A stretch of DNA of 64,000 nt, from contig CM082578.2 of NCBI GenBank assembly GCA_040954595.2, positions 18,060,728 to 18,124,727 on the forward strand, read 5' to 3'. Positions 1-64,000 of this stretch are shown here, in pieces. How positions within the stretch are numbered: position 1 is the stretch's first letter; every line of letters starts with the position of its first letter. The notes under the pieces were generated by a model, which saw nothing but the letters and a program-made list of their open reading frames with translations, did no database searches and was not told the origin of the DNA. A program made the translations under genes and the position numbers. Source of the stretch: Balanoglossus misakiensis (lineage: Eukaryota; Animalia; Hemichordata).

Positions 1-2310
1 GCAGAGTTGTTTAAAAAAGAATGAAAGTCCTGGCAATTCAATGAGAAATGTTATGTGTTTCATGAAAACCTAAAGTTAGCTTTTATGTATCTTTACAGCA
101 CTAACAGGATCATGTTACCGTACTTGTCGTCATGTCAGGGATTTTACAATGTTACTTCTGAGATTTAAACCAGAGAGGTTAGCAGTGACGAATTAAAGCT
201 ACTGGTGACAGGTATCTGTAGTTACCTGAATTTAGTGACCCACACAGCAGTAAAAAAAATGCCAAGATGCCAAGCACATTAATCTTCATGTCCAGGAACC
301 CACTCAGTTTGTGATTTATCATTCACTATGCAACATATCCTTCATTTGGACATTTTTTATTGAGGGAGAAATTTTTCGTAACACGCGTCAAAGTATGATA
401 CACCCATTGGCAGTGTCCGCATCACTTTTTTATCCAGCTGTATAAAATTTGTACCTAAAGACAGACAGACAGGAGACATGTAGCCACGAGGACAGTTCAA
501 AAGGGGAAAAGATTAAGCTTCTAATAACTGCCACCTCACAAGTAGTATGCCAATATTTGCAACTACACTCAATAATAATATATTGCAGACTTTTGAACTG
601 TCTGAAGAGTTTTTGTCTGGAGTTTGAAGCAGGCAGATAATATAGTAGGGTTTGCTAATCAGTTTATCTGAATGGGTCATTCCACTGCCATTTTGTTTTT
701 CATGGTTAGAAATAGTTTCATCACTATATGGAAACGGGTTTGTATTATGTATGTCTGTCTGTACGACGTCCTTGTGGAAAGTGATGTTGTTGGCGGAAAT
801 GGTGACCTTTTGGGACCTCTGGTATCCTGCTCTGTCGGGTGACCTCTGACCCCACTATATGTACACAGAATGCTTCCCAAAAATCCCTGTATTTAGTTTA
901 TATGGAGTCAGTACTCAAGCATCATTGTGTACGGTTCATGGGGAATTTTCTCACCCTTTCAAACATGTGCATAATACATTTTTGTTTACTTTATCAAACA
1001 GCTCACCTAATTGCTTAAAAGGAAAAGTAATCTTTTTTCATGTTGAATCACTGCCCAGAATATTGATGTTATGTATACTGTTATACATATGCAAAGAAAA
1101 ATGCTCTACTTTTTAAAAATATGACATTTGTGACTTGAATCACAGTAGGTGGTAGAACTGTATCAATTTGACTTAATTTCACTGAAATTTTAACCACACA
1201 GAAACGTAAGTTTTTATTTCAAAGAAATGAAATCTACACCATGATAATACCATGCCAGCATTCTTTGATGATATTATCACAGTTATCAAAAACTTACCAA
1301 GGTGCTGGAAAACTGCCAAAGAATGTAGTCATTTCTGCATGAAATGGTCCCGTCATTAATAATCCTGGTCCAGTCATTTCATTATATCCTTTTACAACAG
1401 AAAAAGAATTTCTAATTATAGGATTGCTTAAGCAGTATTGATTTCTACGTGATTGCCTCTCATTATTTTCAAGAGAGCATTTTTTCTACGATGATTGAAT
1501 CACCCTTGTTTGATGATGAGATATTTTTGACATCAGAGTGACAGCACTGTTTGATTACTTTTCTGAGGGAAATATAGTATTTTGTGTAACTTTTGCAGGT
1601 AAAATGGTTATATGTCATTATGATTTCACTCCTCCAGTTTGTCAGTATTGTAAGTTGGTTGATCATCACTTTCTGTTGATACATTAGATAATTGCATTTT
1701 TCTGTTTGATGTCATGTAAAGTGTTTGGTTCTGTGATGTGTAATTGTGATGTGATGGATGAAGACTTTCCTGTTCATTGTATGCTTTACTTGAACTTTTA
1801 ACGTTCATGTTTCATTTCAATTCTTATGCAATAATTGCAATAACATTTTCTACATTTGGTAATGTTCACTTTCACACATGCAAATTGATTGCCATCACAA
1901 AATCTTCATATTCGGTGTCCAGAATGATCAGTTGTAAACATCAGTACATGACCAATACATGTTTTGACAGTGTGTGTGTAATACTCTTTGAAGGAAGTTG
2001 AAACAGATTTATTTTGATTATTTCACTGCCTGTTTAGCGTAAATTATCATAGCAATAATTGTGATTTCCAAGTTAAGTTCAGCAGATATGTGTTATATAT
2101 TGTGAAAATGTTTGATGTCATGAAAAGAGTAAGATTTGTGGTAAAGTAGAACTTTTCTTTGCTTTGGGGGCACAATGATTGTTGTTCCTTGTGAATTGTT
2201 GTCCCCTAAAGTTAAAAAGCTGAATTTAGACTGTGTAATTGTGATGTTAGTCTGTTTAGACATGCCTTGTTTTCCACACATCACTTGTATGTAGTCTTAT
2301 AACAATAAAG
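1..2310 (+). other. Probable long 3' UTR of an upstream + strand gene
   Basis: T-rich on +, no credible ORF or exon, ends at AATAAA 2304-2309. Inference only. Confidence 0.3.
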
Positions 2311-2410
2311 TTCACAACCACATGGAACTACCGAGTCTCTTACGGTGTCTACATAAACAGAAAATTATGATGACTGCGTTGCTGGTACTTCCCATGAATG
2401 TCCACAATGT

Positions 2411-2455
2411 CAACAACAACAACAACAACAACACCACCAACAACAACAACAACAA
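2411..2455. repeat. (CAA)n microsatellite with CAC interruptions
   Basis: Directly visible. Confidence 0.95.
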
Positions 2456-3149
2456 TGGTACAACACCAGCAACAATATCCAGAAAACTATCTAATGTATT
2501 ATATGTGTGTATGTGTGCAATATGTGCATGTCTCACCATCTCAAATGAAGCAGAGCAACACAATATTTTGTTTTCACCAATAAAATAGTTCTCTTTGATC
2601 CACACACTGTGAGCGGAGTTACAATCCAAATCACAAACTAGAACAAGTACCAATTTACCAATGCACCATAAAATCCATCAGCTTCAAGTCAAAGAATTAC
2701 TTCTCCTTTGGCAATACAAAGGACACACTCTTTACCTTCCCTATCTTTTTTACAAAGTAAAAGAATGGAAGAAGTTTCCATAAATGCCCTTTTCATATTA
2801 TCAACAGTAGAGGGCACCCTTTAAAGAAGATGGTATGCCCCAGCAATCTTGACTGCTTCACTCATACATTACAGGAAAAGACATCACTCAAAACTGGTAT
2901 ATTTTACATGTATGATAAAAATAAAAATGATACAAATAATAAAGATTACATGCAAACTTAACAAACTAAAATAAATCTATGATTGTGGTGAATAAAAAAT
3001 AATCTACAACAGTAGTTTACATATAAAAAAAAGAATAGATAAAAATCTACATTTTATAGAAATGCTACTTTGAAGTGTATGCATGGTGGTGTTTTGAAGA
3101 AGAACTAAAACTAACATGCATGTGTGGTGTTTGGTCACTCACAACAATT

Positions 3150-5206
3150 TCACTGTCTGTCATACATGTTTTTCAACAAAGCGTAGCTCTCCGAGTACCG
3201 TCCTAGGTTTGCTTGTGAGGATTCCTTCCATCTGAAATAAAGAACACATAATGACATGAATACATGCTATCCTTCTCTTGTTTAACTACAAGAGCCATCA
3301 ACAAAAGTAGTCCACTGTGTTATTTCAAATGGGTCTGTTGGAGGCAATCCCAATCAACAGGTCAGAACACAGAACATGTCACTGAATCTCTCTTAAATTA
3401 AAAAATAAACACACACTCACTTTTGCCTAACTTGCTTCCATCTTTTGAGATGATCACCGAGCAAGACAGATGCTGAAGGCGCCTGATCAGGGTCCTACAA
3501 ATAAACCAATATGGTACATGTAGTTTGATTTTGTACTCAGTTCAACAGACATTTTACAAGCTTGTTCTGAAATCAAAGACTACAGTAAAATAAATAAAAC
3601 AAATGGCACAATTTTTAAACCTTAAGAAAAACTTCATACCCCAAAAAGTAATTACTGTGATGAAATGTTGCTACTTACATCATACATTCGAAACTCTTCA
3701 TCGGGTTGTGGAACAGGGGATGGTACTCTTATATCTCTGCTTTCAATGTCGATCACAGAAGGTAATGGAGGTGGCAAACTGTAGACATTCTTGGCGTCGT
3801 CATCACTCTGAAAGGCAAAATAAACAAAGTTATGCAGGACGACGTTGTCAGACGACTTTCCTGGATGTTGTTTTCAAAGTGAGGTGGTGGCCTTTTTGCA
3901 ACTGAAGAACACTCTCTGGCCAGCAAAGACAAAAAGCAGTGCTGCCCTAAGGGCAGATCTATAGTTTTTATGTCACATTTCAAACATTCTGCCTGTGCAT
4001 GCTGTCCCCAGGGCATCTATATGACAGTGCTGATGGGTCATGCATTTGTCAAGGTCCATAAATAAGAATAAAGTCTTACATCATCGCACTGGGGAGGTTC
4101 TGGTGTTGGTGATCGTCTGAAAGACCGTCTTGTGTTTGGTTGATTTAACATCCATTCACGGCATATAGCATACAGTTGAGTGTTGTTGTCAAACTGGGCT
4201 AGATCAACACTTCGATCAAATAACTTCATTATGTAGGTGTCTGGAACAACAGATACAAAGGAAAAATTTAAAGCGTATAAACATTAATTAACATTCTGCC
4301 AACTTATAACACCTTTAATGAAGGAACTTGTTAAAACTGTTTGGGTGGAATTCTGTCATTCTCCATGAAAAATACGACCAATGTATATAAATTTTTCCGC
4401 CATGAAATATGTCAACTCACGTTGTAGACGAGTGGTATCCACAGTAACCTTATCAGAATCATTTCCAGCACTGTCCTTTTTCCTTCGTTTCCGTGGATTT
4501 TTACCACCGCCTCGTTTACTCGGGCTGGCACTTGTACTGGGAAGGTCACTGAAAAGAACATGAATCAGAAATCATACATTTCATGTATTTTGAGAATGAG
4601 CAGTTCAAAAATCAGTCTTAATGTAATCAGACATTCATAACCGATTCTTGATTGCAGTTCTGTACTGTACTTGAGTAGTTAGTCAGAAGCCTGAGAGTAT
4701 TGACATTGAATATATTGAATTAATTTATGTGAGTGTGTTTACATTGACGTGTGTATCTGAATGTTGAAAACTTACTTGCTTGTTGACAGTTCAGGTGACA
4801 ACTTGATATTGATGCTCTCGTCTTCAGAAATGACAGCACTAGTAAAATAACATGAATGATCAATTACTTTAAATATCTTTGAAATATAAAATTGTGAGTA
4901 TCAAATTATGACTATCACATGATAACCATTATAACTTGCATGATATCATGATGGTGATGAAATTTGTTCTTTACATGTTATATCAGGCTGCAGTCAGTTG
5001 ATACCAGAGCATGTGTATTAAAGGAAGGAGTCAAAAACCATCATTTGAATATATATTCAGAATATATTAACTTACTTATCTTCTGCTTTGTCTACCAAGT
5101 TCTGTAAAACGCCATCTAACTTGATTCTGGCTTCATGCACCTCAAATCCATCATTTCTCTCCTGTTTAATCCTGACATGTGATCCACCTTTCCTTGGACT
5201 ACTCAT
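3150..5206 (-). CDS. LIN37: Protein lin-37 homolog (MuvB/DREAM subunit), 255 aa
   Basis: GT-AG exons 5206-5076, 4838-4776, 4548-4421, 4240-4080, 3807-3679, 3494-3421, 3231-3150 total 768 nt in frame. Motifs EARIKLDGVLQNLV, YIMKLFDRSVDLAQF..LYAICREWM and C-terminal WKESSQANLGRYSESYALLKNMYDRQ* match LIN37. Probable non-coding first exon ends near 5383. Confidence 0.93.
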
Positions 5207-5379
5207 TGTGTCTCCAATCAATCATTAAAGGAACATTTGTTTTATTGTAATCCTACAAAAGGTGAAAAGGGAGAAAGTGATAGTCGTCTGTCTTTATGTT
5301 TAAACACATAGACGAATACAATGTAATTTCGGGGCGTATCATCAATTTTGCCATCACAGAATAAAGTATAACTCCTACT

Positions 5380-5647
5380 CACTAGATTCGATATTTCAAA
5401 GTTCCATAAGTGATGAGATAATGAAGTGTATCCGCCAAATGGTTATTATTTATCAGAATTTCACTCTTCTCACTTCGAAAGGGACGCCATTACAAACCGC
5501 ATACCCAGGTCACTGTGTTAGGCGAGGTCCTATTGGTCCTTTGATTGCCGCAACTACGTAAATATGAAAGATACGCCATGATTGGTCTTTCAGGGTTAAG
5601 AGGAAAGGTGTTACAAACGTTCTGCTGCTGCAGAGTGGAAACCGGAA
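5380..5647. promoter_or_regulatory. Bidirectional promoter shared by LIN37 and RRP9
   Basis: Start codons are 441 bp apart on opposite strands. CpG-richer than flanks; ATTGG (CCAAT) at 5532-5536 and 5581-5585; ETS-like CCGGAAAT at 5642; CDE/CHR-like element at 5474-5489. Confidence 0.7.
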
Positions 5648-8600
5648 ATGTCGGGCTTCTTCATCAGGGGGAATAGGGCTTCGGCCAAAAAATCGACGTC
5701 GCTGACAGGAGTTAAGAGAAAAGTAAGATATTTCGATAACAGATCATTTGTTTAACCATCTTTCCTGCGAGAGACACGCTTGAAAGAATAGACTCAACTT
5801 CACTCAGTACAGACAGACACGCTCACGCATGGTCCACTCGCACACGTGGGTCACACTGCGTTCGTTCGCATACGATTACCACAGCGCAGCTGTTTTTATC
5901 TCTCTTGATTTCTGTATCATCATCAACACGTCACGACTTTGCTATTGAGTTGGTGATCTGCTTGCGGTGTGCAAAATGATCAAAACAAAAAGGTCGCACC
6001 TACACTCTCTGTTGACCCCGACCACGTTATTGACCTACAGATAAACGTTACTTCCGGGTTACAAACCTAGCCATTAAAGTAACCAAGGCTTGGGGAATGA
6101 GAATTTTTCTGAGTGCATCAAGTATCACTCCAGCTCTCATCCCCAATTTACTGCTGCATTCATTTTGTACAATTATTGTTCAATTATCAGAAATCTGCCA
6201 AAGATGCAAGTGGAGGAGACAGGCAAAAGTTCAAGAGAAAAGGGAGACCAGGTGTACAGAATGAAGAAATTGAAAGTGAATCAGAAATTGAAAGGTATCA
6301 TTTGTTTACATAAACATCTGGCGTTATTGTGGTGGTTTACCTCCTTTGAATGAAATGAAATGGCTGTTCCTTTAAAAAGAAATGCTGAACGTGTCATGTG
6401 TGTTTTTAGGAAACTTGCCAATTTATTTTGTGCATTAAAGTTGGAAGATGATATTGTAATTGCAGCAATGAAGAAGAAATGGCGGAGTCTGAATCTTCAG
6501 ATGATGAAACTGCCCAGGAGAAAAGACTGAGACTTACAAAACAGTACCTTGCAGAATTAGAATCCCAAGGTATGATATGAGCTGTCGGTCGAAGCACAGA
6601 GATATGAACAGACAATTACTGTGATGACATTATCAACTTTGAAGATGAGAGCTGCCATCTTGTGAGAGAAATCATCCTCAGTGTATGAATTTTGATCTTT
6701 CAGAAAAAGAGAAACAAGAATCAGAAGATTTGTTAAAAGATGCAATCTCACACAGATTACAGGAAGAAGTTGTAAGTGTATCATGAATACAGTATCATAA
6801 AATTCACAAACTTTAGTATAGAATTCAGGGATTCCTACAACAGGACTAAGCCCTCAGTGTGTAAAACCCAACTTTACTTCGTTTTGATATGAATGCTGAC
6901 ATGACTTATTTTACAGTGCATTGGCAATACTGAATGCAAATCACAGATTTTCACTTGGTGTGTTTATTTCAGTTGGAACAAGCTGGTAGACTTCAAAGAA
7001 AGGTGGCCCAGGATTATGAAGAACCCTGCCAGGACGACATCAGAATTCTACGTGGCCATCAACTGTCGATCACATGTCTGGTCGTATCACCAGATGACAA
7101 ATACATATTTTCTGCTGCAAAAGATTGTTCGATTATAAAATGTGAGTAGGACACATTTCCATGTGTTTCTGTTAAATCTGAATATGTAGCCAAATGTTGT
7201 CAACAAATGAGCTATGCACCCTAGTCCTAACTTGTGTGAATTTTACATCCACAGGGAATATAGAAACAGGAAAGAAGGAGTGTGTGATTCCCGGAGGACG
7301 GAAAGGAACTGAAGGAAAACATAAGGGCCACACTGCTCATGTTTTATGTTTGGCGATTTCATCAGATGGAAAATTCTTAGTAAGTGGGAAAGACTTTTTT
7401 CGGTTGATTTTACCTATGGGTGAAGGTTGATGTTATTTGATATACGTTCTCTTTTTTCCTTGTGCATAGGTTTCTGGTTGTAGAAACAAAGTAATCCATG
7501 TGTGGAATCCGGTAAACTGTGACTTGATTCACACTTTCAAAGGACATAGAGATGCTGTATCTGTGAGTGGTACCATTCCAGAATTTGTCTCATATTTAAT
7601 GACAGAATTCTTTTCTACCATAACATGTATTTCATTACTCAAATTCATATTCATTGTTGCCATATAGTGATTTTGCCATCTCCTGACCAGACTGACTGAA
7701 CATCGTATGGTATTTTTTGCAGGGTTTAGCATTCCGAAGAAATTCACATCAGTTGTTCAGTGCGTCACATGACAGATCTGTGAAAATATGGAACTTGGAT
7801 GAAATGGCCTACGTAGAAACCTTGTAAGTTTGTGTGGTTTGCGAGTGAGGCTTCGACATTTTCGCACTCTAACTTCTGCAAGGGTTCAAATTGTATTTTA
7901 GGGTAAAAAAGGAGTGGTTCGTTCTGTCAACAAGTACATACACAAGCAGAAACAGAATATAAAGAGGAATGCAAATGAAGTCATGTGCATAAGAGATGTG
8001 TGTTTTTTCCTACAGATTCGGTCACCAGAATGATATCACTGGAATTGACAGTTTGAGTCGAGAGAGGGCGATAACATCTGGAGGGCGTGATGGCACAGTC
8101 AGAATCTGGAAGGTGATCGAGGAATCACAGTTGGTGTTTCATGGACATCAAGGTTGTATTGATTGCATACAGCTGATAAATGAAGGACATTTCTTATCAG
8201 GAGCTGATGATGGGTATGTGGAATTCTACTCTTGTTTTGTTACTGTTGGGTAGAGTGTATCTGTGATCACCAATAAAGATTGCCAAATCTACTCCAACCA
8301 GGGTTTGTGTAGTTAAACTTATGAACCTGGAAAAGAAAACAGTAGAGTTCTTTCTCATGTGTAATGTGTGTGTCTTGTGTATCAGGTCTCTAGCACTGTG
8401 GAGTGTAATGAAGAAGAAACCCACAGTTGTTGTAAAGAATGCCCATTGTAGCAATTCAGAGAATGGTAAAGTTGTTGAAGAGAACTGGATCACAGCTATC
8501 GCTGCATTGAAGAGTACGGATGTAGTTGCATCAGGTGAGTGTGTGTTGAAAAACAAGTGGTAAAAAAAATTACTGGTAATGCTGATCATTGACAAGTATT

Positions 8601-9136
8601 TGTGTCGAGTTTAACATGTCCATTGGGTTACAGACGGTATTCTGTTAGGCATCACATCAAAGAAATCAACCCCTGCATGATGTGCATTGAAGTCTGATCT
8701 CAGCAAACCCCTTGACAACTGCAGTCACCCACTGTTCATACAAGATCACATTCTCACCAGCCATCTAATATTTACATATTGGTTTCAGCAGGATCTAAAG
8801 ATTGCAACATCCGTGTGTGGCAGTGTGGAGATCACTTCAAGTCATTGCAACCGCTGTTTCAAATACCTGTGGTGAGTTGACTTCTGACCCTTGGCCTAGT
8901 ACGGCTGACAGATGTACATCTGACAATTAGTTTCACGAAATCTTCCTAACTATTTTGTTTGTCCTTTTCCCCATCCTCTACAGGTTGGTTTTGTGAATGC
9001 TTTGGCGTTTTCAAGTGATGGCAGTTTCCTGGTGGCTGGTGTTGGACAGGAACACAGACTTGGACGATGGTGGAGACTCAAGGAAGCAAAGAATAGTGTT
9101 GTTATCATCAAACTAAGAAAGAAAGAGAACTCATAG
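5648..9136 (+). CDS. RRP9: U3 snoRNA-interacting protein 2 (U3-55K, WD40), 472 aa
   Basis: Exons 5648-5722, 6191-6294, 6466-6569, 6704-6771, 6973-7141, 7255-7379, 7470-7562, 7723-7823, 8016-8213, 8386-8534, 8792-8871 (NAGNAG alternative 8789), 8984-9136 total 1419 nt in frame. ETAQEKRLRLTKQYL, WD repeats and C-terminal AGVGQEHRLGRWWRLKEAKNSV match RRP9. AATAAA at 9185. Confidence 0.95.
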
Positions 9137-9271
9137 CATGATTATTTATTTGATCTGTATGTGCTTTTTTCTTACAGAAAGTGGAATAAAATATTCCTGG
9201 ATAGAAAAATACTGTTTTTTGAGCTTCATTATTAACTCATACACAGAGTGAGATGACAAACAACTTAATTT

Positions 9272-9359
9272 TTAACCCTTTCACCATCATGGTTCAGTCT
9301 AAGCCCATTGTATTCTAAGGTTGGACACTTATATCGGAAACTATGGGTAAAAGGGTTAA
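9272..9359. mobile_element. ~90-bp MITE, copy 1 (TTAA-CCCTT termini, piggyBac-like)
   Basis: TTAACCCTTTCACC...GGGTAAAAGGGTTAA terminal inverted repeats; related copies elsewhere in the window. Confidence 0.7.
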
Positions 9360-9580
9360 AGAGGAACATTGCTATGACTTCCAAGGAGGATGACCCTGGA
9401 AGTTCACTATAGAAATACAATGATTACCATTAGGTTATTTATGACTAATGACATGTATGATGACAGGACTGAATAAAACATGCCTGTATTACCAAAATAG
9501 CATAAAATACTTTGATTCATTCATGAAATCTTTTATAAAAGGATGGCAGTTTCGTTCTCGTCTGTATATTAAAGTTCTCA

Positions 9581-12500
9581 CTAACCAAGAACCTGATCGA
9601 TCCAGGGATATAATTTATAAACTTTAGTGTAAAAGCCAAACTCATCTTGTTTGCCGCATCCATCGCCCCAGCTCACAATTCCAGAAAGGTACCACCTGTT
9701 ATTTCTCTTTTGAACGAATGGACCACCACTGTCGCCTTGACACGCATCCCCGGTCAGTGCGCGTCTGTAACCGGCACAAAACATATTTGATGTCATTATG
9801 TATGGCTTTGCAGATTCCTCGCAGTCGGATTTGCGTTGGACAGGCACGTTTACTTCATTCAAATATCTGGGAAAGGCCCCTAGTTCAAGCACGCGGCCCC
9901 AGCCTAACACACGCCCTACTTGGCGTCTCTTCAGCATATCCTGGGCCAACTCTTTGCTCGGAAGGCAAATTGGTCTGATGTAATCGGTGAACTGGATTCT
10001 GTTGGCGAGTTTAATCAGCGCAATGTCGCCATCGAAATCGAAGTATTGAGGGTAGACCTCCACCTTGGCGATTTCGAAGATCTTCTCTTCGGCCTCCACC
10101 AACATGTCATCGTAATCTCCCAGACGAACTTGTACCATGTCTTCGGGAAGGCCTGAAAAGCAATGTGCAGCGGTGACGACCCAGTAGTCATTGAGGATGC
10201 TGCCGCCACAGAAGTGGGTGTTGTCGTTAATATTCCATAATCGAGCCATCCAAGGTGCCGAACCCTTTGCTGCCGTCTTCCCGCCAACAATTCGGAATCC
10301 GTCTTCTGCCTCAAGCTCATCATCCTCAGTGTTGTTACCAACCGTCACTGTACCACAGACTGTCACAAAAATAATAGACATTTTGTTTTATATCGGTATG
10401 GTTATTTGGGCTACAAAGTTTATGTCTCAGCAATGTATGTTTAAAGCATTTGCATTTGTTCTCTTGGGCTGTTGCTAAGGTGACAGGAGATTGTAATATT
10501 TGATGATTATCCTGCGACATTGGATCATTGAGAAATTGAAACATCTTAATCTTGTTTTTCCACATTCATTCGAAGAATTGTGCTCGTGTCCACTTTGTGA
10601 ATGACAATCAGAACAAGTAACCGGCCACAAATTGGTCTTCGCAAGTTCAACTAATAAAAACGAACATATCTTACTCTCTTCTGTCGATTTTTTTGGAACT
10701 ATAGTCAGTTGCGCAGATGCTGAGGCTAGCCTTTCACCATCCGCGCCTATGGCAACGCACGTGTACCTGCCACCATGCGACAACAGTGCCATAGTAACGA
10801 ACAGGTCGTTGCCATGGAGCTGGAAAATTCTGTGGTCAAACTGGATAGGCTGGCCGTCCTTTTCCCAGCTGATGGAGGCTTCTGATGTTGATACGACCTC
10901 ACAGTGAAATGCATGATCGTCATCTTCATCTATGGATGCATCCGATGGCATAACATCAAAGACATCAACGTTGCCTTGGGAACCAGCTGAAACAATATAT
11001 CCCAAAATATAAACAAATGAGACAAAATGAGACAAAATGGTCGCTCTGTTCCTTTTTGCCATCAATAATCTACACAGTTGTTTGTCTGTATGTTAGAAAT
11101 GAACGGACTCCCTCTTTAGATAATGTTAAAATAAATTGCCAAACATTTCAAAGAACATCTAATAGTTGTGGCGTTAGCATTAAACGGACACTCGAAATGC
11201 ACAAGGATGACGATGTAAAAGAGATGTGTCCAAGGGAAACAGTTCTAATGTTGACTTTCTTCGCAAAACATTGAAATTGCGTTTCGTTCAGTCCATTTTA
11301 GAAGTTGATATTTGATCTTGACCTTACCAACGTGTATGAGTGCCGAGGCTGTAATAGCAATCCCGCGACTGTTCCGAATTTGACACGCGTATGTGGCCAG
11401 GTGGTGTTCGCCTATCTCGGGTATGATGAAGAGTCCATCGTCTAGGATGTAAATTCCGTCGTTTGCACCTACAAGCATATTTCAAACATTTTTTCAGCGA
11501 ATTGCCTAGGCTAGTAGGATCTATTAGTACACCTCCCAACATCAACAGTGTCATTTTAAAGATGCATTACCTTCTTTGCTGAAAATATGCGGTGAATATC
11601 TCGAACAATCAATAGACTGAAGTTATAAACGAATTCCAAATGGATTTGCCGATATTTAACTGTTTGAGGCGTTAGAGAATGTTGGATTGAAACAAGAAAA
11701 TATTTTTCTAACCTTGGTTTAGCAATTCTCCATTTTTAAACCACAGGATAGTGACGTCATCTTGATTGGCAGTACATTGTTGTGTGACTGAGTCTCCAAT
11801 TTCTACCGTCAGGTCTTCGGGAGACTGGGTGAAGAAAAGTTCCTCTTGTATTTGTTGGTTATTACCTGGCAAGGCTGGTGAGGACAAACGGATAGTGGGA
11901 GCTTGTTTCAGAAAATGTGTTGCTAACCAAAATTACAGATAAGAATTGACAAAATGTTTCCACAGTCGGCTGTAGAATCATCGGCGTTGACCACAGTGAT
12001 ACCGCCTCCACTGACACGATTTCCCTATGAAAAGAAAAGTCTACCTCCATTTTCCCGCAGTTTCAAACACACATTTTTTTTACACATTTGCTTCCTTCAA
12101 ACACGAGTTAAGAGTGGACTGTACCTTCAGCTTCAAACTCAAAGTAGAAGCCTCGCCGGTTGTCTGAGCCGTCCGACACAAAATGCAGAAACAAAGAGTT
12201 TCCTGATGACGTAATTGGATCTGGTATCTCGTTTCCACAGAAGGTATGTAAAGTAGCTGCATCTGAAAAATTAGAGAGAAATACAGAGATTCATACTTCG
12301 AATGAGAGTAGATTTCCTGAAAAGTTATAAACGTGCCATCGATTTCTGAGGTACATCAAAGTAAAGCGGTCTCTTGGGATGTTCTACAGTTTCCTAGTTT
12401 TAACGGTGTGAGATAGACACAATCCTCGCCCGCCAAGGTCTTGCTCTCCCATACCTTCGCTGTTTCCATCTTTTACAACCAGATAATCGAACGAACATCC

Positions 12501-14596
12501 GTATCCCTCCGTCTCAAAATCCAAAAACGTCAATTGGATCTGTTCTTCAACATCAACTGTGATGAGGTAAACACAATCCGCGTTGCTAGGGTAACCTTCA
12601 GGATAATTAGGCGATGACATCGATCCTTCTTGTCCACTGAGGTGATGACGACATTCTTGATTGTCTAGATCAAAGATCAATGAAAAAAGTTACCAAAAAT
12701 GTACAGCGTGCATTTCATTTTAAAGTATTTGGAACACATTCGTCATTTCTGTATTTCATGATGTTATTAAAGATATGTGTATAAGCAAAATCATCACCAT
12801 GCAGCGGTAGACACAACCTTCCCGTACCTGGTTCGATACCTTCGGATTTCTCTGCTGCGCTCTCTTCTTCCGAAACGTCTTCGTCGGTATCGGCGGTTTC
12901 GTAAACCACGGAAAAACCCCGACCGCCGTCAGACATGTCCGAATGAAATGTGATATAAAGATAGCGATAGGTTGAGACGAAAGGGCCTGGAATTGTGTCG
13001 CCACAAAATGAACCAATTAAATCAAAGGAGTCGTCGGGACCATCATAAACCATGACGTTGTCGTACCTGAGATGAAAAATGAGAGAAAGCTGTAATATCA
13101 TGATAAACATTTGACTGTATATGGTATAAGTACAGGCGAAGACCAGGTCACTATTTTCAATGTCTGCTTTTCATGCATTGATGAGGTGTGTGGAGCGGCA
13201 GACTGTACCACAGTGATTTGTACGTGCTTTTTAGAGAAAAGTTGGGACGGAAACGATTTTTTTTGAAAAAATCACTTACTGACAATAATCTTCCATTTCC
13301 ACATCAAAATAATCAAAAGTAATGACAATACTGTCTCCAGGTGCCGCGACCAACCGCCAGTGACAATCTTGTTCGTTTGGATATTGATTCGGATAATTGG
13401 GACTGGTGACTTGACCAAGTATTTCATTTTGGACGCTTCGGGTGCCGTGACATCCATCATCATCGCTGTCTTCATCATCTATGAGGAAAATGGACAAAAA
13501 CGAGAAATGCTACATTTATTTCGAGACGGCAAACATGACGTGCTTTGTGTGAAGTGTGATGTTGGTGTCAGTCTGTAAGTGACGTGGGAAATTACTGCAA
13601 ATCTGATTATAGCTTGGTACGATCATATTCATTGTGACGTTAGAAAAATAGAATACAATTTCACCAAACATGCGTTTTCTATTCGATATGATATGGTACC
13701 ACTTCTATGTCGAAATTTAAACTACATTTGCAGATATCCGATTACGGATGTACGGAAGTTGATATATCAACGTTTACTAAAAAGACTGAAGTATGAATAA
13801 CTACACGGAAATTCGACAGAAACAGCTAGTACACGCACGATACAGACAGGAAAATGCAGCTCGCGAGTACATAATTTGTTCGGGTAAATACATACACTGG
13901 ACCAGTATTGTTCTGATTTTATACTATAAACAAAACTATAAACAAATTTAATTCTAATCCCCCTTTCATGTTTGTATTCTCATTCCCACATTCATAAGTA
14001 GAACAATCGAGTGATCGCACTGGTATTCAACTTGTGGAATATTTTAAGCTGTGCTTAATCCATCCTCACAAACTTGGATTCCTAATTTGTGAACCATTGC
14101 ACCGACTTCAGTATAAATTCTTGACTTTCTGGTGTTGGCAATATTCTGAGATTCGATTGATAATATGGGTTATTATTGCGAGAGCTTTTAACTTGTATTT
14201 TCAAGGATTTCAGTGACAGAACCTCATTTTAAGTACACACGCACCTACCACGGATCATCGGAAGAAAGTTAAAATTCCCGAGCTAACGAAATTACGATTG
14301 AAAAAATCACTGCGATGCATAACAAAGAATTCATCCACCTAAACTACTTGAAATTGTATGCTGAAAAAGTTTGATTATTTCAGCATGGCATTGCACAATT
14401 TCCACTTCAGAATCAACCCAATAAAACAGAAGGTTTTCCACCCATTAGAATTCGGTAGAAAACTGAAGTTCGCATTGCTTGCACACGACTTACCGTCTAT
14501 CCTGAATCCGTCATCTCCACTCTGTCCCGTGCAAGAACTCAGGCACAAGATGCAAATAATTAGCAACCACACATGGATTCGTTTTGCGTCCGCCAT
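9581..14596 (-). CDS. Secreted modular serine protease: signal peptide, CUB, CUB, Ig, Ig, trypsin-like S1 domain (757 aa)
   Basis: Exons 14596-14494, 13478-13280, 13066-12828, 12664-12455, 12262-12125, 11865-11713, 11468-11328, 10986-10675, 10359-9581 total 2274 nt in frame. CUB motifs SPNYP..YP...DC and FHSD/FVSD; Ig motifs C..W-K-(N/D)-G..Y-x-C; R|IVGG activation site; TAAHC, DIALI, GDACQGDSGGP catalytic motifs with Asp189. Confidence 0.9.
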
Positions 14597-15886
14597 TCCT
14601 ATGTACCGTACATGTAATACGTACGTGAGAGTTTGAATGCACGAAGCCTGCTCGTCTCGACTTTGTTGTAGTAGTCCCTACTGCCTAAAGTATAGCATTG
14701 CATTGTGGTGTTGTTTACACCGAAGATAATACTTTCCTCTTCCTCTGTTGTGTCGTCAGCAACAATGGTTGAATGTCCTTTCCGGAGGAATTCTCGCTTC
14801 CGAGGAAGTAAACTTTGCATTTCAGTGGAAATGGTACTTTTCAACACGCACTGAGAACAAGGTGTACCAGTTTAGGTCACAAGAGTGCTTGGTTTCGTCA
14901 CATTTTCGTTGGCGACGTCGACTTTCCTTCCGTTTACGTCAATTTGAAAGACGTGCGAAAAAACGGTCATGTCACATGTCATTTGAATAACAATAGACGT
15001 ACCACCTGTGGTACATCAATGGAATAACCTATCGGCGAGTTACAAGCACACAGTTGATTTGGAACAGTAGATTTACAGATTCTGACGCAAGAAGCGACCC
15101 CACCAGGGCAGGTGTGGTGTTGATCTGGGTTGATGAAAATCCCCGGGTTGATAAAAAGACAATTTAGCGAATTTCTTGAAGAAAACTTTCTATATACCTT
15201 TGAACCTATATGATGTCATAGGTCAAATGGGTTCAGGGTACAACTGTCAAAAACAACACCAATATTCATACTTGCACAAAATCAATCGATTTTAGAATTT
15301 TTTACATCATATATTTTTCTGTTTATTTTCTGACATTGAACAATGTACTGACATATCCGTGTAAAACAGCCAATTCATTTACAAAAACATTACAAAAACT
15401 TGTATATTACATACAAAAACTATTCCAACATTTACAGGAAACATTTGTTGAATACAGAAATATCATCTTTGTACAAATATTGAATCCAGATACAGAATAT
15501 ATGTTGAAGCTATCATTAACTTCATAGGAATATACTTTTATAATATTTGGGAGGTATTTACATAGAACTTTACAAATTAGTGTTTGGTATTGCTATGTGT
15601 AGTTCAGGAAATTACAAAACAGGTACAAAATCCAGATTGCAGATGTACAGTTTGCTCGGCTTTTAAGATGTCTTTTAGTGATCCAAATAAATTAAGTTTA
15701 AAACAAGTTTATCAGAATGGTAACGTCTCAGAATCAATGTGTTATTGTTCATCAACTCTCTACAACTAAAACTGACCTTCTGACAGCCAACAAATATTAT
15801 ATTGCATGATCACTGATATCAATAGTGTGGCATAAAAGAATGACCTGCAATCAATTCTGTCTACTTTTAATACATGAATCTGAGAT

Positions 15887-15983
15887 TTTACCCTTTCACC
15901 CCTCTTTCATGCTAAATCGATCGGTCCAACCAAACCAATAGAAACAATAGCCTGAACCAAAGCTTGGTGGAGGAAGGGGTAAA
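15887..15983. mobile_element. ~90-bp MITE, copy 2 (degenerate)
   Basis: TTTACCCTTTCACC...GGAGGAAGGGGTAAA. Confidence 0.55.
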
Positions 15984-16059
15984 CGAGAATGTCAATATTT
16001 CCAAAAGTGATGGTCTCTCACTTACAGTACGGTCCCTCCATAATTCATGTCACTGACCA

Positions 16060-16245
16060 AGAGAACCACCCAGCCCAGTACACAATCAGCACACCAACTA
16101 AAACATACCACTTAGCCCAGTCTGCACTTGATACACAAACGGACCACTTAGCCTACTGCAAAATTGCTATACTAATTAACATAGACCACTTAGGTCAGTA
16201 CACAATTAGCTCACCAACTAAAATAGACCACCTAGCCCAGAACAC
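16060..16245. repeat. Degenerate minisatellite, ~35-45-bp units
   Basis: About five recurrences of ACCAC(T/C)(T/C)AG(C/G)(C/T)CAG with similar inter-unit sequence (CACAAT.AGC.CACCAACTAAAA). Confidence 0.7.
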
Positions 16246-18188
16246 GAGTGCACACATTGGAACATGCAATAAAACCCAAAATGTACATCAATTCAGTTTC
16301 CACAACCTAAACTATACTTTGCTAAAGAGAAAAGTGGACAGAAAGATTAATTATTTATGCACGATTAGAGAAATGGCATAAATGATGCAAAACTGGGAAA
16401 TGTTATAAAGTTTGCTGTACATGTAGAGATGCCAATATTTTACAATTGTAAGGCACATAATCTTACCAGACTTTGCACTAGGTGTTATAAAAGAAACTTG
16501 AACTAGGACTTCTTTTGGGAAGACAAATAGGTAATGACTCTGTCAAGGCCATCAAAAACTTAAGAATGGTGTACTATACTGGTATGTAATGATAATATGA
16601 GATTATAAGGGATGAGGTGTGCATAGTTTATGTTTCTTAGGAAACATCCACTTCTGAAGCTGCATACCTCCTGTACAATCATATAATACATTTTTAATTT
16701 TTATTTAAAAAATCTCAGATTGATCATGATTTGAAAACTATAGATTTTCTTCTCATAACTGATCATATATGAACATTCAAAACTGTCTGTGCAGCAACTA
16801 TCCACGAAGGTTTTTTAACCCTCTTCTTCAGTCAAGTGCTGAAAGGACGCAGATTTTGCACAATCTGGTGCATCTGAATGGGACGGCAGATAAAAAGGGA
16901 ACACTGTAAAACATCACAGAATGAATATTATTCAATTCACTCGTGCAACAGTTAAAAATGAGATCTCATTCAAATGCATCCGTGGAAGTTCAGTGACAAA
17001 ACCATTCACCAATATGTGATTAATTTATACATCATATATCAATGTAGACAATTATATACACCAATTTATATATAGATCAAATCACCAATTTATACAATGT
17101 ACACTACATGTATGTATATCAAATGTCAAATATAACTGCAAACTACATTTATAATATACATATACCATATTGATGCTATGAACATTTGTTTAACTCAATA
17201 CTAATACTATGTACAATAAAACTGGGAATTCATCATTTCAATAAAAAGTATCATACACGATATTTATAACTACACGAAAGTCTACTAGGACAAGTAACAG
17301 AACCTATGAAGGACTAGCTAATTCTACAATTCTTATCTGATTCCTTAACAAACTTGTAGATAAAATAAAAACAAATCTGACTTCCAATTTAACTGTTGCA
17401 ATGGTACACACACAAATTGCAGTTTTGACTGATGTGTACATTCTACATCATCTCTCCATCTACAAATACACAATGCACTAAATATAACTCCTTGTTCCTC
17501 CTTCAGCCCAATACCATCACATCCACTTCTTTACATGTGAAGCACATACTTCAAAGTGTCTCTATATTTGATGTGATTTCAGCATTATCATGATGTGCAC
17601 ATACAATCGGCATAATGTTTTCTTTCCATCAACTGTTAAGTACTTCATATACACCATCTTTTTTTCTTCATTGCTTAGTTATATATTGATATCTTCAGCC
17701 AAACTCCATCACCATTTCACCTCAACAGACCTGGACAACCCTGCAGCCTGCAGTAACACTGGATATACCATACAGCTGCTTGATCATTTATCTGTACAAA
17801 CTTCCTCTCGCTCCACCAACTTGAATTCATCATGAAACCTGTGACTGTAGATTGTCTCTGCACTTCCAAACTAGATTGACAGACAGCAGCTATTGCTCTG
17901 GCAAACTTTTGTCAAAATCAATGCTTGTCTTGTGTGAAGTCACAACATGAATTCTGACAGTTCACTGACCGACAAGCAGTCACATGTATGCTCAATGCTG
18001 CCCTGAAATAAACCTACCTTAGTCGAAATGGGCATGTCAAAAAGTCTTGAACAAGACATACAAAGCAGGCGCAAATTTCAAAAGCTTTCTTTTTAGTGGC
18101 AAAGTAAAAAAAATAAATAAAAGCATTCAGGGTGACTCGTATAACATTGAGCATAGATGTTTTTTTTGTAGGTTGATGAGATTGTTTT

Positions 18189-21100
18189 CTAGTCATCTAA
18201 CTGACAGAGCATGGCTACTCCTCTATTAATCCAGTGACTTTCAGGTCTGTCTGACGGAAGATCGATATCCAACACAAAGTTTGTGGAGTGTCCAGTGGTG
18301 GACAGTACTCCACGTCTTGCACTTGTCTTGTAAACTGAAAACGGAGAAGAATTAAGACATTTCAAATCTTATTTTCAGTCATGCATTTGATCAGTTTATG
18401 CTCACTGCGAGATCTCCAAAGACTTGGTTAGTAACCGTGGCAATGGGTTGACAGCCGAGCACAATGTACTTGCAAGGCAAGATTTTGTATGAAATAAGAA
18501 TAGGTACATATCAAGTTGATCAAAAATGTTAACTTATGTGCCATTAACACTGTGGACCATCTGTTGTTTGTACTGTGTTCATGAGAATGTCCCCCAATAT
18601 AGACTACCTAACCATGAGAGATCTTGCAGGGTCTCGTAGAGTTTTCTTCTCAGCTTGTATATACCCTCATTAAAAAAGGTCAAATAAAAATAAATGACAT
18701 TGCCGATACTGTACCTGGACATGCATATGTTGATTTGGGTTGGAAATTTGCTTTCACCCCTGGCTTGAACCAGATCTGAAATATACCGGTTAAAGTTTCA
18801 AACTCTTGCTGTGAAAAAAATGAGTATACAATACTTCAGAAGAGATATGACTGGTGGACTAAGAGAGGTACTCTCATATACACATCAGTGCTGGGTTTGT
18901 ATTATTTGAGCACTGAAAAGAGAACATAAGCTGTCTTTGATTCTTGTCAATGTATCATTCATTTTACAACTTGCCCATATTTCTAAAGCATTTTGTTTTT
19001 CCTGGACACAGATCAGATTGATCTGTTTGTAAGAGAAGCTTTTTCTTGTACATTCATTAAGCACGCAAAGGATACCACTGGCACAGGATCAAAGAGGATC
19101 TTGGGATTGGATTCACTGATAACTGCATTGGTGCGAGACCAGCGAGCTCCTTCCATGAATAATCCTTTGCAGTACACGCCATCACACTGTCAAGTTTAGA
19201 AACATATAATTAACATTCAGAAGCTGTGTGGTTCTGATCCACAGAGGTGAAGACAAAGAAATCTGACAGATATGGTACTATTCATGCATATCTGCACCCA
19301 GTAATAAGCCCATCTGACTTACTGGTTTGGAATTAGTCATGTTGGACTCCTGGTCCACCACTTCAAACTCAAATCCCAGATGATCAATGGGTATTCTGTA
19401 CTTCCTGGCATAGTTCTGCAATGACCCTGTCAGGAATGACTGTGTGAAGTAAAATCCGGATATCCAGAACACATCGGGCATTCCGCTGGTGATCCAGTCC
19501 TGAACAGAGAAAAGGAAAAACTCATTATCTTTATTGGTACAATACGGCATGTATATGGTGGAAGAACCAACACAGAATTTCTGAATACATCAGTGATTGA
19601 CTTGAAGGAATTACCGGTAGAGTAAAAAAAAACACACCATGGAACTGGATTGATATTTGAAACCATTCTGAGTTATCTCATTATCTCAGTTGAACCAGAT
19701 CAACTTACCCTTAGGAACTGTAACCTGGCTATCAGGTCAGCCACATAGCTACCCAGGGGTTTCAGGGAAGGATAAGACTTGGCTGCCCACATGGAAGGAA
19801 CCTAACAGAAGAGACATATAAACGCCAGGTGTGATCACATGTACGTGGTAACAGGTACAGAATACTGTAGTAAAACCAGATAAGATGCAGATGCAATGAC
19901 TTTAAAATCTACGCAGCAGAGGTATATAAAGTTCAGAGAAGTCACATCTACAATGTGAACTTCACATGAGATGTGAAAGTTTTGAATCCCTGGTAACCTA
20001 TTATTATTTACCTTGCCAACCATCATGCTATCAAAGACATCTTCCAATTCAGATGACATGACAACCAAGCCCTTGATCGCTTTCAACACATCATATAAAC
20101 TGCTCCTGACTACCGATGTCAGTCGGTTAAATCGGATCAATTCTTGGACAAGTACTGTGTTCATAGATTCCTCATACAGCACAGGATACTCAGCCTGAAA
20201 CACGAAAGCAATCACATGACGTTACTGAAAATGTCAGTATCACTGGCAACCAAGTCACATGATTGGTGACACAAATCACCTGCTTGTCACATGGATTGTG
20301 GCAACCACAATGGATATGACAGAACTCAGTGACCTCTGCATGCGATATGTGCTGTACAGAAGTTATTGTCATGAGTTCTGCATTGTACTCTGCAGCAGTA
20401 CTTTCACAAGCGCAGCAGAATACTCTGCATTATCATGAAGCCATACAGCTCAATGGTTGAAGGAATTAACTGTATAGGAGTGATGTCATATACATGGCAG
20501 GACTCACCTGCACTTCTTCCAGGTCGAAATCAGGTGGTAATTTAGACAAGATATCACTGGCCAGGTCTTCAATGATCTGCTGAGTTGACCTTGCACCACC
20601 TTGAGCCTACATCAGGAAAAATCACAGAAAAATAAAATGAGTGAACGACCAAACACCTCCAGCCATCAACTTGATTGAGAAAGTTATAGTATATGTTGAC
20701 AGGCTGGGTTTTGAAGGTGAAATTTAAGTCAAGTGAGTGTTCATCAAGATGAGCAGATCTCTGGGGTGAAGACAAAATCTAACAAAGACTTCACCCTTTC
20801 ACCCCCGTTTTCGTCTTTAGAGGTCCAATTTTACCACAGAAAACAGTGGCTTTGGGCCAAACCATGGTGGTGAAAGGGTAAAAGTAAACTTGGAACTATT
20901 GTCAAAAAGAGACAAGCACTAAAATTTGAACAACATGCCACAGGTACTAGGTCACAGTTTTGGTTGCTATGGTCTGGATAAAAAAGTATCGGTACGATGA
21001 CTGGTTACAAGGTTGGAGATATGGTCAGTTTCTTTTTTTCTCCTAATACTAGAAAATTCAAGTCTACAAAAATTGGATGGTCAAAAAATGCACCAAAACA

Positions 21101-24100
21101 TGAAAGTATCCATCATGCTGGTACAGGAACACTTAAAACCATGCCCGAATAATTGCTGATGTCTTTCTGGGTACCTGCCCATACTTGCGTAACAGTGGGT
21201 CAATGAAGAGGTGACTATAGTAAACCTAGATGGTGAAGGTATTAGTATAGAGGAAAGAGAGTTGAAAGACAGTACATTGAAAGGTCATAATAATACCTGT
21301 AAGAAGAAAGTCTGGTTATTGAGATGCTATTTGCATTGAAACATCCCTTTCATGTCATGAAGTCCTGTACAAAACTATAGACACTGCTGGCCATGATCTG
21401 CCGTGAAATCCTACTGATGAGTTTTCCAATCAATTGCATTGTTTATGGGTTAGGCTGTTTTTTGTACACTAATTTTCATGTAGAAATTTAACTTCTGCTG
21501 TTCCAATAAAAGCAATGAAAACATCATATCAAGATCTGACAGCTGGAACTACAATGTATGATATCTGTAGGATTTCACATTGAAAATGACCATGGTCCAA
21601 AACACAACATCACCAATGCACACACAATGTACACAAATGACAGGACTTGATTTTGAAAGGAATGTTACAGACACAGAAAAGTCACAATAAAATAACACAA
21701 AATTCATATCAGATATCAGTTCCCATTTTATCTGTACAAATTATAGTCCTTTAGTTATAAAGCTGGTTAAGATATTCTTTTTACCAAAATGTACATAATT
21801 ACAAATTATAAAAATTTTACTTTAATCTTTAGTTGAATTTAACAGATTTATACACTGGTTAACTAAATTTATACTTTCATTAATGCTATCGGTATTATAG
21901 GAACAAAGACCAAACAACAAGACAATACTACATTGTAGGTCATTAATCCTTCTGACAATTTGCATCAGGAACTGTGAGAGATGATTCTCACATGATCACA
22001 CAAACTCACCCCAAACTTAGAAATGCAAACGGGTGGGTGGGTAAAAAAAAAACACGATCAAATTGGAATGCAAGGGAGTCAAACAGAGGAAAAAAACACA
22101 GATGAAATCTAATATGATTAGTATACAGGTTTTGCGGTTGATGGGAATTTAGATCATTTTGCAGGATTTTCTTCTGGACTGCGACAGACCACGGAGATCT
22201 TTTACCACAATCAGCATGCATTGCAGCAGAGAGTTGAACGTTGCAAAATGAAACAAATGAGAGTCAGGGATTTTCACAAATCACAGTATCCAGGCACAAT
22301 TAAGCTTTAATAGTTGATTGCGCCATGAATTCACTCTCTTTCAGTGAAAGCTGCATGCAATGCATGCTGGGTCTGGAAAATTGTCCATAGGGTGAAGGAG
22401 GAAAATGACATGGTGAGTGAGTGAGTGATTAGTATAAATTAAAACTGTAGGAAGAACGTATGTTACCCCTGGACATTTACATGAACCTTCCAAACATTTC
22501 CCACCCACCAGCTATGGTTGCAATTAGAATGTATATTGTCTTTCTATAGTTTAGATTTCCTTGCAAATCATGTCCAATGACATTTGAAACCATACTTGAT
22601 GGTCAGTACAACTATCTCCCAGTTATCTGATGTACATGTACTTATTTAAAAAGAAAGGAATTAGTCTATAACTTTCTGAGAACAAAATTAAAGAAAGTCT
22701 GAGATAATTTGAAGGACTAACATTTGTGTGCAGTTTCTAGGTTCTTTGGTAATTAATTGTTAATTCCAGAGAACGGTGTTAAAATCCTCTTTGTGAGTAA
22801 ACTATGCTGCTTAGCTACTTACTAAAGGTAAATTAGTATAATCTGAAAGGTGCAGTGACGATCATTTGATCTGCATGCAGTCGTTAGTACAGACAGTCCT
22901 GTTCATGCCAAATTGTGTTAGGTGAGTGCAACTGTATCAAGACTGTCCCAATGTAGCAAACTTCAAACCAATCAAACTGCAGCATGCAAATTGTTCTATG
23001 CATATGCATGAGTGTCTGTGAGCTGTGGTCAGGTTAATATTGAAGTTGGTGAAATTTGGCTGGTGTATATGTTTCTAGAGATGAGTCAAACAGCACACAG
23101 TCACACAGTGTGTTACCAAATACCTGTGAATCTTTGGTCTACAGTAATAATGTGCACAATCCCAAGCCACATTTATTGCGTGTAAAAATGATTTATACCC
23201 ATTGAGATGGATTGGAAGACAATGAGTCAAAGAGAAAATGAAAAAAAAAAAGATTATATTAACATTTCATGAATCTAAAACATCATATATCTTATGATTT
23301 ACAGCAAAAGCTGACGGCATTGTCGAATGCACGTGATATTGTTACATTGACCGGCAAATTACACTTTAGTTTAAACTACTGACATGCATGGAATGGCCAT
23401 TGATGTGTCTATCAACTCACACTAAAATTTGACAAAATTAACATAAATCCATCTCTATATTCTATATAAGGAATTTGTGAGTTGTACATTTATTTTGTGC
23501 TCATAATTTGCTAACCAGTTGGCATTTAAAATGACGTGGAAAAAAATTATTTGACCATGAGTCTAATTTTCACTTTTGTAACCCTAAAATGTAAAAGTAT
23601 TTATCTGAAACAAAAATAATCTGACATAAAAAGGAGGATTACCTGTCGGGGTAGGGTTGTCAATATACCCTCAAACAACTGAAAAGTCTCCTGTTGATCT
23701 TTGGTTATGTCAGCATTTTCATGCAGTCCGAACACCTGATAAAAGACAGAACATGAAGTGAACAGTTATTTCAAAGTTTCAGTCAAGACTGACTGCTGTG
23801 GTTTCATATTGCCAATTCACAGAAACCAGTTGGGAATGATAATTAACACGTATTATTTGAACAATTCCAGCAATGTCTTTCAATTCTCCACTGAGAACAT
23901 GCAGTATAGGAGGAGGTAATATGTAGCTCATGTCCACTAAAATAATTAAGAGTCGAGGTTTTTGAAACTGAAACAGTGTTGTGTTGAACTTCACACTTGA
24001 CTTCCAAGCAGGCAATTGACCTCTGACTGACCTCTGGACTGACGATGAATGGGAGACTTCGGATGTACTCCAGATAACCTTCATACTTGCGGGAATCAGG

Positions 24101-27100
24101 ACAGAAGTACTTTCCACTCTCTGAGTACTGATAGTGATTCTCTGTGATGCTCTTCTGATTGTAGAAATTCTCCAGCAAACTGTTGAGTAGCCGTCTGTCA
24201 TGTTCATCTGTCACTCGGCCACCATAATTGCATTCACCTATCAAGTATGTTAAGGCTTCTAAAGGAACCTCATCATAGTCATTGAGGAACATCTGAAACA
24301 CATGGGAGAAAAATATCATTGTTAGCTATTTGACTCTAATCCTCTGTGCATGAATGATCAAACTTTTGATCACCACAATCATTGTGCTCAATCAACATTA
24401 AAAGTTATAAATTTAGAAGTAGGTTATCAAATATTTTACCTGTTGTTGTCTGACACTAATCCTGAGATCGGATTCGTTGAATTCATAGTAAGTGTTCCAT
24501 CCGAGAGGACCAAACTTCCTGCGTTCTTGTACCAACGCATGGAAGAAACACAAACCAAACAGGAGTCTCTTCCAAGTCTACAGTGGGAAAAAAATAAACA
24601 ATGGGGAGAAAACTTATAAATTGTGATGCCAAACATATTTTATATGAATGTACATGTATATTTGATACAAACAACTATAACTGTTTTGTTGTTGTCCTTA
24701 CCTCAGGTTTGTTACATGCACTGAAGAAGGCTGGATCGGAGATGGGATCATTGAGATAGGACCTCAAGAGATTGGCTCGCAATCCTTTGGGTGGCTCATT
24801 GGTCATTTTCACTCCATTCTGCAACACGGATACGGGAAACTCCGGAGACGGATAACTGGTCAACCACAGCCGGAATGATGGCTTAGTTCTTTCCGGGTCC
24901 GTGATGACCTCCTCACAGATCTTCTCCAGTGTTGGTAGCCATGATGATGCTAAGTGACAGTTCTGCAGCACGACCCAGGTGCCTTGTTCGATTGCCTGTG
25001 TGCAAATTGAAAAGTTTATGAGAAATCGTGTAATTTATCAGGACACCCTGAAAATGCACTAGCAATTAACATAAACACTAACCTTGTCAATCATGGCTGC
25101 TGCAATAGGTCCCTGGCCTTGTCCAAGAGAGATTGTTTGTAATCCCGGACCCGCCATACCTAGAGAACGGTTGTGGTTGGGAAGTGAAAAGACACAAATA
25201 TCAGTGACATTTTCATTTACAACTCTGTGTTGCCTGATTGGCCACAGTATAACCTTGACACCCAACGAGAGACTTGACATTTTAACCTTACCACCAAAGT
25301 GACAGAATGAACAAGCAGTAACTCTGATAATGAAACTTTACAAACAGAATCCTGGTTACATGTACATCATAAAAAATCCAGATTTTAAAAATAATATGAA
25401 GTATGATTCTAAAAGTTTCACTGCTTCAGAGTGACTGTTGTTCATGTTGTTCACTTCAAAAGACAGAATTCGCTCATCACTCTTCTATTTATCAATTTAC
25501 AGAACACATCATGACAATTAAGAAAACTGTATCCTTTACACCCCTGGATATAGGTATAAGCAAAAAAAAAAGACATTACAATGACATTAATGTATCAACC
25601 AGGACCTAATCGTGGGTACTATACAATCCCCTAGGTCCTTTATCATCATGCATTACATTATTATTAATCCTGCAATATAAGAGAACACAGAAAGGCAGCA
25701 TGCAATTCAGTGCAAGCAATTGGCATGCAATGTTTGAAGTTTATTGAAGTGTCAGGGAAATTATCATTTATGCAGTCAGTATATGGCATCCAGTCACTTG
25801 TATGTGTTGTCATCTATATTTTTAGTTAAGAAAATGCTGGACAATGCTTGCATGGACGTCGATAAAAGGCAATAATGACTAAAGTCTGAATGGCGCATTA
25901 TATGCATGCATGTGTACTGGTACATGGATTTTTGTCCCTGTGTGCAGTTTATACTGTGGTGTGATTATACAACTATGGTCTGATGTGAAACATATGACTG
26001 TGCAGTTTAAGTGCAGTGCAAATGGGTTGAAGGACTTCACTATCAAAATGATACTATATTATACAATGCGATTAGATGTTACTAATATGACAAATGCTGT
26101 GAAAGTCTGCATGGCTGTGTTGAGGTAAATCTGATGTGCACAATGGTGATAAGAACATACTGCTGGGTGTGCGTTGCAGTGGACTTGGAAGCGGCTTGGG
26201 TTTGGGAGATTTCCATGCTGATGCAGTAGCAGTAGCAGCGGTAGTGGTGGTGGTGCTGTCACTCTCTCCGGTCACCATGGCAACAGTGGTGGTGTCGGTG
26301 GTGAGGGGGCTAGTGCTCTGTGCGACTGCATCGGGTGTGCGTTCTTCCTTCTCTGAGCCATCATCATGTGGCCCTGACTCGCCCTCGTCCATATCCTCTT
26401 GCTCGTCTTCCGTCAATGTGCTTCCTTCCTGATCTGATACATTTCTAAAAGTAACTCTAGAGCCCTTACGACTTTTGCGACTCTCGGCACTGCTTTTGCG
26501 CGAGTCAGTCTCACTGCCTTCGCTGCCTTTCTGAGAATCGGCATCGGTTTCACTTTGAGCGGTGCTTTCTGTGGGAGGAGAAGACTCCTCAGCCGGCGGG
26601 TCTGTAGAACCCTGTGCTTGCAGCGGCGGTGGTTGGGGCGGCTTGCTTTTACGCAGCTTATCAAAGCCTGAGCTATCAAGAGTGTTGTTTCTGGAGACAG
26701 GTTCTATAATCCCTGTGAAAGTTAGCAGAATTAGCAGCTGAATATGAGAATTGATAGAAGAGAAAAGTGAGATTACGGCGATGAGAGGAACTTGTCAAAG
26801 ATTCAGGAAATCAAGTCAGAGTAAAATCAGGAATCAGCACAAAGATGGAGAATTTATAAAGAATTATGATAATTCAAGATCATCACAAACTGAAAAAAGT
26901 TGACATGAAAATCAGGAGGGTTGCAGTCGGGGGGAGGTCTTCATTCGCTCTGCGTTACAGGAAGGACATGCAAAAAGTTAAGACAGCAAAAATCTAACAT
27001 GAGATGTCCATCAGGATTTGTAGAAGCTAGGTTCCTTTGATCTTATTTTGTTTTGTTTATTATGCCCATGAGCAGACAAAGAGTAAGCAGGTGTCCAATA

Positions 27101-30100
27101 AATTAATGTTGACTCTCTCTGGTGGAATCGAATGCAAAACTTAACACGATATAATGTCCAATATGGTGACATAAACATTCTCAAAAAAATGATACGAGAG
27201 GAACCATGCAGTACCTCTCATTGGATTTTGTTTCTAAAAGATCAAAAGGTTAACATGTTCACTGCACGTCAAAACTAAACTGACACTAGAAGACATACAC
27301 TGACCAATGACATAATTTTAATATGAAGGAAGTATACGAATGAACATGATTTTGGAACAGTTTCCTGTGTTTGGTATGCAAATTCTAGTGTCAGTTTGAA
27401 AACCTAAAATATGATACTCATTAACAACATCTACTGGTTTATAAACTCAACAAAAGATCTAGAAAGTGCAAGGGTGCAGTCTCACCCAAGGTTGGTAATT
27501 GTAAACCTGTCCAACAGTGCAAAAAAGTGCAAGATAGGGTAAAAACAGTTCTGTTATTAATGAGAAAATCAAATGCATGGATCAACCATTAGGACTTTTC
27601 TGTATGTTAAAATATTTCATGTTCCAGTATTTATCAAGATTTCATGTTATCATGAATGTTCATAAAACATGGTTGGAAAATATTTAAGAAATATTTATCT
27701 TAAAAATATATTAGTTTTCAATCTCTGTTTAACATATACAGTATGAGTTTTGATTGAACATTAATTATTATAACACCTACATAATTAACAGTAAATAATT
27801 TATTTGCTAGCCATAATGCTGTAATTTTCCCATAATCCCATGCTTACCTCTTTCTTCAGCAAATTTCAAAAGCACAGCCATTGGATCAGCACCAGGTGAT
27901 AATACGAATATCAGAGGTGATGCGAAGTTCGAGTCCTGGAAACTCCGCTGGAGGTCAAAGGTCGGTGGCTCAACATACGATGGCCCCATTTTCTTCACTA
28001 TGTAGTTTTGTACAGCTGGTGTGATCTGTGGACAAAATGGGAATAATTTGTTTGGGGGACAAAGGGTGACTTTGTCTTTTATAAGAAATCTAAAAATAGA
28101 TAGATCCAAAAATGAAATCATGAAGTATATCAAGAAAGTGATAACGCAGCTGTGACTTATCTTGGGGTAGCGAAAATTGAACAAACTTCGGAAAGATTTC
28201 GATTTTACCTTGTCTGGTCTGATAATTCTGAGTACTATGAGTTTTTGTATGTGATTTAACATGAGTTCCCAGGGTTCAGGAATCTTGTCAATGTGTGGTG
28301 TTGGCGAATCGTACAACTCTTTCCAATCTTCTATCTGCAGAGAAACAATCAAAGCATTATAGTATTATAACATACATGATTTTAACTGTGATATGAGACT
28401 TGCGAGATAGAAATATAAAAATTACTTGTCCTGATCTCTAAAGGAGTGATCTTCAATAAACATAAAATGTAGGGTTGTTTAGGATATCTTTTACTTACAT
28501 TATTCTGGAAGTCTTTCATAAAGCCATCAAATCTATCCAAATCTGATACTCTGACTACTTCCGACCAAGATTTCTCGGACAGCCATTCGCTGGCTGGATT
28601 GGGATATGGATTCTCAAGGGCGACACCCCCTGTTAAGAGGAACCTCCACTCTCTGTCGTCAATCAGACCCCTGTATGGGCAGTGAGAAATGATTAGCATT
28701 GTCAAGGGCACTGCAGGCTCGTTTTGAGTTATCAGTCAAATCCATGCATCATTACAACACTATGAAAAACCCTTTCACCGCCATGATTTGGTCTAAACTT
28801 ATTGTTTTCATGGGTAAAATTGGACCTCTATAGAAGGAAATGGGGGTGAAAGGGTTAAAACATTCACAAGGGTGACAACCCCATGTAATTATCAGTGATC
28901 CATTCATAGGGATTTCTGTAATACTTGAAAAAAATCAGGAAGACAACATAACAATTGTACGCACAGGAGATTTCCTGATTTGGTGATGATTCAAGATACT
29001 TGTATGTTGGAGAAGAACTTACTTAGATTTCTCAATACCAATGCACAACAGGAATGAAAACAACAGCTTGTCTTTTTCAAACAAAGACCTACAGACATTC
29101 TGATAGATGCTGTAAGTGAAGTGGTCATTCAAGTTGGTGATTCTCTCCTCCAAGTCAGAAGTTGGCTTGCTATCTGTGATGGACTGGATACAGAATTGGA
29201 CAATTAGAACATATGAGCATCTTGTGTTCACTGATGAGCAGTCATTGCATGTTAGAGTCAGTACAATCAATGTCCACTTAAAAACTGAGTCAATTTTGCC
29301 ACAACAAAAAATTACAGGATTTAGTAGCAGACAAAAAACATCAGATATATGAAATTATCATTTGGTGTGTGTTAATTATAATTAAATCAAGTGAAACAAC
29401 ACAAACTGACATGAAATAACCCTCCAATTTTTCATTCAACCAAAGAGTATACAATTAAAATTGAATTTCAACTTTGAGACATTTTGATACATGTTTGCTG
29501 TCATCCAAAATTATAGCACGGTGACCCCTAATTTTGATTCTCAATTTTAAGAGTGGATAACCTTAAGTTGCATCGAGCCAAATATGAGAGAAGTTTTAAG
29601 ACTTTGATTTTCGAGGCGCATTCTACCTTAATGGAGCAGGGACTACAACCTATACACTGCATGTGTGCATGCAGTTGGTTGACAGCCAGGGTATATACTG
29701 GTATGTAGGTATAATATACGCATGACTGGAAATTAAGTTATAACACCACCTGTGTGGCAGAACCTATACCAGTCCAAAAAAAGGTGGGAGAGATATACTG
29801 TAACACTGAGAGAGGAGTGAAAAACACAGCTCATGCAAAAAAACAGTGCACACAACAACAATGGTGATGTGTCCTTATTACAAAAGCTGGTGCAAATACC
29901 GTTCCTATGGTGTCTAAGAAGATTGAGTGGATGTAGTCGGTCAGTGCTGGATATTTGGGTTTAAAAGACTGGTGTATAAAAAAATGAAAACATCAAAGCA
30001 TTATGATGTGATTGCATGATGATCATTACAGCAGTGCTGCAGCACAGTACATTGCGTTGCATTTCAGAATACCATGTGAACAAACAAAGACACACTATTA

Positions 30101-30236
30101 CTACCACTCTATACAGCATTCTATCAATACAAAGAATAGAAAGGGACATTCAATTTGTAATAGTGCAATGGATGAAAATGACAACAAAAAAGATGATGTT
30201 GATGTGGAAAAATTATGTTGTTGTTGATGATGATGT

Positions 30237-30281
<45 letters not shown>

Positions 30282-30357
30282 CGATGATGATGACGATGAT
30301 GATGATGATGATGATGATGATGACGACGATGATGATGACGACGACGACGACGACGAC

Positions 30358-30392
<35 letters not shown>

Positions 30393-33300
30393 GTGCACTT
30401 AACTCTTAAGCAAAAAAGACATGCTCCATATTGGCTAATCAGTGCCATTAAAAGTTAAACACAATGTTAATGCACTGTAACCCATGCCCATTGACACAGA
30501 GTGGTCAGATCATTGCAGTTAATATATAGGATAACATTACACATCACATGCAATTATAATTTTTTTTTTGTCTTGTTCTAACAACTTACAGCAGCAGTGC
30601 CTTGGCCTGATTCATAGTCATCGGCATGCTTAGAATGTGCAGTATTTGGGCGATTATCAGATTGAGGCCTGGTGTCATGAATGGACTGCAAGCAGAGAAA
30701 AATGCATGAAAATGTGATGAAGAGTAGACAAAGACTTTGCATGGCGGCCAGGCACTTGAGATGATGTGCAGCAACCATGGCGACTGGTGCATTACCACGG
30801 CGACCAGTGAACTCAGCTGATTGTGTCGCGTGTGTGGGATGATGATCCCGGCTCATTACCATCATGGTAACTGAAATAGCAATAGTTTGTCATATGCTGC
30901 CAAATACACAACATGATGGACTGGATTGGATTGGCATGCGTGTGAAGATGCCAGATAGGCTAGCTGACAGTGAATGCGGAGTTGTTCATAAACCTCTGCT
31001 CTAACAATCGGCACAAGGAAGAGTCACCTTTGTAAAATTCAGTAAATCATCTTATCAGGTGTACTAAAAATTCAGAAGTATTTTGATGCAAGCATTATCA
31101 AAGAAATAAAAAAAATATTTGTAAATCAAGTATTCTTGTACAATACTGTAGCTGACAAACTGCAAGTGTCGTGATCATTTACGCATGAAAACTGACACAG
31201 GAATTGAAGGTCTGAATGTCACTCTTGTAACAATGTATGTGGTATGTCTGAGAGGATGATCATGGACAAAATATACATTATGAATATAAGACAGAAACAG
31301 AACATGCTGAGGAGGAAATATACGCAGAATGAGGTTACACATACAAGTCAAATCCCTTCACCCCTTTTCTTATGAATGGAACTATCCATCTACCTGCAGT
31401 ATCTGTATCATTCTAAAATTCAGAAGGGAAAGAGGTGAAGCGATCGACTCGGTAATAATAGATGAATTACAGTGAATCTCAAGAAAATTATCACTTTGAA
31501 GCTATGGGCCATTTTGAAATACCAGAAGAATTGATACATAATTACTCTGAGCTTAAACTAACACCATGTAGAAATGATACAAGCAGGTATTATCAAGATC
31601 TTAACATAACAACTAAAGTTGACCAAGGAGATGAAAGGAAGATGCATGGGACAAACAACCTTTTTACCATTACAGGTATATGGGATACACATTACAAAGG
31701 ATACACATTATGCTGTAGGGAATATGACTCAGAAATGTTTGTCAGCCACATTTACAATGAAATGAGTGTATTGAATGCAAGTGAAGGTTTGGATGTTCAC
31801 TCATTACCTGTAAATATAGGTTGATAAACCAGTTGAGTGAGTACTGGTACATTGGATCAATGTTAGCCAGATCTGATATGGTGAAAAACAGCAACGATGA
31901 ATGCTTGGCCACCTATCAAAAAAACAACAACAATAACTATTAATTTTTTTTTACAAATACGTCTAACTTCTCAGAGATCGCTGATTATAGATACAACAGA
32001 CATGTGACATTACCCTGAATTCAGACAACTGGAATTAACATGAGGAAAGACATTTTATTTCAAAAGGCCACATTTACCGGTTTATAGCCATTCCTGGTTT
32101 CGTCAATTTGTTTCTCTGTCGCCTGTGCTATTTCCTGCTTCTCAGAGATCTCTTTAGCCAACTGCTTGCTGGAGGACAATATCTGTATCGCACTCTCGTC
32201 CTCTAGAATGTTGCCTTGAGAAGATGATAAGACTTCCAGTATCTTGTCTTCGATTTCCTTCAGATGTTTCTTGTTCTTTGCACTCTCGATGATCAGTTCA
32301 TTCTTTTTCTCTTCCAGTTCTGGTTTTTCTTTGGCTGCTACTAACCCCAGCAGTTGATCTTCTAACCCGAGTGGGGTGATCATGAAGTTCAGCAATGTCA
32401 CCTGGAAATTTAAACCACAAGGCATATTAGATTTTTTGGGTTCACCTTTCAATACATTGAAAATTAATGAGTTAAAGGCCTTGCTCAACAGTGGGTCAAA
32501 TCATTTGTTTCCAATAAACAGTTACATGCTAACACAAAGGCTTTCTTGTTTGTCTTCATTGTACTGCCCTGGGATCAAGGAAAAAAGTCTTTAAGATTGG
32601 GTGTAGTACTCACTCACCTTGACAGAAACTTCTGGTAGATAGTGAGGATTTCGAAGTCGTGTTGTCATATAAAATTTGAAATCACGGCTGTATTCAATCA
32701 CGTTGTCTCCAAGTCGGATATAGTCCAACCCATTCTGTCAAAAGAGTCACATCAACACAGAATGTAATTATTGGTTTCTGTAGTTTAACCTCATTTTTCG
32801 ACAGACAGCACGTCAATGGTCCCACAGATTTTCAGTAAAATCAGTTGATATTTTCTCTCTGAGATAATTACATAAAAATAATGCCATGTTATGCCCAACA
32901 GGGATTTTCAATCTATAGAATATTTAATGTGGAATTAATGCCAAGAAATCATTTACAACAAAGTAATGTATATGAGGATATTCATCTGGTAATAAAACTT
33001 GAAATATTTTCTCCTGTCTTTTTCCTGTTGATAAGACTTCTATTATCAATTGTTACATCTTTATCACCACAAAAATTAGAAAACCAGCAAATTCACATTG
33101 GTATTAAGGAATATATATATATAACTTGGTTAGTTTATCACAAAAGGTTATAAATTTGACACCATCAAGAGGATTGAACTAGGGTAAACTCGCTGAAAGA
33201 TATTAAAATCGGTCAGCACACAGGGACAACCATGATGAAATCTACAGCACTCGAACACTGCAAGTTGGTTAACAGGAAGATGAAGAGGTGTGAACACTGA

Positions 33301-36300
33301 CTGTGCAGTCATTGACAGAGTCGTGAAGTGTTGATCAATAACTGTGACTATAAACACAGCTAGATGATTCGGTGAAGTTTTACCGTGAGTGTGTGATCAG
33401 TCTAATATACTGATGATATATGGTTGAATCAATTGGATTCAAACCCTGTGTGCTGTTTACACGTTGTGTCTTAGAACTAAAGATGCATGCACCACAAATT
33501 GACTTGTGCAGTTTATTCCATGAAGATGAGTGATTTACGACTTCCAGCAAATGCGGTGTTGAGATACAAAAAAATGTATGGTGTATACCGGTACATGTAA
33601 TGAGCATGCTGGCAGCAGTATCATGTGTGTGTGTATATATATATATATGCCACATTCGACAATCTATGAGGCACCTGGTGTATTTAAAACAGAATGTTGA
33701 CATCATGACGGACCACCACTCTACCCAGCAGTGCATGGCTATGCCTGTGAATGAGGCAAGGAGACCATCAAGCTCCACACACAACAACATTGTACATTAC
33801 ACAAGTGGTCATGGACAGTTACCCCCTGGACATTTACACACTGGGCACTGACATTACCCATATCCCTAGATGATGGAAGGGTACGTAGTAAATATCCAGG
33901 AGGTTCGCCATCCTGATATGGTGTAAAGAATACAGGTACATGCAGAGGTGATTTACTTCTAGGCAAGAAGTAACATCTCAGTGCTGAATGCTAACGAACA
34001 GAGACGGAAAATATGAGTTACATCATGATAAATGACTTGAAATGTATGATAATGACATGACATTTCCAAATGATTGAGCGATAATGTCACATGACAGGCA
34101 CAATTGGTTACATCGAGGTTGTACACTGGTGTGTGTATCTGTGTACTGTTGTTGCTGTTGTTGTTTTTACTCACAGAGAATATGCTATTGTCACCAGACG
34201 TTTGATCCTGAGAGCTATCATCGCTAGATGCTCCCTGGAATAAGATCTCTAATGTGTTAGGGTGTATCCAGTGAAATATAGACAGTATAGATGGTGATAA
34301 TGCATCTATCACACCTGTTGATTATGTCAGTACACTAACTCATTTTACATCAATTTTATCTTAGTACTAACAGTAAAACATGTTTTAAACTGGACACCAA
34401 AGGATTAAAGAAATTCTTTGGTTTGCAGAGGTGTGTCCGGTGTAGACAGGTTTCCAGATTAGACAGGCCAGGGTTCAGTTTAGACAGGTTTTACTGTTAA
34501 AAGAAATGTGTCAGTGATGAACAACAGATCAAGAGTGCAGTGTATACATATACCACAGTGTACACTGGCAAGTTCCTTTGGCACGTAAGAGTCTTTGGAC
34601 AAGGTCTGAACGACCTGACATGTACAGTGACCTTGACAAACAGTGTCCAGCAGATCAAAATCACCAGCATGCAGTGAGAAGTTGAATACATGGTCACAGC
34701 AGCCGTATTAACAGTAGACAAAGCTGTTCAGAAGCTGCAGACAAAACCACAAAATCCATGCAAATTATTTCCAATAAGGGCCTCTGAATGAGACAAAAAA
34801 ACGTACCTGTTTAAATGTTTGTTTCAGCAGAAGTGGTTCCAGGACAGCATCAAGCTCCTCACCAATATTCTCCATTAAACATGGCTGTCCAAACTGTAAC
34901 AAGAATATTAGTTGTATTGTTACCATGGCAATATTTCTAGGTCCATTACAGTCTACGTATAGTCATCACAATGCATCCTTGGAGGGCTCGACTGGTAAAT
35001 CTCTGCTTTACCTGTAGACAGTTTTCTAGAGTTCTTGTATAATTTGGATCCGACAGCTTGATGCATTGCAGTTTATTGGGTTTCTCCATATTTTTGATCC
35101 ACTTGTTAGCTTGTCCCTGTGGATCGATCATCAGTGGCCATCGATTGGCGTAGTTCACAATGATGGCGTTGTCGATGGAGAAACTATGAACAAAAAAGCA
35201 AGAACAAAAACAGAATGTTAAATTGAATGATATAAATAAAATGTACCAAATTGTTATAAGTGTTGTTTTACCACAGAAAGATTACAATGAACAGTGAATA
35301 TTTGACTTACTTGTCTACAGGTAGTCCAGCAAGAATCCAATCCCTGGTCTTCACGGGATCACCAAGGGTATTCACCAGTGAAAAATCACCAGACACCGGG
35401 ATCATTTTGTCTTGACACATGCCATACCATTGTTTGAGGCATTCCTGTGAAAGGAATATAGAATTCTCACTTTCATAAATTTGATCTTCCATGCATATAT
35501 AATACATAGCTGTGAAAAAATTCCAAGTCTCAGCATTTTCTTACATAAGTAGAGCAAGGGTTAGCATCTCTACTGAGTTCCCTATTGTCACCCAGTTCCA
35601 GCATTTCTATCCTGTTTCCTTTGATTTTCTGTCCTTTGTTTGCGGGGTTAATTCACTCTCTGTCCCAAATGAAGAGATAGCTAGCACAGTATTATGGAAA
35701 CAAGAATCCTTAAGTCTTACCTGTCTGAATGACAATGTGAATGCCCCTAAGTAAGCAACAATGGCAGACGATAGCAGCACATCACCAACTATGTTGTTAT
35801 AAGTATCCGTCAATTCTTCAGTTAACTGGTGGTAAAAAAGTGTGGAAATTTAAAAATTCTGTTACCTGTTATTCCTTCCACTTTCTTCACTTGAATTTGA
35901 TGAGTTCAGAAGATTCCAAAGTGTAGTCTGTTGTTTCTGAAGTCAACTCACCTATTACTGTCACAGTGTTATAATTACATCATTTTCATAAATGTTGGTA
36001 TTCTCATAAAGAGAAGGTGCAACCTGAATTTAACTGTTTACTCCATACTTTACACACACATTCTGACAAAACAGTGACTGTACCTGTATCCATCTCTCCC
36101 GTTCACCACCAAGGCCGGCTATAAGTTTTTCTGCTCGGATTAATTTCAGGCGGGTCATCTCTATTTGATCTTCCAAGTTCTGCAGACAGAAACACAGACA
36201 GCAATTAATAGTTACAATGTATGATCAATGCTACTGGTAATTTCAATATCCATGTGCTGTTTCTGGTTATATTGTTATAATCATACATACGTGTACATCT

Positions 36301-39300
36301 ATTGTATTTGCATGATAACTTTGGAAGCTACCGATCTCGCACATGAAATTCTGGAGGTAATAAACTGTGCAAGTGGTATTTCCGCCACATCAGTACCAAT
36401 TGAGTCTTTCCTCACTCAATGAGTATCAAAGTCACACGTTTTCATCAGAACAAGTTCTTCTGTAATATGGTTCGGATCAGTACATCTATAAAATCACTCA
36501 TTATGGACCACGCGTTTCCTTGGCAATGAATCTCACCTTCTTTTCTCTCTTCTTTGCAGCCAAGTGTTCATTCAGCGCATCTAGTTTGTCGGTGACTTCT
36601 TTCAAAGCAGCTCTCTTCTCGTTCAGATTACTCAACAGATCGCCAAGCTGTGATTCTGCCTGTTGCAGTTTTGCCCTCTTTGGAGCCACAATCTGAATAA
36701 AGTCAATAATGATATAAACTGTGTGTGGAGGGACTGCGTATAAAAAAATGGTCTCCATGTGCATAGAGATGTGACACTTTAAACATGAAATTACACATTG
36801 CTTCTGTTTTAGGGTTTCGAGACCAAAATTTATTCAAAACTAGCAGTATCCAAATTCTACACACACATGTTGAAATCGAAAGTGAAAAGTTAGTACAATG
36901 TGACCTAAATACCTTAGCAACTCTGTCGTAGACTTCAATGGCTCGGACCCATTTACACATGCCTTCACAAGCAGACGACACATGTTTGATGACTGCAGGA
37001 TCGAAATCTGGATTATCAATGTACCGATCTCGGATCTTTCTGACGTAACTTTCAGGAATGTTATCTTTGTCAAAGTTCTTCAGGTGTTCCAAGATTTTTA
37101 AATCACCAAGCATCTAGGAGAAATAGACAAAACCAATGTCACTACATTTCTTGGAATTTGGGACTGATACAATTTGCCTTAAGTTTGTGGTATTCCAGAA
37201 AGTAGAGACATGCAGATTTTACCTTTTTAGCTGCTGGCCAGTAATCTTCATACTGTTTACCCTGATCATTGACTTTCTTCTCTGGCTTGATACCCTGGTG
37301 AACAAAGGACAGATTTCAATCAGAAAACAAGTGACGCCATGTCTTTATTCAAGAGGGAAGATTATAGTCACCACGAAATTGCGATTGGCTTTTCAAAGGC
37401 ACAGCACCAACATCATGCTAGGATCTCAAACAATTGTCACAATCTTCTGATAGAATGACTCACACGCCTTAGTGGTCACTCTGTCACCACCATGGTTTGG
37501 TCCAAGGCTACCATTCTTAAATGGCAGTGCAGAACCTCTACATGAGGAAAGGGGTTGAAAGGGTTAATTATGGATCTAAAGTAGCTACGAATACTGACCC
37601 TTAGTATACAGATAGCTTCCATGACAATCTTGACACCATTAGGTGGATTCGTCATTGTTTTCACCATAGTGATGTCTTGCTGTTTCAGAGTATTCAACGC
37701 CGCCATGGCCGCGTTCATGGCTGGCATGGCTACCGAAAGATTTTCTTCGCATTCATCCTGTCATAACAAACAACACATGCATTCAGAATAATAGAGATTG
37801 AATATACATATAATTTAGTTCTGTTATCCACTGAAATTTTCCACCTCACATGCACTGTAGGCCAAACATATCTCCACAGAACAGACATGCTGTCCAGATG
37901 CATATAAATTCATAAATTTTTTTTTTTTACTTTTTTTGCATTTCCTCCTTGGAAACTGTTGCTTAACAATAGTTGCTTAGGACCAACAATTCAAGTCTTG
38001 ATATTTGTACCTTGATAGCCTGTGCCTCTTGAGCTGCATCATTAGCTATCTTTTCTTCAGCCTGTACAACTTCTTTCACTTTCTCAACCTCCTTCGTCTC
38101 CTCAGCAATGATCTTGATCAGCTTCTCTGTTTCTTTGTTGGTTTCTATCAGTTGCGGTTGTAAAGCCGTCAGCTCCTCTTGCATTACAGCAATCTAGAAT
38201 ACACCAAGAAATATGATCATTGACTGACGAAAACCACATGTGCAACAAAGCTGAAGTTTATAGATGAGTTAAAAATCTTCTGTAATAATGCACACATTTA
38301 GTGTACCAAATTGAAGTTGATCTGGCCAAAGACTGGCCTTTAAACCTCATATGCCAGCTTACCTGAGAGGCTGCAAAATCTAGCTTTTCTAGACCCACTG
38401 AGTATCTGTTCTTCTGAGTCAAAATCTCCAGTCTTTTCATGTTCATCAGACTTTTGAAAGTTTTGATCAATTCAAGGTATGAGGTAGGAGTTACATAGTT
38501 GCGTCTCCTCAACACACCATAAAAGCTGAAAAGGAAAAAGAAAAGTCACTCTGAATGATTATATAATTGCAAGTTATCAAGAATCTCTTGGTTGATAATT
38601 TGAGTGATCAATTGTAGTTTGTGGTGATTAACAGATAATTCTGAAAGTCTAATGTTTGACTTGAGTAAGTAACTTACGTATCTGAGAGTGCTCTAACACT
38701 CTCATGGAAATGTTTGCACATAAAGACTACTTCAGTTCTAACTTCATCTGTCATTTCTATATCATCAAGGAATTTATGGGCTACTCTCTCTAATGCATCT
38801 TCTGGCCAGGCCTGGAAAAACAATAGACATGGACCGTTTCAATGTACATAAAACTAATAGTGCAGTGCAATAGTGCGTATGAACCAACACATTAAAGATG
38901 GGCTACTGTTGAAATTGGTACAACGTGAAGAGGCCATAATTGATTCCTATAAGATATTTTGGAAGCCTACTACATTGTAACATACCTTAAACCAATCTAT
39001 TGTACAGCAATTAATCAGTGAGGGAAACATCCTTAGTCTATTTCTAAATGCATCTCCAATGGGGCTAAATGTCAACACAATATGTAAATGTCTTCGGACT
39101 CTCTCTATGAACTTGTTGTACATATTCAAAGGAGTGGCTTCAATTTTAGCATTTTCAGCCTGAGATAAGACTTGCATCTGAAATGGAAAGAAAGGCAGCA
39201 TTAATTTCTATATTTTCAAGTCTCAGCGGAGAGGAAAGCATGTCTGAATATTTACCGAGGTAGTCACTTTTCTCTTTGACAACATAACTGGATTCAGCAG

Positions 39301-42300
39301 AAGCCTACTTAAAAAGTGCAACATACAAAGTGTTTCTGACTTGCCACTATCCCTTTCAAGAATGTTAGCATTCGGCTTGACAAGACATCTTGTTTTGTTC
39401 AACATGTCCACACACACACATGCACACATATACATCAAGAAATGTCTAATGCACACCCACCTTCTCAATGAGTTCTAGCCTCTCCTCATTCTCGTACAGG
39501 TTTGGAATATCGCCTGTGTTCAGAAGCATATTTATATCCTCCAAAAATGATATATCCTGATAATGACAATGAAAAAAATATAGATTTAATTCATGTCAAT
39601 ACTTTTTTCACCAGAATAGAAAGAATATCTTCCACACAAAACCAATTAAAGCACTACCTTGATTTGATGATCACCAAAGAGAAAGACTGTTGAGTTGCCT
39701 TCATCTCCAGCTCTTCGTAATAACTCCTTTAGGTCATCCTTCCAGTCATTTGTGGTGTAGTTCTTACTGATTTCAATGGTGAAAAGATCATAGTCTGCCA
39801 TGAATGCAGCTAATCTGGTGGCACTGGATCTACCACTTCCACCAATTCCTAAGTTGAACATTGAAAACAATATATTTATCATTAAAAAAATCCTAGAAAA
39901 TAACTAGACACCAGAAGTAAAGTCTCTTGCCACAGGACACAACACCACAGTCGTGCCAGGGCTCAAACCCATAATTCTTCGATCATGAGTCCAAAGCTCT
40001 AACCACTGGACTATGAAACCTCCCTGGAATGCTGAAGAGACAAAAGAAAAAAAAAGTGGTGACAGCAATTAACTTACCAACTAAGAGAAGATGGCCGTTA
40101 GGCTGTTTAAGTACACGACTAATTCTGGAGATGTGTTCAATGGCAAATCTGAACATGACCAGGTCCATTGGGGCTTTGCTCATCAGGTTGTATTCTTCAA
40201 GATATCGCTCAATAGTCTGCAAGCACAAAAATATTAAGATGGAAAATCAATACATCTTTAACATGAAGGGGTACAGTGTGTACATGTGCCAAGCAAATCC
40301 TTTGAAGTGCCAGTATTATTATCATAGGGATGATATGTGTCAGAGACAGGGACTCTAACAGGAGAACATCACAGTATTTTGTCCCAGCTCACCTCTCTCA
40401 GATTATCCATTTCGGTGATTTCATCATAGAGTTTTTCTTCATCTCTTCCTTGTAAGTAGTCCCCGAAAAACAAGCTGTAAGATTAAGAGGCATCAAAAAA
40501 GCATGTAAGATACGCTGGTCTTTAACCAAAAGGAATCTGTTCTTTATTTCAGTCTGTTAATCTACCTTCATTTAACCATTACAATTACTGCTTGATTTTA
40601 TCCCTGGTACTTCTGTATAATGCAATGTTCCGGTTGTCTTCTGTTGTATGAATTGTTTCCATCTTAGCTCTTGTTAGCATTGTTATACAGAGTTGAGTGT
40701 ACACATGCAGTATAAGAACAGAGGAAATCTTTGCACCACTCAGCAGAGATATGTTATTACAGCGATGTTCTCATGCAAGTTCTTGTAAAGCCATATTGCT
40801 TGCCAGATTTCTCCATAAGAATTTGTCTCAATTTTATACTACAGTGTATTAAACTATTATGCAAAAATAATTGCTCATTTTCCTTTCAAACTTTGATAAA
40901 AGATCTGGGCAAAAGATTTTTTTATGAAAGATGCAATTTTTGTGATTAAAAATGTCTATGCAAAGGCAGAGAATCATGCTGTGCAACAAATACCAATATT
41001 CGGTGTAAGATGTGTTGTGAGCAAAATCAGGTTCTTGGTTAGGGAAAGAGCAAGATGGTCACTTCAAAACTTCATTAAGTTCTATCATGCAGAAAAACAA
41101 CTCAGAACAATTGGAATCCAAACTGTCAAAGTGTTACAAGCAATTAAAACCAAACAACAGCAATCATTGCACAAAGATTGGGCAAGATGTGATAGTAAAA
41201 ATAGAGAAGAAAGACCAGATATGCATGAGCCTGTGTATGCCTTATTGTATGTTTGCTAAACTTTCCTATATTTGTGTGTGTGGGTCGGTGTGAGTGAGTG
41301 TGTGTGTGTGTGTGTAGTTTGTGCATGAGTGTATGCATTCGTGCCTTGTGACGTGTACATGAACAACATGTGTATTGATAGTCAGCCAGATGCCGAATTC
41401 CTTGTCCCTGTATTGCAATTAGAAGTCTATTTATATATACTGGTTTAGTCACTGTGTATACATGTATAATTACAGTCACACCAGTTGCACACTTCAAACC
41501 CCTTGTTTAACATACAGAACAAAACGGAACAATCTAGATATCCTGTACATATCAGATTCTTCCATTTTAAGCTGGATTCAGGGGTTTGACAACAAATACA
41601 CAAATTAATCCCTATAATTATAAGGAAAAAGCATACAATGAAAATGTAAAGCAAAATGTGAATAATACACAACATCCCCAAAATGACAGCATTTCACAAA
41701 ATATACCTTCTGACGTCTTCATCTGTCAAGTCTTTTATTGCATCTATTTTGAACATTTTCATTGCGCTACAGCAGAAAATGGCATGCAGAAAAAAGTTGG
41801 CGTTGGATGAAATATGAGATTGTGGATGCATGAATGCTGAATTACCATAGCAATCCAAGTGTAAGCCCCTTGCAATTAACTTAATTTTTCTCTAGTTTAT
41901 TTACTCTTCACACCATGTTTAAGGATGTTTTATATGTTTCTTCCAACTTCAACCCTATTTTCTTATAACTTGCGAGAAACAGTATATTGCTCAAGGCTTA
42001 CACTTGGATGTACTTTTATGTAAAAAAGTTAGTAGCACTGAAAGAACAACACATTTGAAGCAAAAACAGCTGATAGACAAAAAGAGCATGAGAGATAGGC
42101 CACAGCAACAGCATGGTTACACCAAACCTTTCCTGAAAACAAAACTACTACTACAATGTTGAATTGAGCAAAATAAGTACATGACACTATTCAATTCCTT
42201 TTTATTACTGTTATCTTACTAGGCTTTTTGGTCAATGTTATCATTATCTGTATGCAATGTATGATTTACAAATCTTTATTCTTATATTTTATCATATTTT

Positions 42301-45300
42301 TACAACTTTCATAACAATAATGTTTTTATGTTATATATAAACTAGAAATTTGATACCTTTCAATATACAATTAGTCTCTATATGGCAGTATCTTTAGTAC
42401 TGATATCGACAGACATTATCAATTTCACACTGCTACATAAGAAACTATAGATTCGAACAAAACAAAACATAAAACACAGTCCTTCCACCAGGGACTGCAG
42501 TAGACATGATTGAAGAAGTTAGTGAATGACATTTTATGGGAAGATGTGTTATGGAATACAGAACACAACAAACTTTATACTTGATGTAAATACCCTGGGC
42601 TTTCGCTGCTGTGGAGGGAATGATGGGAAGACGATGAAATCATTGATGATAAAAGACAATATGGTGGGGTGACTGAAACTAGGGTGAGAATACTTCAAAA
42701 TGATGTTGATTCCTGTTTTGGAAATGAGATGGGTCTACCGGCCATCACTGAATATGTGAGATACAAAATAATTTGTTGAATGAAGTTGACAGACCTTTTT
42801 TTAAGTTTGACCAAAACCACCCTGTTTACATGCTGCGTTCATTCATGTATAATATAGTAATTATCTTCTGCAAAAGCTTTAACAGGTACAAATGTAGCAT
42901 ATCAGTATCATGTGTTTTATGCAAAAGCGAGTTGCTTGCAAGAAGAGGCAGCAATGAGACTGATTAGTCAAGTTATTTTATCTGCTGCTTCTCACAGAAA
43001 AAGTCATGATGTTGATTCATGAGACTCACCTTCTGATGTTGTCATCCTGGAGATCTTTCCCAGGCGTCAACAAATGCGCAAACACACTGTTTAACTTCTC
43101 CTTGAACTGGCTCTGCACCACATGCTGGAAAATTGACACAAACCATTGTGATTATTCAGCAGGGAAATACCACAGGGATTGCTAAAATATAGTTCTGATC
43201 TAGTTTTTTTTAATAAATATTACTTGCTGGACCATCTCTGTCATTGTCTGTTTTCTGTATTACCCCCTGTCTTATCAGTTGCTATACAAGCAATCAAGCT
43301 ATCCAGTTTTCTGTTAAGTACCTACTAATTACCTAATCTGTTTACCTCATCAACAGATTAAGTTGTTCTGTCTTATCAGTTACTAATCCAGAATACAAGC
43401 TATCAAGTTCCCTATTAAGCACCTGCTAATTACTTACGGTAATCTGTGTACCCCATTGACAGATTAGGTTGATAAAGTAAACATGTGTGAACCAGTACAT
43501 GTACTGGGTATACTCAAATGCATTCATTCTAACATTTCTGCCAGAATACATAACAAAACCACAACTTTCTGCCAGAATAAATAACAAACCACAACCAAAG
43601 ACTTACTTTGATAATTTTGAAGAATCTTTGTCTATCAGATTCATCCACTAATCTATCATAGAACACACGGTAGACTTCATGAACCCACAGTCGTATGAGT
43701 TTGTGTGATCCCTCTGTGCCGGATGGAACACACTTGGGTTGCACCAGTATCATACCCTGTACGACGCGGGCAAAGTCTCGCAAGTTGAACAAGTAGTGTG
43801 ATTTTGCCGGTGTAGGCAAGAAGTTAGTGATGGCTTGGGTGTAGACTTCAGTTGTGGCATAGATTATTATCTGAAAGGAAAAACATAAGTAACAAGTTAA
43901 TTAGCAAATTTCCCCTCTAAATAATGCAATGAAGTGATGAAGAATGATAATACTGCATTGTCACTTACTCTCGAGAACCTTTTCAGACTAGTTTCAAATC
44001 CTTTATTGAAATGCCATTCCATGATGGGTGCAAAAATAGTCTTCATGGTTTCTTCATCAAACGAGTCAATAGCAATGACGTTGAAATGACGTAGAAATCT
44101 TGGAGTGACTGGATTGCGACCCCCTCCTGGTGGTCCCATGGCAGACACTATACTGATGCCAACCAGCTCTAATATACTGGTATCTTTCCTGGAATTGACA
44201 AAAACATAAAATTCAATAAAACATTAATAATGTCAATCAGGTACCACATTGTGAAAATTACATGTAGTACTTCATATACATTACTCTCAACACTTGGATA
44301 GAGATTGGTTTGTATAAAGTTACTTACTGGTAATGTAAACTACTACAATACATATTTAAGTGTGTCACACATACCTGTCAAACCAGAATCCATGGTCTAT
44401 CCACTGTCTTAGTAATTCAATCGGAGGTTGTGCACCATACTTCTCTCTCAGAGGCATGTTCAAATCATCAACAAAGACGATCAGTTTCTTTCCGACCGGG
44501 GGACCATAAATACCTTTCCTACGTCTGCAACACAATACAAATCACCACTTCAATATCAGTAATAGTAAATGATGAGCTTTTGAACGTGATTTCAATTATT
44601 ACACCATCATGACCATAACAGCCCAACCTGATAGGGGTAGCAAGACTGCCCTGTGGGGAATATGACTATATGCCACAAGGCCATAGATCTTTCCAGCCAC
44701 TTTTTATAGCAGTTTTTCTCAATCTCACAAGTACACCTCATTCAGTCAAGAGCATAGAATAATACACCAGGGGATGTTTTGTACTGCTTGCATGATAGCA
44801 GTGTGTTCTGACAGAACCTACGAAATGTCTTAAGAGCCTGACATGAAGGTGATTTTTTTTATACAGAACTGCATGCATACATCACCCTACCTGTCAAGCT
44901 TGGAGAAGATAATATCTTGAGTTTGGTTGGCAGACGTCTGTGCCGAGAAGTTGACATTGTTTGGAATATAGTTCCCTTTAGCCAATTCAAGAAGGTAACT
45001 GTTGGTGATTGCTGACTTGCCAGTCCCAGTCAGACCGACAAATAGTAGTGGCTTGTCGTTGAGAATTAATTTCTTCAGGAAGTACAGCTGTCTCTCGGTG
45101 TCAACTGTTTTGATGATCAGTTCATTGACCTGACAGTGGAAATGGAAGATATGAGATGAGAATGAGGAAATACTATGTGAGATTTGGTGAGTGGAAGCTT
45201 GTTGTATGTTGTGGGTGACTGCAGCTTCCATGGTTTGTAACAGCCATGTTTGTAGGGGTTGTCTTCTGTATGGACTTTAAGAGAAGTTGTATGGATAGTT

Positions 45301-48300
45301 ATTGTGGTTGTCTCAAAATTGTTGTGTGAGAACAAATGAGCACTGATCAGTTTGGGATTCAAGTTTTTATTTTAATCGGGGTGGGCGGGAGGTCATATTT
45401 ATTCCGACAAAGTAGATGGTGGCAGGGATTATAGAATTTGGAAGTGTTTGTGCAATGTATACCAAGTTTACAATGAATATATCAAGTACTAAATCTAATA
45501 GCAACAATCACCATAACATCTCCTGCCAGCCGACAATTTTATGTGCACAGATTTTACTATTATCTGGACTTCATTGTACTTTCACCCACTCATTGCCAAA
45601 TTCATTTTTTAACACTACAGTGTAGACCAGCAGGAGATTGTTATCTACACATCTTATGGTGAACCCTCACCAAACATGAAAATACATGTAATGAATATAC
45701 TATGTAGTTTATCTCTGTGTAATTGAATGGATGTTCACATGATTATCTAAATCTGTATCAAAACATAAATTCCTTAATACCCACAGATGATAAATTCATG
45801 AAAAAATAATGTGCTTAGTCCCTTTTATCCACTCATTTTACCCTTACATTTATCTGTGTATGATATGTTTTTATGAATGTGAAGTTTTCCCAAACCTGGA
45901 GCCCTGTGAATAAATTAGCATCATTTCTAATTTCAAAACAATGAGCCCATCTTCAATAAAATCCATCTACATGAATCCAGGGGGGTAGGATTTTCAGGGG
46001 GGACCACCCATTTTCCAAGAAAAATTAGGGGGAACCATGGAAAAAGACACCAGGAAAATAAAAAATCCTCTGTTTTACATATAACATATATTCTGTAGAT
46101 TCTATGGTATTCTGCAGAAAATTGTACAAATTGAACGAATTTATCATTCAGCGTTTTTCACAGTTGTTCCATCAAATTCATAACTCTGTGTACAGTTCCT
46201 TTTACATGTAGTATAACTGCAATATGTCAGATTTCTGCAAGGATGTTTTCTCTAGTGTCTACAGGGGCAGAATGCTTGAGAAAACGGTTAGTATTCTTGA
46301 GAATGCACAGATGGCGGTTAGTGGTGTCTCACAGCAAGCAATGTTCCAGTACCAAAAGAAACCGATGGTTATTAAACTAAAATTCCACACTCTCGTGATA
46401 ACTAGCAGCACTTAGTGATAACCGGTGATAACCAACTCTCAGCAATGACAAGGCACTCAAATCACTTTTTTTTTTCTCTTCATCAACACACACATGGGTG
46501 CATGTGAACATGTCTTACCATAATCTGGAAGTCCCAGAGTTTCTATTCAAATACAACATTAGGCAAAAGAATGTCAAGACAAGGCATGCAGTCGTCATGC
46601 AAAGTTTCAAAAGAAGGTTGCAGGTCAATTAGGAAGTCAAAAAGACAAGTCAAGAAAGAAAGAAAAAGAAAAAAATGAGAAACAAAGTGCTAACCACAGA
46701 AAAAGTGTGTCATGGGTACACATGATATAATCAACTTAATTCCTATTAAAATGATAAAAAAAACTATGACAAATATCTACAAATAATTTGATAACTTTGG
46801 ATGGTAGGTGTACTACACTGAGCCACACTATAATAATTTATTTTTACCATCGGTTGGTCTTCGATCTCTGATCCCTCCTACAAACAGGTATCACAATTTT
46901 GTCAGCTCATTAGAAATTTGACTCACCCACAAAATCACACTAAAAATCTCATGCTAACTCGCCTTAGTAGTAAAAAAAGTTTAAGACATTGGCAAATATC
47001 TTACTATTTCATATGAAATACTAGTTCAACAAAACTGAATCAAATCAATTATAACAATTAAACACAATTACTAAAATATTTAAAAGCTAAATGAGGAAGT
47101 TAGAATACAGTAAAGATTTAAATAAAAGTTAAAACACAGCAAATTTTAAGAGTATATTAAAAGCAAGGTCACCTTTGTGTCATCATCATAATGATCCTGC
47201 GGCCTTGAGGAGCGTTCTTTTAACATTTGTGCTATAAGCTGATGATAGCATTGATTTGCAGCAATAAAAGATAGCCAAGGCAGAGCATACAAATTGTTAA
47301 TTATTAATTATCATTATAATACATAATTATATTATAGATATTACAGAGACAACAGAAATTGTGCATGCTTGTGCACTGTTATGCAATACTGCCGGTTACT
47401 GTACTGTTATGCCATGCTGTGTCAGTGTGTGCTGTTATGTCAATCACTGTACTGGTAAGCAATGCTGCAAATGTAATGTTATGCAATGTTGCAAGTAACT
47501 GTGTACTGTTATGTAATGCTGCCGAGTTTGTATGTGCTGTTATGCACTGATGTAAAGTCAATGTACGCTGTTATGCAATCCTGAAAGTTAAGCTTGTGAT
47601 GTTATTTTCCATTGCACTAATATTACCTTAAAATATGAAACCACTATATGCTCATTGGTTTATAGCTGAAACTCTTTTTGAATAGTGAATATTTCTTTTT
47701 CAAAGTCAAATACATGTTTATCTCTTTTTTATAGAACAACTTTGAAGTCACAAAGATTCTGTTGCAGTTGTCAAAATGTATGATTTTATGTTCTATTTTG
47801 ATCTTTTCTGGTCGACATAATGTTGACAGGACAGCCAAGTAACCGACAAGTCCATGTTGAAGTTTTTATGTTGTCCACTTTTACAGTAAGGCTTTGGTCA
47901 ATATCAGTGGTTTGACTCCACTTTGCAGCACACACAATGAGCATTGTTTTCATATTTCCAAGCAGCAATATTTCAGGAATATTTGCACAGTCCATCAGAC
48001 AAGCAGATGATATATTAAGATTTCAATATTGAGTGACAAAAACAAGAAATCATGCAATACCTTGCACCTCTGTGCGATCACAAAACCGGTACATCGTGTG
48101 AAAACAGACGACACAAATTGGTTTCAGAAACATCACAGGCAAAGTGCCATGCCAGGAACAAAAGATGCGGGGTAAGTCAGTACATAATCATGGAAGTGGG
48201 AGAGGTCAGTGTTATAGCAGAGAACAGTACATAAACACATCAGGTATTAGTGAGAGAGATGCAAACAATATCACAGAGGTTTTTCTAAAAAAAGATAGCA

Positions 48301-51300
48301 CTATAGGTTAAGGTGATGCATTCACATAGACGTATTTTCTCTGAGTTTCTGTCTGAAAAATCACAACTCTACGTTGCAGCAGATTAGCAAGTGAAACTTC
48401 AAAGTATCTAAAAAAGTTAGAATTAAGCTAAGTCAGTCTACTCAATCCATTCATGCATTGAGGAAGAGCTGAAAATCCAATATAAGATTTCCAAATCAAG
48501 TATAAAACCTACACAGGAATACCATCTTGCAAAAAAACGAGTACAAACCTTTGCTTTCTCTCCTATGCTGACTGGTTCGATGAGTCCTTCCCATCGATGC
48601 CACGATCCGTACATCTTGCGGATGTACACATACTCAAAGATGCTGCCTTTCTTCGGGATGAGAAGACTCCTTGGAAACTTCAGTTCTTTGGGTCTTGGGT
48701 GCTTTGCTGTTGGCCCGGTTTCCGAGTCACATAGATGTCGGAAGAAGTCATTGAATCTGGAATAAGAATGAAGGAATGAGGTTAATTGTTTGGACATTTT
48801 TGTCAGTGATTGTCTTTGTAATATGGTAGGGGAAAAGTCACTCTGTCATTACAAGATTTTTATTGAATGCAAATAAATGTCAACAGAATGACAACGAAAG
48901 TTTCATCACATTATCTAACTGGAATTTGTCTTTTTTCAAACACCATTCTTGGCTTTGGGATCTAGATGTGGAAATGGCTGTATGTTGAAACTACATGATT
49001 TATTCATCTTCAACTTGTAGACAGTGCGCTTTCTTGCACGAGACTTATACTTACTTTCCTTTGGAGGAGACATCAATATTGCCACCTGCCGACCAGACCA
49101 ATGAAAACAGGAATTGACATACTAACATAGCAGTCCTTTCCTCTTCCAATTTCTGGTCAGACACTGATGATGTCGTTGCTTCTTCCTCAAGTTCACTGTC
49201 AGAGTCATCAGCATTCCTACAGGTGCAAATCGTTACAACATTTATCAATTTTTGGTAGCTATCAGCTCAGACTTGTGGAATTGAGGAAAGACTTCATTTT
49301 GTTTTTAAAGGTGTATGATGCAAATCGCTAGTACTTCAGTTCATCCCAAAGCTATTCACATGCTTTTTTCATGCATTTTTCCTTTGTTTACTTGTGTTTG
49401 TGTGTATCTCCAGAGTGCATGAGTGTGCATGCAATGTACATGTACATGGTGATTGCAGTCTGTGTGTGTACGAGTACACGTGTGTGTCATGTGTGTGTCA
49501 GAGTAAAGCAATATACCATTGACTAATATTTAATTGCATAAAACAAATTTTGAAACTGAGTTTATTTCAATGTTCATGGGAACTTTTATAAATAAATCCA
49601 TTCAATGTGAATATTTAATATTTATAGACACATTCAAAACAAGTACTTCACCTCTATTAAATTTGTTAGTGTAACCTAAGAAAATACACCAACACTATTG
49701 AAAGTCAGTTGTGTAAAACCAAAGGGTTCTGTTTATGAATGACAGTGATGTGAGATAGTTGTCAGTTTTTGTTTTTATCTTTTGTGTGTTTTTTTGTTAG
49801 TGAGAAGAGATGAATCCCCAAACACATATTAGTGGTAACTTTCTGTATTTCTCAATTAACAGACTGTAAGAAAATACAGCAAAATGGGAAAGAACATGCA
49901 CAAAATAATTTTAACTCCAGAGCCACTATCCCACCAAAAGTATTACAGAAAAAAATCAAAATGCAAAATTTTGTAGTTACAAAGGAAAAAAAGAGGTGAA
50001 AAACATTGACACTGAAAATTGGGGAAAAATTAAAACAAGAAAAATCACTTTTCTTATTTTAACTTACCAAGAATGTTGCCAGGCAAAAAATATTGGCAAA
50101 ATACATAGATTATAAAACATTACATTACAGGAACAATACGAGTTTGCAAAAAAATGTTTTATGAGGGAGAAAAATCTGAGTTTTTCTTGAGGCTGAAGAT
50201 TTTTATAAAAAAGTAGATTTTTTTAAAGTTTTGGTGGGGGGGGGGGGGGGGGCTTTTATCGAGATTAGGGAGTCATGATTTGTGTAGTTGCACCTACCGG
50301 AACTTGATATTGCTGTTTATTATAAGATACCATACACACACCATTAGGACACACAGTAAGAGTCAAACCACATGCATTGTAGTGGCAGAGCACACAGCGT
50401 ACAGAATGGTAATATGCCAACGTGATCCAGCCGGGGTAGATTCGCCATCAGAGGGTTCAGAGGTCACAGATCAAAACATTAGCAAATCACACAACATAAG
50501 TGCAGGTTTATTTTTTGCGTCCAGGTGGTAGTGGTGCGGCAGAAACACACGAGGCAGTGAGCGTCACACAGAAAGCAGAAAGGTGCCATGTTGGGTGAAA
50601 AGAGCAAGCAAAACAAATGATGGTGTCATTAGCATGAGTTATCGTGTAGTGCTGAGCAGTGATGCTTGGCTGAAAATTACAATTCCTTATCAAATTTACT
50701 ACAAAAATCATTCTATGGACTGATTCTTCATTTATGTGTTGGAAGTCCAAGTGTGAGCACTTTGCATTTATTCTTACGTTCTGACTGCTCGATTCTAATG
50801 AAATATATTTACTGTTATAATTCTGGTGCTCATTATATCTCTCACTGGATGATATCACTAGGCAAGGTGTATGTGTATTTACTAGCAAATTATCTACTTT
50901 TAACAGAGCACTCTATGAAAGCTTTATGACTTTGTATAAATTTAAATGTCTGCTTTAAATATGAGCTTAATCCGTTTAGACTTTAGCTTTCTATATTAAA
51001 TGATACTGTGATAATACTACGCAGTGGTGCTGTATGGAACTTTACTTCTAAGCTCTACTTTTATTATAAGGCTAATTAAGAATAGCAGATATATCTATTT
51101 CAAACAAGAAAACATTTCTGTTAACAATCTGGAATGCAAGTGTTGATTAAATTCAACAGTATTTCATCGAGTGAAGATCTTGAATAATTTCCACACTTTT
51201 ACCATTTTTTTTTCTGTTAAAGATGTATCATGTTCTATAAGCAAAGATCAACTTGTTCTTTTCAAAAAATGTTGAAATTGAAAATAAATTAAAATAATAT

Positions 51301-54300
51301 TTTAATTCCCATAAATCATCTACATTTACGATCCCTACAAAAAATGTTTGTACCCTGTATATTATCTTTCCAAACATATCTACACTCTGCAAATTGACTA
51401 TAAGCTACCTCTCTATTGAAATGAAAGCATGATTGATTTTTCCAAGAAACGTTGGCTGTTTTGATGACAATCCAATGCCTGAAATCTTACCGTATCTCAT
51501 CCATCATTGTACTGTACAAAGACAGCATGTTCTTGGTCATATGCATCTTGGAAATCTTCACATATTGTTTACAATGTCGAGTTACAAACTCAAGGCAAGG
51601 CTCCAGTAACCAGTCAAACAATAGCTGTGAACAAAACATAACAAGACAAAATCACATGAAGTCTAGATGACACTTGATATTTTACAAACAAATAGGGAAA
51701 ACGTGTGACAAGATAGTCAGAATGCACCAGTTGAGTGCATACTGTGCTCAACCCACCTCAATCGAATGTTTTTGTTGTGGAGTGATAAAATCTGGCAGTT
51801 CGTACTGAATCCAGGATGTTACCAAAGGTTTCGTTCCGAGCTGGATCGGCTCCATGTAGATCATCCCACATCTGTGATTGCCATAAATCACAATATCATT
51901 AATTTAATATCAGACATCGACAGAATTTATCTATCATGATTTTTAATACAGATTTTGAAACATTATTTCATTTTTCAATTCAAAATATAATTGTAGCCAT
52001 GAATAACCATGTTATTGTAACAAACTCACCTGCTGACAGTGGCAGGGGATGCCTGCTCCAAGTCTGCAGGTTCAAATATCATATTCTGTTTGGTGTTCAT
52101 CTGGATGATTTCACCACTCATTAAGCAAAGCTACACAAGAAAAAAAATAGAGTCAAAAAAAATGATTTAATAACTAAGTTTCTCCTTTTAGGACATTTTC
52201 TTTGTGCAGTCATGAAAAATTGTAAGTACCTTGGTTTCAAATTGTTGGAAGAAGAAATTGAAATCATGAATTGAGTCTTACCTTTTTATTGTCGTCTAGG
52301 ACAGTGTTCATATTTTCTATCCAGACTGCATCTACAGGGCCGTCAAAGACAATCCACTTTCTTTCTCTTGTTACACTTGATGCGTGTTCACGGAAAGTGT
52401 TTGCAAGAACTCCATCAGACCATTCATGGGATACAGGATCAAATCGGCCATACAGCTGACCCATGGTCACAGCTTTGGGGTTGATGATACGGTAATCAAC
52501 CTATGAAACAAAATTGTGTAAATAATCAGGAATTTTTTCATGTGCTAGTAGAAACACAAATCAAGACATCACATTAAAATGTCACAGATAAAAGAAAGCA
52601 ATGTAAAATACAACTGCAGTAGTTTTTGAAGTTTGGACTAATTTTATGACTCAAGTACTTAGCTTGAGTATGATGTGCTCATTTGCTTAGCTATAATCAT
52701 TATAGATGTTTGTTTTGCTTTTCATGAATGTACTGACTTAGCAATGGCAGTACAATGCATCCACATCAAGACAGTAGACTGTTTGATGCCATATTACACA
52801 AAGTCAGTTTGAGTCTTTCAGAATCTCATGTCCTCACACACTGTACATTGACTCTGACTTACTGCATTTTCTTCCATGTAGTTTTTCTTGTCCAGATCAC
52901 CGAGGGCTGCAGCCAGTGCTTTGAATGCTGAGGTCTTCCCTCCAAGTGTATCACCAACAATCATCAGACCATGACGTACCAAAATCATTTCATAGATCTA
53001 ACATGATGGGAAAAATGTAGCAATATAGTCCTGCTGTCAGAGATGGTTCTCTAAAAAATGAACTGACTAATAACACAAAGCTATGGTAACAGTAACTATT
53101 GTTGTTTTTTTGGGTCAGAATTTGTGCTTTGCAGTCTGAGTACATGTACACTTGTACTAATCTCTAAGCATGTTGAAATGTGCAGGGTTTACTGAGAGTA
53201 ACAACTTAAACAACCAAAAGTCATGTAGTCCTTTTACATTACTGAGTCTGACTCAAATATTGCAATTCACATAAATTGGACCAGATCTGACAATTAACAA
53301 AATTTTGAACTGACCTGTATGATTTTCTCAATAAACCAAGTGACAGCTTGCAGCTTCATCTTGGTGATATTTTCCACCAAAGCCTCTTCCAGAACAACTC
53401 TGTCAGGTTTGGGCAATTCCACACCAGGGAATAAATCTGATATAATACCCTCAAATAGGGGTATATCTTGTGATAAGAACTGTGGGGTACAAACACAAGG
53501 TGATTATTTGAATTCAATATTACATTTGGTTGAATATTATTATGGTATACTTGGTTGAATTGAAAATCTAACCATAGAAGTGGAAATTAGATTTACATGA
53601 AAACATCCAAGTGATCAGAGTGATCAGGGACATTAATAAAAATAGAACAAGAACTAAATTGTGGAAAATGGGAGAAAGGGGGTAAAATAAGTGCTGGAAG
53701 TTGTCTGTGGCTCAAGTGTGGTATACATACCTTGGGTAAATTGACATCATTGATAGATCTGAGAACCAGTTTATCTTCTGTGATGTCTGGATATTTCAGT
53801 TTGAGGTTACCAGCTGCGGTTAGCACTGACTTGACTGCTCTCATACCGTAGTCATAGTGATGCTGGGATGATAACTGTGTGAAGCAAAAACACAAGGTTG
53901 TTCCAACATTAAGTCAGCAAGGAATAATAAACTAACTCTGACAGCATGTTGTCTAGTTTTTGTAGGGACTTTGAATTTGGCATATTCTTGCAAGATTTGT
54001 CTAAATGTGCTACTTACTTGTTCAGAGCAGAGCCGATAGGTGGCCACAATCTTAGCGGCTAATGCCCTGGCATCAACAAATCCCATGGAGTACAAACTGA
54101 TTTCTGCAATCAGTGCATAGTCAGGTACCATCATGGCAACTGTTCGGAACAGTACCTGTAGTGAGTATAAATACAGTGAGTTGTCAGTTACAGTGAACAT
54201 ACTTAGTATCATGTGAGACTTATTAGACTGGAAGAAGTACTGGTTTATAATAAACTTGAATTTTTTACTAGGTACTGTATACAAATTGAAAGCAAAATAT

Positions 54301-57300
54301 ATCTCATTGCTCTGCCAGACACTTGAAAGCCAAGATGTATACCAGTATTTTAATCCCTTAATGGGTGAGATACAGCAAACAGTATGAATTATTCCTATCC
54401 TCTAAAAAATTCCAAACTCATGAATTGCAATAACAATTCAAGAAATGTGATAGAAGAATCTCGAAAAAGATATCAATCAATACCTTGAGATTATCCGGTA
54501 GTTCTGCTCTCCCTGCATAACCAGGATTCATTGTAATAAAGATGGTACATGATGGATCCAGGGAAATCTCTGTGCCTTCAAATACAAACTTGTCCACCTG
54601 TTCTGCTATGGCTCTCTGAATGCTCTGTATCTGTTGTGCTACCACTGACAACACCTGTGTTCAAGTGAGAAAATGTGACATCAGTCTGCAGTACTATGGT
54701 GGGGATGGACTGAATTTGGGAAATTGAAACACACAGTCAAACCTGTGTTTAGTGGCCACCTCTATATAGTGGACACTATTAAGGCCAGGATTTTTAACTT
54801 ACCTCTAATTCAATTCTGTTGAATTCATCAAAGCAAGCCCAAGCACCAGACTGTGCTAATCCTTTGAAAAACTTCCCCATGGCTTTGTAGTCCAAGCCAT
54901 CAGAACAGTTGAATACGACACACTATAAGGCAATAACCAAACGATAATTTAAGTATATATGGCTTAAAGGTTGAGATTCAACGTACAGAAACATTGCTAC
55001 CATAACGCACATACCCTAGAAGACTCACATCCATTGTCACTACAGACAAGGAGTTTTTGGTTGAACTAACCTGTTTAGCCATAGCTTTGGCTAAATCTTT
55101 ACAAGTCTCTGTTTTCCCAGTCCCTGCTGGGCCTTCTGGTGCACCACCCAGATTGAGCAGCAAGGCACCCATTAAAGTTCTGTAACATCTATCAGTAAGT
55201 GGTGTTATGACCAGCCGACTGGTGTTTCCCAGATATTCATATCCATAAGGTACTGTGGTGGTAATCATTCTGACGACCACTTTGCTGTCCTCCCAATAGT
55301 ACCTCAGTTGACTGATCCATTGGAAGCTGGCTGCATCGGACACTTTCAGCTCTTCCAAACGAAACACCACATCCCTTGCTGCAGGACAAAAATCACAAAG
55401 AATTCTGATAACTTGTGTATACGTGTATTTATATTAGGATGATCCACACTGATCACCTCGGGTTCTCATACCATATAACCTTTGAGAAAAGCAAAGAGAG
55501 TGAGGGCGTAATAATATGACACAGGAATAAAGTACATGACAAAGTGACTTACCATGGACATCGATGACAATGAGAGCTTCAAGAGTGATTCTGTTCATGG
55601 TGGTCAGCTTGCCTCTCACCAGTGTAACGATCTCATCAATCTGTCTATTGCACTTTTGTAAGTATCTCTGTAGTCCTCCTTTCTGAGGAATTGCCTGCGA
55701 GTAGTAAAGAAAAATTGTCTCTACATCAGAATACAGTCTACAGGTTTTGACCATAATTGGATTAATACATGAATTTGTTATGCTAGTGCTTGTATATATT
55801 GTAACCCCCTTGTCTAGAATACAGGATTTTGAAAATTAGATTAATTCAGTCTTAATTTGATTTAGCTTTAGAGAAACATCTAATTTTGATCTTACAAGTT
55901 CTGAACATGATGTGATCTGTCTTACCTTAGAGGCATCTACTGTCCAGTGAATGTTACTTGAGGCCAATATAACCTGACCAGGCCAACTCAACACCCATTC
56001 TTTACGAGGTGTTACAGTGTACGCCTTCACTGCTCTGGCCATCACTTCTCTTATGCTTCTTTTCATCAACTCCTCCACCTGTCGTGTACATGAAAATACA
56101 ACTACAAAATGTCATTCAACTCTTATAAAACTCTGAAAATAGAAAAAGTGAATGTTAGGGTTTGAGTTTTATTACCTGAATAAGCCACTTTTCAACCAAA
56201 CCATGTGCATCAGCCGGGATAATCCTGCTCGCAAACTGTACCACTTCTTTCTCAGCTGATTCCATGGCAACAATTTCTTTGTCGTCTGTAAATGTCAGTT
56301 TAGCAATGCCTTCAAAGCATTTCTTGAGATGAGGTTGCACACGTAGTGGGTCTTTGGTTTCAGAGAGAATTTCAAGTAGCTCGTCGTTGGACAAGAAGAA
56401 GAATCTGCAGAGAGAGAAACATGAAATAGATCATGTTAAGTCAAAATGACGGAAGAATCATTTTATAATATGTACCATGGAAAATTAGAATAGCCAATGA
56501 TAGATTTTCAGTCGGTGTCAAATGCAAAAAAGAGCGCCATCACATGGTCATTCAAACACTCAGACACACCTGTATATAGGCAGAAGTAACTGTGTATATC
56601 TCCAAACAGGATCAAAAGGGAATTTTTTTAAAATACAATTCTTAACATAATGACCTTGCTTGTATTCTAACTGTGCACGCTTTTTGCTGTGCTCAACCTT
56701 TAGCAAAGCAATATATCACACTTAAAAATCATTGTTAGCTTTCTATTCAATCCTACATTGAAGTGAAACAATGAATTTGCAGATACCGAGCCTGATGACC
56801 TCAAACACAAAGTACAATGTTCTTGACAGTGAGTGAACACATGGGTTCACAGAACTGTTATCAATTGAGTTCTATGTTTAATTAATAGAGAAACCACGAT
56901 TTCAATACCTAAATCATGTGTTAGCGTGGGTGGGGAGAAGGTCAATGTCACTCTCAAAGTCAAACCTCTGCACAATGCAAACACATGGATCAAAGCATCT
57001 GACAGTTCGGTAATTCAATCCAGTTCAACGTTCTCAAAAAAGTGCCCTGCCAAAACAAACCTTGGGAAGAAAAGTCTTTTCTGCTCCAGATAATCATTCA
57101 ATCCTTTCTGGATGTCTTCCAACAAACTCTCAGCGTGCTGCAGTTTTTCTAGCATTTGTGGTTTTGCCGTCACCTTCAGTGCCTTGGTGTCATTCACTGA
57201 ATGCATCATAATATCTCGCCTGTGCATAGGATGAGGAAATTCAAATAAATTACTATTGTTGAGAGCTTGTCATATTACTCTATCTCATAATCACAGCTTT

Positions 57301-60300
57301 GCAGTGATTTCATTATTTTGTTTTGGTTTTGTCTGACCATTTATCGAGACAATAAAACCACATATTTCACAAATAAGTGGTTGGCAATAAACTTGAAAGT
57401 GTCACTCTGTAAACATTGACTCTTAGTGATAGTTGCCTGACAACCATGATATTGTGGCCACTCCAAGTAATCCAGTTGAGTTTACTGCCTTCTATAACTT
57501 TGCAAACTGTGAATGTAAACACATGTTCATTGAACCACCATAAATCAGGATTTGTACAGTTAAGTTTAGTGCCATGAGGAGTTTTGAAGTTGCCTAGTTG
57601 GCCAATGAAGTCACCCTACTGTAAGCATATTATCCATGTACACATGAAGGCATACATACAAAGTGGGTTTTATTTGTATCCTTATGTGAATGAACTCTGA
57701 GTTACATCTGTTTATTACTCACCAATTGGCATCAACATCAGTGAACATTGCACCTTCAACGGGAATCTGCCGGCGAATATCCTCAGAACCAAAGATGGGT
57801 TCCAGATACAGCCAGGCAGCTTGCACTTTCAACCAGGAGTCAAGAATTGCTTTAATACGGTGCTGTTGACAAAACAAAGAACAAACCATCAGATTTTCTT
57901 TAAACACCATTGCCCCAAAGTATTGTATTGTCTTACATCGTAATGTTGGACCTGTACAAGCTCTGGCAACAAAATGTACATCCATCTCGTTAACTAGTAC
58001 ATGTACATCCTTTTCAGCTAAGAGTAGACTTACCAATCTTGCTTCCCACTCTTTGACTTCCTCTTCAAAAGGTGCAATAAACGTGGAACCCCTCATAGTG
58101 GTTGTCTTCACTATGTGGTCTTCCAACAACACCTGTACGTCGTCGATGGCCGACAAGATGCTCAGACCAGTATCCTTGTACGGCACAAAGTTGAAGTGAA
58201 CGCTCTCCCAGTCCCCTTTCATTTTGATCAGAGCCTGCAATGCATCAGACATTGTCAATCAAACAAATTAAACCTCTGACCAATAAACACTGATGGGATA
58301 TATCTCAAATTTATTTCCACCCCTCCCCAACACTGTTCTTGTACAGTAGACAATACTGTTAAGTTTGTTTTGTATAAAGAAAAACATATTGTACAACCCA
58401 ATATTGTTTAAGATTTCTGAACTTGATGGTATCTTAGTAAAACAAGTTGCCATGCAAACATACCTTTTCAAGAGCATACTCTTTGCTAGCCTGGGAACTG
58501 ATCTCACTCAAATCATCCAGGTATTTTTCTAGATCCATTTGCAGCATGTCTATGAGAGGTGTGTCTTCTGCAGGTTTCATGTTGAAACCAACCTGCAAGG
58601 AAAAAGGGTACCGCATAAAGAGGTGGCTAGCAGGTTTGACTGTATTTACATTTTATTTGTCCATAATATACATCTACTGAGGTTAGATTTGAATCTTTTC
58701 TATTTTACCTTTTCCGACATGGCATCCCAGTGCCTCTCCTTGATGCCCGGATTACACAGAGCACTGATCAATGGCATATTGATCTTGAATTTCTCCAGTT
58801 TTGCTTTGATAGTAGCTGCCGCCCTCATTGGGCCCATCATCTCCGGATGGGCAAAGATTTTCGTCAACTTGTAGCTGGTACGCCACAAATTCTGGACCTG
58901 TGGTAATTTAGGTACAAGAATTTCAGACTTTTAGTCAAGGCTGACAGAAGTTTTGGGCAAAAATGTTGAAGGTTTACATTAACTATTGTATGCCACAGTC
59001 GAGACTTTTTTGTAAAAATGTTCACTTTATTCCTTCCAGACATATACTTTTTACTATATAAGACAAACATGTAGGTATGTATCTGCAGACTGTGAAAGAT
59101 CTCCGTAACACTGAGTTCACCAGACAACCAAGATTTCTGATAAACATTATGGTTTCTGAGACCTTTAGGTAAATTTCAAATTGACTATAGTTGTTAAGAT
59201 CCCTTTGTGTTACTCATACGTCAGCACAGGTGAAACAATGAACTTGTCTGGGTCAAGGAGAATTATTGTTCGTCAGAGACAGGACACTTTGGCTGTATTT
59301 AAAGGGTACACTGTTGATTGACAGGACCCTAGCATTCCATACAAGACAATGGATGATAATAATAATGCATCAACCATTGGAACCTCAAACAAACCAGGTT
59401 CACCACTGAAATTTTTTATCTAATTTGGGTAATTAAATTTATCATTCTCAATTTACTTGAATGTTATTCCAATGGTGAAATGGACGATAATAAAGGAGAA
59501 AAAGACCCATTTCTGCATGATAAATAATTCAAGGTTACCAACTCAATCTACACCAGACATTCACCAAACACTGACTAGACCTTTGGCATAGTTTAGGTAC
59601 CACCCTATACCTTTACAATCTACTGGTATCTCTCAATAATTTGGGTGCTTGTCATAGAACTTGACCTATGCACAATGACACAGCGATAAAGATCCCAGTA
59701 GAAATCTCAGACTCCATGTATGCAAAAGTCTGTATCACAGGATTTCACATCTAATATCTGATACAGTGTTGTTTTTATAAATTTAATTAATCCTCACCTC
59801 TTCTTCAACGTCTTCTGCATTGACTTGTAGCAAGGGTCCATTCATCCATTTGTCGTACATCTCATGGAACTTGACGGCAGCATTCCATAGTTTGTCATAG
59901 GGTTCCTTAGCATCTTTGATTTCCTCCAGTTGGGTGTATGGACTTTGGACACCGGTGTCTAGCAACATTTCTTCTCTGTTGATAGCAGCTTTCTGCATGC
60001 AGATAAAGACTTGAAATTTTACACCGCGGCCTTCTTAAGATTTTCTATCTGTCGTTGCATTCATTACCATGAAGTTCTGAATTTATTCTACTGGTATAGT
60101 GTAACTTTCAAAATCTAGGATGCTGACCAGGTTGGGAATATCCATCAATTATGTTATTAGTTTTTAATATTCTAAGATGCTGAAATGAATTTATATTATC
60201 CATATTTTTCATTTTATTTCCCACATAAAATGCAACCAACACTTACTTGCAACCTTTAATATTGATTTGAACATAAAATAATAGGAACAAAATAAATATT

Positions 60301-63300
60301 TAATAGCTAAACTGCTTCAATATTATTCTATTCTGTATCTCCTTCATGGGCAAATTTCAGTTAAACTTTAATGCCACACATCCTGCATTACAAATGCTGA
60401 CATTTAGAGAGGAAATTATATTTGAATATTTAATGAAACCTGATCCACCTGTCTTAGTACAGAAAGATCGTTTTCAAAGTTATTAAGAACCGTGAGTTTC
60501 CTTGCTGAGGCTGAGACACAGATTATTGCAGTCCAAGGGGCAGTGTGCCCTCTAACAAACATAAAGACATAATTTCTAAAAAATTCTCTGAGTCAGCTCT
60601 ATACCTTTGCATGTATTGTGTATAATTTTCGTGGGTCACCAGTGAGTTTGTTGAGTCAGTGGCATGTCATATGGGCTTAGAGGGCACACTGCCAAGCAGT
60701 TGTTTTGATCGACACTTACTTCCTTGTAGAAGTCATCCAGCTTTCTGGAAATGTCATGCAACATTCCTAGGTAGTTGTCGGCTTCTGACATTCTGTCCTT
60801 GTGACGGAAGTTTTTCACTTCCTTCGCAACTTCGTCAATACGGAACGAGAACTTAATTTGCCAATCCAATAGCTTCTGCACGGCGATGTCATGCTCCTTT
60901 TGGAGTTTCATCTCGCTGTAAACAAATTAGAATTTGAAATAAAATATTGATTTATCACCACTAAATGAATGCATTGTGTAAATTTCATATTATTTCATTC
61001 TTGGGTATGTACAGGTATGCGCTTTTCTAGATTTTTAAAAACTAATTTTCTTTCTGTGGTTATTAACCAGAAGAAGAATGCAATTATAAAAGTACAGAGA
61101 GACTCACCTATTTCTGATTATTGGTATTACCCTATCAGACCAAGTAAAAGTGTTATCATTAAGGAGTATATCATCCTTTGGCAGATAAGCATAATCCATG
61201 AGGAACAACAAGTTCTCAGCTGCTATCTCAAGTTTCTCCTGAAATACATCAAATCACAAAATAATTGGGAATTACTACCTACTACCTATTGCATGCCAAC
61301 CATTAAACCTATTCCTAACTATTCCCCCAAACGGTCAATTCTTACTTGTCAACTTTTGTATCACCGAAGGTTGTTTTCAAAGTTTGCTCCAAACACAACA
61401 AACAGACAAATGTTATTCTTCAAAAATGCTATTCAGTAATAATAAAATTCTATTCTTGGATTCTCATATAATGGATGTCAACAACTCACTGCATGCAACC
61501 CATTGTACATCCTTCTAATTATCACCCTAACTGTCGATTGTCACCTTTTATAGCACCAAAGTTTTTTCAAAGTTTGCTCCTACCACAACAAACAGACAAA
61601 TGTTATTCTTCAAAAATGCTATTCAGTAGTACATAGCTGTGTATTCTCTCTACTACAAAGCCTGACATCCTTTAGAAACCTCTTTTGCATGTAATCAATG
61701 GCTATAGTAGCCAAAAAAGTTATTGTCATCCGTATCCTTGCTACACAATCACCCTTTCATAGACCGCCTTGACAATTCTCACAATACAATGATAACTGTT
61801 GGGATGATTCATGCTACCTTTGTGTCGGTTATCCTTGACAATCAATGCACAACTTTGTCTGTGAGTACAATCATGCAGTATGTCCTCCACTTACTTTTAG
61901 TTGCAGTAGCTCACCAACTCGGAGACTGTCAGTGTAGTCTTGCAGATGTACCAATGCCTGCGTCGTTTCGGGATAGGATGTCACTTTCTTCACGATGGCA
62001 TCGTACTGCTCGCAGATGCTTCGGTTGAATTTCCTGCTCGTCACTACTATCTTGTTGATCATGATGCCTGCCAAGTCTCTGGCTCTCTCAACCAACCACT
62101 GAAACAATACAAACATGCACTGAGACAATTCTTTGACACGGGCATTTTCAAACACGTTTTTTTCTATTGCAAAGCCATTACTATTCAAGATATGTTCAGA
62201 TGTGGATAATTCTCCTCTGATAACTCTCCTATTAAATTTATAAGTCTGACACATCAAACTTTTTAAGTTTTGTTTTATCCATCATCCAACCAGCAATGCA
62301 TGAATTTACCACTCCTGGATGAGGGAGAATTAGTCTTGAACTCACCAACCTGTGACAGTGAGATCAGTACCCTAGCCACTACATTATAGTGCCTCCAGAA
62401 ATGAAATTGAACTTAACTTTTACATAGACTCGCTTGTTCCTGCAGTACAAGCAAACAAAAGCTTAAGTGACTTACACTGTTGATGTCATTGCAATCCAAC
62501 AGAAACAGATGCATGGGTACATAGACAGGCAATGATCCAACCTCCAATGCCATTGTCTTCAATTTCTCAATCTCCCTGACATATTCCCTGAGATGCTGGT
62601 CTCTACTGATGAACTTCTCAACTTGAAGGTCAGAATCTTTAGATAGCAGATATGCATATGGTACATACTCCGACTGGTATCTGTAGTCATTCAAAATCAC
62701 AGAATATCATTATTTGTAAGACCAGCTTCAAATCAGCAAATGGAAATAAGTTTGCAATTTGATTTAGCATCAACAACTTCACAGACCCCATATTATCAGA
62801 TTGTCCATTAGCATATATATTGCTTTTGATCCATGCATTTAATTGATTGATTGAAAAAAAAAATGTGAAGATATGTCTGCTGCCAATAAACTGGCTTACA
62901 TAGAACACTGATTACAATGGAATATTTCCATACATTCTAGCAAATCTGTGTGCTTCATAACAGACTGGAATTGTTTGTAATTTTTACCTCCTTGGTCCAC
63001 AGCTGTTTCTTAAGATAACCGTCTTAATTCTGTCCTTTGCTATCTCCACAATTTCCTCGTCTACTTCCACTGTGTTGATGTACTTCACCTTCAGATCTTC
63101 CACTTCTAGGAAGAGCTGGTGCTCGATGTGAGGCAATTTCTCAACGCTGTGTATCATGGTGTAAATGATCTGGTACAATTTCTCAATAATGTTTTCAAAG
63201 GAGGGCGTGAATTTGGTGGTCACTCCATCCATGTGTGGACCCTGTGGTATGGAAAATGAAAAATTATTTGTATATGCTTCTGTTGGAAAAAAAAATTGTT

Positions 63301-63680
63301 GTAAAACATTTACAACAAACAGGTGCACACCACCAAAACATTTGCGCTGTTGACAAAGGCTTAATTACAAAACAGAACACTTCACAAATTTGCCCCATCA
63401 GTCATTTAGATAAAGGAGTTCACCCTTTTGAACAACAGGTTATGACATTCTTGTAAGCCTTGCCAGTTGTTAGTTCAAGATTAAACCACTTCCATAAACC
63501 TTTCCCAGATGCATACTTATGGAGAGAAGCTGGAGTCTGGGAAGTCTCATCTATTACATGCAGGGTCTGACCCTGCAGTCTGGAAGCTTACCAACCTCAG
63601 CATTTCTGGGTTGCCAGAGTAACAGGGTTCCTGTCTGGAGTTCTGCAGAAGTTTTTTCAGCCTTCTGTCTGGTCGATTAG
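18189..63680 (-). CDS. DNAH3: Axonemal inner-arm dynein heavy chain, DNAH3/7/12 group, most DNAH3-like; 5' part lies beyond the window
   Basis: Dozens of GT-AG exons: tail/linker ([22 protein letters not shown]), AAA1 GPAGTGKT (~55110-55135), AAA2 [11 protein letters not shown]3 [11 protein letters not shown]4 GHLLLVGIGGSGR, stalk/MTBD, AAA5 [15 protein letters not shown]6 SLGQGQG, C-terminus [34 protein letters not shown] (stop 18189-18191). Family is certain; the DNAH3 assignment rests on recalled signatures and needs a tree. The 63680 end is approximate. Confidence 0.85.
18776..19075 (-). other. Probable U12-type (minor) GT-AG intron in the dynein gene
   Basis: 5' site GTG|GTATCCTTT; branch-like CTTTAAC about 14 nt from the AG; weak pyrimidine tract; joins DPVPV|IWFKP in frame. 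Confidence 0.7.
20790..20882. mobile_element. ~90-bp MITE, copy 3
   Basis: TTCACCCTTTCACC...GGTGAAAGGGTAAA; interior matches copy 4 in reverse orientation. Confidence 0.7.
22010..22015 (-). other. Candidate 6-nt dynein microexon (FG)
   Basis: Long pyrimidine tract, ttgcatttctaag|TTTGGG|gtgagt; host intron is phase 0. Confidence 0.55.
23124..23138 (-). other. Candidate 15-nt dynein microexon (TKDSQ)
   Basis: ctgtag|ACCAAAGATTCACAG|gtattt; phase 0-0; no AG for about 130 nt upstream. Confidence 0.45.
26161..26712 (-). CDS. 552-nt phase-1/1 cassette exon of the dynein: 184-aa disordered insert in AAA6
   Basis: ctaactttcacag acceptor, GTATGT donor, fully open in the host frame, GC-rich coding-like composition. 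Confidence 0.8.
27486..27506 (-). other. Candidate 21-nt dynein microexon (GLQLPTL)
   Basis: ttgcacttttttgcactgttggacag|GTTTACAATTACCAACCTTGG|gtgaga; phase 1-1. Confidence 0.55.
28766..28858. mobile_element. ~90-bp MITE, copy 4
   Basis: AAAACCCTTTCACC...GGTGAAAGGGTTAA. Confidence 0.7.
29410..29631 (-). mobile_element. Possible end fragment of a non-autonomous DNA transposon
   Basis: Minus strand begins TTAAGGTAGAATGCGCCTCG, resembling TTAA-GG (Kolobok-like) ends; the second end was not found. Confidence 0.3.
29900..29968 (-). other. Candidate 69-nt dynein cassette exon ([23 protein letters not shown])
   Basis: ttttcatttttttatacaccag acceptor, ACG|gtattt donor, phase 0-0, open. Confidence 0.55.
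30226..30390. repeat. Long (GAT/GAC)n microsatellite, intronic
   Basis: Directly visible, about 55 triplets. Confidence 0.98.
30590..30685 (-). other. Candidate 96-nt dynein cassette exon ([32 protein letters not shown])
   Basis: catttttctctgcttgcag acceptor, GCT|gtaagt donor, phase 0-0, open. Confidence 0.7.
34175..34234 (-). other. Candidate 60-nt dynein cassette exon ([20 protein letters not shown])
   Basis: tcttattccag acceptor, TCT|gtgagt donor, phase 0-0, open. Confidence 0.65.
34371..34496. mobile_element. MITE with CAGT termini (Tc1/pogo-like)
   Basis: CAGTAAAACATGTTTTAAACTGGAC ... GTTCAGTTTAGACAGGTTTTACTG inverted ends; related fragment near 54735-54776. Confidence 0.6.
37476..37567. 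mobile_element. ~90-bp MITE, copy 5
   Basis: TCACCACCATGGTTTGG...GTTGAAAGGGTTAA, same family as 9272 and 28766. Confidence 0.6.
39915..40015 (-). mobile_element. tRNA-derived SINE fragment
   Basis: Minus strand has A-box-like TAGTCCAGTGGTTAG and B-box-like GGTTTGAGCCC followed by GTGTTGTGTCCTGTGGCAAGAGACTTTAC; no cloverleaf. Confidence 0.65.
41707..41766 (-). other. Candidate 60-nt dynein cassette exon ([20 protein letters not shown])
   Basis: ttttctgctgtag acceptor, GAAG|gtatat donor, phase 2-2, open; its end resembles the preceding exon. Confidence 0.7.
42121..42747 (-). other. Three candidate phase-2 microexons: 42739-42747 (9 nt), 42594-42608 (15 nt), 42121-42132 (12 nt)
   Basis: tattcag|TGATGGCCG|gtagac; ttccctccacag|CAGCGAAAGCCCAGG|gtattt; ttttgttttcag|GAAAGGTTTGGT|gtaacc. 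All 3n and stop-free. Confidence 0.45.
43267..43471. repeat. Diverged tandem duplication of a ~100-bp unit
   Basis: CTGTCTTATCAGTT...CAAGCTATC...CTAATTAC...AATCTG...CAGATTA(A/G)GTTG occurs twice. Confidence 0.8.
46273..46444. mobile_element. Possible MITE with degenerate terminal inverted repeats
   Basis: TGCTTGAGAAAACGGTTA ... TAACCAACTCTCAGCA. Confidence 0.3.
46519..48069 (-). other. Four candidate phase-0 cassette/microexons: 48061-48069 (RCK), 47173-47238 ([22 protein letters not shown]), 46848-46877 ([10 protein letters not shown]), 46519-46542 (KLWDFQIM)
   Basis: AG/GT-bounded, lengths 9/66/30/24 nt, stop-free; donors gtattg, gtgacc, gtaaaa, gtaaga. Confidence 0.6.
47370..47580. repeat. 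Degenerate ~30-bp tandem repeat
   Basis: Recurrent GTACTGTTATGCAATG-like unit. Confidence 0.7.
50298..50312 (-). other. Candidate 15-nt dynein microexon (RNIKF)
   Basis: aaacag|CAATATCAAGTTCCG|gtaggt; phase 2-2; about 335 nt AG-free upstream. Confidence 0.6.
61371..61628. repeat. Near-identical ~65-bp direct repeat, 190 bp apart
   Basis: TTTTCAAAGTTTGCTCC...ACAACAAACAGACAAATGTTATTCTTCAAAAATGCTATTCAGTA at ~61374 and ~61564. Confidence 0.9.
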
Positions 63681-64000
63681 TAGGGATTTCCACCCCAGAT
63701 TTTGTCAACAAAGTCGGGTGTTTAACCCCTTGATTCATGACAATGCAGAGTTTTAAATCAGCATTTGTTGGCAAAATTGCAACTTAAGCCACCCATTTCT
63801 TGAATAGAATTCTTGGAATCAAATACCCCCTGTCTCATTTTTATAAAACTTTAAGCCATATTTTAGTACAAATAATATGAAGTTTTAAATTTGACCACAC
63901 GGTGGAAATGGCCAGAGTATGAAATAGTCTCTTCACTACTAATAAAAACACACAATATATCTGACAAAAATAATCATTCTTTGGCATATATGAAATAGGG

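What the first reader, a model, noticed from the sequence alone, without database searches (positions are those of the whole stretch)
20607..51490. Hidden modular-splicing system: about 17 frame-preserving cassette exons and microexons in seven loops around the dynein AAA ring
Seen: most introns in this gene are under ~1 kb, but seven motor-domain introns are 2-3.5 kb (49217-51490, 45130-48548, 40475-43029, 32735-34806, ~29184-31807, ~25160-27847, 20607-23642). Each contains AG/GT-bounded segments of 3n length, stop-free in that intron's own phase (2,0,2,0,0,1,0), with sizes 15; 9,66,30,24; 9,15,12,60; 60,18; 96,69; 21,552; 15,6 nt. The flanking exons join perfectly without them. Insertion points are approximately the AAA2 lid, pre-AAA3, post-AAA3, the AAA5 hairpin, the AAA5 small domain, AAA6 and the C-terminal linker. 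I know of no description of such combinatorial microexon arrays in an axonemal dynein. Inference: cell-type-specific motor isoforms (sperm, ciliary band, sensory or neural cilia). The shortest candidates could individually be chance.
Basis: partly seen in the sequence, partly recalled or inferred. Interest (0 to 1): 0.9.

Follow-up and report, generated by a model that had tools for sequence, protein, structure and literature searches.

The report
Optional loop exons in ciliary dynein
This animal gene for a cilium-bending motor protein has seven unusually long introns, and about four to eight small in-frame segments inside them are likely optional exons that would add extra loops, one 184 residues long, to the motor ring, though no RNA data were available to confirm that they are used.

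Summary
The window holds a 68-exon, minus-strand class-7 inner-arm dynein heavy chain, most likely DHC7D, the DNAH3 sister paralogue that mammals lack. The seven long introns, their phases and their positions around the AAA ring are confirmed. The count of 17 cassettes is not: unscored AG..GT, 3n, stop-free segments number 701 versus 711 in shuffles. Scored, 11 units reach 12 bits versus 3-4 in shuffles and 5-7 in wrong-phase or antisense controls, so roughly 4-8 are likely real. Three are strong. A 552-nt coding-like exon (0/100 shuffles) would put a 184-residue acidic insert into AAA6. The 96-nt and 60-nt exons have edges that copy the neighbouring exon's edge with silent changes, rebuilding the helix the intron interrupts. 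An orthologous locus has its longest intron, with a significant in-phase candidate, at the same AAA6 site. Bivalve DNAH3 RefSeq isoforms already show motor-loop microexon clusters, so the kind is not new. No RNA evidence was obtained; tissue specificity is untested.

The parts
18189..63241 (-). Class-7 single-headed inner-arm dynein heavy chain gene, likely DHC7D; 68 exons in the window, the first ~440 codons lie beyond the window's end
49217..51490 (-). Long intron 25 (2274 nt, phase 2), AAA2 small-subdomain loop
50298..50312 (-). 15-nt candidate microexon, 11.8 bits; chance level (17/100 shuffles)
45130..48548 (-). Long intron 27 (3419 nt, phase 0), AAA2-AAA3 connector; DNAH3 models of Ptychodera and Dimorphilus have 26- and 7-residue inserts at this same junction
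48061..48069 (-). 9-nt candidate microexon, 12.1 bits; uncertain
47173..47238 (-). 66-nt candidate, 8.9 bits (inner acceptor at 47196 gives 24 nt, 10.8 bits); uncertain
46848..46877 (-). 30-nt candidate, 16.8 bits (4/100 shuffles); likely real
46519..46542 (-). 24-nt candidate, 12.3 bits; uncertain
43030..43058 (-). 3' end of constitutive exon 32, of which the 60-nt cassette's end is a diverged copy
40475..43029 (-). Long intron 32 (2555 nt, phase 2), AAA3-AAA4 connector, at the end of a short helix before a strand
42739..42747 (-). 9-nt candidate, 10.3 bits; uncertain
42594..42608 (-). 15-nt candidate with NAGNAG 12-nt variant, 14.1 bits; possible
41707..41766 (-). 60-nt cassette (18.6 bits, 2/100 shuffles); last 9 codons homologous to the end of exon 32; strong candidate
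32735..34806 (-). Long intron 49 (2072 nt, phase 0), first turn of the AAA5 PS-I three-strand insert
33853..33912 (-). 60-nt candidate, 12.8 bits; chance level (26/100 shuffles)
29184..31807 (-). Long intron 52 (2624 nt, phase 0), four residues before the end of a helix in the AAA5 small subdomain
30590..30685 (-). 96-nt cassette (17.5 bits, 2/100 shuffles); first 10 codons homologous to the start of exon 53; holds an RPx[ST]A motif at 30638-30652; strong candidate
30225..30392 (.). Trinucleotide microsatellite ~200 nt downstream of the 96-nt cassette; reads as a YCAY-rich run on the sense strand
29900..29968 (-). 69-nt candidate, 13.6 bits; possible
29154..29183 (-). 5' start of constitutive exon 53, of which the 96-nt cassette's start is a diverged copy
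25160..27847 (-). Long intron 56 (2688 nt, phase 1), loop between first helix and next strand of AAA6 large subdomain; longest intron of orthologous locus L069 is at the same site
27486..27506 (-). 21-nt candidate, 12.6 bits; possible
26161..26712 (-). 552-nt cassette, 184 residues rich in S/T/P/E/D, net charge -13, GC 0.55; RVxF-type motif at 26447-26458; inner acceptor 26568 and inner donors 26554/26515 could give shorter forms; strongest candidate
20607..23642 (-). Long intron 61 (3036 nt, phase 0), low-confidence linker before the C-terminal domain; longest intron of orthologous locus L054 is at the same site
23124..23138 (-). 15-nt candidate, 11.3 bits; chance level (57/100 shuffles)
22010..22015 (-). 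6-nt candidate, 5.3 bits; chance level

Best explanation
This is an inner-arm dynein gene (likely DHC7D) whose seven long motor-domain introns likely hide about four to eight optional in-frame exons, with the 552-, 96- and 60-nt ones best supported, and including them would graft extra, mostly unstructured loops onto an otherwise intact motor ring. Shown: the gene model, the intron outliers, the coding signal and the edge homologies. Inferred: skipping gives the canonical motor. Where the intron falls inside a structured element, the cassette arose by partial tandem duplication of the neighbouring exon's edge, so it rebuilds that helix and the new sequence lands in the adjacent loop. The inserts most likely act as switchable surfaces for phosphorylation and partner docking (an RVxF-type PP1 motif and PKA-type sites in the 184-residue insert, an RPx[ST]A site in the 96-nt insert), tuning the motor in a subset of ciliated cell types rather than changing its chemistry. 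The regulation and the tissues are untested.
For: The 552-nt unit scores 75.8 bits versus a shuffle maximum of 18.5 (40.7 in block shuffles), 0/100. Its codon score is +0.35 per codon inside, -0.16 before the acceptor and -0.39 after the donor; GC is 0.54 versus 0.38. The 96-nt start matches exon 53's start in 6 of 10 residues, 4 of the 6 through different codons; the 60-nt end matches exon 32's end in 5 of 9 residues, 2 of the 5 through different codons. Each is the only stretch to reach that score among 593 and 775 intronic controls. In the stand-in models these two introns fall inside or at the end of helices; introns 27, 49, 56 and 61 fall in loops or turns. Units at 12 bits or more: 11 real versus 2.7-3.1 in shuffles (0/200) and 4.0 in a Markov null (max 10 of 100). 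Long-intron sites are more length-variable among 48 homologues than 46 short-intron sites (p 0.008). In orthologous loci the longest of 14 introns (L069) and the longest of 5 (L054) lie at window sites 56 and 61; the L069 intron holds a 93-nt in-phase unit beaten by 0/300 shuffles. DNAH3 locus L004's longest intron lies one codon from site 49 and holds an 81-nt unit (2/300). Skipped exons tend to have longer flanking introns (PMC1802581). AAA1 motifs are intact.
Against: No transcript or protein containing any cassette was found, and none of the 230 full-length homologues is an orthologue (best identity 66%). Real-sequence controls narrow the excess: at 10 bits, 15 real versus 9-14 in wrong-phase and antisense readings; at 12 bits, 11 versus 5-7. 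There is no 3n excess by length alone. Introns 25, 49 and 61 have no unit above chance. The L054 intron's best unit is not significant (49/300). L069 has an ordinary 328-nt intron at site 52 and none at site 49. No DNA or peptide similarity links window and orthologue cassettes. UGCAUG is enriched about twofold, but so is its reverse complement. The linear motifs are only mildly non-random (RVxF 58/2000, RPx[ST]A 23/2000, PKA-type 240/2000 shuffles, uncorrected). The splice matrices were trained on this gene's own sites, and the structure models are of a 64%-identical stand-in.
Confidence: 0.62

Rival explanations
1. The strong segments are constitutive exons, so this species makes one insert-laden motor, like DNAHX, rather than several isoforms.
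For: DNAHX shows that animal dyneins can carry many fixed, disordered inserts (PMC11785096). The window's AAA2 loop is already 12-13 residues longer than in most homologues. The acceptors of the 96- and 552-nt units are in the constitutive range (10.2 and 8.1).
Against: Their donors (4.3-4.7) lie below all but one of 67 constitutive donors. The flanking sub-introns are mostly 300-1400 nt against a median of 229. Skipping gives exactly the homologue length at sites 49 and 52 in 225 of 227 and 225 of 225 sequences. DNAH3 isoform sets show such loops to be optional. AAA1 motifs are intact, unlike DNAHX.
Confidence: 0.13
2. The introns are long for non-coding reasons (regulatory DNA or drift), and the segments are chance pseudo-exons or decaying relics of local duplications that are no longer spliced.
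For: 701 versus 711 unscored segments; three introns have nothing above chance; antisense controls nearly equal the real count at 10 bits; no sequence conservation with orthologues.
Against: A 184-codon open, codon-biased, GC-rich stretch bounded exactly by in-phase splice sites. Silent-site divergence with residues kept in two duplicated edges, which neutral decay would not give. An independent significant unit at the same site in L069. Repeats do not explain the lengths.
Confidence: 0.15
3. The 552-nt segment is an alternative last exon read through its donor to a stop and an intronic polyadenylation site, giving a truncated motor, or the long introns hold internal promoters.
For: The frame stays open 28 codons past the donor to a stop; one AATAAA lies at 25745; the donor is weak (4.3).
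Against: The coding signal and GC drop at the donor (-0.39 per codon, GC 0.38). AATAAA is no denser in long than in short introns (19 in about 18 kb versus 14 in about 13 kb). This reading does not explain the 96- and 60-nt edge copies.
Confidence: 0.06
4. The long introns house exons of a nested antisense gene or non-coding RNA genes.
For: Antisense exon-like units at 10 bits (14) exceed their shuffle mean (7-8); a 120-codon antisense ORF lies at 31462-31821.
Against: No antisense coding signal apart from the microsatellite, a 9.7-bit 20-codon scrap in intron 52 and the mirror of the 552-nt exon. No Pfam match reaching a cut-off in 10 of 10 intronic ORFs. No Rfam match at E up to 0.5 in 20500-51600.
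Confidence: 0.04

Closest known systems
Metazoan DHC7D (Kollmar 2016, PMC5100056), sister paralogue of DHC7B/DNAH3
   Same: Class-7 single-headed inner-arm dynein; groups with L054 and L069 (support 97) beside, not inside, the DNAH3 clade (support 96). The text of Kollmar's Fig. S13 lists a D group next to B, with ctenophore, cnidarian, spiralian, sea urchin, amphioxus, Ciona and frog members.
   Different: No named DHC7D or DNAH12 sequence was in my tree, so the name is by elimination. The passages and supplement text I read describe no optional exons for it.
DNAH3 RefSeq isoform series in bivalves (oysters, Mytilus, Dreissena, scallops)
   Same: Clusters of small in-frame optional or mutually exclusive exons in motor-domain loops of a class-7 dynein; single DNAH3 models have inserts at the window's site 27.
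   Different: A different paralogue, with two motor sites (window residues 2049 and 2895) that are not among the seven. Inserts are 4-23 residues; none approaches 184 residues or lies in AAA6.
DNAHX (PMC11785096)
   Same: An animal axonemal dynein with multiple, partly disordered inserts, absent from mammals.
   Different: Derived from the outer-arm alpha chain, with constitutive inserts in stalk, MTBD and AAA4 and degenerate AAA1 motifs. The window's gene is class 7, its AAA1 motifs are intact, no long intron lies in the stalk, and the inserts appear optional.
Exons born by tandem exon duplication (mutually exclusive homologous exons; e.g. amphioxus and tunicate DNAH3 linker exons)
   Same: Homology to a neighbouring exon with silent-site divergence.
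   Different: Only 9-10 codons at one splice edge are copied and the phases allow addition, not replacement, of a whole exon.
Neural microexon programme (Srrm3/4 eMIC; Rbfox, Nova), recalled
   Same: Tiny 3n segments with weak sites in long introns.
   Different: Upstream UGC (7 of 16 versus 0.29 of constitutive exons), UGCAUG and YCAY are only slightly raised; the best-supported units are not microexons.

Membership tests
Class-7 (IAD3) axonemal dynein heavy chain | Best matches are DNAH3/7/12; full linker, AAA1-6, stalk and C-terminal domain | tested here: met
   PDB ranks; 61% to DNAH3 over 3620 residues; Pfam on stand-in
DNAH3 (DHC7B) orthologue | Falls inside the DNAH3 clade | tested here: not met
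   separate clade with L054/L069; at most 66% identity to DNAH3 proteins
DNAH7 (DHC7A) orthologue | Falls with DNAH7-type sequences | tested here: not met
   L023 and L010 match DNAH7 best and sit in another clade
DHC7D | Sister to DHC7B/DNAH3 within Metazoa | tested here: met
   topology against the text of Fig. S13
DHC7D | Groups with named DHC7D sequences and apart from DNAH12 | tested here: inconclusive
   No named DHC7D or DNAH12 in the tree; single exons rank DNAH3 first in 2 and DNAH12 first in 2 of 4 PDB searches
DNAHX-type non-motile dynein | Outer-arm alpha origin and degenerate AAA1 Walker A, sensor I and II | tested here: not met
   against 104, 105
Cassette (skipped) exon | AG/GT bounds, phase match, 3n length, open frame | tested here: met
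   for 17 of 17 stated lengths
Cassette (skipped) exon | Signal above chance (splice plus coding score, or protein-level constraint) | tested here: inconclusive
   Met for 552, 96, 60 (intron 32) and marginally 30 nt; not for the rest singly
Cassette (skipped) exon | Both inclusion and skipping junctions in transcripts | not testable with these tools
   No run id was available to lay reads
Cassette (skipped) exon | Sequence conserved in related species | tested here: inconclusive
   Only distant orthologues (75% protein identity) held; site shared, sequence not alignable
eMIC/Srrm-dependent neural microexon | 3-27 nt, upstream UGC, neural inclusion | tested here: inconclusive
   Motif counts; expression untested; defining features recalled

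The most novel reading that the evidence does not exclude
DHC7D, a poorly known inner-arm dynein lost in mammals, is a splice-configurable motor. Five to seven ring loops are switched by cassette exons in different ciliated cell types, including a 184-residue phospho-regulated, PP1-docking insert in AAA6. Copying a few codons of the neighbouring exon's edge lets new exons enter at introns that interrupt helices. The switchable sites persist across phyla while the inserted sequences turn over beyond recognition.
Probability: 0.3. Interest if true: 0.75.

Novelty: new variant of a known kind. Interest (0 to 1): 0.52.

Why it matters
Animals build many kinds of beating cilia from few dynein genes, and heavy-chain diversity is usually credited to gene duplication. 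Optional loops on one motor ring would be a second route and would give defined isoforms to compare in gliding assays and cryo-EM. Gleave et al. found no PS-I or H2 insert in the AAA6 large subdomain (PMC4047620), so a switchable 184-residue insert there would be unusual. The edge-copy design is a testable rule for how exons can be gained inside folded domains, and it can be searched for genome-wide. Practically, gene models of this paralogue probably miss these exons.

Tried and rejected
No whole genome held. No RNA holder listed for 43000-52600; no reads were laid. Protein searches did not retrieve a full-length orthologue: exon 1 against longer proteins gave 0 hits among 37 candidates; P0038 gave 23 non-orthologues; profile A3 listed the best 120 of 2740, none above 66% identity to the window. 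The 50% representative search gave 60 hits, nearly all short fragments, best 54%. Alignments A1 and A2 scattered the exons and were not used. The Atlas gave no usable hit for the 184-residue insert, and Pfam none. Earlier-findings look-ups were empty in 3 of 3. Rejected as causes of intron length: transposon or tandem repeats (only a ~90-nt dispersed repeat and one microsatellite), nested coding genes and Rfam RNAs. The +283 length at site 49 in P0114 is a duplicated stretch. The insert at site 27 in P0165 looks like a repeat in a hypothetical model and is not counted as support. The downstream-of-donor figure was in the wrong frame and is replaced. The tree is the quick search, not the careful one. 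Five of the L069/L004 junctions were not resolved automatically (2 in L069, 3 adjacent plus 1 further in L004 printed as unresolved; the site-56 junction was set by hand). Two papers asked for by id were not held, so the PP1 RVxF and PKA consensus patterns are recalled. No complex prediction was run.


Full report
Gene model. The minus strand carries a dynein heavy chain in 68 exons from 63241 to a stop near 18189. Spliced, it gives 3630 residues with no internal stop, and all introns are GT-AG. About 440 N-terminal residues lie beyond the window (offset to P0069). Sixty introns are 87-900 nt (median of all 67 is 229). All seven are in the motor domain. Tandem or dispersed repeats do not account for their length.

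Identity. Single exons match human or bovine DNAH3, 7 and 12 best. The protein is 61% identical to oyster DNAH3 and at most 66% to any full-length homologue fetched. In a 41-row quick tree it forms a clade (support 97) with two genomic metagenome loci, L054 and L069, beside the DNAH3 clade (96) and away from DNAH7-type rows. Kollmar 2016 (PMC5100056; I read passages, section 19 and supplement file 2 passages plus its part 5; file 1 and the tree data were not visible) lists a fourth metazoan class-7 group, DHC7D, next to DHC7B/DNAH3, from ctenophores to frog. The gene is therefore most likely DHC7D; no named DHC7D or DNAH12 was in my tree. AAA1 Walker A and B and sensors I and II are intact.

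Are the cassettes there? For each of the 17 lengths claimed, a phase-matched, stop-free AG..GT segment exists. That alone means little: 701 such segments up to 100 nt occur, versus 711 in shuffles. I scored units by splice matrices from the gene's own 67 sites plus a codon log-odds term. The best unit per intron was reached by 0, 2, 2 and 4 of 100 shuffles in introns 56, 32, 52 and 27, and by 17, 26 and 57 of 100 in introns 25, 49 and 61. Non-overlapping units at 12 bits or more number 11, against 2.7 and 3.1 in two shuffle types (0 of 200 reach 11), 4.0 in a fourth-order Markov null, 2 in 11.9 kb of short introns, and 5-7 in the five wrong-phase or antisense readings of the real sequence. At 10 bits the real count (15) is close to those controls (9-14). 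Length modulo 3 shows no significant excess. My estimate is four to eight real exons; which of the tiny ones are real cannot be told from sequence.

Three strong cases. (1) 26161-26712 is a 552-nt, phase-1 open segment of GC 0.55 in introns of GC 0.36, scoring 75.8 bits; the coding signal begins at the acceptor and ends at the donor. It encodes 184 residues rich in S, T, P, E and D with net charge -13 and has no Pfam or Atlas match. (2) 30590-30685 (96 nt) starts [10 protein letters not shown], while the next constitutive exon starts [10 protein letters not shown]; 4 of the 6 shared residues use different codons. (3) 41707-41766 (60 nt) ends KDLTDEDVR, while the previous exon ends KDLQDDNIR; 2 of the 5 shared residues use different codons. 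Each is the only stretch to reach its score among 593 and 775 splice-anchored intronic controls. Silent change with residues kept points to selection on a translated product (inference).

Where the inserts go. I folded two parts of L001, a DNAH3-type stand-in 64% identical to the window protein, and mapped the sites. Site 27 is in the AAA2-3 connector loop, site 49 at the first turn of the AAA5 three-strand insert, site 56 in the loop after the first AAA6 helix, and site 61 in a low-confidence linker. Site 25 follows a helix in a region where the window is already 12-13 residues longer than most homologues. Sites 52 and 32 are the exceptions: 52 lies four residues before the end of helix 259-272, and 32 at the end of helix 613-618 just before a strand. 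These are the two sites whose cassettes copy the interrupted edge, so inclusion would complete the helix and move the extra sequence into the neighbouring loop (inference). Across 48 homologues the seven sites are more length-variable than the 46 short-intron motor sites (p 0.008). Gleave et al. (PMC4047620, passages) describe the AAA5 insert as stabilising the AAA4/5 cleft and note that AAA6 large has no such inserts.

Relatives. L069 shares intron positions with the window. Its longest of 14 introns (1360 nt) is at site 56 and holds a 93-nt in-phase unit of 20.5 bits, reached by 0 of 300 shuffles, with other phases and the antisense strand at 8 or less. L054's longest of 5 introns (4254 nt) is at site 61, but its best unit is not significant (49 of 300). 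By rank alone the two coincidences have a chance of about 1/5 x 2/14, or 0.03 (my arithmetic). Against: L069 has a normal intron at site 52 and none at site 49, and no sequence similarity links the inserts. In the sister gene DNAH3, locus L004's longest intron lies one codon from site 49 with an 81-nt unit (2 of 300). Ptychodera and Dimorphilus models carry 26- and 7-residue inserts at the exact site-27 junction. Twenty DNAH3 isoform sets compared show microexon series at two other motor loops in bivalves, mutually exclusive linker exons in amphioxus and tunicates, and a 4-residue tail option in echinoderms. Among 230 full-length homologues, none an orthologue, none has an insert of 5 or more residues at sites 52, 56 or 61.

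Mechanism. Shown: gene, introns, sites, coding signal and edge homology. Inferred: the default mRNA skips the cassettes and encodes a canonical motor. Weak donors (4.3-4.7 for the two largest, below 66 of 67 constitutive donors) and long flanks, typical of skipped exons (PMC1802581, passages), make inclusion conditional. The inserts look like disordered regulatory surfaces: an RVxF-type PP1 motif beside two PKA-type sites in the AAA6 insert (patterns recalled; 58 and 240 of 2000 shuffles) and an RPx[ST]A site in the 96-nt insert matching the CDKL5 preference (PMC6293279, abstract and passages; 23 of 2000 shuffles). These are leads only. Splicing-factor motifs are not convincingly enriched. I put 0.62 on optional exons, 0.13 on constitutive inclusion, 0.15 on non-functional sequence and 0.10 on other uses.

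Novelty. Searches for dynein heavy chain with microexon, with alternative splicing of the motor domain, and DNAH3 with cassette exon listed no paper describing this, judged from listings; the library lacks most subscription papers. Kollmar states that some genes have motor-domain splice forms without listing them. DNAHX (PMC11785096, parts 1-3 of 7 read, supplements not seen) is the nearest insert-laden dynein but differs in class, motifs and constitutive inserts. The kind, optional loop exons in a class-7 motor, is already in database annotation of DNAH3. The number of sites, the 184-residue AAA6 insert and the edge-copy design are what is new. Verdict: real in part, overcounted, unproven without RNA; interest 0.52.

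Noticed in passing
window 56175-56367 (-): Rfam RMST_9 (lncRNA) matches at 77.5 bits over dynein coding exon 12; the Rfam family probably derives from a conserved dynein exon.
   Followed up: no
window 9584-14871 (-): Secreted-type protease gene with CUB, immunoglobulin and trypsin domains (Pfam on three ORFs).
   Followed up: partly
window 3655-4571 (-) and about 6000-9140 (+): A LIN37 gene and a WD40 gene resembling RRP9/U3-55K (LIN37 and WD40 by Pfam; the RRP9 name is recalled).
   Followed up: partly
window 20790-20879, 28769-28858, 9271-9360, 37477-37518: A ~90-nt dispersed repeat in both orientations, MITE-like.
   Followed up: no
window 30225-30392: 56-copy trinucleotide microsatellite ~200 nt downstream of the 96-nt cassette; a YCAY-rich run on the sense strand, poly-Asp on the other.
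   Followed up: partly
window 31462-31821 (+): 120-codon antisense ORF starting with ATG at the 5' end of intron 52; no Pfam match and no codon signal.
   Followed up: yes
window 49055-49216 (-): Constitutive exon 26 carries an acidic loop 12-13 residues longer than in most homologues, directly after long intron 25.
   Followed up: partly
P0069/P0185/P0168/P0070 clusters: Bivalve DNAH3 isoforms vary at window residues 2049 and 2895 by 0-23 and 0-8 residues, including mutually exclusive microexons; my searches found no paper on this.
   Followed up: partly
L004 911-991 (+): Lysine-rich 81-nt in-phase candidate exon in the longest intron of a DNAH3 locus, at the AAA5 PS-I turn.
   Followed up: partly
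L054 3370-3372, 4036-4044, 5254-5262 (+): 3- and 9-nt AG..GT segments in the 4.25-kb orthologous intron, two with AAG acceptors like the window's 6-nt candidate; not above chance singly.
   Followed up: partly
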